Origin: a virus
Reading direction: 5' to 3' (one strand)
Virus record (IMG/VR): IMGVR_UViG_3300027833_001310
Span: 1 to 64,000 of that record
Length of the DNA: 64,000 nt
Of this stretch, positions 1-64,000 are shown piece after piece. How positions within the stretch are numbered: the first letter of the stretch is position 1; every line of letters begins with the position of its first letter. A model generated the notes under the pieces. That model was given only the letters and a program-made list of their open reading frames with translations, did no database searches and had not been told where the DNA came from. Made by a program: the position numbers and the translations under genes.

Positions 1-397
1 AACTACTGCTATTGGCTTTGTTATCGCCGCCAACAGCAAATTCAAACTCGTAACCGTCGACATCCATTTCTGGTATGTTGTCTTTGCCTCTGTCACCACC
101 ATTACAAAATACATATTCATGTTGATGACCAAATGCATTTCTAACTAACTCTAAGCCTTTGGTTACACTGCCGTCTTCATCGTCAACAGCATACACATTG
201 TCTACCATGTCCATGCGTTGTATGATTAGGGAACGTTCTTCAAAAGGCATAAAGGGTCTGCCTTTCTTGCGAGTAAGCCACTCGTCGCTGTTTACTAGCA
301 CTACAAGTTTATCGCCATGTTGTGCTGCTGATTCTAAATAATTTATATGTCCTGAATGTAGTGGATCGAAACCCCCACTAACAACGGCTATACGCAT
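1..397 (-). CDS. Cytidylyltransferase-like (HIGH-family) nucleotidyltransferase, truncated at window edge
   Basis: Hand translation MRIAVVSGGFDPLHSGHINYL...NSDEWLTRKKG...NGGDR; HxGH motif; not in ORF track. Confidence 0.85.
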   Translation of the reverse strand, partial: MRIAVVSGGFDPLHSGHINYLESAAQHGDKLVVLVNSDEWLTRKKGRPFMPFEERSLIIQRMDMVDNVYAVDDEDGSVTKGLELVRNAFGHQHEYVFCNGGDRGKDNIPEMDVDGYEFEFAVGGDNKANSSS

Positions 398-793
398 TTA
401 CAGTCGGCCTCTAGCCTTTATCTTCTTCTGTAAATCTTCATGAGCTCTACGTTTCTTCTTAGTCTTCATCCATTTAGTGCCACCACTATTTGAATCAATC
501 CATGTGCCAGCACGTCTTTTAGCTTCGACTTCGCGGTTCCATCTAGACTTTGCAGCTGCTTTTCTACGTTTACGTTTAGCACTTGGCTTCTCGTAAAATT
601 CATTCTTGGCTAAGTCTTTTTGTCTATCGTCACGTTCAAGTATCTTCTTTAAACGTCTGATAGCACCGTTGACATCATCGTTGCGGACTTCGACTGAAGC
701 ACCGCGGAACTGTTTTTCTTGAGGCTTATTAAAATGTCTCTTAGGTTTATTAAAACCTTCTTTAACACCTTTACTCCAATTGTTGTTTTTCAT
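398..793 (-). CDS. rpsU: Ribosomal protein bS21 homolog with N- and C-terminal extensions
   Basis: VEVRNDDVNGAIRRLKK...EFYEKPSAKRKRRKAAAKSR matches the S21 pattern. Confidence 0.85.
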   Translation of the reverse strand: MKNNNWSKGVKEGFNKPKRHFNKPQEKQFRGASVEVRNDDVNGAIRRLKKILERDDRQKDLAKNEFYEKPSAKRKRRKAAAKSRWNREVEAKRRAGTWIDSNSGGTKWMKTKKKRRAHEDLQKKIKARGRL

Positions 794-828
794 TTATTTC
801 CTGTGTGTAAAAACTTTAGTTTATGTCT

Positions 829-857
829 ATTATACTACCTTTATTTAGCATTGTCAA
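829..857 (-). promoter_or_regulatory. sigma70-type promoter for bS21
   Basis: TTGACA-N17-TATAAT. Confidence 0.85.
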
Positions 858-2109
858 GTGTATTGTTTCTAAAAAATCTGTAATCTTCTAGAATCCTACT
901 TGTACCATCTGCGTACATAGCCATAGGTTTTTCTATTCTACTTGGGTACTTATCAAATATTACTTTACTAACACCTTCTTCCTGGAGTTCTGGAGCATTA
1001 TACATTAAGTAGAATAAACTGTTCTCTACTATACTCTTAACTGCTCTAGCACCCATCCCACTCTTACTAGCTCTACATGCAACATCTCTAAAATAAGATA
1101 TACCAAAGTCTATCTCAATTTCGTTACAAAGCATAAGTTCTTTTACTTGATCAATAATACTGTTCTTAACACTTTGCATTATTTCAACTAGTTGTTCTTC
1201 GGACAGTTTATCTAATGTTGTTATAATTGGTAAACGTCCTACTAACTCAGGAATCAATCCATACTTAACAACATCTTCTGATAGTAATGCTTTTAGGATA
1301 CCATCTGATTGTTCCTTAGCAATAACATTGCCTGTGAAGCCTACACCTGTTTTATTTTTTAATCTCTTAATAATAAATTCTTCAACACCAACAAATGCTC
1401 CACCAACTATAAACAGCACATTAGAAGTATCAAACTCGACGTACTCATCTGTTAATTTCTTTGTACCTAGTTTAACTTTAGTTACTGTGCCTTCTATTAA
1501 ACGTAACATTGCTTGTTGTACACCCTCGCCACTTACGTCTCTGGTAGTAGTACTACTCTCACTCTTACGAGATTTCTTATCAATCTCGTCAATGTATATA
1601 ATACCTTTTTGTGCAAGTTTTATATCATAGTCTGCTACGACTAGCAATCTTTCTAGTACAGCTTCTACATCGTCGCCTACATATCCTGCTTCTGTTAGTG
1701 TAGTTGCATCTGCTATTGCAAACGGTACGTTTAGTTTCCTAGCAAGTGTTTTAGCAAATAGTGTTTTACCGGAGCCTGTTGGACCAATCATTAGTACGTT
1801 ACTCTTTTCTATAGTTACGTCATTGGTGCTGGTGTGGTTTATTCTTTTGTAATGGTTATATGCTGATGTGCTAAGTATTTCCTTAGCCTCTTCTTGCCCT
1901 GTGATATACTGATTTAAGTAATCATGTATTTCTCTAGGTGTTGGTATCTCCCCCGAGTCTTCTAATAATAAATGTTTATCGTCGTCTAGTATTTCGTAAC
2001 TGATTGAAATGCATTCGTTACAAATATAAACGTTGGGACCTGCAATAAGTTTTTCTACTTGGTCTCTACTTTTACCACAAAAATTACAGTTTAACTTTTT
2101 GTCTGTCAT
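841..2109 (-). CDS. clpX: ClpX ATP-dependent protease ATPase subunit
   Basis: C4 zinc domain CNFC..CNEC, Walker A GPTGSGKT, GYVG pore loop, IDEIDK, RDVSGEGVQQ, PELVGRLP. Confidence 0.95.
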   Translation of the reverse strand: MTDKKLNCNFCGKSRDQVEKLIAGPNVYICNECISISYEILDDDKHLLLEDSGEIPTPREIHDYLNQYITGQEEAKEILSTSAYNHYKRINHTSTNDVTIEKSNVLMIGPTGSGKTLFAKTLARKLNVPFAIADATTLTEAGYVGDDVEAVLERLLVVADYDIKLAQKGIIYIDEIDKKSRKSESSTTTRDVSGEGVQQAMLRLIEGTVTKVKLGTKKLTDEYVEFDTSNVLFIVGGAFVGVEEFIIKRLKNKTGVGFTGNVIAKEQSDGILKALLSEDVVKYGLIPELVGRLPIITTLDKLSEEQLVEIMQSVKNSIIDQVKELMLCNEIEIDFGISYFRDVACRASKSGMGARAVKSIVENSLFYLMYNAPELQEEGVSKVIFDKYPSRIEKPMAMYADGTSRILEDYRFFRNNTLDNAK

Positions 2110-2663
2110 TTTTTACCTATATACCTTTTATTAGTTTCTGGTTTATCTGGAGTCGGTAGTGGCTGAGCCCAAAAGCCTATTTTCTTTTTAACTTCTTCTT
2201 CAGAACTTTTTTGTAATAATTTAAATATTTGCCCTTCGGATAAGTCTTCTTTATTCATTTCACTTGCGGCAAGTAATCTAGCCGCTTCTTTTAAATCACC
2301 AGTTGCTTCTTTCTCAACTGTGACTATCTTTTCTTTTTGTAATTCTAGTTCTTCTATTCTGGATTTGAGTTGTTTGTTTTCTCTTCTAAGTCCAGCGTCA
2401 GCTGGATTGGCTTTAGTAACCACTCGCTCGGGTCCTGGTACTTCTTTTTCGACAATTCGTATTGTCTCCTTCTCGATCTCGACTGGCTTCTCAACTGTAA
2501 TGATCTTTTCCTTTTCAACTTCAACTTCCTTAATAATAGTTTTAGGTTTACGTTTTTCCAACTTATCAATCTGGTCTAATGAGTCAGATAATAACTTTAG
2601 TGTATTACCATATCTCTCATACAACTCATTGAGGGCTTGTTGTAATTCTTTATTAGTCGTCAT
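2106..2663 (-). CDS. Hypothetical coiled-coil protein with VEKEV-type repeats
   Basis: 185-aa ORF overlapping both neighbours. Confidence 0.6.
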   Translation of the reverse strand: MTTNKELQQALNELYERYGNTLKLLSDSLDQIDKLEKRKPKTIIKEVEVEKEKIITVEKPVEIEKETIRIVEKEVPGPERVVTKANPADAGLRRENKQLKSRIEELELQKEKIVTVEKEATGDLKEAARLLAASEMNKEDLSEGQIFKLLQKSSEEEVKKKIGFWAQPLPTPDKPETNKRYIGKK

Positions 2664-4218
2664 CTTTACTAAGCCTCTTACTTAATTTCTTTTCTAGATT
2701 TAGTATGGACTTAGGTACTGTTAAATTTATGTCTAATTCTTTTGTGTTATCTATTATAACTTCTTTCGGCTTTTTGGTCAACTGTTTTTCTAGTTTTTTT
2801 ATTTTTCTTTGCAAAGCCGCTTCTGCTTTTTTATCTACACTAGAAGGTCCATCGTTCTCACTGAGCTTGTTATCAGCTGCCCCTTCTCGTTGTACAGGTA
2901 AAGTATCGTCTGCATCGCTTGCCCCTGGTTCACTACTGTGTGAATCTCCTGAGCCCTCACTGTTGTCTGTTTCTTGTCCATCATCATTGATGCTGAGGTT
3001 ATTGGTTGAATTTCCATTACTATCTCCTTCAGGTCCTTTTTTCTCTAGGTTAACTCCGTACCTAAGTAATGTTTGGTTTGCCGCTATTACTAGCATAACT
3101 GCTAATGGGTCAAACACAAATACAAGTAGTAGTATAAACACTTGTACTGCTTTGTCTAGTAGGTCCTCACTGTCGCCACCAAATAGTAATTGTGCTACAT
3201 ATTTGATTGGTCCTACTTCTTTCTCTAATGTTCTAACTTCGCTTTCTGCTTCAAACTTCTCATCTTTGATTACTATAAGTCCATCATAGATATCATCGAT
3301 TTGATTATTGTAGTCATCTATCTTAACTAGTATTTGATCTTGATCTTGACTGCTAGAGTCTCTCAGACCAGTTATTTCTTTGTTAGCATTATCTATTACA
3401 GTTTGTGCCTGTGCTCTGTACTTGTCTATGTTTGCTTGTTGGCTGTTAATATCACGTTGTGCGATTTGCCTTAGATTATTTTTCTCAGATGATATTGCAT
3501 CACGTTCTGCTTTTTGCCCTAGTCTTACTTCGTTTGCTAGTGCAACATTATCTACTGTTTCTGTTTCAGCACTTCTAAATATTCCACCACCGTCTGTTTC
3601 AGTTGTAACTGTGCCTTGGCTTGCATAACTGTCTACGATATTATCTAGTGGTATTAGTTTGTCATCCTGTGCTTTAAGGTCAATAACTAGTTGGTCTCTT
3701 ATGCTTTGGATTTGTCCTTGTGCATAATCAATGTCACCTTGCACTCTATCCCAGGCGCCATCTCTGATACTCTCTTGTTGTTGTATTGTAGCACTAACAT
3801 CTAAGCCGCCGCCAGTTTGTAAACCAGCAATACGGTCTTCTAGTATGTCTATCTTGTTTTCTTCTCTGGCAATTTTGCCATCAAGTCTTTCTACAATAGC
3901 AAATGCATCTCCACTTGCTCCTGCCTGATCTAAATGTGCTTTTGACAAGTATCCAAAGATACCCATGCTTGTGATAAGCATTAGAATTGCTACTGCAACA
4001 CACAAATATGATTTAAGCATTAACGAAGTGTCGTTCCAATACCTGTATAACCAACTAGCAGTAAGTAGTTTACCTACTTCCAGTGTGCCAGCCATTACTG
4101 CAATAGGCAAAGCTGCCGCACTGAAGATAGCCATTAGGCCTGCAATGCTGAACCATGCCGCTACCCCAGCAATAGCCAGAGCGGTAATTAATGTGAGGAT
4201 TCCAAATAACATATACAT
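2653..4218 (-). CDS. Membrane protein with long coiled coil
   Basis: Three N-terminal hydrophobic helices, Q/D-rich heptads, further TM at VFVFDPLAV. Confidence 0.7.
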   Translation of the reverse strand: MYMLFGILTLITALAIAGVAAWFSIAGLMAIFSAAALPIAVMAGTLEVGKLLTASWLYRYWNDTSLMLKSYLCVAVAILMLITSMGIFGYLSKAHLDQAGASGDAFAIVERLDGKIAREENKIDILEDRIAGLQTGGGLDVSATIQQQESIRDGAWDRVQGDIDYAQGQIQSIRDQLVIDLKAQDDKLIPLDNIVDSYASQGTVTTETDGGGIFRSAETETVDNVALANEVRLGQKAERDAISSEKNNLRQIAQRDINSQQANIDKYRAQAQTVIDNANKEITGLRDSSSQDQDQILVKIDDYNNQIDDIYDGLIVIKDEKFEAESEVRTLEKEVGPIKYVAQLLFGGDSEDLLDKAVQVFILLLVFVFDPLAVMLVIAANQTLLRYGVNLEKKGPEGDSNGNSTNNLSINDDGQETDNSEGSGDSHSSEPGASDADDTLPVQREGAADNKLSENDGPSSVDKKAEAALQRKIKKLEKQLTKKPKEVIIDNTKELDINLTVPKSILNLEKKLSKRLSKDDD

Positions 4219-4395
4219 ATTTACCTGGATTAGTTGAGTGGCTAACTTAATATTGTCTATTAAACTGGGTTATATTGAGGATATATAATCTCCCCACCCG
4301 TCGGTGAGAGGATTACACGTTCTAATCTTCTATGTATTCATCATATAGCACTGTTATAGACCGTCGTCGAGCAAACAGTGAAGCTCTGTTATTGT

Positions 4396-4878
4396 TTAAC
4401 TAAATTTTACTTTAGTATGGTCGTTAAGTTCAACAGTAGCACTATTGTGCTCATGTTCTCTTACTGTGGTCTTTTGTACCCAACATCTTCCGTTTGTTAA
4501 TTCCTTAACAATTTCATCTGCTTTGTCAAAAGCCATTTCAGCAAAACGTTCACAACCTGTATGCGATACTACTCGCATATCAATTAGACCCTTGTCTTGT
4601 AACATTTGAATGGTTTCCATTTCTGGGTCATTCTCTGCTACCAAGTAAGTATGATCGAACATTTGTTTCAACCATTCTTTAAGTGGCTTTAGTCCACCAA
4701 AGTCTACTATCCAGTTACTGCTATCAAGTTCATCTCCACCAAAGGTGAATTCAAACTGTAATGCGTAACCATGGATTAAGTTACAGTGGCTATCGGCCTT
4801 CCACTGTCTAAACGCACAACTATGTCCAGTTGAATGCGAATATGTTTTACCTGAATAAAATCTTTTGTTCATAGTCAT
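4396..4878 (-). CDS. queD: 6-carboxy-5,6,7,8-tetrahydropterin synthase (QueD/PTPS)
   Basis: HCNLIHGY, WIVDFGGLK, FDH, T-fold size. Confidence 0.85.
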   Translation of the reverse strand: MTMNKRFYSGKTYSHSTGHSCAFRQWKADSHCNLIHGYALQFEFTFGGDELDSSNWIVDFGGLKPLKEWLKQMFDHTYLVAENDPEMETIQMLQDKGLIDMRVVSHTGCERFAEMAFDKADEIVKELTNGRCWVQKTTVREHEHNSATVELNDHTKVKFS

Positions 4879-4899
4879 TACCTTTAAATGTATTTTTGT

Positions 4900-4927
4900 A
4901 TTATACAGTATATTTAGGCAATGTCAA
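4900..4927 (-). promoter_or_regulatory. sigma70-type promoter for queD
   Basis: TTGACA-N16-TATAAT. Confidence 0.75.
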
Positions 4928-4953
4928 GAATTATTTTAATATTTGTGGTATAA

Positions 4954-5427
4954 CTATTTCTTTTTCTTTTCCATTAACTTAACGGCTTTGTCATACTCTA
5001 CTTTAGCAATAACTTTTTCACGCAATAATTTATCTCTATTGACCATGTGCTTTGCTTGGACTTCATCTTTACTGCCTCCGAAGTATGCTACTGCATGTCC
5101 TTCTTCAACTAGTATGTCAGTTGCCATACGACCATCTAATGCTACAAAGTCACCAAGTACTCTACCAAACTTACCTCTCATATCTTCGCCATCTCTAGCA
5201 ATCTGAGTTTTAAGTATGCAAGACTTACCTAGTATTTCTTTTAATTTTGTTTTTGCAGCCAAGCCAAAAAGTTTTTCTACTTTATCTCTGGTTCTTGATT
5301 CTGGTGTATCAATGCCCATGATGCGGACTCTTTCGTCCATCATCCAAACACCAAACCCTAAGTCGATATTTACGTCCACTGTATCGCCGTCAACAATTTT
5401 AACGACATTCGCTTTATACTCGTACAT
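4954..5427 (-). CDS. SNase/thermonuclease-like nuclease
   Basis: VDGDTVD, RVRIMGIDTPESR, GKFGRVLG. Confidence 0.85.
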   Translation of the reverse strand: MYEYKANVVKIVDGDTVDVNIDLGFGVWMMDERVRIMGIDTPESRTRDKVEKLFGLAAKTKLKEILGKSCILKTQIARDGEDMRGKFGRVLGDFVALDGRMATDILVEEGHAVAYFGGSKDEVQAKHMVNRDKLLREKVIAKVEYDKAVKLMEKKKK

Positions 5428-5487
5428 GTGTTTCTCCCTGTTTGTACTGTTACCTATGTACGAGTATTTATGATATTAAGTTATGGT

Positions 5488-6399
5488 TTAATGATCCTGT
5501 TTTGTAAAGTGGAAGGAGTTTGCAATGGCCTTATCACGGAGAGGGCTTTTGTCTAGGTGATTTATAAAATCATCATAAGAAGTCATGTCATCACGAAACT
5601 TTGCAGTTGCTTGTTTGCAACTTGGACCTTCTAAAATTTGGTTAAATATATCACCTGCATCCTGTCCTGATTGAACTTGTTGCTTGTATACTTTATTCTC
5701 AATACTCAAATAATCATCTACGGCAGAAAAGTCTTCTTGATCGCGTACAGCATTAATTATTACTTCTTTCCATCTGCTGTGTAACTTTGGTATAAATTTT
5801 GAATTGTCATGGTGACCATGTCCACGTTCGTATCCATCGTCTGATGTATTTGATCTATGAAATGTTTGCCTAGGTACTGTGTGTATATCGCATAATACAC
5901 CGTCAATTGAACTTAACGGTATGAGATGTACATCACTATGTGCTAATTTTATTTGCAGTAATGTAAATAACGGACGGTACATGTGAACATCATTAAAATC
6001 ACATCGTTGATTATTAATCGATACCATAGTAAGTACTAGTTGCTTAATATATTCATTACTTGCGTTATCAGAAATCTGTTGACCTGCGTTACTAACATCT
6101 GAATAAAATAGATCCCAGTGTGTATGCATCATAAACAATAAGCCAGTAGCCCATCTGTCTACGGGCTCTCTGCAAAACGCATATATTTTATAATCCGGGT
6201 AGTTGGCTAAATGACTATGAACTTTGGAGTCAGGGATTTTGTCATCCAATATCCATTTCTCACCAAACTCATTTACATTTATACCTAGTTCAGAATCTTC
6301 AAACCGAGGCATGAGTATCGTGCGTATACTAGTCGATGCTCCTTTGGGATAAGTTAAGCAAATAGTTTTAAGTTTATCGTTAACAAGGAAATCGAACAT
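5488..6399 (-). CDS. Sulfotransferase-like protein
   Basis: PKGASTS (5'-PSB-like) and FCREPVDRW (3'-PB-like) motifs. Confidence 0.5.
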   Translation of the reverse strand: MFDFLVNDKLKTICLTYPKGASTSIRTILMPRFEDSELGINVNEFGEKWILDDKIPDSKVHSHLANYPDYKIYAFCREPVDRWATGLLFMMHTHWDLFYSDVSNAGQQISDNASNEYIKQLVLTMVSINNQRCDFNDVHMYRPLFTLLQIKLAHSDVHLIPLSSIDGVLCDIHTVPRQTFHRSNTSDDGYERGHGHHDNSKFIPKLHSRWKEVIINAVRDQEDFSAVDDYLSIENKVYKQQVQSGQDAGDIFNQILEGPSCKQATAKFRDDMTSYDDFINHLDKSPLRDKAIANSFHFTKQDH

Positions 6400-6402
6400 T
6401 GG

Positions 6403-7023
6403 TCAACTCGCAGTGTAAAAAATGTGGCCACCCACTTTCTTTACAGGAGTATAACTGGTACTCCAGTAAGGTTCAACAAAATCAGCATGGTACCACAATG
6501 CATTAGCTGGAATAACCTCAGGCGCTTTGCCTCTAATCGAATCTTCAGCAATTCTTAAACTGTCTAACCATGACTGCATATTGGCTTTGATAACATCACC
6601 TTTCTTATTAGTTAGGTATAAAGTATCTGACTTACCATCACAGTACCAACTGAACTGACACTGATTTCTAATAGGTACTAATGTACCGTTATGCTGTTGC
6701 CACCATGTTGAGTGTTTTGCTTGATACACTACACCACATAAAGTATTTGGGTAGTGAGGGCTACTAACTCTATTCATAGTTACATTAGCAACTGCAATTT
6801 TGCCTCTAGTAGATTCGCCTCTCGCTTCAAAGTAAATGTTCTTAGCAAGACAATGCATCTCGTCCACATCAATTTCTGCAACTGGTGGTCCTTGTAGTGC
6901 TTCTTTAGGAATTTCAAGTGTGTATGATTTTTGTCCTGAATTGGTCATAACAGAATTGGTGAATCCTACTATTGCCCAAACTAACAGTCCTGCAGTAAAG
7001 CCTGCTAATAAATGATCTTTCAT
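6403..7023 (-). CDS. Cell wall hydrolase, SleB/Hydrolase_2 family
   Basis: N-terminal TM; CLAKNIYFEARGE, AVANVTMNRV, CQFSWYCDG, GGHIFY. Confidence 0.9.
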   Translation of the reverse strand: MKDHLLAGFTAGLLVWAIVGFTNSVMTNSGQKSYTLEIPKEALQGPPVAEIDVDEMHCLAKNIYFEARGESTRGKIAVANVTMNRVSSPHYPNTLCGVVYQAKHSTWWQQHNGTLVPIRNQCQFSWYCDGKSDTLYLTNKKGDVIKANMQSWLDSLRIAEDSIRGKAPEVIPANALWYHADFVEPYWSTSYTPVKKVGGHIFYTAS

Positions 7024-7063
7024 ATCAAGTCCCCCACTAAAAATATTCGCACTGAGCGTTAAT

Positions 7064-7354
7064 TTACTTGATGAGCTGAATGCTCGAAGTCATCTCTGTA
7101 TACTTATCTGCAATTTCTTTTTGAGTTACAGCGTATGTTAATACAGTTGACATGTTGATATCAACATGCTTAGGTTCAGCACTCATTAGCCAAGGAACCA
7201 TGCCTATGCCTTGTTGCCCTGGTGCTAGTACTACTACTTTGCTTAATGTAAGTGTATCGCTTTCGTTTTTCTCAAAACGTGCTATTAGTTCTTCGCCTGA
7301 TACTAACTTAGTTGTAACTACTTCACCACTTTTTAACGGTTTATCAAATAACAT
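7064..7354 (-). CDS. Small beta-rich (Sm-like) phage protein
   Basis: KLVSGEELIA; paralogous to 42008..42307. Confidence 0.6.
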   Translation of the reverse strand: MLFDKPLKSGEVVTTKLVSGEELIARFEKNESDTLTLSKVVVLAPGQQGIGMVPWLMSAEPKHVDINMSTVLTYAVTQKEIADKYTEMTSSIQLIK

Positions 7355-7384
7355 ATATTCCTCGTTTTTTTATTTGTATAGCAT

Positions 7385-7412
7385 ATTATATACTATGTTA
7401 ATCAAATGTCAA
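7385..7412 (-). promoter_or_regulatory. sigma70-type promoter
   Basis: TTGACA-N16-TATAAT. Confidence 0.75.
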
Positions 7413-7476
7413 CACTTTTTTACGGCAAAAAGGCCTGTTTTCGTACACTTTTCTGCATCAAAAGTTAAATATAAAC

Positions 7477-7572
7477 GTTGGACAGGATATTAGAGTCTAG
7501 CAAGTTATAAATTAATGCGTCCCTCTTAGAATACGCTAAATAGTTCCAGGAGAACACAATGACTGTGCCAAC
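7477..7572 (+). ncRNA. Candidate ~96-nt late small RNA
   Basis: Starts 5 nt after TAAATA; 5' GTTGGACAG pairs with 3' CTGTGCCAAC; internal hairpins. Confidence 0.45.
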
Positions 7573-7625
7573 ACTTTTAGTAAGAACAACAGGGCCCTGA
7601 AGTTTTACTAACACCAGAGTAACAT

Positions 7626-8327
7626 CTATTTCCTTAGATGTAACTCTCGCATAGTCTGCAGTCGCGAATCGCAATGTCGACTACCATGAAAGTGAATTGC
7701 TCTGGCGTCACTTATATTGATTTTATTATGATGATAATCATCTTCCCCACCAAATAAAACTTGATATGCCATCCAAGGTTTGAGTACATCACCTAGTTTA
7801 ATATTTTGTGCAAACATCATTGCATTGTAAATAACTTGCTCACTGTCCCATCTATTCGGATTCCAATTCTCAACCATCTCTATGCCTAGGTCCCAAATAC
7901 TTTGGTCCATGTCTTTGGGATAGTATCTAATACCACAGTTAAAGAAATTTTCAAAGTCTAAGTTGTAATGATCATCTGTTGTCCACGATGGTTGCGTTAA
8001 ACCAAACATTGAAAACTTATCAAACTGATCGAAGTATTGTACTTTCTTCATAAACAGTACATCGAGATCAGCATACAATATGTTATGCCCTTCCTTCCAC
8101 AGATCATATATTTCATAGAAGTTTACTTTGAACACATCTCTGATGTTGTCTGCAGTGCCACGAAATACTTTTATTTCATCTAAATCTTGCACATAGGCTT
8201 CGGCACTAGCAACACTTAGTTCTTCCATTTGTGTATAACTGTTTTGTATGTCGCCTTCGTCTGTGCGATCGTTATACCATTTAGAATGATCATTGACTGT
8301 GTAATTTTTGTACACTAATATATTCAT
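7626..8327 (-). CDS. GT-A fold glycosyltransferase-like protein
   Basis: ILYADLDV DxD motif, FNCG, EQVIYN, IHFHG. Confidence 0.65.
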   Translation of the reverse strand: MNILVYKNYTVNDHSKWYNDRTDEGDIQNSYTQMEELSVASAEAYVQDLDEIKVFRGTADNIRDVFKVNFYEIYDLWKEGHNILYADLDVLFMKKVQYFDQFDKFSMFGLTQPSWTTDDHYNLDFENFFNCGIRYYPKDMDQSIWDLGIEMVENWNPNRWDSEQVIYNAMMFAQNIKLGDVLKPWMAYQVLFGGEDDYHHNKINISDARAIHFHGSRHCDSRLQTMRELHLRK

Positions 8328-8363
8328 GCCATTATCTCATGTAATATTTGTGGATTAAGTACT

Positions 8364-9413
8364 TTAACTTTTTTCATGTAGGCCCATGGCTTGATTATAC
8401 AGTTGCTCACTAGCCAAGTTCTTAGCCTTAGCCTCGCACTGTATGTCAAACTGTGACCAAAAGCTCAATGCCCATGCATTAGCTTTTTCGTTAGGGAAGT
8501 AATCGGAATGAGCTCTCAACTTTTGTTTCTTATGACCTTGTTCAAGTAGTCCCACAATATCATGCATATTAGTGTGGGTATCGTCAGTAATAGGTAGATG
8601 CTCGTCACGACTGTAGCTATAATGCATAGCAGGGCGAACTCCACGCCAACTGTCGATAACTTCTTTAACGCGATCATCCTCTGGTTGTATGTATTCTTCA
8701 TCTCTAATCCAATGGTGGTGTATGTCGAGAACTAGTGCTACATGATCTTTTAGTTTGAGACTTTCGTCTAGTCCCCAGCACATCTCGTCATTCTCGATAG
8801 TAATAGTATTTAGTGCCTCGGGTGACAAACGGGGCAATACTTTGATAAGACCGGGTGCACCTAATCTACCTGAGACATGTACATTAATCTTAAAGTCTTG
8901 GAACTCTTTGCCGAAGCCCATGTATCGTGCCATAGTTGCGTGGTACTCGAACTCGTCAATACTACGTTCAACAACATCGGGTCTATCACTAGCAAGTACA
9001 CAGAACTGACCTGGATGGAAACTAATGCGAACATCTTTGTCTCTAGCAAGTTGACCTACCTTAGCAAAGCCTTCTTCTAACATCTTAACGTTAGTAGGAT
9101 CTTGCCATAAGTAAGACCAGTTTTCATGTGTAGCGGCAGGTAATTGATTGCTACCTAGTCTAACCATTCTACGATTTTCGGGCAGGGTGCTAACATAGTC
9201 AACAAGATTGTATGCACTTTGCATGTTGTGTGTTGCAATATCAAGCATACGATCTTCTGCTACAGCCTTGTCTTGCCTGTTAAGCCATGTAACTGTAGTT
9301 TGTCGCTCTGTGAAGTTCTGCTGTATTTCTTTTAGTACCTTGGGTTTCTGAGACTGGTCAGGGTCCATGTACTTACAGCAAAAACCGATGCGTTGTAAAT
9401 CATTGTCAAACAT
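8364..9413 (-). CDS. uvsE: UV-damage endonuclease
   Basis: RLGS, SFHPGQF, ITIENDE, VLDIHHH, RAHSD, CEAKAK. Confidence 0.9.
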   Translation of the reverse strand: MFDNDLQRIGFCCKYMDPDQSQKPKVLKEIQQNFTERQTTVTWLNRQDKAVAEDRMLDIATHNMQSAYNLVDYVSTLPENRRMVRLGSNQLPAATHENWSYLWQDPTNVKMLEEGFAKVGQLARDKDVRISFHPGQFCVLASDRPDVVERSIDEFEYHATMARYMGFGKEFQDFKINVHVSGRLGAPGLIKVLPRLSPEALNTITIENDEMCWGLDESLKLKDHVALVLDIHHHWIRDEEYIQPEDDRVKEVIDSWRGVRPAMHYSYSRDEHLPITDDTHTNMHDIVGLLEQGHKKQKLRAHSDYFPNEKANAWALSFWSQFDIQCEAKAKNLASEQLYNQAMGLHEKS

Positions 9414-9440
9414 ATATTACCTACCTAATGTAAAAGTGTT

Positions 9441-9469
9441 ATTATATACGAACATGCTGAGTATGTCAA
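9441..9469 (-). promoter_or_regulatory. sigma70-type promoter for uvsE
   Basis: TTGACA-N17-TATAAT. Confidence 0.85.
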
Positions 9470-9474
9470 GTAGT

Positions 9475-9549
9475 TGGTACTCCCTAGGAGAGTCGAACTC
9501 CTGTTGCCGAGATGAAAACCCGGTGTCCTAACCACTAGACGAAGGGAGC
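9475..9549 (-). tRNA. tRNA-Glu(TTC)
   Basis: Cloverleaf GCTCCCT..CCGGG-TTTTCAT-CTCGG..TTCGA..AGGGAGT-A-CCA. Confidence 0.93.
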
Positions 9550-9555
9550 ATAAAT

Positions 9556-9630
9556 TGGAGGGATGGGTAGCAGTCGTTTGTTAGTACTTTTATAATGTGA
9601 ACTCTGCAAATCATTCGCTACCCTGTCCCT
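9556..9630 (-). ncRNA. CCA-terminated long-hairpin RNA candidate, not a tRNA
   Basis: GGGACAGGGTAGC pairs with GCTACCCATCCC followed by TCCA; lies between a promoter and tRNA-Glu. Confidence 0.55.
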
Positions 9631-9728
9631 TACCCGAGTAATAAAACCCCTATATGCTCGTTGCAAACAGTACACTTAGGGATTGACCCAATTTACGGAA
9701 TACCATTCGAGTTTGCAACAATGCGTAT

Positions 9729-9757
9729 ATTATACTACTAACAGGTATGCAAGTCAA
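9729..9757 (-). promoter_or_regulatory. sigma70-type promoter for the ncRNA/tRNA-Glu unit
   Basis: TTGACT-N17-TATAAT. Confidence 0.8.
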
Positions 9758-9758
9758 C

Positions 9759-9953
9759 CTATATTTTGCCTGATAATAGATCTATTGCTTGTTGTGTTTG
9801 CGATGCACTAGGTACATCAGCATCTACAGGATGTTCAAACGCCTGCAGTATTTTAACTGCTTTGCTGTATAGCTCTTCTTTTGTATCTGCAGACATTACC
9901 GCAGTACCGTTGTCCACTACGATATATTTGTTATCTATTAGCATTAGTTTCAT
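9759..9953 (-). CDS. Hypothetical protein
   Basis: 64-aa ORF with TAAGTA-N5-ATG start. Confidence 0.6.
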   Translation of the reverse strand: MKLMLIDNKYIVVDNGTAVMSADTKEELYSKAVKILQAFEHPVDADVPSASQTQQAIDLLSGKI

Positions 9954-10042
9954 ACCCTTACTTATAAGTTTTTAGATATCTGATTTTAAATTTTTGATAA
10001 ATATATAGATAACAACAACTCTATCGTAGGAATCAATTTGCC

Positions 10043-10648
10043 ATGGCAGACATAAAAAAATATAATTTGAAAGGCGTAGGTGCTAATGTAGAACTTGGTA
10101 AACAAGGTTCATATATTAGCGGTACATCAGACGCTGTTTCTTTCTTTAACAATACAGATGCATTACAAAAAGTAAGCATTGCAAATGCTACATTAGCCGG
10201 TCACGCTATTACTAAAGCACAACTTGATGATGTTGCTGGTGACTTAATACAGCATTTCACAACAGAATTTGACTACACTACTACTTCAGTTGATTTAGCA
10301 GGCGTAACATCAGGCTCTAGAATCATTGGCGTAACAGTTGATATTCCTACAGCATGGACAGCAACTAATAACACCGGAACTTTTGTAGAAGTTGGTGACT
10401 CAGGTAACCAATCTAGATTCATCGGCACTGGTGGCGTAGACATTAAACTTGCAGGACAATATCACAGTCAGTATCAATATGAATACGATGCAGCTGACAC
10501 ATTAGAACTAAATGTAACAGCCGGCGATGCAACTGCTGGTGTAGGTTCAGTTAGTGTAATAGTATCAAATGGTATACTAAGTGTAACAGATTACGGTGGC
10601 ATCCAGTCTTCGGCTGATGTTAACAGCGATCTCGGTAACATAGCATAA
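10043..10648 (+). CDS. Putative virion structural protein
   Basis: G/T/A-rich beta protein, late TAAATA upstream, paralog of next gene. Confidence 0.6.
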   Translation: MADIKKYNLKGVGANVELGKQGSYISGTSDAVSFFNNTDALQKVSIANATLAGHAITKAQLDDVAGDLIQHFTTEFDYTTTSVDLAGVTSGSRIIGVTVDIPTAWTATNNTGTFVEVGDSGNQSRFIGTGGVDIKLAGQYHSQYQYEYDAADTLELNVTAGDATAGVGSVSVIVSNGILSVTDYGGIQSSADVNSDLGNIA

Positions 10649-10658
10649 AGGATATAGT

Positions 10659-11198
10659 ATGAAGCAATACAATTTAAAAGGTGTTGGACAAACAGTTGAA
10701 CTAGGCAAGCAGGGACCTAAAGTTGTAGGTTCTGCTAACTCCGTAGCAATACAAGACAAAGACGGTAATGCTGAAAACTTAATTATGTCTGCTGGTACAG
10801 ATGCAGAGCATGCTGTTACCTTAGCACAGTTAGATGCAGAAACAGGCTTCCGAGTAATGACAGTTAACGAAACTGTTACTTACGATGGTGGGACACAATA
10901 CTTATTCACAGCAAAAGCAAATACTACTATCTTAGGTGCAATGATTGAGAAGACTGCAGGTAACTGGGCTGACTATGATGCATTTACTGATATTACTATT
11001 GGTGATGCTGCAGACAACGATAGATTATTTGACCAAGGCTGGACTCCGGACGGAACTCAAGCAATTGGTAGTACTCAACATAAGTACACTGCTGATACAG
11101 CTATATATGCGTATGTTACTCAAGGTGGTGCTACTGCTGGTGGTGCTAGAATTAGAGTGAAGCATGTAGGGCCTGACTTAGACCAAACGGCTCCATAA
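10659..11198 (+). CDS. Putative virion structural protein (paralog of 10043)
   Basis: Shared YNLKGVG..VELGKQG and HA.T.AQLD. Confidence 0.6.
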   Translation: MKQYNLKGVGQTVELGKQGPKVVGSANSVAIQDKDGNAENLIMSAGTDAEHAVTLAQLDAETGFRVMTVNETVTYDGGTQYLFTAKANTTILGAMIEKTAGNWADYDAFTDITIGDAADNDRLFDQGWTPDGTQAIGSTQHKYTADTAIYAYVTQGGATAGGARIRVKHVGPDLDQTAP

Positions 11199-11203
11199 TA
11201 ACT

Positions 11204-12028
11204 ATGAATATTTTCGATATTACAGAAGCAAAAGCAAAAGTTGTTCGAGCTAGTGATAAAAAGCCAAAGAAAATAAAGCCTTCCACAGGACACGAAAGCC
11301 CACATCCAATGCAAGGTAAACTTGTAGGAGAGGGCAATCGACCTCAGAAGCCAAAGTCTTACAGTGCAAGAAATCCAGTTGCAAAGAATATTGAAAAGTT
11401 CAATAGACCTGCAACACACATGGACAAGAAAAAAGAAATGAAGAAGAAGGGACCTAAAATCCAAATGGATGAAGGCCCTTTAGTTTTACAAGGCAAATCC
11501 GGTGTTAACGGTATGCTTGACAGATTTCTAGATACATGGAAAAGTTCAGATCCTTCAGAAGAACAGTACGCAGATTTAATGAAAGTACTCGGCAAACACA
11601 TAGAATTTCAAGACGGTAAGAGAGTTGTCCTCACAGACTTAGAAGAAGGCAATATTGGTAAAGCAGTAGGTGCATTAGCACTAGTAGCAGCTTTAGGATA
11701 TGCTATGCCATCTGCTAAAGATAGCCCACTAGGTAAAGAATTACAACTAGCCGCACAACAAGGTGACACTGTAGCAGAATACCATTTAGATAATTTAGAT
11801 CTTTATATGGAAGCAAGTGATCAACGAACAATGATTAACTTAAAAATTGCATACATTGAAGATTCACCAAGAGAAGATGTTAAAGCATACTTAGCCAAGA
11901 AAGCAGGTATCGAAGAAGCAAAGAGTCCTACAAGCATGGATTGCTGGGACGGTTACAAAAAGGACGGCACAAAAGCAGGCACTGGCAAAAATAAGGGCAA
12001 GCGAGTAAACAACTGCGTTCCTAAGTAA
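11204..12028 (+). CDS. Modular putative internal head protein
   Basis: MNIFDITE N-terminus; short modules ending in CWDGYKK...VNNCVPK. Confidence 0.55.
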   Translation: MNIFDITEAKAKVVRASDKKPKKIKPSTGHESPHPMQGKLVGEGNRPQKPKSYSARNPVAKNIEKFNRPATHMDKKKEMKKKGPKIQMDEGPLVLQGKSGVNGMLDRFLDTWKSSDPSEEQYADLMKVLGKHIEFQDGKRVVLTDLEEGNIGKAVGALALVAALGYAMPSAKDSPLGKELQLAAQQGDTVAEYHLDNLDLYMEASDQRTMINLKIAYIEDSPREDVKAYLAKKAGIEEAKSPTSMDCWDGYKKDGTKAGTGKNKGKRVNNCVPK

Positions 12029-12048
12029 CAACTTAAAAGGAATACAAC

Positions 12049-12330
12049 ATGGACACACTTACAACGATGCTCACCGACCGGGTGTGGATCTACACTGCAA
12101 TCGCAGGATCACTACTAGGTGCAGCTTTCCTAGCATACTTTAAAGGAACAAAAGCAGGTATATGGGCTTACAGTAAGTTTGACCAGTTCCTAGACTTCTT
12201 AGTACAACGTTATGGATGGACGTGGTTTAAACAGGACGAGAACGCTTGGCGTAAACGTTACCCTAAAGTAACTGCAAAAATTGACAACCTCGAAGCAAGA
12301 ATCGCAAAACTAGAAAACAAAAAAAAGTAA
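12049..12330 (+). CDS. Small membrane protein
   Basis: One TM plus C-terminal coiled coil; AAGGA SD. Confidence 0.65.
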   Translation: MDTLTTMLTDRVWIYTAIAGSLLGAAFLAYFKGTKAGIWAYSKFDQFLDFLVQRYGWTWFKQDENAWRKRYPKVTAKIDNLEARIAKLENKKK

Positions 12331-12360
12331 AATCTCTCTGTATTATTGATAAGTAATACT

Positions 12361-13023
12361 ATGGGATATTATAAAAGAAATAACGGTTTTACTAGAGGCC
12401 CAGCCTGGGCAGAACAACCTTTTCAACATATAACACATGAGTTTTGGCCCGACTTAACAAAGTTAAGGGAAGAAGCACTAGCGGTTAGAGATTCTAATGA
12501 ACATAGATTAACTGTACAAGTACCTAACGGCAGAGACGATGTAGATGATGTTGTATTGGACTTTCAATTTGTAAGCGATCATACGCCAGTACTGCAACAG
12601 CATTGGCAAAACTTTCAAGACTGGTTTGGTGAGACTGGAGCTGCATACTGTCAATATTTCTATATAGATGCAAATGCAGATTACGAATGGCACAGAGATA
12701 ACGTTCTAAGAGACATAGAATACGACCCAAGAAAAGTTCAAGAAACTACTACAGCAGAAATACCTGACAAATATAAAGTTAATTCACAAACTAACTTTCC
12801 AGTACAATGTGCTATTAATGTAGTATTAACAGAAGATGGTTCAGAATGCGAGTTTTATGATTTTGGATCTTATAAATATACGGCTGGAATATTAAATACA
12901 TCTCACTTACATAGGGTTTTCCCTTCGGAGCAGAGAATACTAGCAAGGATTTCTTTTTTAGAATTATTATATGAAGAAGTTATCCACAGAGTTAGAAAAC
13001 TAGAAAAGAGGAATAAAAAATGA
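12361..13023 (+). CDS. 2OG-Fe(II) oxygenase-like protein
   Basis: WHRD...CAINVVL...LNTSHLHRV...R; start moved to the ATG after TAAGTA. Confidence 0.6.
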   Translation: MGYYKRNNGFTRGPAWAEQPFQHITHEFWPDLTKLREEALAVRDSNEHRLTVQVPNGRDDVDDVVLDFQFVSDHTPVLQQHWQNFQDWFGETGAAYCQYFYIDANADYEWHRDNVLRDIEYDPRKVQETTTAEIPDKYKVNSQTNFPVQCAINVVLTEDGSECEFYDFGSYKYTAGILNTSHLHRVFPSEQRILARISFLELLYEEVIHRVRKLEKRNKK

Positions 13024-13178
13024 TAGATTGGATTAAAGCAAGATTAAAAGAAAGAACAAGTTGGGACGGTAGCGTTCTAATTGGCGGTGGTATTGTAATG
13101 ATACTAGCACCTATAAACCTAATTGCATACGGCATGATAGCATACGGCCTGTGGACAATTGCAACCAAAGAAGGATAA
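13020..13178 (+). CDS. Small two-TM (holin-like) protein
   Basis: Hand translation MIDWIKARLKERTSWDGSVLIGGGIVMILAPINLIAYGMIAYGLWTIATKEG; overlaps both neighbours. Confidence 0.65.
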   Translation: MIDWIKARLKERTSWDGSVLIGGGIVMILAPINLIAYGMIAYGLWTIATKEG

Positions 13179-13345
13179 TGGCAAAAGCAGCACAACGCAA
13201 AAAGAACAAGTCGTTAATTAACGGCACAGGAAGAAAGTGTACATCAACTGGTATTGGTGGTAGAGGACGCAAAGTAAAAATTGCTATGTCTACTATGAAT
13301 AAAAGTAAAAAACGTTGTATGGCTATGAGTAGGGGGCAAGGATAA
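13178..13345 (+). CDS. Small basic protein
   Basis: MAKAAQRKK...SRGQG; coupled stop/start. Confidence 0.6.
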   Translation: MAKAAQRKKNKSLINGTGRKCTSTGIGGRGRKVKIAMSTMNKSKKRCMAMSRGQG

Positions 13346-13557
13346 TGCCAACTAAATTTAGAGCAAGTGCTACTACTGTAAAACGTGGTACTAAAACAGC
13401 AGTAACAGAACACTATTATATTAGGAACACACCTAAAGAAGAACTTATTGAGTATCTTAATAATGGTCAAAAGCCAAAGGTAAAACAAAAATGTTCAAAC
13501 GAATTAGTTCGTAGAGGTATTGAAATTGTTTGGAAGGATAAAGAACCTGACTCATAA
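13345..13557 (+). CDS. Hypothetical protein
   Basis: 70-aa ORF, coupled start. Confidence 0.6.
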   Translation: MPTKFRASATTVKRGTKTAVTEHYYIRNTPKEELIEYLNNGQKPKVKQKCSNELVRRGIEIVWKDKEPDS

Positions 13558-13584
13558 ATTTGTATTTAGAAGATAAATACAATT

Positions 13585-16299
13585 ATGAAAATACATAATA
13601 TTACTGGACCATCGCAAATAACTGAACATGTTAAGGGTGGCCTCGACAGTTACTATCAGCTAACCAAAGCAAAACGTTTGGCAAAAGCAGACGGGCATGA
13701 CTATGACAAACTTCCTGAATACGATAGAGGTAAAGATCAACCTCACAAAGAAAAGTATATGGCTTTAGCAAAAGAAGTCAACGAAATGGACCAAGACGAA
13801 GTAGATACTGGACCAACTTGGAAAGATGATTTAGAAGATGCATTAGATGGTTATCCTGAATGGGCACATGAATATATCAAAGATGGTGTATGTCCTGAAT
13901 GTGGCGGTAATGGTTACATGGATGGTGACTACGAAAACGAAGATGGTGAAGAGAATGACGAGTGCAATGGCATGTATGACTATGATTGTGATGAAGGCGA
14001 AATCAGAGATAATACTTGGGCAGATGAATTAAAAAGCAAAGAGCCTGAAGCACCTAAACAACCAGCACCAAGCAAAGAACAAATTATGAAGATACTTCCT
14101 CGTTTACATGATGACTATGTAAAGACAGGAAGATACAATGCATTTGAATTAGGTGGCATACTTAAACAAATGTATCCAGAATTAAATAAAAGAGAAGCAG
14201 GTAGTTATGTAGCAGACTTCCTATCAAACTTCAAAGAAAGTGCTCAAGTAGAAGAATTAAACGATATAAGAAAAAGAGCCGGACTACCTATAAAAGAAAT
14301 AGAAGATAATGATTATGAAAAAGCATATGATTTTGAACCAACACCAGAAGCAGAAGCATGGTATAATTCTATAGTGGATCACGATGACCTCGATAACATG
14401 TATAACCAATGGGAAGAAGCATTTTCACAAGCCGACACTGAAGATAAAGTTGATGTAGCATTACATCATGTGCAAGGTTTATTAGCAGATGGGCCATTAG
14501 ACGATTATAATACTTTATGGCAAGCATGGGAACAAGATGAAGATATAGAAGATATGCTACCAAAATATCAAGCAATGGCAAAAAAATCAGCAGGAACTCC
14601 TGCACTTCCTATGATGGGAGAAGCAGAAGGTGATGACTGTAAAAAATGTAATGGCAAAGGAAAGATAGATTATCATTCCGAAGACGGTCCTAGCAAATGT
14701 CCAGATTGTAGCGGTAAAGGCAAGCAAAAGTGGAAGCCAGAACCAGTTAATTGGGGTAAGGTCAAAGAAGATGAAGGCGCTTATGCAAATTACGTTACTT
14801 ATGTTGGACCAAACGGAGAAGAATTAGGCACTGAAGATTACGATGGTGAATTAGAACCAGATATGATGGCTCAAATGGCATCAGATGAAGAATGCAAAAT
14901 GTTATGTGATAAACACAATATAGACTATAATGATACTATTGGTTGTTTGAAATTTGACGACGGAGAAGCAACAATGCAAGATGGTGAAGAATTACCAGAT
15001 GGCACAATAGCATTTTATGGTGGAAAAGATGGATCAATAGAAGTAGAAGAATTAAACGATATAAGAAAAAGAGCCGGACTACCTATAAAAGAAATAGAAG
15101 AAAATGAGCCCGGGTCGATGACCAGATATTTCTTACAACAAGACTTTACTCAAATGAGCCAAGGTAAAGCATCAGATATTGTAGGTGGAATTGCCGATGA
15201 AGTCTTCCCCAATTACGATATGCATGAAGATCCTTTAGATGGTGCTCTTGATGAATTGCATGATTTGTTAGACGACGAAACTATGAAAGGATATGATTTT
15301 GATAGAGGTGAAATGGATTATCCTGATACCAGTGAATTTTACTTATCTGACAATGATTATAAATCTTTACCAAAAATACAACAAATAGTACGAGCCAAGT
15401 ATATAGAAAGAATGAATGGTCCTGATATTAAAGATGAACTAAAGAATTACAACTTTACCAATGACAAACCACAAGAACTTCCAGGTATGAATGTACCTCA
15501 AGAATCAATTGAAGAAGCAGAAGAAAGCAGTGACGAAGTAATGGTTGCTAAAATGTTAGCAAAAGCATTAGGTGATCCTAATCGTTGGACTGAAATGTCA
15601 GCACCAGAGCTATACGCAGAACTTGAAAGTACTAATCCAGATGTAGCAGACATGATTAGCAAGGTTGCAAAGATGCTGTATGATGTTAAACTAGAAGAAC
15701 GAGCATACAAGGACGTTGGTGTTGCAGACACAGTCAAAGATCAACGTGGCAAAGAGTTTAACTTCGATAAAGGTAGTAAAAAGTTTAAGTCACAAGATGG
15801 CGAAGAAGCAGATGTTACTACTAAGTTAGGCAAAGACCTAATGAGGATTCGTAAGAATCAAATGAAGAAAACTACACCAAGTTATAAAACTAAAAAGAAT
15901 CAAGGACTAATGGCTTCATATGAATCTATAGAAGAAGCATACGGTGATAGCCATGAAATCACATTAGAAGATAACGAAGATTTTAATGATGTATTCGGAG
16001 TACTAGGCTACAGTTTATGTGAGCAAGATACATTCGAAGCAGAATACCAAGGACGTAAAGTTAAACTAAACAAGCCTATGCAAGGTGATGTTAAGAAGTT
16101 TAAGGTATACGTTAAAGATCCAAAAACTAAAAATGTTAAAAAAGTAAACTTTGGACACGGTGGAAGCAGTGTTAAAGGTAAGGCTATGAAGATTCGTAAA
16201 AATAATCCTAAGGCAAGAAAGAGCTTTAGAGCAAGACACAACTGCGACAATCCAGGACCAAAAACTAAGGCTAGATATTGGTCATGCAGGAAGTGGTAA
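13585..16299 (+). CDS. Large acidic modular putative internal head protein with CxxCxGxG zinc fingers and basic C-terminal domain
   Basis: CPECGGNG, CKKCNGKG, CPDCSGKG; two EELNDIRKRAGL; C-term KKVNFG..RKSFRARHNC..ARYWSC. Confidence 0.7.
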   Translation: MKIHNITGPSQITEHVKGGLDSYYQLTKAKRLAKADGHDYDKLPEYDRGKDQPHKEKYMALAKEVNEMDQDEVDTGPTWKDDLEDALDGYPEWAHEYIKDGVCPECGGNGYMDGDYENEDGEENDECNGMYDYDCDEGEIRDNTWADELKSKEPEAPKQPAPSKEQIMKILPRLHDDYVKTGRYNAFELGGILKQMYPELNKREAGSYVADFLSNFKESAQVEELNDIRKRAGLPIKEIEDNDYEKAYDFEPTPEAEAWYNSIVDHDDLDNMYNQWEEAFSQADTEDKVDVALHHVQGLLADGPLDDYNTLWQAWEQDEDIEDMLPKYQAMAKKSAGTPALPMMGEAEGDDCKKCNGKGKIDYHSEDGPSKCPDCSGKGKQKWKPEPVNWGKVKEDEGAYANYVTYVGPNGEELGTEDYDGELEPDMMAQMASDEECKMLCDKHNIDYNDTIGCLKFDDGEATMQDGEELPDGTIAFYGGKDGSIEVEELNDIRKRAGLPIKEIEENEPGSMTRYFLQQDFTQMSQGKASDIVGGIADEVFPNYDMHEDPLDGALDELHDLLDDETMKGYDFDRGEMDYPDTSEFYLSDNDYKSLPKIQQIVRAKYIERMNGPDIKDELKNYNFTNDKPQELPGMNVPQESIEEAEESSDEVMVAKMLAKALGDPNRWTEMSAPELYAELESTNPDVADMISKVAKMLYDVKLEERAYKDVGVADTVKDQRGKEFNFDKGSKKFKSQDGEEADVTTKLGKDLMRIRKNQMKKTTPSYKTKKNQGLMASYESIEEAYGDSHEITLEDNEDFNDVFGVLGYSLCEQDTFEAEYQGRKVKLNKPMQGDVKKFKVYVKDPKTKNVKKVNFGHGGSSVKGKAMKIRKNNPKARKSFRARHNCDNPGPKTKARYWSCRKW
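14246..14306 (+). repeat. 61-bp exact direct repeat, copy 1
   Basis: aagtagaagaattaaacgatataagaaaaagagccggactacctataaaagaaatagaaga. Confidence 0.95.
15041..15101 (+). repeat. 61-bp exact direct repeat, copy 2
   Basis: Identical to 14246..14306. Confidence 0.95.
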
Positions 16300-16400
16300 G
16301 AGTTAAAGAACCGCAGCATCCAGCAGAAGGCGAATACAGTTTAGACCAGTACGGTGAAGTAGTTGTATTCAAAAATGGTGTGTGGCAGTATCCCGCCTAG
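16293..16400 (+). CDS. Tiny hypothetical protein (35 aa)
   Basis: GTG start after AGGA; MVRVKEPQHPAEGEYSLDQYGEVVVFKNGVWQYPA. Confidence 0.45.
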   Translation: MVRVKEPQHPAEGEYSLDQYGEVVVFKNGVWQYPA

Positions 16401-16450
16401 TACAGCTCACAATGATTACATGGAAGTAGTTTTACCTACTAAATACAAGC

Positions 16451-17101
16451 ATGTTATATTCAAATGATTTTGAAAAACCCCATTATCTAGTTATCTCTTC
16501 AGTTCCAGAATCTAATAAAGATTTCGATCGCGGAGATTTCGACTTTACTGATCCACATGGATTCAAACTTAATTCTGTAGAAAAAGAGTTTTACAAAGCA
16601 AACGATATAAGAGTCGACAACGCTTTTGGTTCTGCTTGTGACCCACATCTTGCTATGGATTTAGAACACGAAAATGAACCTGCAAATAACGATAGATTTC
16701 AAATAGCTCATAGTTTTACACAGTATCGCTGCACCTTTAGGGGTGCTGCAAAAAAAGCTCTGGAAGAGCATGCTGTATGTGGCATATCACAAGCAAAACT
16801 ATTATTACAGATAAGGCCTAAGTGGGGCATAACTTTCCAAATGTATGCAATAAGTAAGGCAGATACTGTTTATGAATTATTGTCATTGGATTACAGTTAT
16901 AATTCATACACTGAGTTTAATAATAACGTCGATATGCTAAACGATAAACTAGTAAATTTAGATTGGAATGCGTATGCAGATCAAGTATACGATAGACGTG
17001 ATGAATGGCAGTTGGAAAATTATTATAATCAACGACAATGGAAATGTAATTTACTATTGGGTTTAGACACTCACTATGTGCCAATTACATCACTTAAATA
17101 A
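16451..17101 (+). CDS. Hypothetical protein
   Basis: 216-aa ORF with TAAATA-N5-ATG. Confidence 0.65.
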   Translation: MLYSNDFEKPHYLVISSVPESNKDFDRGDFDFTDPHGFKLNSVEKEFYKANDIRVDNAFGSACDPHLAMDLEHENEPANNDRFQIAHSFTQYRCTFRGAAKKALEEHAVCGISQAKLLLQIRPKWGITFQMYAISKADTVYELLSLDYSYNSYTEFNNNVDMLNDKLVNLDWNAYADQVYDRRDEWQLENYYNQRQWKCNLLLGLDTHYVPITSLK

Positions 17102-17643
17102 TGGATACATTATCAACTACAATACAAACCGATCGTCTTCAGACTGAGATGGATGCGTTTTTGGGTCATTATAACTTTTGGGAGTTACGGCAAATATCTC
17201 TTACTAGTTTAACTGGCGACGATGATTGGACTTGTTCTGTAGGTTCAGCACTAGCATTGCAGAAGCCAGAACGTATGTATAGTCAACTAAACAAATATTT
17301 AGAAGGCACATATATGGGCGAACTTATCAAAGAATACAACAAGTATTATAGATGGCGTCTACTACATATTCCAGCAGGGCAGTGCTACAGTGTACACTCA
17401 GATGCTTATACTAGTAAGATCAATAAACGAATACACATACCAATAACAACAAACCCTGATGCATACTTTTGTTACTATAGCGATAAGCCAGCAGACGGCC
17501 TTGAAACAACTGTAAAGTATCATCACATGCCGCTAGGTAGTGCATACGAAGTTAATACATCACAGTTACATAGTGCTATAAACTACGGTAAAACATCTAG
17601 ATATCATATGGTCGGTGTGAGATACGCTAAAGTAGATAAATAG
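17101..17643 (+). CDS. Aspartyl/asparaginyl beta-hydroxylase-like 2OG-Fe(II) oxygenase
   Basis: YSVHSD, RIHIPITTNP, NTSQLHSAIN, RYHMV. Confidence 0.75.
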   Translation: MDTLSTTIQTDRLQTEMDAFLGHYNFWELRQISLTSLTGDDDWTCSVGSALALQKPERMYSQLNKYLEGTYMGELIKEYNKYYRWRLLHIPAGQCYSVHSDAYTSKINKRIHIPITTNPDAYFCYYSDKPADGLETTVKYHHMPLGSAYEVNTSQLHSAINYGKTSRYHMVGVRYAKVDK

Positions 17644-17647
17644 TAGC

Positions 17648-19921
17648 ATGAAACAGGTTATTATATATCCAGGAAGATTCCAGCCAATGCTTTCGCATCA
17701 TGCAGAAGTATACAGCCAATTACAGAGTCAGTTTCCAGAAGCTGACGTATATATTGGAACCAGCGATAAAGTAGAAAGTGGTAAATCACCATTTACTTTC
17801 AAAGAAAAACAACTAATAGCACAGGCACACGGCATTGATCCTAGCAAAATATTGCAGGCAAAACGCCCTTACCATAAAGATGATTATCCTTTTGATGAGG
17901 ATAATACTGTTATTATTTTTGCTGTAGGCGAGAAGGATATGGATAGATTTCCTTTTAGTAATGTCAATTCTGAGACAGGATTAGACATGATGGTGAAAGA
18001 TAATTCCAAGCCAAAGTACTATCAGAAGATAAATACATATAGAACTGATCCAAAGCCAATGGCTGAACGTGGATACATAACACTTGCTCCTACTATATCA
18101 GTAGATAATGAAGTAGCAAGTGCTAGTGCTTTTAGAGATGCATTAAAAAATGCTCCAGATAAAGAAAGTGCTGAACAAGTATACACTAAGCAATTTGGAA
18201 ACTTTGATCCAAAAATATTTGAACTAATATACGGTAAAATTACAGGGCAAAACGATATGAACGAAGAACTAAATAAAATCAGAAAACTTGCAGGCATGCA
18301 GCCTCTAACAGAAAGTTTTGACCCATCAATGGAACCAAGCAGTGAGTCAACTATGTTTAACGATGCAATGGATGCATACGATGACCATGGTGAAGATGGC
18401 TTAGCACAACATTTAGGTATGAGCTCACAAGAGTTTGATCAAGAGCTTAATGAACTAGGCGCTGAAAAAGGTTTACATGCAGATGACAACCGTGACGAAC
18501 TAGTACAACTTCTTGTACAAGATCTTATAGACAATAGAGAAGTAGAGCAACATGAAGCAGTAGAAGAAGCTGCCGAAGAAGATACTAGAGAGATTGCAGT
18601 TAATAAAGCAATTCCACTTAGTGGTGATAGCATTTGGGACGAAAAGGGCGAAAATCCTAAGTCAGTAAATGTTGAAAGTGTTTCAGTAACTAACGATTTA
18701 GATGACGATAATTATTCATCTGTTAATGTTAAGCATGACGGTCCTTGGACTATATACACTGACACTGGTTTCGAAAAAGCAATATCAGAAATTGTAGGAT
18801 TCAAAGTCGTATTTACAGAACAAGGTATGCAAGAAGAGGGGATGGCAAGCATGGAAGGCAACACTGACGATATAGGTCAAAATGAAGACCTAGATAGAAT
18901 GAGACATTTAGCAGGACTCGAAGAAGCAGAAATGCCAGACTTTGATAAAGGTGAGCGTCCTAGTAATTCAAAAGAACGTGCCGCTTATCGTAAGTGGAAG
19001 AAAGACGGTTCTGCAAGTTCAAAAGATGACATGTCAGATGTAGTATCAATTAGTCCTAAAGACAAAAGAGATGCTGAAGCAAGACCTGCAAACGCAGCCG
19101 CAGCTGATCCATCTAAAGCACAATTTACAGATATTAATTTAGACACTATGAAAGTAGATGGTAAGTCTATTCCTAGTAGCCAACGTGCTAAAAGTATTGC
19201 AAACCAAATACCAGATAACGTAGACTTAAATGATCCAGCAGTTAAGAAAGAAGCATTCTTAAAGTTTACTGCAAAAAGACCAGACTTAATGCTTGGTGAG
19301 ATTAATGCACGTTTAACAAATGATGATGCAGGCTTAGCACTAAGCGATAGACTTAGTCCTATAGTAAGACAGTTAGAAGATAGTCGTAACATCATGGAAC
19401 TTGATAAAGAAGATAAAGCATTTGCTTTAAAAATATTAAACACTGCCATAAACAATATGGAATTAGTTAAATCTACAGACATTGACAAGCAAATTGACGT
19501 AGAGCCAATGCAAATGGATGTCGAAGACGAGCCAGAAATAGGCGACGACGAAATGGTACCAGTATTAGATGTAGAAGATGATGACACATTCGAAAAAGAA
19601 AGTGTAGATTTATCAAGCATCAGAGACGAGTACGGTATATCAGAAGAGCCTGAAGTTATTCAGAATAACGCATGTGAACAGTGTGGTAGCACAGAATGTG
19701 AGTGCGAACCAGGAACATGTGAGTGTGATCCAGTTGAAGAAGGTAGAATGAAAGACGTTATTCAGGATGCTATGGACATGAGTAGAGAAGAATTTGAACA
19801 AGCAAGACCCGGGTTTGATTATGATGAAGTACTTGCAGACTACGGTGATGAGTTAGACGAAGCAGTTGAAAACACAATTGATGTTGCTATAAGCGAGTTG
19901 AAGCAACTAGCAGGTATTTAA
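17648..19921 (+). CDS. HIGH-type nucleotidyltransferase domain fused to acidic modules
   Basis: IIYPGRFQP, SPFTFKEK, AVGEKD, SASAFR; three LAG-motif copies; Cys-rich CEQC..CECE..CECD. Confidence 0.7.
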   Translation: MKQVIIYPGRFQPMLSHHAEVYSQLQSQFPEADVYIGTSDKVESGKSPFTFKEKQLIAQAHGIDPSKILQAKRPYHKDDYPFDEDNTVIIFAVGEKDMDRFPFSNVNSETGLDMMVKDNSKPKYYQKINTYRTDPKPMAERGYITLAPTISVDNEVASASAFRDALKNAPDKESAEQVYTKQFGNFDPKIFELIYGKITGQNDMNEELNKIRKLAGMQPLTESFDPSMEPSSESTMFNDAMDAYDDHGEDGLAQHLGMSSQEFDQELNELGAEKGLHADDNRDELVQLLVQDLIDNREVEQHEAVEEAAEEDTREIAVNKAIPLSGDSIWDEKGENPKSVNVESVSVTNDLDDDNYSSVNVKHDGPWTIYTDTGFEKAISEIVGFKVVFTEQGMQEEGMASMEGNTDDIGQNEDLDRMRHLAGLEEAEMPDFDKGERPSNSKERAAYRKWKKDGSASSKDDMSDVVSISPKDKRDAEARPANAAAADPSKAQFTDINLDTMKVDGKSIPSSQRAKSIANQIPDNVDLNDPAVKKEAFLKFTAKRPDLMLGEINARLTNDDAGLALSDRLSPIVRQLEDSRNIMELDKEDKAFALKILNTAINNMELVKSTDIDKQIDVEPMQMDVEDEPEIGDDEMVPVLDVEDDDTFEKESVDLSSIRDEYGISEEPEVIQNNACEQCGSTECECEPGTCECDPVEEGRMKDVIQDAMDMSREEFEQARPGFDYDEVLADYGDELDEAVENTIDVAISELKQLAGI

Positions 19922-19923
19922 CA

Positions 19924-20268
19924 ATGAATGAAATACAAAGATTACAACAACTAGCAGGTTTATCAATCACTGAAGCAGAAACAGGTGACGAAGTTACTAA
20001 AACTGTAGCCGGTCATACTGATGATGAAAAAGATATGATTATGAAACAGTTATATCAAACAGGCAAGTACTGTGTAGAACTTTATAAGATGTTAGGTGAT
20101 ATGGATGAGAACACAGACTTCCCACATTGGTGGCAGGGTAAGATTGTTAAAGCAACTGACTACATTGGTGCAGCCAAACATTACTTAGAAAATGAAATTG
20201 AATCGCCTGACGTTGAAGTTACTGTAACACCAGATATAGAAGCCAACGATCCTTCAGGTGTTAGTTAA
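19924..20268 (+). CDS. Putative internal head protein, helical module
   Basis: MNEIQRLQQLAGLSITE then QLYQ..WWQGKIVKATDYI. Confidence 0.6.
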   Translation: MNEIQRLQQLAGLSITEAETGDEVTKTVAGHTDDEKDMIMKQLYQTGKYCVELYKMLGDMDENTDFPHWWQGKIVKATDYIGAAKHYLENEIESPDVEVTVTPDIEANDPSGVS

Positions 20269-20270
20269 GA

Positions 20271-21119
20271 CTAAATCCAGTCTGTATTATTAACTAGTTT
20301 ATCAGCATACTCAGGCCAGAATAGGCCTGCTCTAGGTCCACCATTACACTTACCATCGCTTTCGCCTGGTATCTTAATCCATAAAAACGCATCACATTTT
20401 TCTTCATCTGTGCCGCATGTAGGCGGAATACCTAAACTACGTCCTGGGGGATTACACCAATCATTGCCAAGCGGACCACTGCCGTTGCGGCTAGTGTCTA
20501 TAACAAAATGATCGTTTGGTCTTTGTTCGCATATTTGCAATGACCACTTCATACTTTCTTTTGTGCTTCTGAAATTGCTTACGTTTACACTAAAGCCTCT
20601 TACTTTATCATTGCTTACTATGTCTAACAACTTAGCAACCTCACTAGGTGCTAACCAATTACTATGTCCTACATCAACGTAAACAAGTGCGTTAGAGTTG
20701 CTTGTAAGCACGTCTAAGCCTTCTTTAAGTAAACTTAGTCTAGACTCAGCAACACTCTTATCCATTAGTGTACTGTGAGGTACAGCGTCTGGTTCGAATA
20801 TAACCATAGGTGCTCTATCGCCTATACCTCTACAAAATGCATGTAGGAAATCTAAATATGATTCTCTAGTTTTTGCACCACCTTTACTGTAATGTCCTAC
20901 ATCTCTTTCGGGTATATTGTATATTACAAGTACAGGCAATTGTGGATCAACACGTTTCATTAAACGTCCTAATCCATCATCGATGTTACAACTGTATTTG
21001 CCTTGTCTATCGCCGTACCAAAAACTTACTGGTTGCTCAAATATTTTTGCAACACTAGGATAAGCAAGTCTGTGGTCCTTTACTCTATCAAAGTTATTGA
21101 CCCAAAAGGGATAGTCCAT
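20271..21119 (-). CDS. Glycoside hydrolase family 6 (cellulase-type)
   Basis: VIYNIPERD, IFEPDA, YVDVGHSNWL, NVSNF, IDTSRNG, WCNPPG, WIKIPGESDG. Confidence 0.9.
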   Translation of the reverse strand: MDYPFWVNNFDRVKDHRLAYPSVAKIFEQPVSFWYGDRQGKYSCNIDDGLGRLMKRVDPQLPVLVIYNIPERDVGHYSKGGAKTRESYLDFLHAFCRGIGDRAPMVIFEPDAVPHSTLMDKSVAESRLSLLKEGLDVLTSNSNALVYVDVGHSNWLAPSEVAKLLDIVSNDKVRGFSVNVSNFRSTKESMKWSLQICEQRPNDHFVIDTSRNGSGPLGNDWCNPPGRSLGIPPTCGTDEEKCDAFLWIKIPGESDGKCNGGPRAGLFWPEYADKLVNNTDWI

Positions 21120-21931
21120 TATCCGTTATCTAGATTAGTTACATTTGTTGCAGTTAGTGGATGAGTGTTTTCAGTAGGATATGTAAAATGTTTTTTCAGT
21201 TCTGGCTTCAATGGAGCGTCCCATTCGCCTGCTTTACATTTCTCAATAGCCTCATCACTAATACCAGCAAGTTTCATTTCCTCATAGTCACTAAGCAAAT
21301 AACTTTTAATGTACGGAAGCATTTGACACGGACAAGTACCTGCCCAATGGAAGCCTAAGTCATTATCCATTGCTGGATTCTCATAGTCAAACATTTCCTG
21401 TTCTGGATTATAATAATAAGTTTTTGTAGTTGGTAACAGTTTGTATACTGTTAATCCTCTATCAGGAGTCCTAAACGCTGGTAGTGATGGCTTAATTAAA
21501 GTTCCGTCAGCAGCCGTACCAGGACTATAACTGTCAACTACAGCAGGATTGAACTTGTTAATCATGGACATGTCTAAACCATTAAGTAAATGTTGGCTTC
21601 TGTGTAAATGATCGATGTACTCACCTTCTAAACCTAATCCTTCGGATCTTCCTTCCATCTGGCCATTTGATGCTTCTAATCCTACCCTGTCTACATCAGG
21701 CTGGTAGTATCCGTATTTTTCACCCCAGTTCTCACTAATCCAATATTTCTCTACCTGCCAATCTGGGCCTTTGTTTATTAACTTAGTAACTTTGCCCTTG
21801 TATGTTTTAGTGTAGCCTTCTACTCCGCCGGAATGTGCTTCGTATACTAATTCTCCGTCAAGTAGTTCGCATGTTAATTTACCTGTGTTGCAATCTAAGT
21901 GCCAGTCCAGTAGTAAATGTGGTTTATCCAT
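21119..21931 (-). CDS. Hypothetical protein
   Basis: 270-aa ORF overlapping both neighbours. Confidence 0.65.
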   Translation of the reverse strand: MDKPHLLLDWHLDCNTGKLTCELLDGELVYEAHSGGVEGYTKTYKGKVTKLINKGPDWQVEKYWISENWGEKYGYYQPDVDRVGLEASNGQMEGRSEGLGLEGEYIDHLHRSQHLLNGLDMSMINKFNPAVVDSYSPGTAADGTLIKPSLPAFRTPDRGLTVYKLLPTTKTYYYNPEQEMFDYENPAMDNDLGFHWAGTCPCQMLPYIKSYLLSDYEEMKLAGISDEAIEKCKAGEWDAPLKPELKKHFTYPTENTHPLTATNVTNLDNG

Positions 21932-22466
21932 TTGTCATCCCCTGTAATTTTTTAAATGTTTTCTCTCGTCTTGCGAAAGCTCTTTTTAGTTTTAGATCGC
22001 CTGCAAGTGAACTATCAATAAACAGTTTCCCTCGTAAATGGTCTAGTTCGTGTTGAAAAACTCTAGAATCAATACCTTCTAACCAAACTTCAACAACTTC
22101 TTGGTCCACTGTTTGATATCTTACTTTAACTTTTTCTGGTCGTGTAATGTTTAAATATAAAAGAGGGAATGTTAAACATCCTTCTTGAATAACGCAGGTT
22201 TCTTCACTAGCGTCGAGTATTTGCGGATTGTATATTCCAATATCGCCTTCTGTAGAGTGTGTCATAACAAACATTCTGTGCTGGTCACCACACTGCGGTG
22301 ATGCAAGGCCGATGCCAATGTTCTCATGCATAATCTGAAACATTGCTTGCTGTCTTTCGATCCAGTTAACATCTGCACCAAACGGCTCTAGTGTTGCTTC
22401 TGTGTGTAATGCAGGATGCCTAGGTTCTACTAAATCTGCTTGCCATTCCATTTTATCTGTTGTCAT
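21924..22466 (-). CDS. def: Peptide deformylase
   Basis: GIGLASPQ, EGCLT, QHELDHL. Confidence 0.93.
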   Translation of the reverse strand: MTTDKMEWQADLVEPRHPALHTEATLEPFGADVNWIERQQAMFQIMHENIGIGLASPQCGDQHRMFVMTHSTEGDIGIYNPQILDASEETCVIQEGCLTFPLLYLNITRPEKVKVRYQTVDQEVVEVWLEGIDSRVFQHELDHLRGKLFIDSSLAGDLKLKRAFARREKTFKKLQGMTNG

Positions 22467-22927
22467 ACTGTTCCTAATACATCTTTATATTTATTATACA
22501 ATTCAACTTCTAATTGAAATGCTTCTTGTTCCCATGGTTGATTTTTTAAGTCTCTTATGAGGCTATAATCAACTCCCTTCCATATTACACCACAGCTTCC
22601 TAGCTCACCTTTAATAAACTGTTTAGCATGTACTAATTCATGACATAGTGTAAGTATTCTTTCATTAAACGTGTATACATAATTGTAACTAGTTTTAGCA
22701 ACGTTAATAAAAACTTCTTCCTTGTCACCATAGCAGTCCCCTGCTACGTTACCATCACACTTATTTATAAAATGTACTTCGACGTCTACTTCTTTCTTAG
22801 TTCTCGGCATGAGGTAGTTTAAAGCATCATAACACATAAACTCTATTTGCTTCTTATGTCTTATGTTACCAAAAACCTCAACATTAGTCACTGCCTTTGC
22901 CCTCAAATAATTTTCTAAAACTATCAA
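22463..22927 (-). CDS. HExxH zincin-like metalloprotein
   Basis: LCHELVHAKQF, QPWEQEA. Confidence 0.7.
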   Translation of the reverse strand: MIVLENYLRAKAVTNVEVFGNIRHKKQIEFMCYDALNYLMPRTKKEVDVEVHFINKCDGNVAGDCYGDKEEVFINVAKTSYNYVYTFNERILTLCHELVHAKQFIKGELGSCGVIWKGVDYSLIRDLKNQPWEQEAFQLEVELYNKYKDVLGTV

Positions 22928-23189
22928 AAAGTGGTGTTACTGCATTGTATTCGTTGTTGTATTTTATATACAGTTCGTCTGTGGGGTCGTGTTCGATAAT
23001 ATCGCCTTTGCTATATGTGATGCCTTCATACTCGACATCGTCTCGCAAAATTTCAATCGTCATACCACCATGATGAAACCACTTAGTCATTCGACCTTGT
23101 TGAGCTTCCATTGCAGTTAGCTTTTTGCCTTCTTCGATGTATTCCATGATTTCCATGTATTCCATCACTTTATCTGTGTATTGTCCCAT
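22884..23189 (-). CDS. Hypothetical protein
   Basis: ORF starting 6 nt after a sigma70 -10 box. Confidence 0.6.
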   Translation of the reverse strand: MGQYTDKVMEYMEIMEYIEEGKKLTAMEAQQGRMTKWFHHGGMTIEILRDDVEYEGITYSKGDIIEHDPTDELYIKYNNEYNAVTPLFDSFRKLFEGKGSD

Positions 23190-23195
23190 AATGAT

Positions 23196-23224
23196 ATTAT
23201 ACTATATTTGTAACTGATTGTCAA
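23196..23224 (-). promoter_or_regulatory. sigma70-type promoter
   Basis: TTGACA-N17-TATAAT. Confidence 0.85.
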
Positions 23225-24114
23225 TCAAAGTTAAGGTCTGTTAAGCCCATCATTGATTCGCCTGAATCTAATCTTCTTTTATATTCTTCTAGTTCTGGAC
23301 TAAGTGCCGTCCTTGGCCTGCCTACTCCTATGTTACCATTGTCAGTCATATAATCTGACCACTCTATATCCATCCGAACTAGCATGTCTATTCTTTCTTC
23401 TATGGTTGCATTTTCCCAGTGAGGGAATTCTTGATTTATGTTTACATTCCATGGATTTTTCCAAGCAAATGGATCAGCAACTCTAAATTTATCAGAGGGC
23501 CTACTCATCATTGTGTTAACCCAATTTAAACTATTAGATACTTTTATACCTTTGCTTTGTGCAAATTGTAACATATCTACGTGGCATTCTTTTGTATCAG
23601 ATGCGGGTATTAATAATCTATCTGCCATAGCACTGTATGTTTCTACGGTACCTGCTAAAAAGTGATCTTTCATTCCTACATTACGATCGCCATTTTTATC
23701 AAGTAGATTTGTGAAACAGTTAGTATACCAAGTATTTTCTGCAATAGGTGTTATAGGTATATCGTGATTACGAGTACTAAGCACATCTAACCTTGTTTCA
23801 AATACTGCATCATATGGTGTTTTTAAGTGTTGATGTCTTATGTTTGGAGCAACCATTGTAGCAAGTAAGGCAGGGCCATTCCACGATGTGTAAAAATTAT
23901 CATCCATGGTCATTACTATTGAGGCACTAATTTCTTTACCGGCTGATTCGAATGCACGGGTTATTGTTCCCATTTTTAGTTGTGGAGTTTGCCATGTGGC
24001 TACATAGTAATCTACATTCTCAGATATACTATCAAAGAAATCAAATACAACTGGCGCATTATAACTCCATGTGCGGACATGTCCTCTAAGTACAACTGCA
24101 ATATTTTTCATCAT
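23221..24114 (-). CDS. Hypothetical glycosyltransferase-like protein
   Basis: IAVVLRGHVRT, YVATW, YDAVFETRLDV; glycan-cluster context. Confidence 0.5.
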   Translation of the reverse strand: MMKNIAVVLRGHVRTWSYNAPVVFDFFDSISENVDYYVATWQTPQLKMGTITRAFESAGKEISASIVMTMDDNFYTSWNGPALLATMVAPNIRHQHLKTPYDAVFETRLDVLSTRNHDIPITPIAENTWYTNCFTNLLDKNGDRNVGMKDHFLAGTVETYSAMADRLLIPASDTKECHVDMLQFAQSKGIKVSNSLNWVNTMMSRPSDKFRVADPFAWKNPWNVNINQEFPHWENATIEERIDMLVRMDIEWSDYMTDNGNIGVGRPRTALSPELEEYKRRLDSGESMMGLTDLNFD

Positions 24115-24953
24115 ATAATATTTCTCTGTTTACAAAAGTCAAACATATATTGACCCCATATTTTATGTCCTAATGCACTTGGATGAAACACAATAAAAGA
24201 ATCTTCTAAACTGCCTTGCTCTATCATTGTATGATGTGCAGTAGAGTCTTTATTAATAAATGTATTGTTGTCAATCAAGTTCCACATAGTAGATAATTCG
24301 TTTGACATTACTAAGTTTTCATTTCTATAAACTTCGTCGTCCCAATCTCTAAGCATTTGTTCATGGTGATGATAAAATGCTTGATGCATAACATATTTAA
24401 TGTTTAAACTTTTTAACAGCATCTGTGTTAAAAATACTGTATGTATATATTTAGTAACAAACCCTTCAGGTGAGCCAAACATATCAAAGAATAAATTGTA
24501 AAACTGATTTAATTTCTTACCTTCTGTTTCGCCTAGTTGGCCTGTAAAGTCTTGATCTAAACTCCATGGACCGTACGGTGCATAGTTTGTATCACCAAAT
24601 CGTTCTTTGTAATAATGCTCTGTACGTTCCGGGCTGGTCCATCCAATACTAACTATTAAGTCTGATGTATCTTTGCCGCCTAGGTAATCATTGTCTGCTA
24701 ACCAAGCAACTAACTTTCTAAATATTGCATCATTGCTTTGCGAAGGTAAACTAAGATCAACTATATCTCCTATGTTTGCATGTTTAGCAAACTGATTTAT
24801 ATAACGATGCTCAAGCCTGTATTTAATATTTTCAGGAACACTTTGCCTCTCAAAACCACCACCGGGTAAATTCATAATTGGCTCTGGGTCAATTGCAGGG
24901 TCTACTAGCTCTGCTCCCCAACACCAACTGTCTCCGCATGCTAATAGTTTCAT
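24111..24953 (-). CDS. SGNH-hydrolase-like protein
   Basis: ACGDSWCWG, SNDAI, HPSALGH. Confidence 0.65.
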   Translation of the reverse strand: MKLLACGDSWCWGAELVDPAIDPEPIMNLPGGGFERQSVPENIKYRLEHRYINQFAKHANIGDIVDLSLPSQSNDAIFRKLVAWLADNDYLGGKDTSDLIVSIGWTSPERTEHYYKERFGDTNYAPYGPWSLDQDFTGQLGETEGKKLNQFYNLFFDMFGSPEGFVTKYIHTVFLTQMLLKSLNIKYVMHQAFYHHHEQMLRDWDDEVYRNENLVMSNELSTMWNLIDNNTFINKDSTAHHTMIEQGSLEDSFIVFHPSALGHKIWGQYMFDFCKQRNII

Positions 24954-25405
24954 TGCCTAATTTCCTTTATCTTTTGTACCCAGTCACTGCATATACCTGC
25001 ACACTGTACATCTAATGTATTTTTTAATGTAGCATCTGTAACTTCAGGCATAACCATAATACTACGCCTTACTAGTTTTTTACCTATGTTTGTCCAAATA
25101 TATTTCTTATTAGTTAATGAGTAGTCGTCGCTTTCTTGCCAAAAAGAATTAGCACGATTCATTTCTATGCCGCCAAAGAAATGTAATGCTTCGATGTTTT
25201 TGCAATGCACCCAATATTTTTCATTAAAATTAATTATAGCTGAAGGATATTGAGGTTTGTCATGGCCTAAAAATATTTCGCCGTCTATAACCCATACATC
25301 AACTTCTACTTCGAATCCTGCATCAAATGCTTTTTGTATATGATCTGGATGGTTCTCCATTTCCGAAGGACCATCTATGTTACCGCGATGTGCTATAAGT
25401 TTCAT
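24950..25405 (-). CDS. GDPD/PLC-like phosphodiesterase
   Basis: LIAHRGN, EN, VEVDVW, LGHD, HCKN; start set at the ATGA overlap. Confidence 0.75.
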   Translation of the reverse strand: MKLIAHRGNIDGPSEMENHPDHIQKAFDAGFEVEVDVWVIDGEIFLGHDKPQYPSAIINFNEKYWVHCKNIEALHFFGGIEMNRANSFWQESDDYSLTNKKYIWTNIGKKLVRRSIMVMPEVTDATLKNTLDVQCAGICSDWVQKIKEIRQ

Positions 25406-26121
25406 AATTTTATTTCGTGACTTAATATGTGTTGTGTTTGTTCCCATCCTTTAGTGATGTGGAATGTTTTGCCAAGTTGATGTTTAGCAATAACATCTGC
25501 TAATGGTTGATCGATACCCCATTCGCCCATCTTATCTCCAAAGAACATAAAATCTTGTCCGGAATGCAGTATTAAATCTACTACTTGTCCTTTGTGGGCG
25601 CCTTTCAGACAAATATCAATACTTATATCGCCTCCAATGAATACATCAAATCTTGGAAACTTTTGTTTAAATTCTTTTGCAAGTGCGAGCCTTTCTTGCT
25701 CAACTAAATCGTAGTGTTTATATTGCTGACGCTGAAGTTCTGTTGCGTCTCTTCCTACTATACTAAAGTTTACACTGCCAGGACGTATTGCTATGTGTGT
25801 TCCTGCTCTATCCGGATAAGGACTAGTATCTAACTTACCTTGTAAGAATTCTTTTTCTTCTTCGGTAAATTCGAACTCATTAACAGTTACACTTCTGCCT
25901 TCCTGTGTAATACTATTGCCCATGCAGTTAGCAACAAGTACTGCATTTTCAGTTATGTCTGAACCTATTTGTTCGATTGTGCGTTCGTATGTGCTACCAG
26001 TAACAAGTACATAAGTATGGTTCCAGGTATCACGCCAGTGTATGAACCAATCTTTAAACGCAGGATCTATATTTGCTCCTGTGTCTGTTAATACCCCATC
26101 TATATCAAATAAAAATATCAT
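25402..26121 (-). CDS. HAD-IIB phosphomannomutase-like protein
   Basis: FDIDGVLT, VTGS, NFSIVGR, IGGDISIDI, FFGDK. Confidence 0.8.
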   Translation of the reverse strand: MIFLFDIDGVLTDTGANIDPAFKDWFIHWRDTWNHTYVLVTGSTYERTIEQIGSDITENAVLVANCMGNSITQEGRSVTVNEFEFTEEEKEFLQGKLDTSPYPDRAGTHIAIRPGSVNFSIVGRDATELQRQQYKHYDLVEQERLALAKEFKQKFPRFDVFIGGDISIDICLKGAHKGQVVDLILHSGQDFMFFGDKMGEWGIDQPLADVIAKHQLGKTFHITKGWEQTQHILSHEIKL

Positions 26122-26447
26122 TCATTGCCTACTATAATTTTGTCTGTGCTGTCGCCGGGTACCTTAACACATAATATTGTGCAATCCTCATAAAATGTTG
26201 GATCAGCAATTTCGTTAGGTTCTATAACAAATATATCACCTTCTACTAGTTCTTTGTCGCATACTTTCATACTACCTTTTAGTAATACGTTATACTCTGT
26301 TCCAATAGGATGATAGTGTGCTGGCCATTGTTCATCTTTTAAGTGTGTTAATATGCCTACTTCAAAACCTTTTGTTTTTAATACACTTGGCTCGAAGTCT
26401 CCTATGAGCCAACCTCTGTGCATATCTTTTAATTTAGTTACTTCCAT
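26118..26447 (-). CDS. Cupin-fold protein
   Basis: RGWLIGDFEP, HYH..TEYN, GDIFVIEP. Confidence 0.7.
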   Translation of the reverse strand: MEVTKLKDMHRGWLIGDFEPSVLKTKGFEVGILTHLKDEQWPAHYHPIGTEYNVLLKGSMKVCDKELVEGDIFVIEPNEIADPTFYEDCTILCVKVPGDSTDKIIVGNE

Positions 26448-27132
26448 TATATTTTTCTAAATCCTCTGGTGTTCCTATAAATGCTATTTCTTCATCGTCG
26501 ATCATGTAATCGCCAACTGTTAACCCATCGTTAATTAAGTAGTTGTATGTAGCACTAATATAAAACTCGTTTAATGATCTATTATTTTCTGCCATCATTT
26601 TGGTACCAGCGTTTACAAAGTCTTTGCCTTGTTTCCAATAATGTATTCCTGTTAATGCGTTGTTACTAATTACTTCTTTTTCAACTACCTTTGTTACTAG
26701 ATTGTTTTCAATTAGAGCATAACTATGCTTAGGATTATTGTCTAGTATTGTAACAAGTCCGCCATCAAAATTCCTTAAACGGCCAAGTGCATCAGCAGAT
26801 GCCCACCGCATAACTTGATCGCAGTTAGCAATAACAAGTTCATCATCGTTATTAATTAACTCTTCTAACAATAATACAGACTGAACAGCGCCTTCTGTTA
26901 CATAATCAATTACAAGAAAAGTACAGTTGGGTGTAATGTTTCGCAGTTCATGCATTACATCTTCTGTTAAATTATGTTTAGGTAGTATGTAATGATAAGT
27001 TCCATCTAAGTCTAAAGTTTTTACAGCAAGTGCTATCATAGATATACCGCCAACTTTAATGTATGGCTTAGGTTCTTTATAAAGCGGTTTAAATCTACTG
27101 CCGGCACCTGCCGCAGGGATAACAATATTCAT
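26434..27132 (-). CDS. Sugar-phosphate nucleotidyltransferase (NTP_transferase)
   Basis: IPAAGAGSRF, PKP, NCDQ, VEK, EFYI, GTPEDL. Confidence 0.85.
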   Translation of the reverse strand: MNIVIPAAGAGSRFKPLYKEPKPYIKVGGISMIALAVKTLDLDGTYHYILPKHNLTEDVMHELRNITPNCTFLVIDYVTEGAVQSVLLLEELINNDDELVIANCDQVMRWASADALGRLRNFDGGLVTILDNNPKHSYALIENNLVTKVVEKEVISNNALTGIHYWKQGKDFVNAGTKMMAENNRSLNEFYISATYNYLINDGLTVGDYMIDDEEIAFIGTPEDLEKYNGSN

Positions 27133-27156
27133 GCTACTATTTATTTGGTTAAACCG

Positions 27157-27798
27157 CTATAGATAGTCTTTTAACGGCAACACAGCCTCACTAAATTTAG
27201 TTACAGTATCGTTTGCAAGGTCTGATTCTTCACGTAACACTTCGTTCCATGTAGAAAGATTATATGCCATGCTTATACGCAATTCTTCTTGCGTGTTTTT
27301 CTTGCCCCAATGGGGTAAATTTGTTGGTGCAAATACAATGCGGCCATCGAAATTTTGCACAGGATAAATGTTCCTATCACCTACTCCTGCATCTGGCTTA
27401 GCATAGTATGTTTCTGTTCGCGTATCATTCAGCACCCAGTATCCATGCCATTCGCCATAATGTGTATGAGGACTAATACGTTGTCCTTTTGCCCAAATAT
27501 TCATCCAACTTTTTAGATAAAAGTCTTTTGGATCTTCTCCTACCATTTCTAACATTTCTACTATTACCGGTATCACATATTGTAACTTAGGAAACCTAGT
27601 CATAACATCTATATGATAACTGCTGTAATCATTAGAGGTATAGTTAAAGTTTTCTGTAGTTGTCGAACCTGGAAACAAGTCTTCTCTGGCGGCTACAATT
27701 TCGTCATGCACTTCTCTGAACTGATCAGTGATAACTTTGCCTTCGATGAAAGGAGTACCATGCAGTGTACCTAATTTTAAATCTTTTTCAATAATCAC
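27157..27798 (-). CDS. 2OG-Fe(II) oxygenase-like protein
   Basis: SWMN..PHTH..HGYW...PHW...RISMAYN. Confidence 0.7.
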   Translation of the reverse strand: MIIEKDLKLGTLHGTPFIEGKVITDQFREVHDEIVAAREDLFPGSTTTENFNYTSNDYSSYHIDVMTRFPKLQYVIPVIVEMLEMVGEDPKDFYLKSWMNIWAKGQRISPHTHYGEWHGYWVLNDTRTETYYAKPDAGVGDRNIYPVQNFDGRIVFAPTNLPHWGKKNTQEELRISMAYNLSTWNEVLREESDLANDTVTKFSEAVLPLKDYL

Positions 27799-28427
27799 TT
27801 ATGCCACTTGTTCTTACGATCTTCAGATAATTCTATATTATCTCGTTTCCATTGCAATGATTTCACTGAACGATGACCTGCGTGGTCGCGTATTCCTAAT
27901 ACATTACTAAAACTCCAATATCCTGTTAGTCTAATTAAATTGTCTGTGGGTACTTTGGCCTTGTGCCACATTCTACCATCAAACAATACCAGTCGGTTGA
28001 ATACATTTTCAACAACATCATCGCCAAGCATCAAGCCAGTATCATAATGCTGACTTCCATGTACTTCAGGATTTAAAAATACTAAACAACTTAAATAGTA
28101 ATCATTAAATCCTACCCTGTCACTGTTAATATCAACATGTCCATCCATAACAAAGCCGTCGCCGGATTGGTTTGCATTTAAATGAGCTCGTTTTAGATGA
28201 GCAAGTTTTGTCTTACTTTGAAATTCTTGTGCATACGGTAGTAACCAATTTTCTGCATCAAATATATTTACAAATTCTTCATATGTAAATAACGTAGATT
28301 GATATGGTGGGCTTTTCGGGTCTGATTCATGTCTTTGAGTTTCTAGTCGTACATGGTTTATAAAATAGTGTTTCCACTTTTCAACTACATGATCGGGCAT
28401 AGCATTGTCTATGACTTTATATTCCAT
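27795..28427 (-). CDS. 2OG-Fe(II) oxygenase
   Basis: HVD...FNRLVLFDGRMWH...R. Confidence 0.75.
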   Translation of the reverse strand: MEYKVIDNAMPDHVVEKWKHYFINHVRLETQRHESDPKSPPYQSTLFTYEEFVNIFDAENWLLPYAQEFQSKTKLAHLKRAHLNANQSGDGFVMDGHVDINSDRVGFNDYYLSCLVFLNPEVHGSQHYDTGLMLGDDVVENVFNRLVLFDGRMWHKAKVPTDNLIRLTGYWSFSNVLGIRDHAGHRSVKSLQWKRDNIELSEDRKNKWHK

Positions 28428-28449
28428 ATTATCTATTTATCGCAAAATC

Positions 28450-28524
28450 TGGAGCGGGTGGGCGGAATCGAACCGCCATCTAAACGTTGGCAACGTCTTG
28501 TAATAACCGTTATACGACACCCGC
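28450..28524 (-). tRNA. tRNA-Gly(GCC)
   Basis: GCGGGTG..AGACG-TTGCCAA-CGTTT..CACCCGC-T-CCA. Confidence 0.93.
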
Positions 28525-28527
28525 AAA

Positions 28528-28604
28528 TGGCGATCCAGAAGAGACTCGAACTCTCAACTTCCGCCGTGACAGGGCGGTGCTCTAACCAATTGAACTACTG
28601 GACC
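28528..28604 (-). tRNA. tRNA-Asp(GTC)
   Basis: GGTCCAG..CCGCC-CTGTCAC-GGCGG..G-CCA. Confidence 0.95.
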
Positions 28605-28680
28605 AGTTGTGGGGTTCGCCGCCCCACCGTCTACTCTACTGCATTATTTAGAATTCGGTCCAAATGCTGTTGACCTAGAG
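28605..28680 (-). ncRNA. Structured tRNA-sized spacer, ncRNA candidate
   Basis: CTCTA/TAGAG stem with inner GCATTTGGA/TCTAAATAATGC helix, plus GTGGGG/CCCCAC hairpin. Confidence 0.35.
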
Positions 28681-28756
28681 TGGTGGAGCCAGGCGGGATC
28701 GAACCGCCGACCCCCTGCTTGCAAAGCAGGTGCTCTCCCATCTGAGCTATGGCCCC
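28681..28756 (-). tRNA. tRNA-Ala(TGC)
   Basis: GGGGCCA..CCTGC-TTTGCAA-GCAGG..A-CCA; G3:U70. Confidence 0.95.
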
Positions 28757-28768
28757 TCATCAATATTT

Positions 28769-28797
28769 ATTATACAGTCTGTGTTATTGGATGTCAA
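28769..28797 (-). promoter_or_regulatory. sigma70-type promoter for the Ala/Asp/Gly tRNAs
   Basis: TTGACA-N17-TATAAT. Confidence 0.85.
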
Positions 28798-29669
28798 CCT
28801 GGCAGTGAAACTATTTGTTGTAAACTTTCAAGTCCGTAGTAAGTATTGTCTCTATTTTTTGCAATACTAGTTACTGGATTACTGAACCATTTCTTTTCAT
28901 CATCCTTGGCTAACTGTTTTACTTTATCACTAAATGGTTGATTAAATATTTCTTCTAAGTATGCAATATGCTCTGTTGGCAAAGGATGTGTGTCATATCG
29001 CTGTGCATGTTTTGTTGCTTTTAGTAGTAAGTTTCTTTTTCTGTACTTACTGTGTAGTTTTGATAGTTCTTTGTTATTTCCTGTATGTATCTCTATATAA
29101 TTTTCAATTACATCTGCATAACTATCGTAACCTGGGAATAGTACATTAACAAAACTAGGCATTATTTTACCACGTATCTTAAGCATTTCCTGTGGCATAG
29201 GTTCTATTTGTAAATTAATACAAGTGCATTGTAATGTATTTTGATATATTATAGATGACTTAATTGCAATCAGAGATTCTAATAACAGTGTATTGTATGT
29301 TTGATGTTTAGTGATTTCAGCAATCTCTTGTTTTCTCTTATCAGAAACTTGTACACTTTTATCTGTAATATTGCCCCAGTGTTTCCATTCATTTGAATCG
29401 CCGTAAAAACTATCTCCTAAAACACTATACCTACTATGCATAGACCACTGTGTAATCACTAAATCGTCTGGTGTAAGATTATATTTGCCGTCTAACAAGA
29501 ATAATTGACTTTGTATGTACTTATTACTTGCACCCGAGTGTCCTAAGTTATACAAAGGAATATCTAGTTCAACTGATAATGCCGCTGCCCACGTAGGCCA
29601 ATTGCGGTAGTTAGTAAAACTGCAACCTATCACAAACAACCTGTTATACTTTTTAGAAAAGTCTATCAT
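28794..29669 (-). CDS. SGNH-like protein
   Basis: VIGCSFT, NLGHSGASN, DTHPLPTEH. Confidence 0.6.
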   Translation of the reverse strand: MIDFSKKYNRLFVIGCSFTNYRNWPTWAAALSVELDIPLYNLGHSGASNKYIQSQLFLLDGKYNLTPDDLVITQWSMHSRYSVLGDSFYGDSNEWKHWGNITDKSVQVSDKRKQEIAEITKHQTYNTLLLESLIAIKSSIIYQNTLQCTCINLQIEPMPQEMLKIRGKIMPSFVNVLFPGYDSYADVIENYIEIHTGNNKELSKLHSKYRKRNLLLKATKHAQRYDTHPLPTEHIAYLEEIFNQPFSDKVKQLAKDDEKKWFSNPVTSIAKNRDNTYYGLESLQQIVSLPG

Positions 29670-30241
29670 AACATTATAGGTACTTGTATGAATGGATTGT
29701 TTAGGTCTGTTAATGTTTCATTCACATCAAATGCTAATGTAATTCGAGGCTCTTCAAACTTATCTACTGTTAACACTCGGTGTTTGTTTTTGCCTGGTCC
29801 TATGTAGATGTTACCTACTTGGTTCTCAATGTTTACGGTTTCAAACTGGGTAATGGTATTGTTTGGTCTAATGGACATGTATCCATGGAATAGTGAGGTG
29901 TGGTTATGCCAATTCAGCACTGACTTTTCGTTATGGTAGTTTATCCAACACTTTAAATACAGAGAACTGCTACCACCTGTGTAGAAATCTTTTATTAAAC
30001 TAAGCAATTCGTCAAACACAATGTTCCACTCTTTGCTGTTTCTTAACAGTAGTAAAGCATTATACTCATTATACAAACTAGTAGAATCCTGCTTAGTATT
30101 CTTATAACGTTGTATATCGGATGTATTTGCATTGTTACTAGAAAATTGCTCACTATACACTAACATTATATCGTCGACATACTTAGATAATGTATCAGCA
30201 TTATCAATAATGTATTGAGATTTGTGTAGTGTGTAATTCAT
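29666..30241 (-). CDS. 2OG-Fe(II) oxygenase-like protein
   Basis: CWIN..WHNH..FHGY...HRV...RITLAFD. Confidence 0.7.
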   Translation of the reverse strand: MNYTLHKSQYIIDNADTLSKYVDDIMLVYSEQFSSNNANTSDIQRYKNTKQDSTSLYNEYNALLLLRNSKEWNIVFDELLSLIKDFYTGGSSSLYLKCWINYHNEKSVLNWHNHTSLFHGYMSIRPNNTITQFETVNIENQVGNIYIGPGKNKHRVLTVDKFEEPRITLAFDVNETLTDLNNPFIQVPIML

Positions 30242-30265
30242 GTAGTCTTATTTATTCTACTTGTA

Positions 30266-30355
30266 TGGCGGAGAGTGAGGGATTCGAACCCTCGGTCCAG
30301 TTACCCAGACGCCTCCTTAGCAGGGAGGTACTTTCGACCACTCAGCCAACTCTCC
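30266..30355 (-). tRNA. tRNA-Ser(GCT)
   Basis: Long variable arm; CCTCC-CTGCTAA-GGAGG; G-CCA. Confidence 0.95.
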
Positions 30356-30360
30356 AATAT

Positions 30361-30437
30361 TGGTACGCCTTAGTGGATTCGAACCACTGACCTACGGCTT
30401 AGAAGGCCGTTGCTCTATCCAGCTGAGCTAAAGGCGC
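30361..30437 (-). tRNA. tRNA-Arg(TCT)
   Basis: ACGGC-CTTCTAA-GCCGT; CCA. Confidence 0.95.
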
Positions 30438-30471
30438 AACACTCTGTTACTTCTAATAGAAGTGTCGATTC

Positions 30472-30555
30472 GAAAAGGCCCCGCACCAGTATTCTCTGGC
30501 TGTACAAATGAACGTACTGCACCTCACGAGTTCGTTGTTCTGAACCCGCCTTTTC
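30472..30555 (-). ncRNA. Multibranch structured RNA candidate
   Basis: GAAAAGGC/GCCTTTTC closing stem with three internal hairpins. Confidence 0.45.
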
Positions 30556-30583
30556 TTGCCCTTGTTTTCCCACATAAAAACTT

Positions 30584-30790
30584 TTATATGTAATTCGGTC
30601 TGTGCTTATTATACAGTTCGTTAGCCACTGTGTCAAGTCCTAATCCACAACAAATATCCATTTGTCTACGAATCTCATTTGATTGCTCGTTACCTTTTGT
30701 CCACGCACGATGGTCATCACTGTAGTTATATGTCCAATCGTGTGTCTTTAATAACTTTTCTAGTGTGTCTAGATCTGGATGTATTGACAT
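30584..30790 (-). CDS. Hypothetical protein
   Basis: HDWTYNYSDD..W; AAGGA SD. Confidence 0.65.
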   Translation of the reverse strand: MSIHPDLDTLEKLLKTHDWTYNYSDDHRAWTKGNEQSNEIRRQMDICCGLGLDTVANELYNKHRPNYI

Positions 30791-30881
30791 TATTTCTATC
30801 CTTTTGCTTCAATATTCGGTGCTTTAAACAGCATATAAGCGGTTCTGTACGCACTTTGTGGTATAACTGTGCTTGTGGTGC

Positions 30882-31277
30882 CTATTTAAATAACTCTGCT
30901 AATGTTAGCAATACTGCTGTTCCTGTAATGGCACTACCTATCATAATTGCTTTGTCGTTCCAACAATGCCCTACATAAGTCCAAGCAATACTACTTAGTG
31001 CGTAAGCTATTCTACCTTCAGTCATAAACTCTGCACTTTGCAAAAATACTCCTAGGACTGCGAGTATTGTTGCTGCCCATTTAATATAACTATCAACTGT
31101 ACCAGTAGGAGTTGCAGGACTTAGGTCTTCAACTTGAACCTGTAGTTCTTCCATCTCTTGCCTTAACCGAGATCGTTCAGCATTCAACTCCATAGCCAGG
31201 CGGCCAGTTTTAGTCATAGTGCTTGACTCGAACTGTTCCTTAACTTCTGCTTTTATTTCTTTTGCTTTATCACTCAT
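30882..31277 (-). CDS. Coiled-coil plus three-TM membrane protein
   Basis: Start corrected to MSDKAK (longer call overlaps tRNA-Trp); TAAGTA-N5-ATG. Confidence 0.65.
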   Translation of the reverse strand: MSDKAKEIKAEVKEQFESSTMTKTGRLAMELNAERSRLRQEMEELQVQVEDLSPATPTGTVDSYIKWAATILAVLGVFLQSAEFMTEGRIAYALSSIAWTYVGHCWNDKAIMIGSAITGTAVLLTLAELFK

Positions 31278-31299
31278 ACTATTACTTATATCTTTAAAC

Positions 31300-31374
31300 T
31301 GGCGAGCTAGTAAGGATTTGAACCCCAATCGCAAGGTTTTGGAGACCTGCATCTTACCATTAGAACACTAACTC
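31300..31374 (-). tRNA. tRNA-Trp(CCA)
   Basis: GAGTTAG..AGGT-CTCCAAA-ACCT..CTAGCTC-G-CCA. Confidence 0.9.
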
Positions 31375-31380
31375 TTGTTT

Positions 31381-31457
31381 TGGTGGGCCTTCTAGGACTT
31401 GAACCTAGGACCTGACGATTATGAGTCGTATGCTCTAACCAACTGAGCTAAAGGCCC
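31381..31457 (-). tRNA. tRNA with CAT anticodon, probably Ile2 (lysidine type)
   Basis: GGGCCTT..ACGA-CTCATAA-TCGT; no initiator features; ileX-like sequence. Confidence 0.85.
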
Positions 31458-31504
31458 AAATTTATTGCTCTCTGTTTTTACCCTGGGAGAGCCATACCAG
31501 AATT

Positions 31505-31591
31505 TGGTACCCGGAGACGGACTTGAACCGTCATGCCATTGCTGGCGAGGGATTTTAAGTCCCTTGTGTCTACCAATTCCACCATCCGGGC
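31505..31591 (-). tRNA. tRNA-Leu(TAA)
   Basis: GCCCGGA..AGGGA-CTTAAAA-TCCCT, variable arm, A-CCA. Confidence 0.95.
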
Positions 31592-31779
31592 TAAAAATCT
31601 AACTCTAGTTGCCTAGAGTCTGTTTGGTCGTGATATGCTTCAGTATGTTCAGCAGCGTCAGTTAACACTTTAATAATGCCTATACGAGCAAATTGCTCTG
31701 TGGATTTTTCGTCCATATCTATAATGATATTTGCACCACCATCTTCTCTGTCGACTACATCTAGTACATCTATTCGCAT
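31591..31779 (-). CDS. Hypothetical protein
   Basis: Start corrected to MRIDVLD downstream of the promoter. Confidence 0.6.
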   Translation of the reverse strand: MRIDVLDVVDREDGGANIIIDMDEKSTEQFARIGIIKVLTDAAEHTEAYHDQTDSRQLELDF

Positions 31780-31806
31780 TGTTTGTTTCTCTTTATGATA
31801 GCGTGT

Positions 31807-31835
31807 ATTATACAGTTGTACACTGGGTTTGTCAA
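31807..31835 (-). promoter_or_regulatory. sigma70-type promoter
   Basis: TTGACA-N17-TATAAT. Confidence 0.85.
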
Positions 31836-32302
31836 GCATTCTTTTTCAAATAATTAAAATAATATTCAGCTAATGCATCTTGCTTTGAGTAGGCTTCTTT
31901 CTCCCACGGAGCGTCCCAATATTCATCTTGGCTTTTCTTAGCAACAAACTTCTTGCCTTTAAATGTCGGCTCTGAGCTTAGGTCAAGCCCGTCTTTTACA
32001 AACTGCTTTACATGTATCATTTCGTGTGCAAGAGTTTTAATCATATCTCTGAAACGCTTCTTACGCCAAATAAAGATACTTACTTCCCATGGCTTTGATT
32101 TTTTATACTGTTTTGCCCAACACCAGCCTTGGCAATCGCCGTCTGTTTTGTTTACAGTACGACCCATTGTAATATCAAACTCCATTGGCACATGTGCAAT
32201 ACCTAACTTTGCACTCATAATAGCAACTGCTGATTCTATTTTTAGTGCAACATCTTTATCGTAAGGCTTTCCGCCAGATGGTCCAGCAACGAAAATTGAC
32301 AT
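31832..32302 (-). CDS. HExxH zincin-like metalloprotein (paralog of 22463)
   Basis: LAHEMIHVKQF, APWEKEA; GAGG SD before MSIF. Confidence 0.7.
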   Translation of the reverse strand: MSIFVAGPSGGKPYDKDVALKIESAVAIMSAKLGIAHVPMEFDITMGRTVNKTDGDCQGWCWAKQYKKSKPWEVSIFIWRKKRFRDMIKTLAHEMIHVKQFVKDGLDLSSEPTFKGKKFVAKKSQDEYWDAPWEKEAYSKQDALAEYYFNYLKKNA

Positions 32303-32307
32303 TGTGT

Positions 32308-32847
32308 TTACCTCTCGGTTACGTTGAAATGCTTGTATGTTTGCTGTACGCAAACTGCTTGGTAGTATGCATCAGCATCTGCACTATGCAGGTTTTGCTG
32401 AATTGCTTTACGTGGGTCCATTGGCATCATGTTAAAGATTGTTCTACAATCCATAATCTGCCAAAATGCCCAACCTTTGTGATGATTAAATTGTGTGAAT
32501 AAGTTCTCAAGTATAACCATATCAAACTGAGGTCCTTGGCACCAAATTTTATCTACACCAACAAGATACTTGTTTAGTTCGCCCATAAATGAAGTAACAG
32601 TCATCCTGAATGTTTCACTGAATGCTTCATCTTGTATGTGTGCAGGTTGCTTTGCCCACCACTCTAATGTACTATCTAGCACACTACGGTCTACTTCAGT
32701 TTGTGCATCAATCTCAGGCTTCCACAGCGTCTTAGCATGCGGTTCTGTGGACACAAACGGGTCAAATTTAACTGCTCCAACTGATAATACTACACAATCT
32801 GGTTCAGTGCCTAGTGTTTCGATATCTATCATTGCGTGTGTTTTCAT
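32308..32847 (-). CDS. DEDDh 3'-5' exonuclease
   Basis: MIDIETLG, GPQFDMVIL, DCRT, HSADADA. Confidence 0.85.
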   Translation of the reverse strand: MKTHAMIDIETLGTEPDCVVLSVGAVKFDPFVSTEPHAKTLWKPEIDAQTEVDRSVLDSTLEWWAKQPAHIQDEAFSETFRMTVTSFMGELNKYLVGVDKIWCQGPQFDMVILENLFTQFNHHKGWAFWQIMDCRTIFNMMPMDPRKAIQQNLHSADADAYYQAVCVQQTYKHFNVTER

Positions 32848-32853
32848 GTAGTT

Positions 32854-32882
32854 ATTATAACAATATCACACCTAAATGTCAA
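32854..32882 (-). promoter_or_regulatory. sigma70-type promoter
   Basis: TTGACA-N17-TATAAT. Confidence 0.85.
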
Positions 32883-32911
32883 GGAAAAAATTCCCTTTAT
32901 TTTTCAATGAC

Positions 32912-33577
32912 TTACGTTTCTCTATAAAAGTACGATGCTGTTGGAGGCTCTTCGTTTGCAAAATCCCACTTTAATTCTCTGGACCAAAAGAAAGGAGACT
33001 CTATATAATCTTTACCTGTACCCACGGAGTGGGACTCATAGGAGTCTGAATGTAGCTTATTCCATATAATCCTAGGATCGTATTCGAAAACAAATTGATC
33101 AGATAATGGTCCGCCTAATTGCCATACTAAATCTGGATGTGTGAACACAGTTTGTCCTTGCATTATCCACTGAATAAACCCCAAAGGCCGCCAATGTGTG
33201 CAAACCTGCCATGACTGCCCACATATAAGTATGTTTACACTTTTTGCATTATTATATTTGCCGAGTCCGGTTTGACATGCTTCCGGAAATTCTCGAAATA
33301 TGTCTACCATATTCTCACATCTTCTAATTTTGAGATGGGCGTTGTTGTAATTATTACTGCGTATATTATCTAATATCACGCTAGAAGTGTATGTGTCACG
33401 TTCTGTATTTGGGATTGTGTAAGTTGCTAGTGCAACATTCTTAAAATCGTATGTGCTTAATCTATTTACAATACGTTCGTAAAATTTATTGAGCTCTTTA
33501 TGGGCATTCACTGTAAGCCATTCGTCTGTTGCAGGCCAGCAATCTATTAGAATTACTAGGTCAAAGTGAGGGGTCAT
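32912..33577 (-). CDS. Hypothetical, weakly isochorismatase/cysteine-hydrolase-like
   Basis: VILIDCW and ICGQSWQVC pattern. Confidence 0.4.
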   Translation of the reverse strand: MTPHFDLVILIDCWPATDEWLTVNAHKELNKFYERIVNRLSTYDFKNVALATYTIPNTERDTYTSSVILDNIRSNNYNNAHLKIRRCENMVDIFREFPEACQTGLGKYNNAKSVNILICGQSWQVCTHWRPLGFIQWIMQGQTVFTHPDLVWQLGGPLSDQFVFEYDPRIIWNKLHSDSYESHSVGTGKDYIESPFFWSRELKWDFANEEPPTASYFYRET

Positions 33578-34437
33578 TACAATGTTAGTACAGTATCGTC
33601 CGGCAACTGATCTTCATTTACTGCGGCTAATTGTCCTGCACCTTTAACGTCTTCGCCCCATTTCATTTTCTCAAATGGATCTTGTTCACCTTTTCTAACA
33701 GCATTCCACCAAGTTAAATCAGCACCGTTTGTTCTTTCTAAGAACCATGCAATCTTGTGTGCCGTAGCAACACGAGCATGTTGCATTGCTTCATGACCGA
33801 AATCTTTAGGGTCAGAAGGATTGCCTTCCATGTACTTACGATTCTTAAATGTTTCATCATCGTTATTGCCAGTGATGTCTGCTCTGTCGTGTATAAACTC
33901 AACATCAATGCGTTCAAATATATCTAACATGTATGCAACATGACTTAACCATGCATCATTTTGTGCATTCTGACTTAGGTGGCCAACAAGTATATACCAG
34001 TCACGTGGCACCACTGGGAATATAGCATAAGGATGTCCGTTGTGATTATCTCTAGGTGCTAGTAATTTAAATTGCCCTGTGTAACTATCAATTATTTCGT
34101 CCCATCCTTGTGTTTCCATTAACCCGTCATCATTCCAAAAGAATAACCATTCGCCTGTTGCTGCTCCAGCTAGTGTGTTTACATAGGTGTGCAAATTTTC
34201 GTAACCAAGCGGTTCAAAAATATTTGCTCTCGCTTCTACACCTAAATCTTGCAAGTAAGGTGCTATAGTTTCTTTAATATATTCAGTAGTAGCAGTATCA
34301 TCGTTATCTAGTCCAAGCATTATTTCAATGTCTTTTGGATTAGTTGCTTTGGACATCAAAGACTTAATACTTTTTTCAAGTAGTTCAGGTCTGCCCCTAG
34401 TAGGTAGTAAAACTGTTATTTTCTTTATTGATTCCAT
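33577..34437 (-). CDS. Glycosyltransferase family 2-like
   Basis: TVLLPTRGR, LDNDD, ATGEWLFFWNDD. Confidence 0.8.
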   Translation of the reverse strand: MESIKKITVLLPTRGRPELLEKSIKSLMSKATNPKDIEIMLGLDNDDTATTEYIKETIAPYLQDLGVEARANIFEPLGYENLHTYVNTLAGAATGEWLFFWNDDGLMETQGWDEIIDSYTGQFKLLAPRDNHNGHPYAIFPVVPRDWYILVGHLSQNAQNDAWLSHVAYMLDIFERIDVEFIHDRADITGNNDDETFKNRKYMEGNPSDPKDFGHEAMQHARVATAHKIAWFLERTNGADLTWWNAVRKGEQDPFEKMKWGEDVKGAGQLAAVNEDQLPDDTVLTL

Positions 34438-34447
34438 TTGCTATTCC

Positions 34448-35377
34448 TTATGTATTTGTAACTGGCTTGTCATTCTTTCCAGTAAACAATTTTCTAATAT
34501 TACCGCGGAATGTGTAATGCCCAACGTGATTAAGTGCTGTTCTAGGGTCTAACCAAACTTCACCACCCATGTCCTGCCAACGTCTACAGAATGTATAATC
34601 CTCTGACAAGTAACGTCTGCTTTCTGGGTCAATAATACAATCAAACAGTGCATACATAAATGGTTCAAACTTAGCATCAACGTTAATGTCGTTGACATAT
34701 TTTGTTTCAGGATGGTTATCAAACATTTTTTGTATAACTTCTTTGTTAATACACATGAAGCCTGTGCCTGCATCTTTTAACTTAACAAGGTTGTCAACAA
34801 TTTGAACTGCTGGAGTTCTGTTGCCGTCTTTGTCTTTTAGGAAATCAAAGTTTACAACATAGTTTGAACTATGTCCTTCGATTGTTTCTGCTGTTTCATT
34901 TAAGTCATCTCTAGCCGCTTCGATAATGCTGTTCCAGTTGACTGCTTTCTTAGGATATGCTCCTACAATAACCGGCTTGTCATATGCAACCATTCTTAAG
35001 ATGTCTTCAGGATTAAATTCTATGTCTGCATCAATAAAGAACAAGTGTGTTGCTTCCGGATTTTCCATAAAGAAACTTGTTAGTGTATTTCTGCCTCTAG
35101 TGATTAAACTTTCATTTGCAAGTGTGCTAATAGTATATTTAATGTCATACTTATTACACAAGATTGCAAAACGCATCATACTTCTAAAGTAAGGCTCACC
35201 TAGTTGTCCACCGTAGCAAGGTGTTGCAATAAAGATATGTTTTTGTCTTAATAGACCTAATGGTATTTCAATTTTTGCATCTAGCAACTGGTGCATTACA
35301 TCGCTATCATTTGCTTGTTGCTTGGCAGGGTTGGCTGGAGCGTTATTTGCTTTAGCCTTACTTTTTTTGTTTGACAT
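34448..35377 (-). CDS. GT-A glycosyltransferase-like protein
   Basis: IATPCYGG, ESLITRGRN, FIDADI, GTGFM, LSEDYTFCRRW. Confidence 0.8.
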   Translation of the reverse strand: MSNKKSKAKANNAPANPAKQQANDSDVMHQLLDAKIEIPLGLLRQKHIFIATPCYGGQLGEPYFRSMMRFAILCNKYDIKYTISTLANESLITRGRNTLTSFFMENPEATHLFFIDADIEFNPEDILRMVAYDKPVIVGAYPKKAVNWNSIIEAARDDLNETAETIEGHSSNYVVNFDFLKDKDGNRTPAVQIVDNLVKLKDAGTGFMCINKEVIQKMFDNHPETKYVNDINVDAKFEPFMYALFDCIIDPESRRYLSEDYTFCRRWQDMGGEVWLDPRTALNHVGHYTFRGNIRKLFTGKNDKPVTNT

Positions 35378-35400
35378 TTTTTGTCCTGTAGTGTGTATTG

Positions 35401-35476
35401 TGGAGCTCCCAAACCGATTCGAACGGTTGACCTACTGATTACAAATCAGTTGCTCTACCAACTGAGCTATGGGAGC
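35401..35476 (-). tRNA. tRNA-Thr(TGT)
   Basis: GCTCCCA..ACTGA-TTTGTAA-TCAGT..T-CCA. Confidence 0.95.
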
Positions 35477-35548
35477 ATAAACTTTATGTTCTTTATATTT
35501 ACTTTTATTCTTGGAAGGGTGCCAAGATAAATGGCTAGATTTATCTTG

Positions 35549-35713
35549 TTAGCGGGAAGGTTTGCTAGATATGAATTCGTTGAGCTTTTCAGCTTCTGCA
35601 ACAATGTCTTCTGTGGTAGGCATGTGCTCTGCTTGCTTTGCTTTTGCTTGAAGTATAAGTCTCGCTTCTTGCAGAAGTTCGAGTCTAATCTCGTATGGTG
35701 TTTTGTTAGACAA
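35549..35713 (-). CDS. Small hypothetical protein (54 aa)
   Basis: AAGGAG SD, TTG start, MSNKTPYEIRLELLQEARL...; late TAAATA upstream. Confidence 0.7.
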   Translation of the reverse strand: MSNKTPYEIRLELLQEARLILQAKAKQAEHMPTTEDIVAEAEKLNEFISSKPSR

Positions 35714-35788
35714 TTTAGTCTCCTTTTAAGTTATCTCTGCATGTATTTATCGTATAGGTAAAAATAACTTAACGCACTGTTTAACAAA

Positions 35789-36292
35789 CTAAATTATACT
35801 TTCCTTGCTTAACATTTTTACTAACGCTCGGTACGGTAGTAACTTTAAAGTGTCTTCAAACTCTACAGTAAACATATACCTATCTTCTTCAAAGTTAAAA
35901 ACTGTGTGCGACACCTGTGTATTAAAAAGATACATAGTGTTTGACTGATAGTCCAATTGGGTTGTTTTATTTTTTTCTGTATCTACGAATGCACAAAAAC
36001 TATTCTTGTGTTGTAGTAACATATTGATACCAACACCTCTATCTGCGTCCTTGTGTAATTTATAATAGTCAAAGGCTAACATTTTTGTTACCCCTACACC
36101 TTTAATTTTTGCAATACTGTTGATAGTTTCTAATGTTGGACAAATAGAAAAGACATGATCTATATCTAAACTAATTGCCCAGAATCCAAAATACGGATAC
36201 CACTCATCTCGTTCTAGTGCTTCTTGAAGTGCGTATTCTGCAAGTTTGCCACTGTTACACAATAGTGTTTGGTAGCATTCAGTAGTTTTCAT
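35789..36292 (-). CDS. 2OG-Fe(II) oxygenase-like protein
   Basis: LHKD..INML..FNTQVSHTV..R. Confidence 0.65.
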   Translation of the reverse strand: MKTTECYQTLLCNSGKLAEYALQEALERDEWYPYFGFWAISLDIDHVFSICPTLETINSIAKIKGVGVTKMLAFDYYKLHKDADRGVGINMLLQHKNSFCAFVDTEKNKTTQLDYQSNTMYLFNTQVSHTVFNFEEDRYMFTVEFEDTLKLLPYRALVKMLSKESII

Positions 36293-37098
36293 TACTTAGG
36301 TTGTTCGCCTTTGTCGTCCATGTTTGCAATAAAGTTGTAGTAGTGTCCCATACCGTGATCCGCTACGCCATCAATAAATTTAAATTGTTTAAGAGCTGAC
36401 CAACGGCCTCTCCATCCATCTTTAAATCTTTGCCATGCTGTTGACTTTCTAATGTTACCATAAGTGTTTATGTATCTTAGGTGTCCTTGGTGTCCATACC
36501 ATAGTCCTGCAAAACTTGGTGGCACACTAGGAACTACATCATTGTTGTTAACATATCTAAAGTAAGGAAAGTCAATTGCTTTTAAGAAATCAACATTACC
36601 AACCCTTGGTTGTCCAAATGTGTACAGTCCGCCTTCTGGCTTAACATCCATAGCAACTAGTACAGCCATTGCTCCACCTAAACTATGTCCACATATCCAA
36701 ACACTCTTAGTATTTTTCTTGTCGTGTTTTGCTAATGCCTTTTTAATATCTGGCATTATCTTTTCATACTCGCCGTAAAAGCCTTGGTGTACTTTTCCTG
36801 CTACCGGGTGAGGCATTCTAAATGTATTCAAGTCTGCTTTCACATCATTTAATGCTGTTGGTTCTGTTCCTCTACATGCAATAAGTACATCAGTCTTGTC
36901 GCTCATGACATAAGCCTGTGCTCCGTCGACGTCGATGTATGTTGGTGGTAGTGGTTTGTTTAAAAACTTTTTAAGTGGTGCTAAATCTGGTATACCATTC
37001 TTTGGTTCAAATAATTGTTCCGGTGGTTGATAACATTGATTAGCGAATAATGCTAGGACCATTCCTTTGTCCTTAGTAGAATATTCTGATAATGCCAT
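36292..37098 (-). CDS. Lipase class 3 (alpha/beta hydrolase)
   Basis: CRGTE, VHQGF, GHSLGGA, YTFGQPRVG, DVVPSVP, DH. Confidence 0.9.
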   Translation of the reverse strand: MALSEYSTKDKGMVLALFANQCYQPPEQLFEPKNGIPDLAPLKKFLNKPLPPTYIDVDGAQAYVMSDKTDVLIACRGTEPTALNDVKADLNTFRMPHPVAGKVHQGFYGEYEKIMPDIKKALAKHDKKNTKSVWICGHSLGGAMAVLVAMDVKPEGGLYTFGQPRVGNVDFLKAIDFPYFRYVNNNDVVPSVPPSFAGLWYGHQGHLRYINTYGNIRKSTAWQRFKDGWRGRWSALKQFKFIDGVADHGMGHYYNFIANMDDKGEQPK

Positions 37099-37134
37099 TT
37101 CGTACTCCTATGTGTTATAGTAGTATTTATCGGT

Positions 37135-38193
37135 CTAGAAGTCGAAATAGTATTCGTAAATGCTTTCGCTATTATTTTCAGCAATGGCTTTCCTATATCT
37201 CTCCGTTAGTTCTTGTGGCAGTTTACCTGCTTTAAATCTAACTGTGCCATCTGTACCTGCTGCACTGCCATCGCTGGATTGATCTTTGCGAGTGTCTCGT
37301 TGTATTTTTCTATGTTCTTGTACCATAGGAGCACGATACTTTAAATCAAATGTATTGTATATGCCTGTTTGCGAAGCAAGATATTTCTTTAATCTTTCGA
37401 ATCCTGTTCCTTTCATTAGTGGGTTAATACCACCGGGCACAATTTCTTCGTATATTGCATATTTTAATTTGTGTGCGTAACTGCTTAGTACGTCAGGGTC
37501 TACTTCGCAGTGTATTTTATATTTTTCAACAATGTCTATGCTTAGTTCCAATGCTTTATATATTATTTCAGGCGTATAGTATAGAATATCTTTTACTATA
37601 TTAAAGTTGCTATCTCTTGCTACAGCATAGTATGCCTGTGTATTTTTCATTATAAATGAACTGTTAAGTCCTGCAATGTCTAGCGGTCCTTCTGCTACGT
37701 CCGAATCTTTAACCATCATAGGAATGTCGCCACCTAACACTACTGTGCCGCCTATGTCTTTAAATGTAGTTTCTAAATAATAAAGATGAACTGCTATTTG
37801 TGGGCTCGGTGTTCCATATTTTTTACCATACTCCATGTGGATATTATTGGAGAAGAAATCATGCAGATCAATTTCTGTAACATTCAATTTAATATTTTGT
37901 TTGTCTGTTAACATACGAGCAGTTACTACATCATCTGTGTTTAGAGGACTGCCTTTCCACGTGGTAAGGTATGTGTGTGCTGTAATAGGCACGTTCATTT
38001 CTTGCAATACTCTAATTGCGAACTGACTATCTACTCCTCCGCTTAGGCATACATGGGCATGTTTAATATGCGACAGTTGTTCTTTTATTAACTCCAGCAA
38101 TGTACGTTCCGTTTCCGGTTTCTTAATAGTAATACTGAGGAACTTTTCCTCTTCGTAATACTGCAATGCTGGTGGGTTTCCAAACTGAATCAT
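37135..38193 (-). CDS. PP-loop (asparagine synthetase-like) adenine nucleotide alpha-hydrolase
   Basis: CLSGGVDSQ PP-loop; KGTGFE near C-terminus. Confidence 0.6.
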   Translation of the reverse strand: MIQFGNPPALQYYEEEKFLSITIKKPETERTLLELIKEQLSHIKHAHVCLSGGVDSQFAIRVLQEMNVPITAHTYLTTWKGSPLNTDDVVTARMLTDKQNIKLNVTEIDLHDFFSNNIHMEYGKKYGTPSPQIAVHLYYLETTFKDIGGTVVLGGDIPMMVKDSDVAEGPLDIAGLNSSFIMKNTQAYYAVARDSNFNIVKDILYYTPEIIYKALELSIDIVEKYKIHCEVDPDVLSSYAHKLKYAIYEEIVPGGINPLMKGTGFERLKKYLASQTGIYNTFDLKYRAPMVQEHRKIQRDTRKDQSSDGSAAGTDGTVRFKAGKLPQELTERYRKAIAENNSESIYEYYFDF

Positions 38194-38288
38194 AAAAGAA
38201 TCCTAACTCCGCTAAAGATGATAAATATACTTAATACATACTTATGGAGCTAAACCGAATAAAAATTCGTTTTTTGGAGCAAAACTAA

Positions 38289-39920
38289 ATGGCAAACTTT
38301 ATCATATCACTAGACTCGTCAACTCACGCAAATGCAGGGGCTGCCGAACTAGCAATTACAAACGCAGGATTAGCAATAACTAAAACTTATTCTTTTCCTT
38401 TAACATATGGCGTATCAGGAACAACTAGTCAAGTCGGAGCACTTGCAGGTGTGTCTGAATACGCAGAAAATGGCACAGCATTAACCAGTACGTTAGATGC
38501 ATTCACTGAGGCAAGCGCCGACCATGAAGACGGCCATTTAGATACTACAGCAATTAACCCGAACTACCAGTACTTTTGGCATCCATTGGATACTACACTA
38601 GGTGCAGGACAAACTATTTACTTAATAGATACAGGTTTCTCAGGTGCTCACCAAGAGTTTGGCGAAGATCCAGATGTAAGCAACTTGCATAGTGCTCCTA
38701 ATGCAACTGGATTTGACGACACTGACGGTCACGGATCTAAGATGGCAGGAATTATATTAGGTAGTGCTATTGGTTGTGCATCAGGTGCAAGTATACAAAA
38801 CGTTAAGATGTTTAACGACAATACTACAGAATTTACAGCAGCCGATGTTGTAGATGCACTAGAGGCAATTTTAGTACACCATACAGCAAACGATGCTAGT
38901 GTAGCAAAGATTGTATTAATGGCATGGTCCATGACTAAGAACGCATTGATTGATGCTAAACTTAACCAAATGTTAGCAGCAAACTTAATGGTAATTGCTT
39001 CAGCTGGTAACGCAGGTAACGGTGTAGACGTTGATACAATTACACCCGGTGGTTTAGATACTATTACAACTGTTGGCGCACATGACCATGTATTTGAAGT
39101 TACAACATTCAGTCAGATGCCAATAATTGATTACGTTGACGATGACGTAACTCCATTCAGAAGAGGCTTAGTACAAAACGCAGCAAAGGTTGATATCTTT
39201 GCAGTAGGTAAAGACGTATGCACAATTGATCCAGATAACGTTGCAAATTACATACCTTCAAGTGGTACTTCGGTATCAGCAGCAATGGTAGCAGGTATTG
39301 CTACACATTACATGAACTTGTATGCAAGTACATCTGCAGAAACTATTAAATCATATATGGTAACACGTGGTAACGAAATGGCACGTTTACCGAGATCAAC
39401 ATCTACTGCTGAAGATTATCAAACTATTCTTAGTTACACAAACTTATCTTACCCTACAGGCAAGACTGCAGAATATAACAAAGTAAGTTTATCTTGTCTA
39501 TCATGTCCAATGACATCAGAAGTAGCATTTACTAGCATACCATCAGGTAGATTGTTAAACGTAGCACACGGTTCAACTACAACTGTTAACATTGGCTTAC
39601 ATGCAGATGTTACTGATGTTGCTGTATTGGACTTCAGTCCTTTATCACCGTGGATGGCTTTTGATGCCGCTACTGGTATTGTTACAATTACTGCAACAAC
39701 TGCTGCAGGATGTGCAGAAAGTTTAGCACCAGGTGTATATCACTTTGCTATTAAAGGTACAATGGCTACTAAAGTTTATGTTGAAGAATATTCAATTGGT
39801 GTATACGGTACTGCTGAATCAGAACTAACTGCATCTACAGAGTATTACTACGATGACGACGAAAGTGAATACGAAGAAGTAATTCAGTACTCTGCATCGA
39901 CACAAAACTTTATCAAATAA
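38289..39920 (+). CDS. Subtilisin-like S8 serine protease with C-terminal Ig-like region
   Basis: YLIDTG, DGHGS, SAGN, SGTSVSA triad motifs. Confidence 0.85.
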   Translation: MANFIISLDSSTHANAGAAELAITNAGLAITKTYSFPLTYGVSGTTSQVGALAGVSEYAENGTALTSTLDAFTEASADHEDGHLDTTAINPNYQYFWHPLDTTLGAGQTIYLIDTGFSGAHQEFGEDPDVSNLHSAPNATGFDDTDGHGSKMAGIILGSAIGCASGASIQNVKMFNDNTTEFTAADVVDALEAILVHHTANDASVAKIVLMAWSMTKNALIDAKLNQMLAANLMVIASAGNAGNGVDVDTITPGGLDTITTVGAHDHVFEVTTFSQMPIIDYVDDDVTPFRRGLVQNAAKVDIFAVGKDVCTIDPDNVANYIPSSGTSVSAAMVAGIATHYMNLYASTSAETIKSYMVTRGNEMARLPRSTSTAEDYQTILSYTNLSYPTGKTAEYNKVSLSCLSCPMTSEVAFTSIPSGRLLNVAHGSTTTVNIGLHADVTDVAVLDFSPLSPWMAFDAATGIVTITATTAAGCAESLAPGVYHFAIKGTMATKVYVEEYSIGVYGTAESELTASTEYYYDDDESEYEEVIQYSASTQNFIK

Positions 39921-39935
39921 GTTATACTTAATTAA

Positions 39936-39969
39936 AAGAAGGTACTAAATACAATTGGTACCTTTTTTT
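39936..39969 (+). terminator. Rho-independent terminator
   Basis: AAGGTAC/GTACCTT stem plus T run; loop contains TAAATA. Confidence 0.55.
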
Positions 39970-40965
39970 ATGACTATAGAAAACTTACGAGTAGACACAA
40001 CAACACACAGTCGCGTTTTTAATCCGTTAAGCGCCGCTGGTCAGTGGCTTTGTTCTACGTTTAAGTTTAGATCTATAGGAGACATAAACATGTCGTATCC
40101 TGTGTTAGTTGAAATAACACAAGACCTCCCTGAACTAAAATCTATTACTATGGATAACGAATACGGCGATGCACTAGAATGGTGCAATTTGAATTCGTTT
40201 GTGCGTGTTATGACTATACAAGGTGTTTACGTTATTGTGAACACTTACGGTATGGCAGATAATAGTGTGGTAAAAAAGATAAAAAGTGCAAGTTGTTTGT
40301 ACAAAGAACAAGATGCTAGTATAAATGTTATCTTTAATATTGACGGTATATACGAACAATGTGGCAAAGTATTCTTAGGTGCAGAATGGCATCGCATCAA
40401 GGAAAACATAATAACTGTAGGCGATAAAGCACACATAAAGTTTTATAAGTTTAAACATAATGCTCATCAGCAACCTGCTATAGAACACTTTTGTAGGGCT
40501 ATAGGTGCAACATTTGAAGTATTAGAAGACCCATTGTTTGGCAACAAATGCTTCAGTGTAATATCCAAGCAAGGTAAATGGTTATACGATATACATCCTG
40601 TTGGTTCTAACCAACCAACACTAGCTCAGACAGCGGTAGGATGGAATGTGTTAAAAACAAAAGTTAGAAACATAAAAGGTACAGCAATTGACGAGTTAGA
40701 TAATTTACCTGTACCAATTAATGCAACAAATTTAGACACAGATGATATTATTAATATTACTATCAAAGGACATGTAATTAAAGGTTCAGGAAGAGCTCAA
40801 ATGTTTAGTTACGCATTGTGCGATGATTGGAACTATGAAGAAATAGATATTAGTAATGAGTATAATTTATCAGTTTTGAATGAACTAGCAAAGTTTGTGA
40901 GGACAGACTTATCTACTATAAATATTTACAGTAATAGTATTACTGATATATTAGAAGTTGTTTAA
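39970..40965 (+). CDS. Hypothetical protein
   Basis: Long ORF; start set at MTIENL. Confidence 0.6.
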   Translation: MTIENLRVDTTTHSRVFNPLSAAGQWLCSTFKFRSIGDINMSYPVLVEITQDLPELKSITMDNEYGDALEWCNLNSFVRVMTIQGVYVIVNTYGMADNSVVKKIKSASCLYKEQDASINVIFNIDGIYEQCGKVFLGAEWHRIKENIITVGDKAHIKFYKFKHNAHQQPAIEHFCRAIGATFEVLEDPLFGNKCFSVISKQGKWLYDIHPVGSNQPTLAQTAVGWNVLKTKVRNIKGTAIDELDNLPVPINATNLDTDDIINITIKGHVIKGSGRAQMFSYALCDDWNYEEIDISNEYNLSVLNELAKFVRTDLSTINIYSNSITDILEVV

Positions 40966-41228
40966 CTTACTTCTACTGTAGAACCACTTTTTACAGTATG
41001 ACCGCAGGTCGCAGTAGTCCCTTCTTTAGCAGGAATACCACCGTCAGCTAATACAGTACCAGCGCCAGCTGAAACTAACGTAGGAGCAATATGAGGTGCT
41101 TTACCGTGTGGGGCAACTTTGTCGCCTATTAGTGAAACTTTTTTATTATCGGCAAATACCGTTGATGCTCCAGGTCCCATTATAATACCCTTTGCTGTAT
41201 CTGCTTTTACTCTTCCTATCTTAGCCAT
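40962..41228 (-). CDS. PAAR-like baseplate spike tip protein
   Basis: TVFAD..GDKVAPH..PH..TVLADGGIPAKEG..ATCGH. Confidence 0.8.
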   Translation of the reverse strand: MAKIGRVKADTAKGIIMGPGASTVFADNKKVSLIGDKVAPHGKAPHIAPTLVSAGAGTVLADGGIPAKEGTTATCGHTVKSGSTVEVS

Positions 41229-41239
41229 ACTATTATTTA

Positions 41240-41404
41240 TCAGTTAATAATTAGACTAGTAAGCAATAATAGTCCAGTAATACTACCTAAAAAGAAAAAT
41301 GCTACAAGTAATGCAAACCAAATAATAGCAATTGGTTTTATTTCAAACTTACCTTCGCTTTTTTTGCCTACGCCTAGAACGGCTTTAATTGCATTTGTAA
41401 TCAA
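41240..41404 (-). CDS. Small membrane protein
   Basis: Hand translation MITNAIKAVLGVGKK...IAIIWFALLVAFFFLG. Confidence 0.5.
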   Translation of the reverse strand: MITNAIKAVLGVGKKSEGKFEIKPIAIIWFALLVAFFFLGSITGLLLLTSLIIN

Positions 41405-41667
41405 AATATAAATTGATTAACTAACATAACTGCTAACATCATACCAAACACTACAACCTGTATGACTGCTGGAATAACCACAAACATTTTCATCACATCG
41501 AAGTCGCCTGTCATAAAAAAGTCACCACCATTCTGCCATTCTGCAACTTCTTCTGGTGTTGCATCTGTAGGTATTTGGTTGTTCAATGAAGGCAGTTCAG
41601 CCTGTGTTAATGAAGTTAATTCGTATACTGAAGGTTTAGGTCTACCCCATGAATCGTTATTTGACAT
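41401..41667 (-). CDS. Small membrane protein
   Basis: GGAG SD before MSNND; C-terminal TM. Confidence 0.6.
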   Translation of the reverse strand: MSNNDSWGRPKPSVYELTSLTQAELPSLNNQIPTDATPEEVAEWQNGGDFFMTGDFDVMKMFVVIPAVIQVVVFGMMLAVMLVNQFIF

Positions 41668-41782
41668 CGCTAGTCTCCAAATGGTATGTAATGCTTGCAT
41701 CACGCAATCCACGTAATATTCCTGCTACACTATCTGTGTTAGCTGCAAAGAGTAATAGCATATAGCACATTACATATTTCAT
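41657..41782 (-). CDS. Tiny hydrophobic protein
   Basis: MKYVMCYMLLLFAANTDSVAG...; coupled to upstream stop. Confidence 0.4.
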   Translation of the reverse strand: MKYVMCYMLLLFAANTDSVAGILRGLRDASITYHLETSDVK

Positions 41783-41892
41783 TATAATGTTGGTGTTAAT
41801 GCAAGTACTGACAAGAAAAATATACTTGACAAAGTGACTATCTCCAAGTCTTCTATTAATCTAGGAATGTTATTGCTATATCGTTTCTTCAT
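41782..41892 (-). CDS. Tiny membrane protein
   Basis: MKKRYSNNIPRLIEDLEIVTLSSIFFLSVLALTPTL. Confidence 0.4.
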   Translation of the reverse strand: MKKRYSNNIPRLIEDLEIVTLSSIFFLSVLALTPTL

Positions 41893-42007
41893 GTTGTACT
41901 GCGGGGGTTAAAAGTTATGTATTAGACATAGTTATATCTAATTATAACGAGTATTTATACAACAATATAAATCAGCAGGGCATATACGGCTGTAATGCCC
42001 TATAATG

Positions 42008-42307
42008 CTATTCTTCTGTTATTTCTGCTTCTTCGATGTTAAGTGCTTCGTAGTCTGCCTTACTCTCATCACTTGCTTTACAGACGCTTAAAATAGCTGA
42101 CAAGGGCATAGTAACCTCTTCGGTCGACCCTGTAAAGATGTAGGGAATTAGTGCTAGATCCGCACCATTGATAACTACTATTTTTGGTTCGCCAACTGTA
42201 AACAATCCTTCGTCTTTGTCAACGCCATACAGTTGTGCAAGTACTTCAATACCGCTAATTAATTTAAGGGTAACAACTTCCCCTGCTAGATCTTCTAAAT
42301 TATACAT
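42008..42307 (-). CDS. Small beta-rich (Sm-like) phage protein
   Basis: TLKLISGIEVLA; AGGAG SD. Confidence 0.65.
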   Translation of the reverse strand: MYNLEDLAGEVVTLKLISGIEVLAQLYGVDKDEGLFTVGEPKIVVINGADLALIPYIFTGSTEEVTMPLSAILSVCKASDESKADYEALNIEEAEITEE

Positions 42308-42316
42308 GTGTGTCTC

Positions 42317-43417
42317 CTAAAGGGTCATTCCCTTAAATGTGTCGTTCGTTACGTCTTGTTTTGTGCCGCCACTAACGTAACTAGTTATCTCTGTTTCTTG
42401 TGGAGCAACTTGTACGTCACTGCCTCCAATCCACTTTTGTGTCCATGGTAACGGATTTGAACCTGCTGTGTAAACTTTCTCTAAGCCGATGTTAGTCATG
42501 CGTTTAGCTGCAATCCACTCTACATACTGCTCTAGTAACTGTGCATTCAAGCCAATAATACTACCGTCTTTAAACAAGTACTTTGCCCATGCTTTTTCTT
42601 GTTCTACTGCATCGATAAACATTTGCTTTGATTCTTCTGCAGTTTCTTCTTTAATTTTAGCAAAGTCTTCATCTTCTTTTGGTAATAATTTTAACATGTG
42701 CTGTGTACTTGCTAAGTGAACATTCTCATCTCTAGCAATTAACTTAATAATTTTTGCATTTCCTTCCATCTTTTTAACTTCAGCAAACGCCCAACTACAT
42801 GCAAAAGATACATAAAAACGTACACCTTCCAAGATGTTTACGCTCATTATGCACTTCCATAATTTTTTCTTGTGCTCGTATAAACTATACTTTGCACTGC
42901 CTTTACGCATTAGATCGTTATACTCGTATAGGTCATTATAACATTGTGTGATACTATCGGCACAATCTGCAATCTCACTAATACTGCTCATCTCATCAAA
43001 AACCTTGCTCGGGTCAGGATATACATTTCTGATAATATGTGTGTAGCTTCTGCTGTGAATAGTTTCACTGAATGCCCAAGTCTCAATCCAGGTTTCTAAT
43101 TCTGGTAGACTAACAATAGGCAAGAACACTAAGTTAGGTGAACGCCCTTGAACACTGTCCAAGAGTATTTGTCTTTTTAAGTTAGATGTAAAGATGTGTT
43201 GCTCATGTGGCTCGAGGTCTTTAAAGTCTTTAGCATCTTTTACGATGTCGACTTCTTCGGGTCTCCAGAAAAAGCCTAACTGCTTGTCAGTGAGCTTTTC
43301 AAATTGACGATACTTGATTGTATCATAACGTTGCATACACACGCCACCGTTAGGGTCTAGAAACATTTTTGCTTCCATGTGGTTATACGCTTTGTTTGTG
43401 TTTAGTACAGATTTCAT
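42317..43417 (-). CDS. nrdB: Ribonucleotide reductase class Ia beta subunit
   Basis: FWRPEEV, LDSVQGR, ETIHSRSY, LEGVRFY, DENVH, VAPQETEI.SY. Confidence 0.97.
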   Translation of the reverse strand: MKSVLNTNKAYNHMEAKMFLDPNGGVCMQRYDTIKYRQFEKLTDKQLGFFWRPEEVDIVKDAKDFKDLEPHEQHIFTSNLKRQILLDSVQGRSPNLVFLPIVSLPELETWIETWAFSETIHSRSYTHIIRNVYPDPSKVFDEMSSISEIADCADSITQCYNDLYEYNDLMRKGSAKYSLYEHKKKLWKCIMSVNILEGVRFYVSFACSWAFAEVKKMEGNAKIIKLIARDENVHLASTQHMLKLLPKEDEDFAKIKEETAEESKQMFIDAVEQEKAWAKYLFKDGSIIGLNAQLLEQYVEWIAAKRMTNIGLEKVYTAGSNPLPWTQKWIGGSDVQVAPQETEITSYVSGGTKQDVTNDTFKGMTL

Positions 43418-45687
43418 ATTTTGCAAGATTCGCAATCCTCATCATCTACTTCAGTAAGTTCTAATGCCTCGGTTGTGTCCAGTTCTCCTTGGCCATCGTT
43501 GGTGTTGTTGTAATACAATTGCTTTCCGCCGTATTTGTAAAACGTAATTATATCTTTGATTAGTACACTCATTGGTACCTTTTCATCTTCAAAGTGCTCT
43601 GGGTTATAACTTGTATTGACACTAATGCCTTGGTCGATGTACTTTTGTAGAACAGCCATTATCTTCAAATAGCCTTCTGGTGACTTCTGATTCCACAGTA
43701 AGTCATACTTATTTTTAAGTCTAGGGTAGCCTGGCACTACTTGTTTAAGTACACCATGCTTACTTTGTTTAACACTGATAAAACTGCGTGGTGGTTCAAT
43801 ACCGTTTGTGCTGTTACTAATCTGTGCTGATGTTTCTGCTGGCATAAGTGCCATTAGTGTTGAGTTACGAATACCTGTTGTTTTAAGTTGCTCACGCAAT
43901 CCTTTCCAATCTTGTCTTTCTTTGTGCTTAACTAATTCATCTACATCTTTCTTATATGTTTGGTTAGGTGTAATTCCTTGTCCGTATTTCGTTTCTACTG
44001 TGCCAGGGCATTCGCCTTTTTCAACTGCTAAGTCTGCACTTGCTTTAATTAAGAAATAACTCCATGCTTCAGCCCATTCATCAACTAACTCTAAGTTAGG
44101 ATTTTGATATGTTGAGTCATTCTTTGCTAACCAATATGCAAAGTTAATAATACCAATACCTAACGGTCTACGTTTCATTGTGCTTAACTGTGCCGCTAGT
44201 ACTGGGTAACTTTGGTAGTCTAAGAGTGCGTCTAAGCCCCTTACAGCAAGATTACATACTCGCTCCATCTGTTTGAAGTCTTTAATAATACCCCAGTTAA
44301 TTGCACTTAAAGTACATAAACTAATCTCACCGTCCGGGTCATTAATGCTAGTTAAAGGCTTTGTAGGTAAGTTAATTTCACAACATAAATTACTCTGCTT
44401 AATCGGTGCAACATCTTCTCTAAATGAACTATGCGTATTAGCATGGTCTACATTCATTAAGTAAATTCTACCTGTGTCCTTACGTTCTGTTGCAAACGCA
44501 GAAAACAAATCCATTGCCTTAATAGACTTCTTCTTAATACGAGTGTTACTTTCTGCACATTCGTATAACTCTTTAAACTTGTCTTGGTCTTGGAAGAATG
44601 TCTCATATAATCCAGGTACATCGTGTGGAGAAAACAATGTAATATCTCCGCCAGTTAGTAGTCTTTCATACATTAGTTTATTAAACTGTACACCGTAGTC
44701 CATGTGTCTTACACGGTTTTCTTCTGTACCTTTATTGTTCTTTAATACCAGCATGTCTTCAATTTCAGCATGCCAAATAGGATAGTATAATGTTGCTGCT
44801 CCGCCTCTTACTCCACCTTGTGAGCATGACTTAACTGCTGATTGGAATAGTTTATAGAAGGGGATAACTCCTGTGTGAGTTGCGTCTCCACTCCTAATAG
44901 GTGAGCCAATTGCTCTAATACTACCTGCACCTATACCAATGCCTGCCTTTTGACTTACATACTTAACAATAGCACTTGTAGTAGCATTAATGCTATCTAA
45001 ACTGTCATCAGTTTCAATAAGCACACAACTACTAAACTGTCGTTGTGGTGTACGCACACCTGCCATTACTGGCGTAGGTAAACTTATTTCAAACGTACTA
45101 ATTGCATCGTAGTATTCTTTAACGTACTGCATTCTTATTTCTTTGTTGTACTTACTAAACAATGTCATACCAATAAGCATATAGCAAACTTGTGGTGTTT
45201 CGAATACTTCACCAGTTGCTCTGTTCTGTACCAAGTACTTGCCACGGAATTGTTCCATAGCCGCATAAGTTAACACTTCATCTCTGTCGTGTTTAATGTA
45301 GTTACTTAGTTCGTCAATCTCATCCTTAGTATATGCTATTAAAATTTCTCTATCGTAGAAGCCTTTCTTAACATTTTTATCTATAATATCACATAAGCAC
45401 GGTGGCATAAACTGCCCATACACTGCTTTACGCAAATGATAGTTAATTAGCCTTCCTGCTACATATTGATAGTTTGGTGTTTCTTCGCTGATTAAATCTG
45501 CGGCACTTTTGATAAGTGTCTCTTGAATATCAGTACTAGTAATCCCAGTGTACAATTGTATCTGACTGTTAATTTCTACTTCACTAGGACTAACGCCTGT
45601 TATGCCATCGCAGGCATATTGTACTACCTTGTGCAACTTATCTATGTTAATGTCTTCGAGTTGCCCAGATCGTTTTTGTACTTGCAT
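43414..45687 (-). CDS. nrdA: Ribonucleotide reductase class Ia alpha subunit
   Basis: ATP cone VQKRSG, QFSSC, SNLCCEI, LYY, C-terminal CESCKI. Confidence 0.97.
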   Translation of the reverse strand: MQVQKRSGQLEDINIDKLHKVVQYACDGITGVSPSEVEINSQIQLYTGITSTDIQETLIKSAADLISEETPNYQYVAGRLINYHLRKAVYGQFMPPCLCDIIDKNVKKGFYDREILIAYTKDEIDELSNYIKHDRDEVLTYAAMEQFRGKYLVQNRATGEVFETPQVCYMLIGMTLFSKYNKEIRMQYVKEYYDAISTFEISLPTPVMAGVRTPQRQFSSCVLIETDDSLDSINATTSAIVKYVSQKAGIGIGAGSIRAIGSPIRSGDATHTGVIPFYKLFQSAVKSCSQGGVRGGAATLYYPIWHAEIEDMLVLKNNKGTEENRVRHMDYGVQFNKLMYERLLTGGDITLFSPHDVPGLYETFFQDQDKFKELYECAESNTRIKKKSIKAMDLFSAFATERKDTGRIYLMNVDHANTHSSFREDVAPIKQSNLCCEINLPTKPLTSINDPDGEISLCTLSAINWGIIKDFKQMERVCNLAVRGLDALLDYQSYPVLAAQLSTMKRRPLGIGIINFAYWLAKNDSTYQNPNLELVDEWAEAWSYFLIKASADLAVEKGECPGTVETKYGQGITPNQTYKKDVDELVKHKERQDWKGLREQLKTTGIRNSTLMALMPAETSAQISNSTNGIEPPRSFISVKQSKHGVLKQVVPGYPRLKNKYDLLWNQKSPEGYLKIMAVLQKYIDQGISVNTSYNPEHFEDEKVPMSVLIKDIITFYKYGGKQLYYNNTNDGQGELDTTEALELTEVDDEDCESCKI

Positions 45688-45747
45688 GTGTTCTTCCGTT
45701 GTCTGTTTGTTTCTAAATTTGTTTAGTGTAGTATTTACCAGAAGCAA

Positions 45748-45776
45748 ATTATACATTAAAACTACGTTAATGTCAA
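45748..45776 (-). promoter_or_regulatory. sigma70-type promoter for nrdAB
   Basis: TTGACA-N17-TATAAT. Confidence 0.85.
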
Positions 45777-46204
45777 CTGAAAAGTGAGGAAGTTTTAATC
45801 TTATGCGAATTAAATCGGGTGCTGTTGTCTATAACGTATTGTAGGCTTACTGTCTCACCTGGTATAAAATTATAAGCCACTTGTTCGTGAATTAGCACCA
45901 GTCCATCGTTTCCATTTATATGATTACTTATCACTTCAAAGTACAATTCATCAGCTGTTATGAATCCTTTGTTAGTTAATGTAGCCGCTAATATGAGGGT
46001 GATTCCGGACTGGCAAAAATAGCCTTCTGATACTATTTCAAACACATTAGGCCAGTCGCTAGGAGTATAGTAATCTATATATCTAGGTATAGGTTTGATG
46101 TCAGCGAATGCTTCTAGTAAAGGTTCTACAGTTAGATATTCTTGCTGTCTAACTGTACGCCAAGCATTCAAACGTTCTGATGGCGTTTGATGTTTGTTGA
46201 ACAT
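45773..46204 (-). CDS. Hypothetical protein
   Basis: 143-aa ORF. Confidence 0.6.
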   Translation of the reverse strand: MFNKHQTPSERLNAWRTVRQQEYLTVEPLLEAFADIKPIPRYIDYYTPSDWPNVFEIVSEGYFCQSGITLILAATLTNKGFITADELYFEVISNHINGNDGLVLIHEQVAYNFIPGETVSLQYVIDNSTRFNSHKIKTSSLFS

Positions 46205-46221
46205 ATATTAAACTTGTAAAA

Positions 46222-48735
46222 TTAGTCGGCCCATCTTCGTACAACATATTTTACTGTTACCGAAGTAGCCGGGTTCAATGTATTACTTACTGATATTGCT
46301 CCGTTTTCGGAAGCAAAGTTTGCTGCAAAATTTACATTACCAGTTAATGTACCTGAACGTGCATCTGTATAATTATCTACAAACACGATATCGTCAATAG
46401 TACTATCACCGGAATACATTAGTGTACCAACACGTCTATAACTGCCGGAACCTGTTGTTCCTTGCATACTATATTCTACAAACTGTGTGTTTACAGGATT
46501 AGAGCCACCGAACGGTACGTCCAATTCTGAAACTGTGCTATTGCCTGTTAGTATTGTTAATTGCTCTGGAGCAGTATATGCTGTTATTGCTGTACCTGCC
46601 GCTAGTGCTTCTGCTGTTAAGAATTCAATATTTGTTTTAATATTCATCAATCCTCTGATGTCAGTGTTAACTGATTCAAAGTATAGATTGTTTAATATTC
46701 TAGCAAAATCTCTTGCTTCTGTTCTTTCTTCAAAATCCATCTCACCAACTGCACCATTAATTTTGGTATCCCATTTAATAGGAAAATGTCCGTTACCTGG
46801 ACTTGCTGCTTCAGTGCTATTAAATTCTTTGTTTACATACACATTAGAAAAAATGTTTACTTCAGGGTAAGCCATTGTAGCACTAAGCCAATCTTCTAAT
46901 TTTGCTTTAACAGTTGAGTCAGTACGATCGTATTCATCAGATGTGAGTCCTAATGATGTTACTGTACTTGCTTCATCGTTATGTAATGCAAATTTAAATG
47001 GTAATTTTTGAACTGCTTCTGCGTGAGTAATATACATTTTATTAGCCTCACTTGGTATAGTAGAAATCTTAGGCCATAAATTAGCACCGTTAACTACTGT
47101 TTGTACTGCTACTGACGTAGTTGCCCCTGATAAATCATATGATGCAACTGGTGTTGCTTCAACTGTTGCACTCGATACAACTGGTCTAAATGTTAATGCT
47201 GTTGAATTAGCACTTGTAGAACCTGCTGTAGTCATTACAAAAGTATTTCCTGTTACAGCATTAACTGTATGACTACCTGATAATCCGCCGCCTGTTGAAC
47301 CTAGTACAATGCTACCACCTGCTAAGTTACCGTGTCTAGGACTTTTTACAATTATGTTACCTGCTACACCGTTCTTGCGTGTTACAAATGATAATAATTC
47401 TAAATTAGCACTTGCACTATAGTCTGCATAATTTGTTGTAATTGTAAGTTGTTTGTTAACTGTATCAATTGCAGTAATTGTTCCAGTATCGCCATTTAGT
47501 TGTGATAAATCAGAACCTGATTCGTCAATAAATAAAACAACATCGTTAACTTCTGTGTTTTCAACATTTTCCACTGTTAATAGAATCTTATTACTAGCAT
47601 TTTGTCCAACTGTTGTTATTTGTCTTGTTATACTTGATGCATTATTTGGCAGTGTAGCCGTTAATGTTTGGCCTGTTGAATTATATGCCGATACTGCTAA
47701 TACTTTACCTGCTGCTAACCAGTCAGACCCACCTTTAACATATACATGATTATATATACCCGCCGAGTCGTATAGTCCGTCTGCGTCAATTGAATAACTA
47801 CCTGTGATTAAAGCTCCTGCTAACGCAATAGAACTAGCTGATGCTGTTGATGTCACCCCTTCTACTGCTGTATCAACCTTTGTTAAGAATAATGTGCCTA
47901 ATGGTTCTGCATAAGTAGCAGTATTAGGTGCATGTTTTACGTCTGTTGCAACTTGGATATGTTTAAACTGCATACCGATGTACCCAATACCAATACCGCC
48001 TGCAACTCTAACATTGTCTGTTGAAAGTTGTCTGTAAGAGGTTATTTGTTTGTCAGCATAAAAACCAGGCTTTCCTGTTTTACCAATAGTGGTATTTGCT
48101 AGAGCTTCAACAATTGCTGTGTTAGCATAGTAAGATGTTGAAATTTCATCAGCACCACTTGGAGATGTTCTAAGTGAAAGTGTATGAGTATGATCTGATA
48201 ATGCTAAATTGCCTGTTTGTGAAAAGAAATAGTCATTACCGGATGAAATTGTTGCTACATTAGATGGGCTCTGAACTGTGCCGTTCTTGAGAACTGTTAA
48301 GTCTGCAGGTACAAAAACATTACCTGTTATGTTGTTTTTAAATTCAGCACCTAGTGTAATATTTGTAAATACTTTACCAAGTCTGCCGTATTCGTTTGCA
48401 GTTGAAGATGCGGCTGCGTCTGTTGCTGGTGTCCAACTTACACTATCTGTAACGCCGTCAAATGCTCCTTTATCATATACTTTATGGGGAACAATGAACT
48501 TAATCATTTGTACGTTGGCTATACTTGCTGTAGTACTCTGAGCACTTGCGGTCTTTTCAAAGTTACCAGTCTTATTGTAAATGTCAGATACAGCATCGGT
48601 TGTGTCTGCACCAATATAAATTTGTCTGCTGTCTGTAGCAAACCCTATTTCACCTGGACGCAACGGCTTAGGGAGATCTTGCTTCTGACCCCTGCGTTGT
48701 TGCATTCGTACGATTTTTGTTGTTTCTTCTGCCAC
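46222..48735 (-). CDS. Virion tail/baseplate protein with Mtd_N-like N-terminus
   Basis: RMQQRRG..DLP.PL..GEIGFATDSRQIYIG; T/S/G-rich beta body. Confidence 0.7.
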   Translation of the reverse strand: MAEETTKIVRMQQRRGQKQDLPKPLRPGEIGFATDSRQIYIGADTTDAVSDIYNKTGNFEKTASAQSTTASIANVQMIKFIVPHKVYDKGAFDGVTDSVSWTPATDAAASSTANEYGRLGKVFTNITLGAEFKNNITGNVFVPADLTVLKNGTVQSPSNVATISSGNDYFFSQTGNLALSDHTHTLSLRTSPSGADEISTSYYANTAIVEALANTTIGKTGKPGFYADKQITSYRQLSTDNVRVAGGIGIGYIGMQFKHIQVATDVKHAPNTATYAEPLGTLFLTKVDTAVEGVTSTASASSIALAGALITGSYSIDADGLYDSAGIYNHVYVKGGSDWLAAGKVLAVSAYNSTGQTLTATLPNNASSITRQITTVGQNASNKILLTVENVENTEVNDVVLFIDESGSDLSQLNGDTGTITAIDTVNKQLTITTNYADYSASANLELLSFVTRKNGVAGNIIVKSPRHGNLAGGSIVLGSTGGGLSGSHTVNAVTGNTFVMTTAGSTSANSTALTFRPVVSSATVEATPVASYDLSGATTSVAVQTVVNGANLWPKISTIPSEANKMYITHAEAVQKLPFKFALHNDEASTVTSLGLTSDEYDRTDSTVKAKLEDWLSATMAYPEVNIFSNVYVNKEFNSTEAASPGNGHFPIKWDTKINGAVGEMDFEERTEARDFARILNNLYFESVNTDIRGLMNIKTNIEFLTAEALAAGTAITAYTAPEQLTILTGNSTVSELDVPFGGSNPVNTQFVEYSMQGTTGSGSYRRVGTLMYSGDSTIDDIVFVDNYTDARSGTLTGNVNFAANFASENGAISVSNTLNPATSVTVKYVVRRWAD

Positions 48736-48781
48736 TGTTAAGCCTCTCTAATTACTTAACAGTATTTATCACTTTGAGTGA

Positions 48782-49456
48782 CTAAACTTTATTATAATAG
48801 TCTGCTAATCTCATTGCCCATTTATTACAATATTCTTCGAATTCGTCGCCATTAATAACAAAGTCAGCATACTTGCCTTCCCTGTCGATCATTAAGATAG
48901 CAACTTGTTTGATGTTTGTACCAAACATTTCATTGTGTGCTAGTGCGTATGCACAGCCTTGCATGAAGTAATCTTCTATCCATTCACGTTTCTTAATCTT
49001 TTTAGCAGTTTTAAAGTCAATAATACTTTCGACACCATTAAACATACCTACTGCATCACTTGTACCTGCATATAAGCCTTTGGCTATTAGTGCTACTTCA
49101 ACACCCCATATTTCATCTACTTGACTTAAACCTTTGTCTATCATTTCTTCAAGCATACGTTTAGCCATAATGCTGATAAGATTGTTGCCTTTGATTTCGT
49201 ACTCTTCCATTAGCACATATTTTTCTAATGCATTGTGTACTTTAGTACCTAAGCCTGCGGCTTCTTGGCTAATCCTATTTGCTTCAGCATCGCCTACACG
49301 TTTACGCCAATTGATAAGAGCTGTCTTATCACCAGTATCAGAAAGTACCGTGGTTACACTAGGTACTGGTTGATTATCATCACCTGTGTATTGACGTTGT
49401 CCGTTTTTTGCTGTTACCCTGTTGAGAGCTGGGTAAGTAAATTTTTCTACAAGCAT
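48782..49456 (-). CDS. PD-(D/E)xK exonuclease
   Basis: PSVTTVLS, GTKVH, YAGTSD, IIDFKT, Q..AYA. Confidence 0.85.
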   Translation of the reverse strand: MLVEKFTYPALNRVTAKNGQRQYTGDDNQPVPSVTTVLSDTGDKTALINWRKRVGDAEANRISQEAAGLGTKVHNALEKYVLMEEYEIKGNNLISIMAKRMLEEMIDKGLSQVDEIWGVEVALIAKGLYAGTSDAVGMFNGVESIIDFKTAKKIKKREWIEDYFMQGCAYALAHNEMFGTNIKQVAILMIDREGKYADFVINGDEFEEYCNKWAMRLADYYNKV

Positions 49457-49483
49457 TAAGTATACCTTTGTTAGTTAAGAACT

Positions 49484-49512
49484 ATTATAGCATGTGATGA
49501 ATGTTATGTCAA
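49484..49512 (-). promoter_or_regulatory. sigma70-type promoter for the exonuclease
   Basis: TTGACA-N17-TATAAT. Confidence 0.85.
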
Positions 49513-49558
49513 TAAAAAAGGCACTTAAAAATGCCTTTATTTTCAACAACTTATGTTA

Positions 49559-49876
49559 TTACCAACTAATATTCCATTGTAATGCGGTTGTATTATTTGG
49601 GTCTGTGACAATACTAATACCGTATCCTAAATTAGTAAAGTAATTTTTTACATAGTTTATTTGGTCTAGTTTAGTTGGGTCTGTAGTAATACTGTTATAT
49701 ACATAGTAGTACACATTACTGTTAGTCATTGTAGAATTGTTTACATTTGCGTAAAGTATACCAGCATCAACATTAGCATATACTGCGTTTTCTATAGCAG
49801 TTACTTCGTTGTGGATTACAGTATTATTTCTAGTACTGCTTCTTGCTGTTTTAGCATTTATGAATATCCCAGGCAT
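49559..49876 (-). CDS. Putative virion protein
   Basis: 105-aa ORF ending LQWNISW in a late operon. Confidence 0.55.
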   Translation of the reverse strand: MPGIFINAKTARSSTRNNTVIHNEVTAIENAVYANVDAGILYANVNNSTMTNSNVYYYVYNSITTDPTKLDQINYVKNYFTNLGYGISIVTDPNNTTALQWNISW

Positions 49877-49878
49877 TG

Positions 49879-50217
49879 TTACGCTATCTCCGAATTCATT
49901 GCAGTACTTGCTGCACCTTGAGCTAAATCAGATACAGTGTTTGCTGCTGCTTCATCATCACCTGTGCTTATTTCTGCAGGTAACTGATTTTTAGGTTTAA
50001 TTATATCTCTGTTTACACTACTAGCATGTCCGCTCTTATCAATTGCTGTAATAAGTTCGTCTGTTGTAGTAACATAGCCTTGCTTGGCTAATAATGATCT
50101 AAATTCTTCAGTAGGAATATCTTCTACACCCTTAGCTGCTACTTTTGTTAGCAAGTCTTGTATGGTTAGAATTAAGTCGGAAAAATATCCTTCTGATATT
50201 ACTTCTCTAATTAACAT
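49879..50217 (-). CDS. Putative head-associated protein
   Basis: MLIREVISE N-terminus. Confidence 0.55.
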   Translation of the reverse strand: MLIREVISEGYFSDLILTIQDLLTKVAAKGVEDIPTEEFRSLLAKQGYVTTTDELITAIDKSGHASSVNRDIIKPKNQLPAEISTGDDEAAANTVSDLAQGAASTAMNSEIA

Positions 50218-50218
50218 T

Positions 50219-51523
50219 TTAGACCTCTACTGGGTTTCTACCTAACGGCTCTTCTTCTGGGCCTGCTGCGGCAGGTACGTTAACATCCATTGCCGGCTCT
50301 TCTAATCCTACTTCTGCTGGTGCTGCGCCTAAATCAGCAGTATCACCTAAACCCATATCATCTGAGTTTACAACACTGCCTGCACCAATTAAGCCGCCTA
50401 TAGCATTATCAATTCCTGCTTTAGCACCTTTAGATGCCTCAATGTATGTTGCTAATAAACCGTTAACGCTGTCTGCAAAAGTAGCTGCTGCTTGAGCACC
50501 CATTTCACCACGCATTTGATCTGCAATTGCTGGTATACTTTCGTTTGCCATACGTCCAATCTCTTCTACATGGTCTTGAATATCGTCTGCTAATGCTCTT
50601 ACTGCCATTACAACTTCTGCTTCTTCTACTGAAGTACCTTCAAGTTCTTCGTTAATCATGTCGTCTACTAGGCTGTCAAACATTGTGCCTTCGTTTTTCT
50701 TTTCGTCTTTTGTATCACCAGTGACATCGTATTCTTCGCCGTCTACTGTAAATTTCTTTTCGCCTTTTGCAATAGCATCTTTTCTAGCACCAGTAAATTT
50801 GTTTTGTTCTGCTACTTTAGCACCAAACATTTTAATACCGTTTCCAACTGCATCTTCTTCTAAACTGTTTAGGAAACCAACAACTGCATCTCTGCTTTTT
50901 TCTGTTACTTTAGCAAAAGATTCTAATTTCTCTTCAATTGCTTGTAGGCTTTCTGTACCTGATAATTCAACACCACACTCTTTAGCAAGTTCTCTAAGTA
51001 AAGAATCGTTAAGGTCTGTTTCTGGGATATACTCGCCTTCTTCTTCGATACTTTCATGTGTACCACCACATGATTCTACATAGCTTTTTGCTGCTGAAAG
51101 GATAATTGGCATAACGTGTTCGTCATCATATGCAAAACGTGAATCCATTCTATATTGATTCATGCACTCGCCACAAGCCTCATCCATTGTGTAGCCACTG
51201 TCCATTAAGTTACAAACACTTGCATTGATCATTTCTTTCATCTCACCATGTGCAGGTGATTCGGCATACATGCCTTCATTGATCATAGTTTGAACAACAT
51301 CTTTGATGCCTAAAAACTTTGCGTATTCTAGCTCTTGCTGGAACTTAGTGTTGACACTTTTAATTTTGTTAATGCTTGCATTAGCAGTTTCTAGTAAACT
51401 ATCTAGTTTTGCTTTCTTAGGAAATCCAGCAGTCTTTAGTGAGACTCCAAACTCTTCCTTTAGCATTTTGTTAACTTTAGCGATTTTCTTTACGCCTTTT
51501 TGATTGAATTCTTTTAAAAACAT
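50219..51523 (-). CDS. Putative prohead core/scaffold-like acidic protein
   Basis: Acidic helical protein with many xxE sites; late TAAATA upstream. Confidence 0.55.
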   Translation of the reverse strand: MFLKEFNQKGVKKIAKVNKMLKEEFGVSLKTAGFPKKAKLDSLLETANASINKIKSVNTKFQQELEYAKFLGIKDVVQTMINEGMYAESPAHGEMKEMINASVCNLMDSGYTMDEACGECMNQYRMDSRFAYDDEHVMPIILSAAKSYVESCGGTHESIEEEGEYIPETDLNDSLLRELAKECGVELSGTESLQAIEEKLESFAKVTEKSRDAVVGFLNSLEEDAVGNGIKMFGAKVAEQNKFTGARKDAIAKGEKKFTVDGEEYDVTGDTKDEKKNEGTMFDSLVDDMINEELEGTSVEEAEVVMAVRALADDIQDHVEEIGRMANESIPAIADQMRGEMGAQAAATFADSVNGLLATYIEASKGAKAGIDNAIGGLIGAGSVVNSDDMGLGDTADLGAAPAEVGLEEPAMDVNVPAAAGPEEEPLGRNPVEV

Positions 51524-51583
51524 TTTTTTATTTCCCAGGTATTAAATTCTCTATTACTGTTATTTATCATCTTTGCGAACATT

Positions 51584-51973
51584 TTAGTTGAACCGTTTCA
51601 GTTCATCCTTGGTAAAATTGAACTTGCAGATAGTATCAAACAATCTAGCCTCAACTACTTCCCCTAATGTAAAGTCTTTTGTGTGCTTGAGGGTGTGTCT
51701 ATAGAACATAATGTCGTTTTTACATCTAAAATATTGTGTCATTAAGCCTTCTAATTTAATTTTATTTGTTAAACTTATTGCTTTTCCTTTGTTACGCAAC
51801 TTACATAAGTATGTTGCTACACATTTCATAGGAAGTTCTTTTGCTACAACTGCTTTTGTGATATGCTCTTGTACTACAAATGTATCATCTTGTTTAGTTA
51901 CAACGTATACACCTTTTCTAGCAACGTTAGTCGCTATAGCATCTAATTGTTTAGTGAGTCTTTGTTTGTTCAT
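51584..51973 (-). CDS. Hypothetical protein
   Basis: Start corrected to MNKQR (TAAATA-N5-ATG). Confidence 0.6.
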   Translation of the reverse strand: MNKQRLTKQLDAIATNVARKGVYVVTKQDDTFVVQEHITKAVVAKELPMKCVATYLCKLRNKGKAISLTNKIKLEGLMTQYFRCKNDIMFYRHTLKHTKDFTLGEVVEARLFDTICKFNFTKDELKRFN

Positions 51974-51996
51974 ATAGGTATTTATGAACAGATGTT

Positions 51997-52218
51997 CTAT
52001 AGTTTTTGTTTTGCTGAGTATAATGTATAACACTCGCAACCATTTTTTACTTCTTTTTGAAAAATATTCTTTTGGTGCATCTCATTTGCAAGGTATGCAT
52101 CACGTTCAGAAAGCTCTATTAATTTTAATACGCCAAACATTTCAGCCTGATCGTATAGTTGTGTTTCAAACTTATTAATCAAACTTATCTGGTTGTCTTT
52201 ACATTTAACTGCTCTCAT
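51997..52218 (-). CDS. Hypothetical protein
   Basis: TAAATA-N5-ATG start. Confidence 0.6.
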   Translation of the reverse strand: MRAVKCKDNQISLINKFETQLYDQAEMFGVLKLIELSERDAYLANEMHQKNIFQKEVKNGCECYTLYSAKQKL

Positions 52219-52219
52219 A

Positions 52220-53131
52220 CTAGTATTTACCTAATTTTTGCATAGTTAACTTTGCAATGTCCGTATGTGTTTGAGGTCCAGGATGCATAAAGTCTCTAGC
52301 CCAATCAGATGGTGCTACTTCGTGTAAATATGTTATAGCTATTGGTATGTTTCTTGCTTTAGCAATTAGTTCTAATGTTTTTAAATGCATATCGTATGTC
52401 ATTTGAGATGTAGAATTGACTATATCTGCATACTTGTTAATAGTAGCAGTGTCTAATGTTGCATCAGGAGATATATTTTCTAACAGTTCTGCTCTCATAG
52501 TGCCTACGTTGTAAAAATCTTCATTTGCTGTTGCTGCAGGTGCTCTTCCCATTGGAGGTACAAGCACAGCAATACCTGTTAGATTAGGCAAGTCTTCGTC
52601 TAAAAAGTTTAATGCATACCATACTGCTAACGCTAACGAAACTGCTGGAGTTCCCAGATTATATGTTTTCTCACCTGTAAGTTCTGCAAGTTGTGCTGGC
52701 CAATTTTGATGTGCATGTATACCTGAACCATATGTATTACTACACCCAAAACATGCTATACCGGGCTCGTCATTAAAATGTTCATCGCGGAAACCTTGCT
52801 TGTTTGTTTTGTACCACACATCTACTAACTGGTCTTCTTCTGTGTTCCACCAGCCATAAAATTTAAGTTGTTTCTTTTGCCTTTTACTAAATCCAGCTTT
52901 GTGTAGTTTATGTTCGTAAGGATGCCACTTACAAAAGTTGTAGTCATCTTCTTGGAATTGTTCAACACCTATAGAATCAAGTGTTTCATTGTCGACGCGA
53001 TATAAGTAAGGAGCAGTAGAACTATGCTCTATTGTTTTCTTTATTGTGTTACGGTCTACTTTAAGTAGTTTTTTTCTTGTACTGTCGCGAGTACTTGCAC
53101 TACTATGCATTTGTGACCAACGGTCATCCAT
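52220..53131 (-). CDS. SGNH-like protein
   Basis: NKQGFR, CFGCSNTYG, YNLG, RDFMHPG. Confidence 0.65.
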   Translation of the reverse strand: MDDRWSQMHSSASTRDSTRKKLLKVDRNTIKKTIEHSSTAPYLYRVDNETLDSIGVEQFQEDDYNFCKWHPYEHKLHKAGFSKRQKKQLKFYGWWNTEEDQLVDVWYKTNKQGFRDEHFNDEPGIACFGCSNTYGSGIHAHQNWPAQLAELTGEKTYNLGTPAVSLALAVWYALNFLDEDLPNLTGIAVLVPPMGRAPAATANEDFYNVGTMRAELLENISPDATLDTATINKYADIVNSTSQMTYDMHLKTLELIAKARNIPIAITYLHEVAPSDWARDFMHPGPQTHTDIAKLTMQKLGKY

Positions 53132-53152
53132 ATGTATTACCTGTTCTGTGTG

Positions 53153-53662
53153 TTAAATATTTTGCTGATGTCTAGACTTTTTAGGCTTGCCATAGCCTCC
53201 AGTTTGCAGAGTAGCCTCGGCATGCATTGCTGCCATGTGCTTTTTATATTTCTTAGTACCTTTTTTATGTGGGCTTTTACCTTCTCCCATGCTGATGCCA
53301 AAGTTGTTGTCTAGTAGATCTTCTATGTTAGTATCGTAGTCTACGACTTTAAAATTTTTGTCTATCAGTAATGCTACATTATCTTCGTAACCGTGATTCT
53401 CGCCACTAAGTATTTGATAACCATCTTCAATCTCTATAAGATCTTCTTGATATTCCCAAGCACTAATAATTTCTTCTTTTTTGCTTTGTGTAATTTCTGG
53501 GACTACTGCATTTTCATCAACTGCTTTCTTTTTCTTTTTCTTAGGAGTTGTATTAGCAAACACACTTGCATTAGGTCTTTTTTGCATGCCGCCTAGTGGA
53601 GCAGCAACTGTAGCAATACCACCTGCACTAGTTGTTTCTTGTATAATGTCATTAATCTTCAT
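53153..53662 (-). CDS. Modular putative internal head protein
   Basis: MKINDIIQE TTSAGGIATV; EGKSPHKKGTKKYKKHMAAMHA module. Confidence 0.55.
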   Translation of the reverse strand: MKINDIIQETTSAGGIATVAAPLGGMQKRPNASVFANTTPKKKKKKAVDENAVVPEITQSKKEEIISAWEYQEDLIEIEDGYQILSGENHGYEDNVALLIDKNFKVVDYDTNIEDLLDNNFGISMGEGKSPHKKGTKKYKKHMAAMHAEATLQTGGYGKPKKSRHQQNI

Positions 53663-53683
53663 AGTAGTATTTACCGTTTTTTA

Positions 53684-54220
53684 TTATGTTAGTCTAACGT
53701 TTACGATATCCCAGTTAATAATACGCCACATATTGTTTAAGTATTTGCCTTTGTCATGCTGGTAATCTAATGCCCAAGCATGTTCCCACCAGTCAACTAA
53801 CATTGCTATGTCATTTTTAACTTGGTGATTAACTATTGTTTTGATGTCGCCTGATGTACTCATGTATACCCAACCGCTACCTTGTATCTTCATTGCTACT
53901 TGTTCAAACTCTTCTTTGAATGCATTGTAGTTGCTATACTTGCTGTCTATTAGCTCTTTACTTGCACCAGTAGGGTTGTTACTGCCACTTGGTGCTTTTA
54001 GTTGTGGGAAGAATACATTGTGTAGGAATGCGCCTGCTTCCATAAACTGTGCATCGCCTTTGCCTTCGTTATATTTTGTAACGTATGCTTTTGCAAGTTT
54101 GCCATAATGAAAATTTATAGTGTCTTCGCTCATAACAGGATCAAGATCATTTTTACCGTAAGGTAACTTTTCTTGTACAAGTACTTTCTTTTCTTCTGTT
54201 AAAAATTCATTTAGTTTCAC
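53684..54220 (-). CDS. sod: Fe/Mn superoxide dismutase
   Basis: LPY..L.P, FHY, LHNVFF, QGSGW, DWWEHAW; four metal ligands present. Confidence 0.9.
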   Translation of the reverse strand: MKLNEFLTEEKKVLVQEKLPYGKNDLDPVMSEDTINFHYGKLAKAYVTKYNEGKGDAQFMEAGAFLHNVFFPQLKAPSGSNNPTGASKELIDSKYSNYNAFKEEFEQVAMKIQGSGWVYMSTSGDIKTIVNHQVKNDIAMLVDWWEHAWALDYQHDKGKYLNNMWRIINWDIVNVRLT

Positions 54221-54414
54221 TTCTTCTTCCCACCTTTCATATTAGCACACCATTGATACATTTTGCCTTTCTCGCCACTATACTTTTTAGCCTTTGCTTT
54301 CAAATCAGTAACTGAGCCTTTACAACTAGCACCTGCTTTCTTTACTCTGCCAGGTCTGCTTTTGCCTTTCTTTTTACCGTCAGTGAAATTTTCTGTAATT
54401 TCAACTATTTTCAT
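54217..54414 (-). CDS. Small basic putative internal head protein
   Basis: MKIVEITE NFTDGKKKG...WCANMK. Confidence 0.6.
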   Translation of the reverse strand: MKIVEITENFTDGKKKGKSRPGRVKKAGASCKGSVTDLKAKAKKYSGEKGKMYQWCANMKGGKKK

Positions 54415-57400
54415 TAGTTACTACTGTCTACAATTGATGTATTTGCAAATGGATTTTCATTTGTTGTTACAAGATAGTTTGTCTTTGCGTGTAGTCTTAA
54501 CCCGGAACCTTCTAAGTCTTTAACGTCTTGTATAAATGTAAACGTCTGCTTTTTAAGATCTAAGAAAAGTATTCCTTTAAGATTACCACCACCTCTTTTT
54601 GCTGCAAGATAGTTATTAACATTAGACTGTGCTATGGCTTGCATTGCACCGGTAATGTTATTTTGTGCTAAGTTTTGTGCTATCTGGTTGCCAGCATTAG
54701 GTATTTCTGTAAAGATATTTGAAATAATATCTGCTATTTCTTTTTCTGCTTCAGGTACTAACTTCAAGAAAGCTGCAACATGATTTTGTTGCATACCTGA
54801 TTTGACTCTTAACACTGCACCCTGTGCTTCTAGTTCTTTAAACTTCTCATCATACTTTGTAAAGAATGCTGTTACTTTAGACTTGTATGAATCTGATACA
54901 GTAACTTGTCTGTCATTAAATCTAGCAGAATTTTTTCTTGTTGTTTTTAATTCAATTGGTTGACCGTCAATCATTAAGTCACCTTTGCCATCGTCAGCAC
55001 CTGATGATGCTCCCATGCCGCCAATTCTCTGTGACAATACTGAAAGTGCAAACTCACCTGGGCCAATACCATACTGTACAACTTCATTTAAGTCGTTAAC
55101 TAATTCTGTTATGTGCTCGTTGCCTTCCATTCCGTAACCAACAAATATCTCAGACATAGTATCAGTAGATGTAGACAACAATGTATCAACTCTAACTAAT
55201 TTATCTCCCTTCCAATCTATGAAAAGTTTTGCTCTTTCTGCTGGCGTCATTTCTATACTTGCAATAATCTTTGCAATTTGTTTAATTGCTTTCTTAACAT
55301 CCTCATCAGGTACTTCACCTAATTGGCTGCTTAAACTTTGTATTTTACCACCTACGCCCATATCATCTAACAGTTGTTCAATGTAGTTAACTAATTTATT
55401 AGTTTTTTCATCATCTGGTAAGTCGGCTAATTTTTTGATCAGCTCTGATTTACTTTCAGTTATTCCTGCTTTCTTTTTAGTTTCTGGGTGTACTTTGTTT
55501 TGTACAAAACCTTTGAATATAGTACGCAAATCAGTGTCTGGTCCACCGCCACTAGCTGCTTCTCTGAATGCTCTGATCATACTAGGATCTGGTACTACAA
55601 AGTATGCTTCCATTTGCGATTTTAAATCACTAGCAAGTAAAGGAACATTTAATAACTGTTTTATTTTCTTTACAGGTGAGTTGTCTGGTACAGCACCTTC
55701 TGTATATTTTGCTGCTCTGCCTGATCCTGACTTGTTAGGATGTTCAAATCCTTTGCCTTTCTTTTTCTTTTTACCAGGCGTACCGTAAGTAGTTAATAAT
55801 GCAGCCATATCTTGTTCTGCTTCAATAGTTTCATTTAATTTTTTCTTAGATACTATTAGTGCTTCGTTTATCTTCGTAGCATCAACTTTACTAACTATTT
55901 CTAACTGTTTTTTAAATGGTAATTTGTTAAAATTCTCAAACATGTTATTACTCTCTTCTATATCACTAAATCTTATATTCATTTCTTGCGCCATGTATTC
56001 TCTTTCTGATGCATCAGTTTCTTGGTGTGTTCCTACTATGAATGGACTCTTTTCCCCTGCAAGGCTAAATGCGTCTGGATTGAAATCTCTATCTCTGTAA
56101 GGTAGGAAGCCATGCTTCTTGCTAAAAGTATCTATTTTTACTTTAGCATCTAATGTCTGTTCTTGATATCTTTCGGCTTTTTGTTTTCTATGAATTATTA
56201 AATCTTTTATTCTTTTTATCTTTTCATCTGTTTCGGTATCTTCGTTAGTTCTACTACTTCCCTGTGCATGTGCAGGGTGATCAGCATCTATTAGGTCTGT
56301 AGTATCAACCCCGCCTGCTTTGTATGCTGATACTATCGATGATACTTCATCCCACTGTACAGGATTGCCACCGTTTTCCTTGTTGTACACTAATGCATTT
56401 AGAACATCTTGTTTTGCATTATTACTTGTTTCTAAGTTGTTAATCCATCTTGCTAGTTTTACAGCATTAACTCTTGGATCAGCCATGAAGTGACCGAATC
56501 CAGTGAACCACATTTTTTTATAGAGAGGAAAATCATTTTCCGCCATCTCAATTGCTGCTTGATTACTAAAAGTAGATGGGTCATTATCTGACGCATCTGA
56601 GGTACCTGTTGTGCCTAGTTGCTCTAATTCTTTTTCATAGTCGGCAACCATTTTAAGTTCGCCTTGAGCATCAATCATTCCTTCATTGTAATCATATAAT
56701 GCTCTGTATACTTCATTATGTTCATCGCGACTAATAGCTTTAAAATCTTCTGCTTTAAACTTTTTACCCGGAGGTGTCTTTATTGGAGCTCCTGATATAA
56801 GTTTGTTACCCATTTCTGTTTGGAGCCAATTGTAGTATGGTACTGGTAAAAACAATGCATCGGTGCCGTTGTACTTAACAGTAAATTCTGGTGTTGGTGC
56901 TTTTGCTACCTTAACTTTGAATGCGTTATTAAACGCATCAGCAAACTTTGTCATGTTATCGTGGTAAGGTGACCCACCAATATTTAACATAGGTACATAT
57001 TGTTTACTTGCTAAAAATTCTTTATAAAGAGATTCTGGTGTGAATCCAAAATCTTTCATTGCTTGTCTAAAGCCTGCTACTTGTTGCACTTTAACAGGAT
57101 TACGATTTTTCCCTGTTGCTATAGAACTTAGTAGATAACCAAAAGCAGTAAGACTGTAATCACGAGCACGATCATTCCAACTCTCTTCTTCTTTGATAAT
57201 ACTTTCTTCTGCGTTCTCTCTTTTAGATCTTGCAAGTGCATTGTATGCTGTAGCAAGAGCGTCTATAGCGTCGGTGTAATGATTTTTGCCCACCACACTT
57301 TTAAATGCATCTACTACTTTCTTATCAGTATTATCTGGGTCAATTCTACTAGATGCTCTTTCTTCTTGGTCTGGATCAATCGCATCTAAACTATTAACGA

Positions 57401-59282
57401 AACGGAATAATGCTTTAATATAATCTTTTCTAAAAGCCTCTTTATCGTGTCCTGCTCTCATAACTGCTGCATATCGTATTGTTGTTTTAGCAACGGTGTC
57501 AAAGTCCATGTGGTACCCGTCACCACCTGCTATACGAAATTCAATCAAGCCATTGCCATCATCATTTGTTGCATCTTTAAAATTAATACTGGTAAACTTA
57601 CCAGCACTAATACCGCCTTTGAGCATATCTTCTAAAGCTGAAAGGGTTTTTTCGTCTTTGTAATTAGCACCTACATTTTGCATGTATTGTTGTATTTCTT
57701 TTACTTGCGACTTAGTATAACTGTTACCATCTCTGTTAAACTGTTGTAACAAATATTTGTCACCAAGTAATAATGCAATCTTTAATTTGTTAGGTGCTTC
57801 TTGATTGCCCGCCATACTCATTGTAACATGTAGTCCAGTAGATCTATTTGTATCTACATTTCTATCACTCCAATGTGAAAATAAACTTTTCATTTCGGCA
57901 AGCATTTCTGTTGGGGTGTCGTACACTGGTGAAATAATTTCAGCACCCATTCCGTCACCTTCGATACTGCTGTCGTCTTCTACTCGCCAGTAATCGTTGT
58001 CAACTTGTTGACCACTGTGGTAATCTCCTGCTTCAACGTTGTCTGATTTACTTGAGTTACTTGCCCAGTCACGAAGCTGATCTGCAACTTCTTCCATGCT
58101 ACCTTGACTGTTGCTGTAAAGATATATGTCCATCTCACTTAGCAACGATCCCCAGTTGCCGTTGTATTCTTCACTACACCAATCATCTTCGTCGACATTG
58201 CTTAATGCTCGATCCCATGCTTCGTCCCACTGCTCGCCATTGTCTCTGATATCATCTGCTAACCATTCTAAAAAGTGATCTTCGCGTTCGGCATCAACAT
58301 ATTCTCTGGCCCATGCATCTTCTTCCCAGTCACTTCGTTCTTCTATTTCTTCCTGTGCTTGACGATCATCTTGATCTTCTAAACCCTGTAGTATCATTTC
58401 TTTGTAGTTTGTTACATCATCCATGTCAACTTCGTATGAAACATAATTATCTAAATAGTCAGGATCTTCTTTGCGTTCGTCTACTAGTTCATTTATTACT
58501 TCACTTTCGTAATCATAAAACTTATCAGACTCTTGTAGCCATTCTCTAAATGCTTCATTTACTTGGTCAACACTTCTAGAGCCTTCTTGATCATATATTA
58601 AGTCTTGTACTCCAGACCAGTTTTCACCATATAGAAAGTCCTCATCATCGTCGCCCGATGAAAAGCCTTCCCATATTGTTTCTGCTTCAAAACCACATCT
58701 AATGTTTGCGTTTAATGAATCTTTTGCAACTGTAGGACTATTGAAATTTATTTCAAATATTGGATCACCTTGTTGTATATATTTTTGTGCTCTGATTAAT
58801 CTTTTGATTTTACTTTTAATTTTTTGCTTACGCTTTTGTCCTTTGTGAAGATCTGATCTTTCTGTTACTGCTTCTTCACCTGGTAATGTAATATCATCTT
58901 CAGGATCTAATGTATAAAATTCTTTGTTCTTTTGATTTTGTACAACAACTGCATCTTTGTTTAGGCCGTTGTTTACAGGGCTCATTACTTTAACTGTATT
59001 GCCTTTGTCGTCTTGGTATTCGAAGTCTTGTGCTAACTCTTTTGCTTTTGATATAATTGGCTCAACTGGTTCTGGTTGTTCAGCGTCTGTTTTATTTTGC
59101 TGACTGCTAGGACTAACTTGTGGTTTATTAACACTGGACTTTGGCGGCTTAGGTGTCTTAGTGGCTGCTGTTGCTTTAGCAGTTGCACCAGTCTGTTGTT
59201 GTGATGAGGGAGTGCTTACTCCGCTATTCATTCCATACTCAGAGATCAGTGATTTGATTGTGCGAATATCTTTTGCCTTCAT
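54414..59282 (-). CDS. 1622-aa multidomain protein: amidoligase-like domain plus C-terminal PD-(D/E)xK nuclease-like domain
   Basis: GFEAE, DSSI..EIISP, STGLHV, INF, IEFR; C-term GPGE..KGDLMIDGQPIELK. Confidence 0.75.
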   Translation of the reverse strand: MKAKDIRTIKSLISEYGMNSGVSTPSSQQQTGATAKATAATKTPKPPKSSVNKPQVSPSSQQNKTDAEQPEPVEPIISKAKELAQDFEYQDDKGNTVKVMSPVNNGLNKDAVVVQNQKNKEFYTLDPEDDITLPGEEAVTERSDLHKGQKRKQKIKSKIKRLIRAQKYIQQGDPIFEINFNSPTVAKDSLNANIRCGFEAETIWEGFSSGDDDEDFLYGENWSGVQDLIYDQEGSRSVDQVNEAFREWLQESDKFYDYESEVINELVDERKEDPDYLDNYVSYEVDMDDVTNYKEMILQGLEDQDDRQAQEEIEERSDWEEDAWAREYVDAEREDHFLEWLADDIRDNGEQWDEAWDRALSNVDEDDWCSEEYNGNWGSLLSEMDIYLYSNSQGSMEEVADQLRDWASNSSKSDNVEAGDYHSGQQVDNDYWRVEDDSSIEGDGMGAEIISPVYDTPTEMLAEMKSLFSHWSDRNVDTNRSTGLHVTMSMAGNQEAPNKLKIALLLGDKYLLQQFNRDGNSYTKSQVKEIQQYMQNVGANYKDEKTLSALEDMLKGGISAGKFTSINFKDATNDDGNGLIEFRIAGGDGYHMDFDTVAKTTIRYAAVMRAGHDKEAFRKDYIKALFRFVNSLDAIDPDQEERASSRIDPDNTDKKVVDAFKSVVGKNHYTDAIDALATAYNALARSKRENAEESIIKEEESWNDRARDYSLTAFGYLLSSIATGKNRNPVKVQQVAGFRQAMKDFGFTPESLYKEFLASKQYVPMLNIGGSPYHDNMTKFADAFNNAFKVKVAKAPTPEFTVKYNGTDALFLPVPYYNWLQTEMGNKLISGAPIKTPPGKKFKAEDFKAISRDEHNEVYRALYDYNEGMIDAQGELKMVADYEKELEQLGTTGTSDASDNDPSTFSNQAAIEMAENDFPLYKKMWFTGFGHFMADPRVNAVKLARWINNLETSNNAKQDVLNALVYNKENGGNPVQWDEVSSIVSAYKAGGVDTTDLIDADHPAHAQGSSRTNEDTETDEKIKRIKDLIIHRKQKAERYQEQTLDAKVKIDTFSKKHGFLPYRDRDFNPDAFSLAGEKSPFIVGTHQETDASEREYMAQEMNIRFSDIEESNNMFENFNKLPFKKQLEIVSKVDATKINEALIVSKKKLNETIEAEQDMAALLTTYGTPGKKKKKGKGFEHPNKSGSGRAAKYTEGAVPDNSPVKKIKQLLNVPLLASDLKSQMEAYFVVPDPSMIRAFREAASGGGPDTDLRTIFKGFVQNKVHPETKKKAGITESKSELIKKLADLPDDEKTNKLVNYIEQLLDDMGVGGKIQSLSSQLGEVPDEDVKKAIKQIAKIIASIEMTPAERAKLFIDWKGDKLVRVDTLLSTSTDTMSEIFVGYGMEGNEHITELVNDLNEVVQYGIGPGEFALSVLSQRIGGMGASSGADDGKGDLMIDGQPIELKTTRKNSARFNDRQVTVSDSYKSKVTAFFTKYDEKFKELEAQGAVLRVKSGMQQNHVAAFLKLVPEAEKEIADIISNIFTEIPNAGNQIAQNLAQNNITGAMQAIAQSNVNNYLAAKRGGGNLKGILFLDLKKQTFTFIQDVKDLEGSGLRLHAKTNYLVTTNENPFANTSIVDSSN

Positions 59283-59292
59283 AACTTGTCAA

Positions 59293-59574
59293 TTACCGCT
59301 TGTTAAGTGTTTTTAATCGCTTTGCTACTGGATTAAATCTTTTTGTTCTACGAGCTTTACGAATCATTCTTTTGCCCATTTTTGCTTTTGTTCTTCTCAA
59401 TGTCATACGCTTTTTGAGATCTATGGGTTTCGAACATTGGCTTGAATTTTTTACAACTCTGCCTGCTCTAGGACCACTAGTACAACGAACAGCACGTTTA
59501 ATTGTGTTGCCCATTCGGCGCCAAACCATACGAGCTTCGACTATTTCACCGCCTGTTACTTCATCAAGTTTCAT
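59293..59574 (-). CDS. Small very basic protein
   Basis: MKLDEV..E ARMVWRR..RCTSG.R.GRVV..C. Confidence 0.6.
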   Translation of the reverse strand: MKLDEVTGGEIVEARMVWRRMGNTIKRAVRCTSGPRAGRVVKNSSQCSKPIDLKKRMTLRRTKAKMGKRMIRKARRTKRFNPVAKRLKTLNKR

Positions 59575-59822
59575 TTTATTAAACTCTGTGCTAGTATTGC
59601 AATTGTACCTAACAATGTAGTAACTGTAACACCAATTATGGCAATAATCCAGCTTTCCATTTTATTTAATCGCTGTTTAGTATCATTTTTAAATTCACGC
59701 AACTCTGTTGTTATGGCTTCAATACGAAGCATGTCAGCAATAATATGTGCTTCAACGTTACCTGAGTATGCTGGAAGTGAATCAGCAGCTTGATCTAATT
59801 CTGGTTTTGATTTCTTTGGCAT
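59571..59822 (-). CDS. Coiled-coil protein with C-terminal TM
   Basis: Heptads then WIIAIIGVTVTTLLGTIAIL. Confidence 0.6.
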   Translation of the reverse strand: MPKKSKPELDQAADSLPAYSGNVEAHIIADMLRIEAITTELREFKNDTKQRLNKMESWIIAIIGVTVTTLLGTIAILAQSLIK

Positions 59823-59823
59823 C

Positions 59824-60228
59824 TTATAATAAGTCCTGTTTAGTAAACTCCATGTTCACTGTAGTTTTTGTATCAATTGTGCCTGCATTTAAAACAATTC
59901 CGTCAAGTTCATCTTTTAATGTATCAATGCTATGCACACTTTCACGCTCAAAAGCAAATTTGAAAATCCAGCCTGCGCCTGTTATTGATGGAGCACCGTA
60001 TCCTTGTAATACGTTAGCACCTACACCATTTAAGGCAACTGGTCTGTTCATGATGATTGGCATAGCTCTTAATCCAATAACTTGAACAACACTTTCAAAA
60101 TCCTTCTGCGTGTCATCTGTAAAATCACCTGTATGTGTAATATCTAGTGATGTGAAAAGTGTGTAAAATTCTATATTTCCTGTAACAACTTCTTGGCTGT
60201 TCATTGCGCCGCTTCTATTTAAAGTCAT
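59824..60228 (-). CDS. Putative virion protein
   Basis: Late TAAATA plus AGGAG SD. Confidence 0.6.
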   Translation of the reverse strand: MTLNRSGAMNSQEVVTGNIEFYTLFTSLDITHTGDFTDDTQKDFESVVQVIGLRAMPIIMNRPVALNGVGANVLQGYGAPSITGAGWIFKFAFERESVHSIDTLKDELDGIVLNAGTIDTKTTVNMEFTKQDLL

Positions 60229-60294
60229 GTGTGTCTCCTATACACACTATTTATCATCAAACTAATAACATGTATCCAAAAATATTTTAAAGTC

Positions 60295-60322
60295 AAAAAA
60301 AAGCACTCCGAAGAGTGCTTTT
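60295..60322 (-). terminator. Rho-independent terminator with UUCG loop
   Basis: GCACTC-TTCG-GAGTGC-TTTTTTT on minus strand. Confidence 0.85.
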
Positions 60323-60365
60323 GGTGTGCAACTAAGCACGATCCCTAAGGTAGTAAGGAATTAGT

Positions 60366-60659
60366 TTAGCCTGCGAATGAAACCACTGCTGCCCATGCAC
60401 AACCAGTTACGCCTAATGCATCTGAAGAATCATCAGCAATTGCTGGTCCGCCTTCGTATGCTACGTGAACTGCTGTTGCTACGTCTACTACAAATCCTTC
60501 GATTCCAGTAATAGTATAGTTTTGCACTGTGATTGCTGCTATTAAAGCATCCATCTTCGCTTGCGTCATGTTAGTTGAAACTGTTGCTGTTGCAACATGT
60601 AATTGTCTTCCGAATGCATTTAGGTCTTCTGTGAAACCATGTACTCTTGTTTGTGCCAT
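60366..60659 (-). CDS. Small Ala/Val/Thr-rich putative capsid decoration protein
   Basis: Own late promoter, SD and terminator. Confidence 0.6.
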   Translation of the reverse strand: MAQTRVHGFTEDLNAFGRQLHVATATVSTNMTQAKMDALIAAITVQNYTITGIEGFVVDVATAVHVAYEGGPAIADDSSDALGVTGCAWAAVVSFAG

Positions 60660-60720
60660 TTTATCTCTCCAATATAGTCAGGCTTTCTTGCCCTATACTA
60701 ATATTTATCAAATTATACCC

Positions 60721-60748
60721 AAAAAAAATCCCCACAAGTGAGGATTTT
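60721..60748 (-). terminator. Rho-independent terminator
   Basis: ATCCTCAC/GTGGGGAT stem followed by T run. Confidence 0.7.
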
Positions 60749-60769
60749 TAAACAATAATTGTTTGGATA

Positions 60770-61012
60770 TTAACCGAATGTTGCGATTAATGTAGCGCCA
60801 GTAATACTAGGTGTTGCCGCTGCGCCTTGTAAAGCGATGTGACTTCCACTTACTATACCTTCTACTGCTACAACTATGAAGCCTTCTGCTTGTGCTTCAG
60901 CAACTGCTGCTGCAACTGTTACTGCTGTAACGTCATCTACTTCTAAGATGTGAGTTGTACCTACGAATCCGTTTGCTGCTCTTACTGCTGCGTTTGGGTT
61001 TGCTTGTGCCAT
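60770..61012 (-). CDS. Small Ala/Val/Thr-rich putative capsid decoration protein
   Basis: Similar to 60366 gene; own late promoter and AGGAG SD. Confidence 0.6.
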   Translation of the reverse strand: MAQANPNAAVRAANGFVGTTHILEVDDVTAVTVAAAVAEAQAEGFIVVAVEGIVSGSHIALQGAAATPSITGATLIATFG

Positions 61013-61103
61013 TTTAATTCTCCTAAATATAATGTAGAGTTAATTCTTACTCTATGTAGTTATTTATCATTTTATCGGTAAAAAAAGATATAAAAACTGT
61101 CTT

Positions 61104-61649
61104 TTATGATTTTTTAACTCTAAAAGTATCAGAATTTTTAAAGTTAGACCTTGCTTTTGCCAATCCACTACCGATTGCTTTTCTTAAACTTGATCGATCG
61201 GTGCCGGCAAGAGGATTAAATTTTGAATTTTTAAAAGAGCCATCACCTTTATAAGCATTTTTATTGCCTATTTGTCCACCTACAGTTCCTGTTGGCGTTG
61301 GCGTAGCATCCGGCTTTTCCATGCCCTTTGCAATTTTCTGCTGTAAGGTATCTTCCGGCTCTTTTACTTTATCGGCCGTTGCAACTGCTTTGGCCTGATC
61401 TTTTGTCATGCCACTGTATTTTACTTGAAAGTCTGGATATCTTTGTTTGACAGCACCCTTTATTGACATGCCAGCTGTCCACAAAGGTCTTTTGTAATAG
61501 CCTACTGCTAGTGCAACAACACTTGCTCTGTCTAACATTATAAATTGAGGCAGTTTCGGATTGCCGTATTCGTCATCAAATTCCTGTCCTAATTCCTGTC
61601 TTAGCTCAGCATCGTTATTTTCTAGTATAATAATTTCGTCTATTCTCAT
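61104..61649 (-). CDS. Putative internal head protein
   Basis: MRIDEIIILE N-terminus; TAAATA-N5-ATG. Confidence 0.55.
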   Translation of the reverse strand: MRIDEIIILENNDAELRQELGQEFDDEYGNPKLPQFIMLDRASVVALAVGYYKRPLWTAGMSIKGAVKQRYPDFQVKYSGMTKDQAKAVATADKVKEPEDTLQQKIAKGMEKPDATPTPTGTVGGQIGNKNAYKGDGSFKNSKFNPLAGTDRSSLRKAIGSGLAKARSNFKNSDTFRVKKS

Positions 61650-61661
61650 GCTTGTATTTAT

Positions 61662-62204
61662 CTACTTAAACATAGCACAAGACATATTGTCGTCATGGCC
61701 GGTCTCAAACACTGCTAATTCTTTGTTTGTCCTTTGCTGGAATGCATCTACCGCAGCCATTACCCCTGGGAATATAGGCGTATAATCATCTACTAATATA
61801 ATTTCTGCTTTTGTCATTATTCTTAATGCATTACGAGTATGCCTATAAGTATGAGAAGCATCAAGAAATAACACTGTTGGTGTCTCCCAATACCTCTTGA
61901 AAAAATCACATCTAGTAAATGATATGTTGTCCCATGCGTCTACTACCTGGCTAATATACTCTAGTTGTTGTTCGCTAGTGTATGATATTCCGTCTATATT
62001 AAAGCCATGACATTGGTCAATAGTATGTATAGTATAATCTCTGCCTGTTTCATTGAACTTTTCAGCAAAGGTAGCTGCTGACAAACCACATCCTGTGCCA
62101 ACTTCTAGTAACGTGCCAGACATAGGCAATTGATCAATAATTTCGTCCCATGGGTAATTTTTATTAGAGAACCCTGGAATAGTATCGCTGAGTTCGATTG
62201 ACAT
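61662..62204 (-). CDS. Class I SAM-dependent methyltransferase
   Basis: LEVGTGCGLS, TIDQ, FLDASH.Y, VDDY. Confidence 0.8.
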   Translation of the reverse strand: MSIELSDTIPGFSNKNYPWDEIIDQLPMSGTLLEVGTGCGLSAATFAEKFNETGRDYTIHTIDQCHGFNIDGISYTSEQQLEYISQVVDAWDNISFTRCDFFKRYWETPTVLFLDASHTYRHTRNALRIMTKAEIILVDDYTPIFPGVMAAVDAFQQRTNKELAVFETGHDDNMSCAMFK

Positions 62205-62209
62205 TATAC

Positions 62210-63010
62210 TTATTTCTTCTTTCTACCAGCTGCCCAATAGCCTGCAATTGCACCTATACCTGTGCCTGCTTTTTTAAGTGTACCAGGTTTATTTTTAGCA
62301 AGTTTTGTTAGTTTCTTAGCGGCATATCTTCCTGCAACTGCACCAAGTGCTGCTCCACCAACTTTTTTTGCAAAACTAGTTCTAGGTACATCATATGCTG
62401 GCTCTGACGTAAATGATCTATACTTGACCATAGATGTCATTGGAGCTAAAAGTTCACTGCCTCTTCCTAAGTAACGCATTGTTTGTAATAGTTTAGTCAC
62501 TACTAACTGTCTACTTGAAAATTTTAAGTTACCCCAGTCGGTAATATATCTACGGTATTGTTTAAATTTAGAATCTGTAACCTTAAGTTGTGACTCTAGT
62601 CTAAAGAAGTAACCTACTGCTTCATTTTTTCTATCTGAACCATTTGCTATCTTCTTCATAAACATAAAGTGCTTACGACTATCAAAGTTTAATCCCTTAA
62701 GGAAAGAAACACTAGACATTCTGTTCTTTAATTGTATTTTATCATTCTTAGGTTGATTTATCATATATGCTAATAGATATAAATCAGTTGCACTTGTTCT
62801 AAAAGTATTGTAGCCACCGTACTGGGTAGTTTGCTTTGCATAGTTACTTGCATATCCATGCTGTATATCATCTTGTACCATTAAATAAAGTGCAATAGTA
62901 TTGAGATACAGTAAGTCAGCAACGTTTCTGCCAGTGAGTTGACCCATGTTACCAGAAGATCTATACAATCTACTTTCTGATATTTCTTGATCTATAAATT
63001 CTAATTCCAT
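62210..63010 (-). CDS. Hypothetical protein with C-terminal glycine zipper
   Basis: GGAALGAVAG...GTGIGAIAG. Confidence 0.6.
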   Translation of the reverse strand: MELEFIDQEISESRLYRSSGNMGQLTGRNVADLLYLNTIALYLMVQDDIQHGYASNYAKQTTQYGGYNTFRTSATDLYLLAYMINQPKNDKIQLKNRMSSVSFLKGLNFDSRKHFMFMKKIANGSDRKNEAVGYFFRLESQLKVTDSKFKQYRRYITDWGNLKFSSRQLVVTKLLQTMRYLGRGSELLAPMTSMVKYRSFTSEPAYDVPRTSFAKKVGGAALGAVAGRYAAKKLTKLAKNKPGTLKKAGTGIGAIAGYWAAGRKKK

Positions 63011-64000
63011 TATCCTGTTGGCTTCCCTGTTCCAAAGTTTAATCTACTGAATTCCATTCTGTCAACTAGTTTGAGAGCATTACCAATTCGGTCAATAGCA
63101 ACAAAGCCTTCACCACTTGTGGCTTTAAATCCTTCACCATCTGCGGCAAACGTTTGTGTACTTTGTAATTTTCCTAACTTTGCTATGATTACAAGTTTTG
63201 CTTTAATAAGCATCAAGTATAAATCATACACTGCTGTAATTTCAGCAGCATGTTGTTTAATGAATGCTACAGTCTTAACCATACTATCTGTTTTAGCATC
63301 TTTAGTTTTTTGCATTTTAACTTTATCAATTTCTTTTGTAGACCTGTCGATCCATTTTACAACAAATTCTTTTGCTAAACTTTCAGGGGAGCCAAAGTCT
63401 CCTGCTCTAATCTTATTGTTTACTGTGGCTTTTAGTTGTTGTAAGAAATCTTTACCTACTAAGTCGTTGCCTTTCTCTAACCAATTAAACACATCTTTAC
63501 TAATTTGCTTAGTGTAAGTGTCGGCGGCTTTGATAGTTGCTAATACTTCTGCTGATTCTTCAGCAGTCATTGTTACTGTACCTGATACATCTTTGATGTT
63601 TGCATCAGTTTGCCAAACACTAGATGTACTACCTAATCTAGTTGAATCAAATCCAAATGATGCTGTTGTATCTGCTAGTGTTGGTCCGCCTGCATACTCT
63701 GTATGCCACACTATACCTAGATCAGCACTTAGCATTTGCTGTGCTAGTTCACTGTCCTTTGGTAAAGCATAAGCAAGAGTATTAGGCTTAAAATATATTA
63801 AGGCTTCTCCATCATGATTCATTTCTTTGATGTCGCCTTTTTGAAACATCATGTCGCCTTGTGCAACTGTGTCCCAATTCAATTTGCTTAAATGTTTTAA
63901 ACAATTTTTTAATTTGATTCGTAAACCACTGCCGTCTTTGTCACCTTTGTCTGCGTGATAGTTGTCAATGTCTTGGTCAGTAAAGTTTAGTTTTGCTTTT
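63010..64000 (-). CDS. Ligase-like nucleotidyltransferase-fold phage protein, 5' part outside window
   Basis: Frame is open to 64000; QGDMMF, FKPNT, GEGFV, LKLVDR resemble ligase motifs IV/V. Confidence 0.55.
   Translation of the reverse strand, partial: KAKLNFTDQDIDNYHADKGDKDGSGLRIKLKNCLKHLSKLNWDTVAQGDMMFQKGDIKEMNHDGEALIYFKPNTLAYALPKDSELAQQMLSADLGIVWHTEYAGGPTLADTTASFGFDSTRLGSTSSVWQTDANIKDVSGTVTMTAEESAEVLATIKAADTYTKQISKDVFNWLEKGNDLVGKDFLQQLKATVNNKIRAGDFGSPESLAKEFVVKWIDRSTKEIDKVKMQKTKDAKTDSMVKTVAFIKQHAAEITAVYDLYLMLIKAKLVIIAKLGKLQSTQTFAADGEGFKATSGEGFVAIDRIGNALKLVDRMEFSRLNFGTGKPTG

Follow-up and report, generated by a model that had tools for sequence, protein, structure and literature searches.

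Unrelated proteins encoded in the 64 kb of DNA analysed here (the window) begin with the same short leader, approximately M-K/R-I/L-x-D/E-I/F/V-(x)-I/L-x-E, most likely as a signal that sends them into the phage head. We think it probable that this shared N-terminus is a capsid-targeting leader of the T4 type that is removed by a protease. T4 internal proteins carry a capsid-targeting sequence (CTS) of ∼ 10 amino acids that the prohead protease removes, and T4 gp21 cleaves after the Glu of I/LxE motifs (PMC12991175). The likeness to the T4 CTS had been proposed in a preliminary description of this DNA; it is supported by the I/L-x-E end of the leaders, the protease of relatives, the distribution of the leader over assigned enzymes (0/16) and mass spectrometry (MS) of PA5oct virions. 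The repetition of the leader on unrelated N-termini is confirmed. All 11 N-termini noted earlier were found in place, each opening the longest ORF at its site, and 16 such proteins share no similarity past residue 20 (all-vs-all BLASTP with the first 20 residues removed; best pair E = 0.025 in a 16-sequence database). The predicted leaders are 8–17 aa long, with 23 aa for one protein of 434 aa.

Of a 92-kb fragment from an uncultured jumbo phage (25% complete by CheckV; G+C 0.36–0.40, also given as 37%), the window covers the first 64 kb; gene calls in it are our own longest-ORF calls. It is syntenic with Pseudomonas phage PA5oct (Arenbergviridae), which synteny and protein matches identify as the closest cultured relative. 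Two tagged proteins are encoded on the plus strand: a basic protein of 274 aa (11204..12028; leader MNIFDITE, predicted mature pI 9.4, Pfam DUF7230 at residues 56–87) and an acidic protein of 904 aa with the looser leader MKIHNITGPSQITE (13585..16299). The other tagged genes in the window are on the minus strand. A 112-aa protein (49879..50217; MLIREVISE) is the ortholog of PA5oct gp246, which starts MKIKDILVE and, according to the PA5oct record, was found in virions by ESI-MS/MS. The 434-aa protein (50219..51523) starts MFLKEF and has LKE at residues 21–23; it matches PHROG 14154 ('virion structural protein') as well as PA5oct gp247, which MS places in the virion. Next in coordinate order are a Lys-rich protein of 169 aa (53153..53662; MKINDIIQE), an Fe/Mn superoxide dismutase (SOD) of 178 aa (53684..54220; MKLNEFLTE) whose GTG start overlaps the upstream stop, a very basic 65-aa protein (54217..54414; MKIVEITE, mature pI 10.3, K+R 33%) and a 1622-aa protein (54414..59282; MKAKDIRTIKSLISE) for which Pfam, PHROG and Atlas gave no match. 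These are followed by an extremely basic 93-aa protein (59293..59574; MKLDEVTGGEIVE, mature pI 12.0, K+R 38%), a basic 181-aa protein (61104..61649; MRIDEIIILE) and a basic 266-aa protein (62210..63010; MELEFIDQEISE, pI 10.3) whose ISE is present in 7/7 distinct orthologs aligned. The gene for a 429-aa DUF6267 protein (63010-64299, minus strand; MRFIEISKPLVTRVINE) starts just past the end of the window, which holds the C-terminal part (63010..64000); residue 27 is the first of the Pfam domain. Beyond the window, the same record has leaders on the genes at 64300-67164 (MILRDSLNTKLNLYE), 67151-67423 (MRKTRSIIEE) and 90724-91419 (MKLLNEYITE). Three tagged proteins of the record match 'virion structural protein' PHROGs. 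The mature pI of five tagged proteins is 9.4–12.0, against a genome median of 5.4 and 8.9–9.5 for T4 ipI–III; the small, very basic ones are probably DNA-bound, like T4 internal proteins. Large tagged proteins have an ordinary density of internal [IL]xE (1.05–1.26 per 100 aa), and would therefore either be cut further or have these sites buried.

A pattern fitted post hoc on the window N-termini, after the data had been seen, matched 8/115 N-termini compared with 2/686 internal Met sites (Fisher p = 5e-6) and 27/26,470 arbitrary positions. Unchanged, it matched 5/100 N-termini and 1/503 internal Met sites in a distant relative, G006 (p = 6e-4). When the six-residue head alone was used for selection, the first Glu from position 7 onwards had I/L/V at P3 in 9/11 N-termini vs 15/121 internal look-alike sites (p = 2e-6). 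One head-pattern match, MKINFDVDID (71075-71644), lacks I/L-x-E and sits among replication genes. A definition taken from T4 alone, [IL]xE anywhere in residues 6–16, was weakly enriched (22/114 vs 70/681), and an unsupervised, ungapped BLOSUM pair count over residues 2–10 was not significant (35 pairs with scores of at least 12, null means 24–30). This last result would fit a likeness that merely reflects translation initiation or composition, with a preference for A/T-rich codons (Lys, Ile, Asn, Asp, Glu) near the 5' ends of late, possibly leaderless mRNAs, as would the low G+C, the commonness of 'MK' starts and the TAAATA found exactly 5 nt ahead of the ATG of three tagged genes (those for the 904-, 169- and 181-aa proteins). 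This TAAATA resembles the T4 late promoter and in that respect also counts in favour of the T4-type leader. However, seven genes with TAAATA-N5-ATG (17648, 27132, 41228, 52218, 70707, 87860 and 90274) have no leader, and most tagged genes start instead at a stop–start overlap. Nor was the leader present on any of the 16 enzymes of the window that were assigned by Pfam/PHROG outside the tagged set; the preliminary description had held that a motif just as frequent on early, non-virion proteins would refute its reading.

Conservation makes an effect of composition or initiation still harder to maintain, and we regard it as highly improbable. Between orthologs, leader codons show synonymous changes that leave the residues as they are, so selection on the leader acts on the peptide and not on the DNA. 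Ortholog alignments keep hydrophobic-x-E directly ahead of the conserved mature part despite indels in the leader, and in the orthologs of the 1622-aa protein (1570–2139 aa) it is kept ahead of a conserved Tyr. In one ortholog (L021) Gln replaces the predicted P1 Glu. For the SOD, the core alignment begins with query residue 17 on residue 5 of PDB 8avm; ∼ 12 residues of the window protein come before the position at which solved FeSOD chains begin. We examined the best 120 of 2121 SOD homologs (E ≤ 1e-10): in 115 of these 120 the LPY core is preceded by a leader of at least 12 aa, and 113 of the 115 long leaders have [ILV]xE 8–12 residues before the core, with L (101), I (7) or V (5) at P3. 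That the Glu lies at a fixed distance from the core in these 113 also counts against an effect of composition. As the SOD core alignment and the start of DUF6267 at residue 27 show, the leader is an add-on to known folds.

The window-derived pattern picks 5/504 ORFs in PA5oct. Four of these five carry an ESI-MS/MS virion note, compared with 93/461 proteins overall (p = 0.0066); gp103 is tagged yet was undetected by MS. Tagged proteins missing from virions had been named in advance as an outcome at odds with packaging, and the PA5oct data point the other way. The tagged block is syntenic with the PA5oct block between the DnaB and exonuclease/RNR genes, most genes of which bear the virion note, and the SOD homolog gp223 bears it too. 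Because RNR and thymidylate synthase are also on the PA5oct ESI-MS/MS list, and the PA5oct paper counts seven 'virion-unrelated enzymes', presence by MS does not prove packaging in the head. No mention of a leader, a CTS or processing was found in the available passages of the paper.

The same proteins bear on the suggestion that the leader is a tag for a partner other than the prohead, such as the phage ClpX unfoldase or another late sorting or degradation system. The record encodes a ClpX homolog (841-2109; zinc finger and AAA domain), and the PA5oct annotation lists ClpX, ClpA and ClpS-like genes. ClpX is able to recognize N-terminal motifs. Against this, the tagged PA5oct proteins last long enough to be detected in CsCl-purified virions, the leader is also present on the small protein whose gene lies between those for the portal and the protease, and the conserved Glu with I/L/V at P3 fits the motif of the head protease. 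We consider such a tag very unlikely.

A T4 gp21-type protease (Peptidase_S77) is encoded by PA5oct (E = 7e-25) and by G006 (E = 7.8e-26); both enzymes are 36–37% identical to T4 gp21 and keep the catalytic H85 and S140. The G006 contig combines the tagged block with a module of portal, small core protein, Peptidase_S77, scaffold and capsid genes. The small proteins in the core position are themselves tagged (PA5oct gp333, MKINDIITE; G006, MKIMEFYE). No protease, scaffold or capsid gene was found in the 92-kb record, so the link to T4-type machinery is drawn from these relatives; a search of relative contigs, all fragments, found no protease in 9/10.

Prohead proteases related to that of T4 and cutting after Glu occur in the jumbo phages phiKZ, 201phi2-1 and SPN3US, where the propeptides of head and ejection proteins are thought to target these proteins into the prohead (PMC5694885). 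These propeptides are mostly > 100 residues long and end in A-x-E or S/A/G-x-E (PMC5694885), whereas the leaders described here have 8–17 residues and I/L/V at P3, in the T4 style, and do not fit the long-propeptide class. Long propeptides of uncertain role in such giant phages do lend something to the view that the leader is no more than a propeptide taken off by a protease, serving for instance to hold proteins inactive or soluble before they mature, while other parts of the protein direct entry into the prohead. The documented specificity of the enzyme likewise fits just the I/L/V-x-E end. Yet M-K/R-I/L-x-D/E-hydrophobic, upstream of the cut, is also common to unrelated proteins and is kept through synonymous change, and a bare cleavage site would need none of these residues. 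Moreover, the cargo (a 65-aa basic peptide, an SOD and a 1622-aa protein among them) otherwise has no common feature. We therefore judge a role as propeptide alone unlikely.

For the T4-type leader we infer the following course of docking, packaging, cleavage and injection. Tagged proteins would be made alongside head proteins late in infection, and their leaders of ∼ 8–17 residues would dock them on the scaffolding core of the assembling prohead. After closure of the shell, the gp21-type serine protease would cut behind the Glu of the terminal I/L/V-x-E. The leader would then exit, and the mature protein would remain with the DNA inside the head, to enter the host at infection. The predicted cargo of this phage comprises the small, very basic proteins, the compact Fe/Mn SOD, the DUF6267 protein and the 1622-aa protein. 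In relatives the same leader is found on Cu/Zn SOD fusions, an Acb1-like (anti-CBASS) phosphodiesterase and a ParB-like nuclease-domain protein, and in PA5oct on two HExxH proteins.

The T4 leaders, which we read from NC_000866 (ipII/ipIII MKTYQEFIAE, gp24 MAKINELLRE, Alt MELITELFDE, gp22 MLKEQLIAE), resemble those of the window at the level of the pattern. In both systems (IPI, IPII, IPIII and Alt in T4) a short N-terminal leader with an I/L-x-E end precedes unrelated, partly small and basic proteins, and the relatives of our phage share with T4 the gp21-type Peptidase_S77, its catalytic dyad and the order of head genes. The consensus differs (MK-I/L-N-D/E-I/F-I/L-x-E here, MKTYQEFIAE in T4), and ∼ 12–15 tagged proteins in 92 kb compare with a handful in T4. 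PA5oct has the same leader on five proteins, fewer than the window phage. Unlike in T4, most tagged genes lie in one block between helicase and exonuclease genes, and the cargo includes recognizable enzymes (Fe/Mn SOD here; Cu/Zn SOD, Acb1-like and ParB-like proteins in relatives) and one protein of 1622–2139 aa (this phage and orthologs). Packaging of a foreign protein by the leader alone has been demonstrated for T4 with a leader–GFP fusion, whereas the leader described here is known from its sequence. For DarB of P1, an anti-restriction cargo, the 30 N-terminal residues are enough to direct a heterologous protein to the capsid interior (PMC9024508); this is a single protein in another type of phage, and the available text of PMC9024508 describes neither a multi-protein consensus nor I/L-x-E cleavage for it.

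The leader is probably of the T4 type already known, and it is the cargo that is notable. Two unrelated SOD families and an anti-CBASS-type nuclease would be unusual contents of a phage head, as would a ParB-like nuclease-domain protein, HExxH proteins and a protein of 1600–2100 residues; in the literature searched on the subject, judged by title or abstract start, we found no phage-packaged SOD. PA5oct, a cultured relative with five such tagged proteins, makes the idea open to bench tests, and the leader might serve as a packaging handle for jumbo phage engineering, like the T4 CTS in T4. If the leader acts as in T4, the packaged and probably injected proteins of many uncultured jumbo phages could be predicted from sequence. 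More tentatively, and with somewhat less than even confidence, we suggest that the leader is a plug-in address with which widespread uncultured jumbo phages pre-load a changeable set of active enzymes in the head for delivery together with the DNA. Sister lineages would then have independently tagged an Fe/Mn SOD (here) and Cu/Zn SOD fusions (L011–L013) at the same genomic position, and SOD activity in the capsid or at entry would itself be under selection. If packaged, the Acb1-like nuclease of one relative would break down CBASS signals already in the first seconds of infection, ahead of phage gene expression, and the 'injected proteome' of uncultured phages would become directly readable from their genomes.

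The N-terminal leader (roughly M-K/R-I/L-x-D/E-I/F/V-(x)-I/L-x-E) is probably a T4-type capsid-targeting sequence which the head protease removes and which labels about a dozen proteins for the inside of the head. All 11 N-termini quoted in the preliminary description were recovered where it had placed them, in every case at the ORF's first start codon, and four further leader starts lie beyond that list or the window (64299, 67164, 67423 and 91419). The description of the tagged proteins as unrelated also held: when the first 20 residues were removed from 16 of them, the best pairwise BLASTP E-value was 0.025 (16-sequence database). Paralogy was rejected, as BLASTP of the 16 proteins showed no similarity past the leader. 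A signal peptide was likewise rejected from the sequences: the leader is amphipathic and acidic and lacks a hydrophobic core. A pattern drawn up from examples in the window, and hence post hoc, matched 8 of 115 called N-termini; among internal Met sites it hit 2 of 686 (p = 5e-6), and among arbitrary positions 27 of 26,470. Because of this post hoc fit, we applied the pattern unchanged to a distant relative, contig G006 (48% identity in the 837-aa protein), where 5/100 N-termini and 1/503 internal Met sites matched (p = 6e-4). With the first six residues fixed, I/L/V stood two residues before the first Glu (counted from position 7 onwards) in 9/11 N-termini vs 15/121 internal look-alikes (p = 2e-6), and in 4/7 N-termini vs 21/134 internal sites in G006 (p = 0.019). 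The bare T4 definition ([IL]xE within residues 6-16) was mildly enriched (22/114 vs 70/681). An unsupervised, ungapped BLOSUM pair-score test on residues 2-10 was not significant; it has little power because the leader spacing is variable.

The window spans bases 1-64,000 of the 92,052-bp IMG/VR virus record, which, at a CheckV completeness of ~25%, is a jumbo phage fragment (G+C 0.36-0.40; 10 tRNA genes). Megablast of 13 kb of the tagged block against 50,697 phage records gave no near relative. Protein searches led to Arenbergviridae, namely the Pseudomonas jumbo phage PA5oct and relatives, and to Sinorhizobium phage Phosso. Synteny with PA5oct covers a DnaB-like helicase, a series of genes, both small and large, whose function is unknown, an exonuclease, a large structural protein and the ribonucleotide reductase subunits; most PA5oct genes of the syntenic unknown-function run carry an ESI-MS/MS note, that is, detection in CsCl-purified virions. 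Eleven related loci were found via the 1622-aa protein and 11 via the 837-aa protein; orthologs and further proteins encoded there bear the same leaders. Orthologs of the protein beginning MKINDIIQE show several synonymous differences over the nine leader codons and zero residue changes. Alignments of ten families contain indels within the leader, yet hydrophobic-x-E is kept immediately before the conserved mature sequence; the exception is locus L021, with Gln for the leader Glu.

One tagged protein is an Fe/Mn superoxide dismutase (178 aa; 53684-54220, minus strand; Pfam C-domain 5.5e-21, N-domain 4.9e-9), residue 17 of which aligns to residue 5 of PDB 8avm. A homolog search returned 2121 proteins at E ≤ 1e-10 among 2146 candidates, and we surveyed the best 120 of the 2121 (60-98% identical to the query, on contigs of up to 353 kb). 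Homologs P0041, P0073 and P0079 are on contigs of 264-353 kb. Within these 120 the LPY core was recognisable in 119, and at least 12 residues precede it in 115 of the 119. In 113 of the 115 long leaders [ILV]xE lies 8-12 residues upstream of the core (P3, the third-last residue before the cut, is L in 101, I in 7 and V in 5); two long leaders lack it and four homologs begin directly at the core. The remainder of the leader is highly variable, e.g. MKVNDLLTE, MRDLITLVE and MTTVRDLITIVE. The PA5oct homolog, gp223, bears the ESI-MS/MS note. At related loci L011 and L013, Cu/Zn superoxide dismutase domains (about 1e-43) stand behind a leader in 683-695-aa proteins, encoded directly after the giant gene. 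The DUF6267 domain starts at residue 27 of a 429-aa tagged protein, for which a search of PDB sequences gave nothing at E ≤ 1. By these domain boundaries, the leader is an add-on to protein folds (superoxide dismutase, DUF6267).

T4 offers the closest parallel. Its ~10-aa N-terminal targeting sequence is described as bringing internal proteins, and foreign ones too, to the scaffolding core, after which gp21 cuts it off (PMC9958956, PMC3012670, PMC10229621, PMC5694885), cleaving after the Glu of I/LxE motifs (PMC12991175). In NC_000866 the T4 leaders read MKTYQEFIAE (ipII, ipIII), MKTFKEF...ITE (ipI), MELITELFDE (Alt), MAKINELLRE (gp24) and MLKEQLIAE (gp22); they share the architecture of the leaders here, a likeness at the level of pattern only. 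Giant phages of the phiKZ type are reported to carry longer propeptides cut at A/S/G-x-E (PMC5694885), and neither the length nor the P3 residue of our leaders fits that reading. For P1 DarB, a packaging signal of 30 residues has been described (PMC9024508).

Peptidase_S77 (the gp21-type prohead protease) and Gp23 searches of the 92-kb record gave no match. Peptidase_S77 was found in PA5oct (E = 7e-25) and in one of the ten relative contigs searched, G006 (89,367 bp; E = 7.8e-26), which has a tagged block too; the other nine, all fragments, had no match. The G006 and PA5oct proteases share 36-37% identity with T4 gp21 and retain its H85 and S140, reported to be catalytic (PMC12991175). Both genomes have their head genes in T4 order: portal, small protein, acidic protein, protease, scaffold-like protein and capsid protein. 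The portal-adjacent small protein, at the position of T4 gene 67, itself begins MKINDIITE in PA5oct (gp333, an MS virion protein) and MKIMEFYE in G006. PA5oct has a second annotated 'head maturation protease' with an ESI-MS/MS note, gp212 (record 180349-181020; stretch L042 2920-3591), at a long distance from the head module; in PA5oct, the search for Peptidase_S77 matched gp331 only, and not gp212. The 837-aa protein (46222-48735, minus strand), homologous to the PA5oct virion protein gp243, contains 0.24 [IL]xE per 100 residues vs 1.13 genome-wide (~2 sites vs ~9.5 expected), a single case that might fit a protein having to survive the head protease. In five proteins ...L/K-A-G-I/L... stands immediately before E or I-x-E (a loose pattern, with 5 sites in 115 proteins): these include a 114-aa protein at 19924-20268 (plus strand), which starts MNEIQRLQQLAGLSITE, and the products of 11204-12028 (plus), 17648-19921 (plus) and 54414-59282 (minus). 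Such stretches may be further cleavage sites.

The distribution of the leader agrees with the proposal that it belongs to virion proteins rather than to proteins at large. None of 16 Pfam/PHROG-assigned enzymes outside the tagged set is among the 8 pattern matches. They comprise PTPS, SNase, a cell-wall hydrolase, phosphomannomutase, an NTP-transferase, a Rv2179c-like exoribonuclease, GT2, the large and small ribonucleotide reductase subunits, an exonuclease, a methyltransferase and five that are unusual in phage: a ClpX homolog with a zinc finger (841-2109, minus), UvdE UV-endonuclease (8364-9413, minus; 3.4e-39), glycoside hydrolase family 6 (20271-21119, minus; 1.3e-49), a class-3 lipase (36292-37098, minus; 2.1e-27) and an S8 subtilase (38289-39920, plus; 5.9e-22). 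Genome-wide in PA5oct, 5 of 504 ORFs (≥ 35 aa; our own gene calls) matched the pattern: gp333, gp246, gp105, gp104 and gp103. Four of the five bear the ESI-MS/MS note vs 93 of 461 genes (hypergeometric p = 0.0066), on a virion list that also holds metabolic enzymes. The tagged 434-aa, 90-aa and 231-aa proteins of the record have 'virion structural protein' PHROG matches. The searched passages of the PA5oct paper make no mention of a capsid targeting sequence, propeptide or processing. Three small genes within the tagged block, all on the minus strand, are untagged (59824-60228, 60366-60659 and 60770-61012). The first encodes a 134-aa homolog of the MS virion protein gp250 of PA5oct; the products of the other two, and relatives at other loci, begin MAQ (MAQTRVHGF, MAQANPNAAV, MAQTDRRSAA).

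The motif [AGT]TAAATA, which resembles the T4 late promoter, occurs 75 times in the record and lies exactly 5 nt before ATG in ten cases, including tagged genes 13585, 53662 and 61649. These sites are at 13572-13587, 17635-17650, 27130-27145, 41226-41241, 52216-52231, 53660-53675 and 61647-61662 in the window and at 70707, 87860 and 90274 beyond it, usually as G-A/G-TAAATA-C/G, and the arrangement is visible before several G006 genes too. With this spacing, transcription of the T4 late type would begin at the start codon or right beside it, which suggests leaderless late mRNAs. A late-promoter motif is not mentioned in the searched passages of the PA5oct paper. The PA5oct annotation includes a late sigma factor; tblastn found no homolog of it in G000 or G006, both fragments.

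Minus the predicted leader, five proteins have a pI of 9.4-12.0 and up to 38% K+R (genome median pI 5.4; T4 ipI-III 8.9-9.5). Other tagged cargo in the record comprises the Fe/Mn superoxide dismutase, DUF6267 and three large acidic proteins (904, 954 and 1622 aa), the last with no Pfam or PHROG match and no usable Atlas match. G006 adds a 245-aa leader-bearing protein with a ParB-like nuclease domain and, behind the leader MRLFELAE, an Acb1-family domain (260 aa; Pfam 1.1e-26, PDB 7t26 3.8e-9) with both H-x-T motifs visible in the alignment; Acb1-like cargo was seen in G006 only, the family search of the 92-kb record giving no match. In T4 (stretch L041 13591-14410) the Acb1 gene 57B adjoins ipI, and its N-terminus MMEFKDFS resembles ipI MKTFKEFT. 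PA5oct has an adjacent tagged trio, gp105, gp104 and gp103 (record 260677-262300; stretch L043 33677-35300), beginning MRLNEINLIE, MKILEFNLTE and MKLSEICILE. HExxH occurs in gp105 (HELRHALD) and gp104 (HELQHALD), both detected in virions and possibly packaged metallopeptidases. We infer that tagged proteins would dock, be cleaved and be injected. What sets this probable targeting system apart is the number and nature of its cargo and its reach over a large group of uncultured phages.

Follow-up and report, generated by a model that had tools for sequence, protein, structure and literature searches.

Introduction

In phage T4, the capsid targeting sequence (CTS) is an N-terminal leader of approximately 10 residues of the MKTYQEFIAE type. 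In P22, the C-terminal helix of the scaffold protein gp8 binds the coat protein, and CpmB of SaPI1 has a helix that mimics the C-terminal one of the 80alpha scaffold. The cargo-loading peptides of encapsulins are short, portable, and terminal, and they bring diverse cargo into a shell with the HK97 fold. The T4 CTS is carried by IPII and IPIII and is cleaved off by gp21, the prohead protease (Mullaney & Black 1996; see the summaries in PMC9958956 and PMC5694885). The head and ejection propeptides of phiKZ, 201phi2-1, and SPN3US are cut at [S/A/G]-x-E (PMC5694885). The contacts between scaffold and shell in T4-type proheads are still unresolved (PMC9958956). Phage proteins that are packed in the head and injected mostly cannot be recognised from sequence; the T4 CTS provides the one classic rule, which is not transferable to other groups.

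We analysed a window of 64,000 nucleotides, positions 1 to 64,000 of the virus record IMGVR_UViG_3300027833_001310, which comes from an uncultured marine jumbo phage, together with the remainder of the 92-kb contig and related phages. A preliminary description of positions 11204–20268 had proposed that an amphipathic scaffold-docking helix with a cleavage site allows strings of small effectors to be packaged and later released. The core of this idea, a portable helix with Glu-specific sites through which multi-module proteins would be packed in the head and cut, held in every comparative test that was run.

Results and Discussion

Copies of the LAG helix on the contig

The motif is an amphipathic helix of approximately 14 residues with a Gly cap, (M-x-E)-x-h-x-x-h-[RKQ]-x-L-A-G-h, which we refer to as the LAG helix. 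Its strict form, E-[LI]-x-x-h-[RKQ]-x-L-A-G-[LIM], matched the open reading frames of the contig 7 times against an expectation of 0.08 from residue-shuffled reading frames (1000 shuffles; mean 0.077, maximum 2). These results confirm that the motif is real. An artefact of composition in acidic, Leu-rich proteins, with which only the two KKAGI copies described below are compatible when taken alone, has a negligible probability in view of this count and of the retention of the motif in hundreds of relatives. A chance origin of the strong copies was rejected on both grounds.

Six strong copies lie within the window, two in ORF13585, three in ORF17648, and one in ORF19924, and every motif string listed in the preliminary description was found where it had been placed. 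Outside the window, the (−) strand of the same contig carries ELHDVLRLAGI in the ORF at 90286–90711 and a terminal SLQEMKSLAGI, followed by the stop codon, in the 954-aa ORF at 64300–67164. The former ORF is flanked by the genes of a virion protein and of the terminase and is syntenic with the gene for gp281 of Pseudomonas phage PA5oct. Synonymous positions vary among the copies, except in the duplicated pair of ORF13585, and the helix is therefore conserved at the protein level.

ORF19924 (19924–20268, + strand) encodes a 114-aa protein. Its N-terminal LAG helix, EIQRLQQLAGL followed by SITE (aa 3–13; 19930–19974, + strand), precedes a disordered linker, behind which come a helical hairpin (GHxDxE ... 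FPHWWQ) and a DPSGVS end, both of them conserved. Residues M1, L7, Q8, L10, A11, and G12 were invariant in an alignment of 22 sequences and nearly invariant in a larger one of 72 sequences. The family has 90 metagenome relatives, in which the N-terminal helix is invariant and the linker is variable and takes up inserted modules.

ORF17648 (17648–19921, + strand) encodes a 757-aa protein with a cytidylyltransferase/NMNAT-like nucleotidyltransferase (NTase) domain at aa 1–200, behind which the modules are variable. The first LAG copy, ELNKIRKLAGM followed by QPLTE (aa 207–217; 18266–18313, + strand), is directly behind the NTase domain. The second, DLDRMRHLAGL followed by EE (aa 414–424; 18887–18925, + strand), is in a low-confidence linker between modules and is variable across homologs. 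The third, ISELKQLAGI (19889–19918, + strand), immediately precedes the stop codon and is also found in orthologs from many contigs. Gly216 of the first copy and Gly756 of the C-terminal copy were invariant in 32/32 homologs, and no other residue beyond the enzyme domain was invariant. ORF17648 has no CTS-like start, and neither ORF17648 nor ORF19924 has a recognisable targeting signal besides the LAG helix. The AlphaFold models of both proteins contain a short LAG helix adjoining a flexible linker. The claim that the motif sits at seams between modules thus stands for these two proteins, in which the helix lies by a low-confidence linker between confidently folded blocks; in regard to ORF13585, the claim needs to be restricted, as described next.

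ORF13585 and its cassette

ORF13585 (13585–16299, + strand) encodes a 904-aa multi-module protein that starts with a CTS-like sequence (MKIHNIT..ITE). Its module 1 contains a Zn ribbon, module 2 is an insertion, and module 3 is acidic; the C-terminal domain (phrog_7595) is basic and contains Cys. Its two LAG copies are identical, ELNDIRKRAGL followed by PIKE with an I-x-E site, at aa 224–234 (14254–14298, + strand) and aa 489–499 (15049–15093, + strand). Each is contained in one copy of a 67-nt direct repeat (14246–14312 and 15041–15107, + strand; 99–100% identical, spacing 795 bp), and the repeats bracket an in-frame 795-bp cassette composed of a LAG helix and module 2; orthologs do not have this cassette. 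The LAG copies of ORF13585 on this contig are derived from a recent cassette insertion. In most orthologs, module 1 is connected to module 3 with no LAG helix between them, and the helix is therefore not required at this seam, where it is facultative.

The exact repeat around the cassette and the many module combinations found beside the motif would also be expected if the repeat were a handle for recombination at the DNA level, serving in-frame shuffling of modules with the peptide as a passenger. We regard this as very improbable, since the other copies keep the peptide while their synonymous positions are free, the peptide is invariant across proteins that are only ~40–60% identical overall, and codon conservation above amino-acid conservation was not observed across copies. 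Shuffling more plausibly results from the tag that the modules share.

Two weak copies were also listed in the preliminary description. ORF11204 contains a degenerate copy, AYLAKKAGIEE (11879–11917, + strand), with a conserved domain on one side and a mobile CW...C mini-module on the other, and a 1622-aa ORF contains KKKAGITE (55455–55478, − strand). Both strings are present, but by themselves they are indistinguishable from chance. One ortholog of ORF11204 terminates with AYLAKKAG, and distant homologs have FLRKQAKLPE at this position; the weak copy in ORF11204 marks a real module end.

Distribution and flanking Glu sites in relatives

A motif search across related phages, proposed in the preliminary description, gave 97 non-redundant LAG copies in 80 related contigs or loci, 32 of them N-terminal, 10 C-terminal, and 55 internal, so that the motif occurs at termini as well as at internal seams. 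One core module with the helix ahead of it was seen in four contexts: alone, fused behind either of two distinct modules, or joined to the NTase protein. Judged from these arrangements, the LAG helix is position-independent and marks points of gene fusion and fission. No motif enrichment was observed in 121Q-type phages.

An [LIVM]-x-E site was present within 5 residues downstream in 81 of the 86 copies with downstream sequence, against 5/86 for [LIVM]-x-D; the copies share ancestry, so that the significance of this difference is overstated, and approximately 15 of 18 contexts judged by eye to be independent retain the site. The motif-bearing proteins contain as much D as E (10.2% each). Upstream, a hydrophobic-x-E site was found in 47/75 copies compared with 10% in the control, and 40 of the 65 internal copies have sites on both sides. 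With candidate cleavage sites both upstream and downstream of the helix, excision of the tag is probable.

The LAG helix at the C-terminus of the scaffold

Genes for the protease, scaffold, and capsid are absent from the 92-kb contig, whose completeness is ~25% by CheckV, and the link to a head module was made via sister contigs with 64–76% identity in a shared virion protein. In the sister contig G010, which has only two LAG copies, the gene order is portal, protease (PF03420, 3e-27; phrog_207), a 370-aa coiled-coil ORF, and the major head protein (phrog_138); the coiled-coil ORF ends in EIDVIRKLAGLSK. In G011, the same protease (PF03420, 8e-26; phrog_207) is followed by an ORF that terminates with EMATLRKLAGLS. 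PA5oct also encodes a T4-type prohead protease (Peptidase_S77, gp21-like), and its gp330, which occupies the scaffold position as in the lineage contigs and is 48% identical, ends in VEELRRLAGIK. In the T4-like contig G002, Flavobacterium phage immuto, and Microcystis phage Mel-JY01, the ORF at the scaffold position ends in R-[MW]-[QK]-K-L-A-G-I-[IV]. By sequence and gene order, the LAG helix thus forms the extreme C-terminus of the product of the gene that lies between those for the T4-type head protease and the major capsid protein. It was seen there in G010, G011, PA5oct gp330, G002, G005, immuto gp067, and Mel-JY01, which places it in the window's own lineage, in PA5oct, and among T4-like aquatic phages, a large family. 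In G002, the tags of small proteins (EFKRMQKLAGL-INE) are near-copies of the scaffold end of the same contig, AFLRMQKLAGII. When the 148 top representative clusters were examined, 120 proved to have a LAG-type scaffold end. The annotated scaffolding protein gp602 of 121Q has a divergent LSGI end, and the C-terminus of T4 gp22 (VYAKVASRF) differs.

These observations amend the term "scaffold-docking helix" used in the preliminary description: the helix is the conserved C-terminus of the scaffold itself, and the cargo therefore probably shares the receptor of the scaffold tail. The identity with the scaffold tail and the flanking sites of the head-protease type together indicate that the LAG helix is most likely a capsid-loading tag that is then clipped.

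The scaffolds contain 23–28 [LIV]-x-E sites compared with 2–7 [LIV]-x-D sites, and a T4-like L-x-E site is kept in the N-termini of the capsid proteins. As an alternative, the helix could be a docking (exosite) helix by which the prohead protease is recruited or oriented and shown where to cut, with head targeting left to CTS-like N-termini and other signals. This reading would account for the Glu sites that nearly always adjoin the helix, often on both sides, for the separate CTS-like leader of ORF13585, and for the presence of the helix on the scaffold, which is the main protease substrate and has a hydrophobic-x-E site 5–12 residues upstream in 117 of the 120 clusters with a LAG-type end (117/148 of all representative clusters). 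We nevertheless consider it unlikely, because the scaffolds have many candidate sites but a single LAG helix, which is invariably their C-terminal end, because purely C-terminal copies have no downstream target to cut, and because ORF17648 and ORF19924 would be left without a targeting signal.

Virion location of carriers in PA5oct

In PA5oct, 93 proteins are virion-associated, against 461 coding regions in the genome (PMC7318152). Its three LAG carriers other than the scaffold, gp281, gp249, and gp149, are all annotated as virion proteins detected by ESI-MS/MS (3/3), a record that attests presence and not processing; the scaffold gp330 is not annotated as a virion protein. In 121Q, the annotation of the carrier gp560 is that of a structural protein.

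Detection of all PA5oct carriers in the virion is left unexplained if the LAG helix is a generic interaction or oligomerisation helix with no part in capsid loading, binding for example a ClpX-like ATPase, a chaperone of the phage, or a factor of the host, and if its scaffold copy is coincidental or serves self-association only. The helix is short and amphipathic, a ClpX-like ATPase is encoded on the contig at 841–2109, and exposure at N- or C-ends recalls the logic of degrons. This explanation also leaves unaccounted for the E-specific flanking sites and the exclusive location of the carriers in late or virion gene neighbourhoods, and we hold it to be improbable.

Proposed mechanism and significance

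We consider it fairly probable that the LAG helix, a portable copy of the C-terminal end of the gp22-type scaffold, brings internal head proteins into the prohead, where proteolysis would subsequently remove the tag and part the modules. In this mechanism, the LAG helix is predicted to bind the prohead site normally bound by the scaffold tail, for which the candidates are the core and the inward-facing side of the T4-type major capsid protein. The helix would recruit internal head proteins from their N-terminus, their C-terminus, or a position between modules. Once activated, the T4-type prohead protease is predicted to cut after the [LIVM]-x-E sites beside the helix, which would remove the tag, as with the T4 CTS peptides and scaffold fragments, and would split the multi-domain precursors of ORF13585 and ORF17648 into their modules. 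For the proteins of this contig, the binding of the helix to a partner, the cleavage at the flanking sites, the packaging, and any role that the modules have after injection, as effectors or otherwise, are inferred.

The broader proposal, that the LAG helix is a position-independent loading peptide mimicking the scaffold in PA5oct/Rak2-like jumbo phages and in T4-like aquatic phages, the latter a very large family, has in our estimate an even chance of being correct; the peptide would be self-erasing, because head-protease sites flank it. We found no description of a natural cargo tag of this kind in the literature. If the proposal is true, a scaffold-tail tag with protease sites would provide a sequence rule for the internal and ejected proteomes of metagenomic jumbo phages. 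Unrelated small domains would be packaged as polyprotein strings, freed in the head, and swapped between genes as cassettes, and the origin of multi-module "polyprotein" genes by cassette shuffling would be explained. The tag could also serve as a natural handle by which foreign proteins are brought into phage heads. The finding points to a peptide-receptor pair to be sought in T4-type proheads, and PA5oct, which is cultured and has three carriers and the scaffold, is a system that is tractable now.

Comparison with known systems

The LAG helix resembles the cargo-loading peptides of encapsulins in being short, portable, and present on diverse carriers. Encapsulin peptides differ in sequence, are not removed by proteolysis, and function without a scaffold and without packaged DNA. 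The phages of the phiKZ group are likewise jumbo phages, and many of their internal head proteins are processed after Glu by a T4-related protease, some of them at multiple sites, as is predicted here; the propeptides of that group, which is a different phage clade, are long and mutually dissimilar with no shared helix reported, and the P3 residue is small there and hydrophobic in the candidate sites here.

In P22 gp8 and CpmB, as predicted here, a scaffold C-terminal helix touches the shell, and a second protein bearing the helix gains the same site. In contrast to those cases, the LAG helix is found on many unrelated phage cargo proteins, at any position, and is coupled to protease sites; its capsid binding is a prediction.

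There is also a likeness to the T4 CTS, a short peptide that brings unrelated, non-essential carriers into the prohead core and is removed after Glu, steps that are predicted here from sequence. As in T4, ORFs of the contig bear CTS-like leaders, M-K-h-x-[DE]-h-h-x-E, which are separate from the LAG helix. The LAG helix has no sequence similarity to the T4 CTS and is identical to the scaffold C-terminal helix, for which there is no counterpart in reports on the T4 CTS. Furthermore, it occurs at internal and C-terminal positions and not only at the N-terminus, and it marks the seams in multi-module precursors.

Contig and related phages

The IMG/VR virus contig is 92,052 bp in length, with the window covering its first 64 kb, and is approximately 25% complete according to CheckV. 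The window encodes RNR, a ClpX-like ATPase, UvdE, a GH6 hydrolase, a subtilase, tail-fibre-like proteins, and several "virion structural protein" PHROGs; terminase and further virion proteins are found at the right end of the contig. By protein similarity the contig belongs with the PA5oct/Rak2-like jumbo phages, and DNA similarity to cultured phages was negligible. The prohead protease and Gp23 families gave no match on the 92-kb contig or on seven fragments of related contigs. The virion protein encoded at the right-hand end of the contig led to two contigs of the same lineage as the window, G010 (250 kb) and G011, both of which carry a Peptidase_S77 protease. The GH6 gene (window 20271-21119, minus strand; Pfam 1e-49) is of the cellulase type. 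Two adjacent small ORFs (window 10043-10648 and 10659-11198) share the N-terminus YNLKGVG.VELGKQG, which resembles the Mtd_N/tail-fibre N-terminal domain, the domain with which the ORF at 46222-48735 (minus strand) also starts.

Occurrence and conservation of the LAG helix

All of the strings quoted in the preliminary description were present in the contig. The strict pattern [DEQNST]-h-x-x-h-[RKQHLM]-x-[LIMVR]-A-G-[LIMV] (h, hydrophobic; x, any residue) gave seven matches in the contig ORFs: two in ORF13585 (904-aa multi-module protein), two internal in ORF17648 (757-aa protein led by a nucleotidyltransferase), one at the N-terminus of ORF19924 (114 aa), and, outside the window, one in the ORF at 90286-90711 (minus strand) and one at the C-terminus of a 954-aa ORF (64300-67164, minus strand). 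The C-terminal ORF17648 copy, SELKQLAGI, was missed by this pattern and counted separately. Shuffled ORFs gave a mean of 0.077 matches and a maximum of 2 (1000 shuffles). The two ORF13585 copies each lie in a copy of an exact 67-nt repeat, and the remaining copies vary at synonymous sites, which places selection at the level of the peptide. The KKAGI strings of ORF11204 and the 1622-aa ORF, which had been counted with the motif, do occur but are weak; the ORF11204 string coincides with the end of an ortholog, and distant homologs have FLRKQAKLPE there. Another weak LAG-like string, YEEMKLAGISDE, occupies residues ~215-225 of a 270-aa ORF in the opposite strand block (window 21119-21931, minus strand).

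A survey of 80 related IMG/VR loci gave 134 matches; among the 97 non-redundant copies, 32 are at N-termini, 10 at C-termini, and 55 at internal positions. In loci L053-L067 (e.g. L053:10603-10803), proteins of 66 aa form a family that begins M-E-I-E-E-L-K-R-L-A-G-I-Y-E, with I-x-E directly after the tag. Neither the motif nor most of the modules matched a Pfam or PHROGs family; the only module matches were to the nucleotidyltransferase fold, DnaJ-like Zn ribbons, DUF7230, phrog_7595, and, weakly and in a relative, DUF5754. ESM Atlas gave nothing beyond unnamed viral clusters. A helix-extension-helix reading of the SAP/HeH or Rho_N type was dropped, as the Gly is not followed by a second helix that is conserved.

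Candidate cleavage sites beside the helix

T4 gp21, the head protease, prefers L/I-x-E. T4-family head proteases cleave on the C-terminal side of Glu (PMC5694885). A downstream [LIVM]-x-E, starting 0-4 residues from the last motif residue, was found in 81 of the 86 non-redundant copies that have downstream sequence, against a control rate of 19%; [LIVM]-x-D was found in 5 of 86, and D and E each account for 10.2% of residues. In most copies, A, D, or S comes next after this Glu. Upstream, a hydrophobic-x-E site (typically M-x-E) ends at the helix start in 47 of 75 copies (control, 10%), and 40 of 65 internal copies have sites on both flanks. The p-values are inflated because the copies are related; by our own count, the site is present in about 15 of the 18 protein contexts that are independent, and it is kept although its spacing from the motif drifts. 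The capsid protein N-termini retain a T4-like L-x-E site (HLSE/A in G010 and FLTE/A in T4 gp23, with the slash following the Glu of the site), and the scaffold proteins contain 23-28 [LIV]-x-E versus 2-7 [LIV]-x-D.

The helix at module boundaries

ORF19924 has 90 metagenomic relatives, in which the N-terminal MNEIxRLQQLAGh is the best conserved part. The segment after the helix is variable and in some relatives takes the same Zn-ribbon module as ORF13585. AlphaFold predicted a helix at residues 3-10, disorder at 14-23, and a confident helical hairpin (pLDDT >90); Foldseek found no match to the ORF19924 model in the PDB. The last six residues, DPSGVS (window 20251-20265), are nearly invariant in a 72-sequence alignment and form a second terminal short motif. 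In 34 cases the core module is a gene of its own, in 9 and 2 it is fused behind two other modules, and in 3 it is fused to the end of the nucleotidyltransferase protein; the helix precedes it in every context seen, and therefore gene fusion or splitting has occurred exactly at the helix.

In regards to ORF17648, 13 columns were invariant among 32 homologs; 11 lie in the nucleotidyltransferase domain, and the other two are the glycines in the first and the C-terminal LAG copies. The AlphaFold model consists of an enzyme domain (1-200), a LAG helix (201-214), a break of low confidence, folded blocks (232-405), a second LAG helix within a low-confidence stretch (408-431), and then more blocks and a long acidic disordered region, with the last LAG copy closing the terminal helix.

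The motif had been described as sitting at seams between unrelated modules. This holds for ORF17648 and ORF19924. In most orthologs of ORF13585, the joint between modules 1 and 3 lacks the helix; ortholog L037 has a shortened ELQRLAGM-EE at this junction. The 67-nt direct repeats (window 14246-14312 and 15041-15107; 99-100% identical) flank an in-frame 795-bp cassette comprising the LAG helix and module 2 with its Zn ribbon; the LAG-module 2-LAG arrangement of the contig is an insertion bracketed by the repeat. The absence of the cassette from five aligned orthologs suggests that it was recently inserted or duplicated by way of the tag-coding sequence.

N-termini resembling the T4 CTS, M-[KNR]-h-x-[DE]-h-h-x-E, were found at window starts 11204 and 13585, at 49879, 50219, 53153, 53684, 54414, 61104, 62210, and 63010 (all minus strand), and at contig position 90724 (minus strand). 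ORF13585 orthologs retain a leader of the form MKxxxhhTE, after which comes G, A, or S. A T4-late-promoter-like box, GATAAATA (window about 13568-13587), lies 5 nt upstream of the ORF13585 ATG, where a Shine-Dalgarno sequence has no room. A basic mini-module of ~28 residues, C-W-x-G-[YH]-K-K ... G-K-R-V-x-x-C, is mobile between different cargo-type proteins (window 11942-12025 at the ORF11204 end; L002:3151-5265; L015:8073-9719; L034:1820-3844; L004:586-1293), with a CTS-like leader or hydrophobic-x-E site in front in each context. Immuto gp079 (L001:3065-5590), an 842-aa multi-module protein encoded a few genes upstream of terminase, starts CTS-like with MKKLIRIVE and contains the hairpin domain of the ORF19924 type and, after it, a further copy that is partial.

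The motif at the scaffold C-terminus

A complete 166-kb T4-like contig (G002) shares the ORF19924 core domain. There, a 594-aa ORF at the portal position (no family match) is followed by protease (phrog_207), an acidic helical ORF of 412 aa, and the major head protein. The 412-aa ORF, at the scaffold position, ends in PIVESNDAFLRMQKLAGII, and the N-terminal tags of two small proteins of this contig (EFKRMQKLAGL-INE and ELLRMQLLAGV-ITE) nearly copy this end; immuto gp083 shows the same pattern. Scaffold-position proteins end in SRWQKLAGIIK in Flavobacterium phage immuto (gp067), ERMKKLAGIVK in Microcystis phage Mel-JY01, and, as a variant, RMQKLADIS in a 484-kb uncultured phage. Among close metagenome relatives, 119 of 120 examined end in L-A-G-[IL]-[IL] and one in LVGII. 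With phmmer, 3060 clusters were recovered from 1.84 billion representatives. Among the top 148, which were inspected, 120 end in h-A-G-h plus 0-3 residues and 117 have hydrophobic-x-E 5-12 residues upstream. The annotation of immuto gp067 (L096:6627-7868) as "DNA polymerase phi-like" is probably an artefact of low complexity. The protein has an internal tandem duplication with KAKKAGITGHG at the end of each copy, which recalls the weak KKAGI strings in the window.

In G010 the portal gene is followed by an acidic ORF of 268 aa, the protease, a coiled-coil ORF of 370 aa (phrog_10922), and the major head protein. The coiled-coil ORF ends in EIDVIRKLAGLSK, and the ORF after the G011 protease ends in EMATLRKLAGLS, of the same flavour as the ORF17648 copies. 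Over its full length, this scaffold-position ORF shares 48% identity with PA5oct gp330, whose gene sits between those for the head maturation protease and the major head protein and whose C-terminus reads VEELRRLAGIK. It shares 34% identity with 121Q gp602, which is annotated "scaffolding (T4 gp22-like)" and has the variant end ELDVLSGINKK. The end of T4 gp22, VYAKVASRF, differs. Inspection by eye showed no clean co-variation across lineages between the motif flavour of the scaffold and that of the cargo, because the R-M-Q-K and h-R-K flavours both occur in the contig's own lineage. G010 has only two motif copies.

Virion association in PA5oct and 121Q

A whole-genome scan of PA5oct found the motif in the scaffold and three other proteins: gp281, encoded just upstream of terminase (N-terminal NINDILRLAGV-QAVKE and internal LDEISKLAGI-SNVEE), gp249 (EIDRIKKLAGI), and gp149 (a looser match). 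All three carry an "ESI-MS/MS" virion note in the PA5oct record, and the scaffold is without such a note. The PA5oct genome has 461 coding regions, and 93 of its proteins are virion-associated (PMC7318152); the chance of three of three being virion-annotated is about 0.008. PA5oct gp282 is homologous to ORF90724 of our contig, and therefore the LAG-bearing ORF90286 stands in place of gp281. The motif is not enriched in 121Q, where the single match, gp560, is annotated as a structural protein.

Proposed role and comparison with known systems

The simplest account, which we consider probable, is that the helix is a scaffold contact element whose copies load cargo into the prohead, and that the protease excises the tag and separates the modules. 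The C-terminal helix of the scaffold would serve as the contact element, and cargo proteins bearing copies of it would enter the prohead through the site used by the scaffold; the T4-type protease would next cut out the tag and split the modules apart. The docking helix and cleavage site proposed in the preliminary description are thus retained in amended form, the tag matching the scaffold tail and having candidate sites on both sides. Counting against this account are the helix-free joint in most ORF13585 orthologs, the insertion that gave the LAG-module 2-LAG arrangement, the low copy number in G010, and the lack of enrichment in 121Q. The main rival, in which the helix acts as an exosite for the protease, appears unlikely to us. 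A ClpX-degron reading was ranked low, since it leaves the Glu sites and the scaffold link unexplained.

Our literature searches yielded no account of the motif, or of a scaffold tail serving as a cargo tag, in PA5oct/Rak2-like or T4-like phages. The closest concepts include the C-terminal coat-binding helices of scaffold proteins, which are mimicked by SaPI CpmB, and the cargo-loading peptides of encapsulins. The T4 CTS (PMC9958956) and the propeptides of phiKZ and SPN3US (PMC5694885) are likewise among them.
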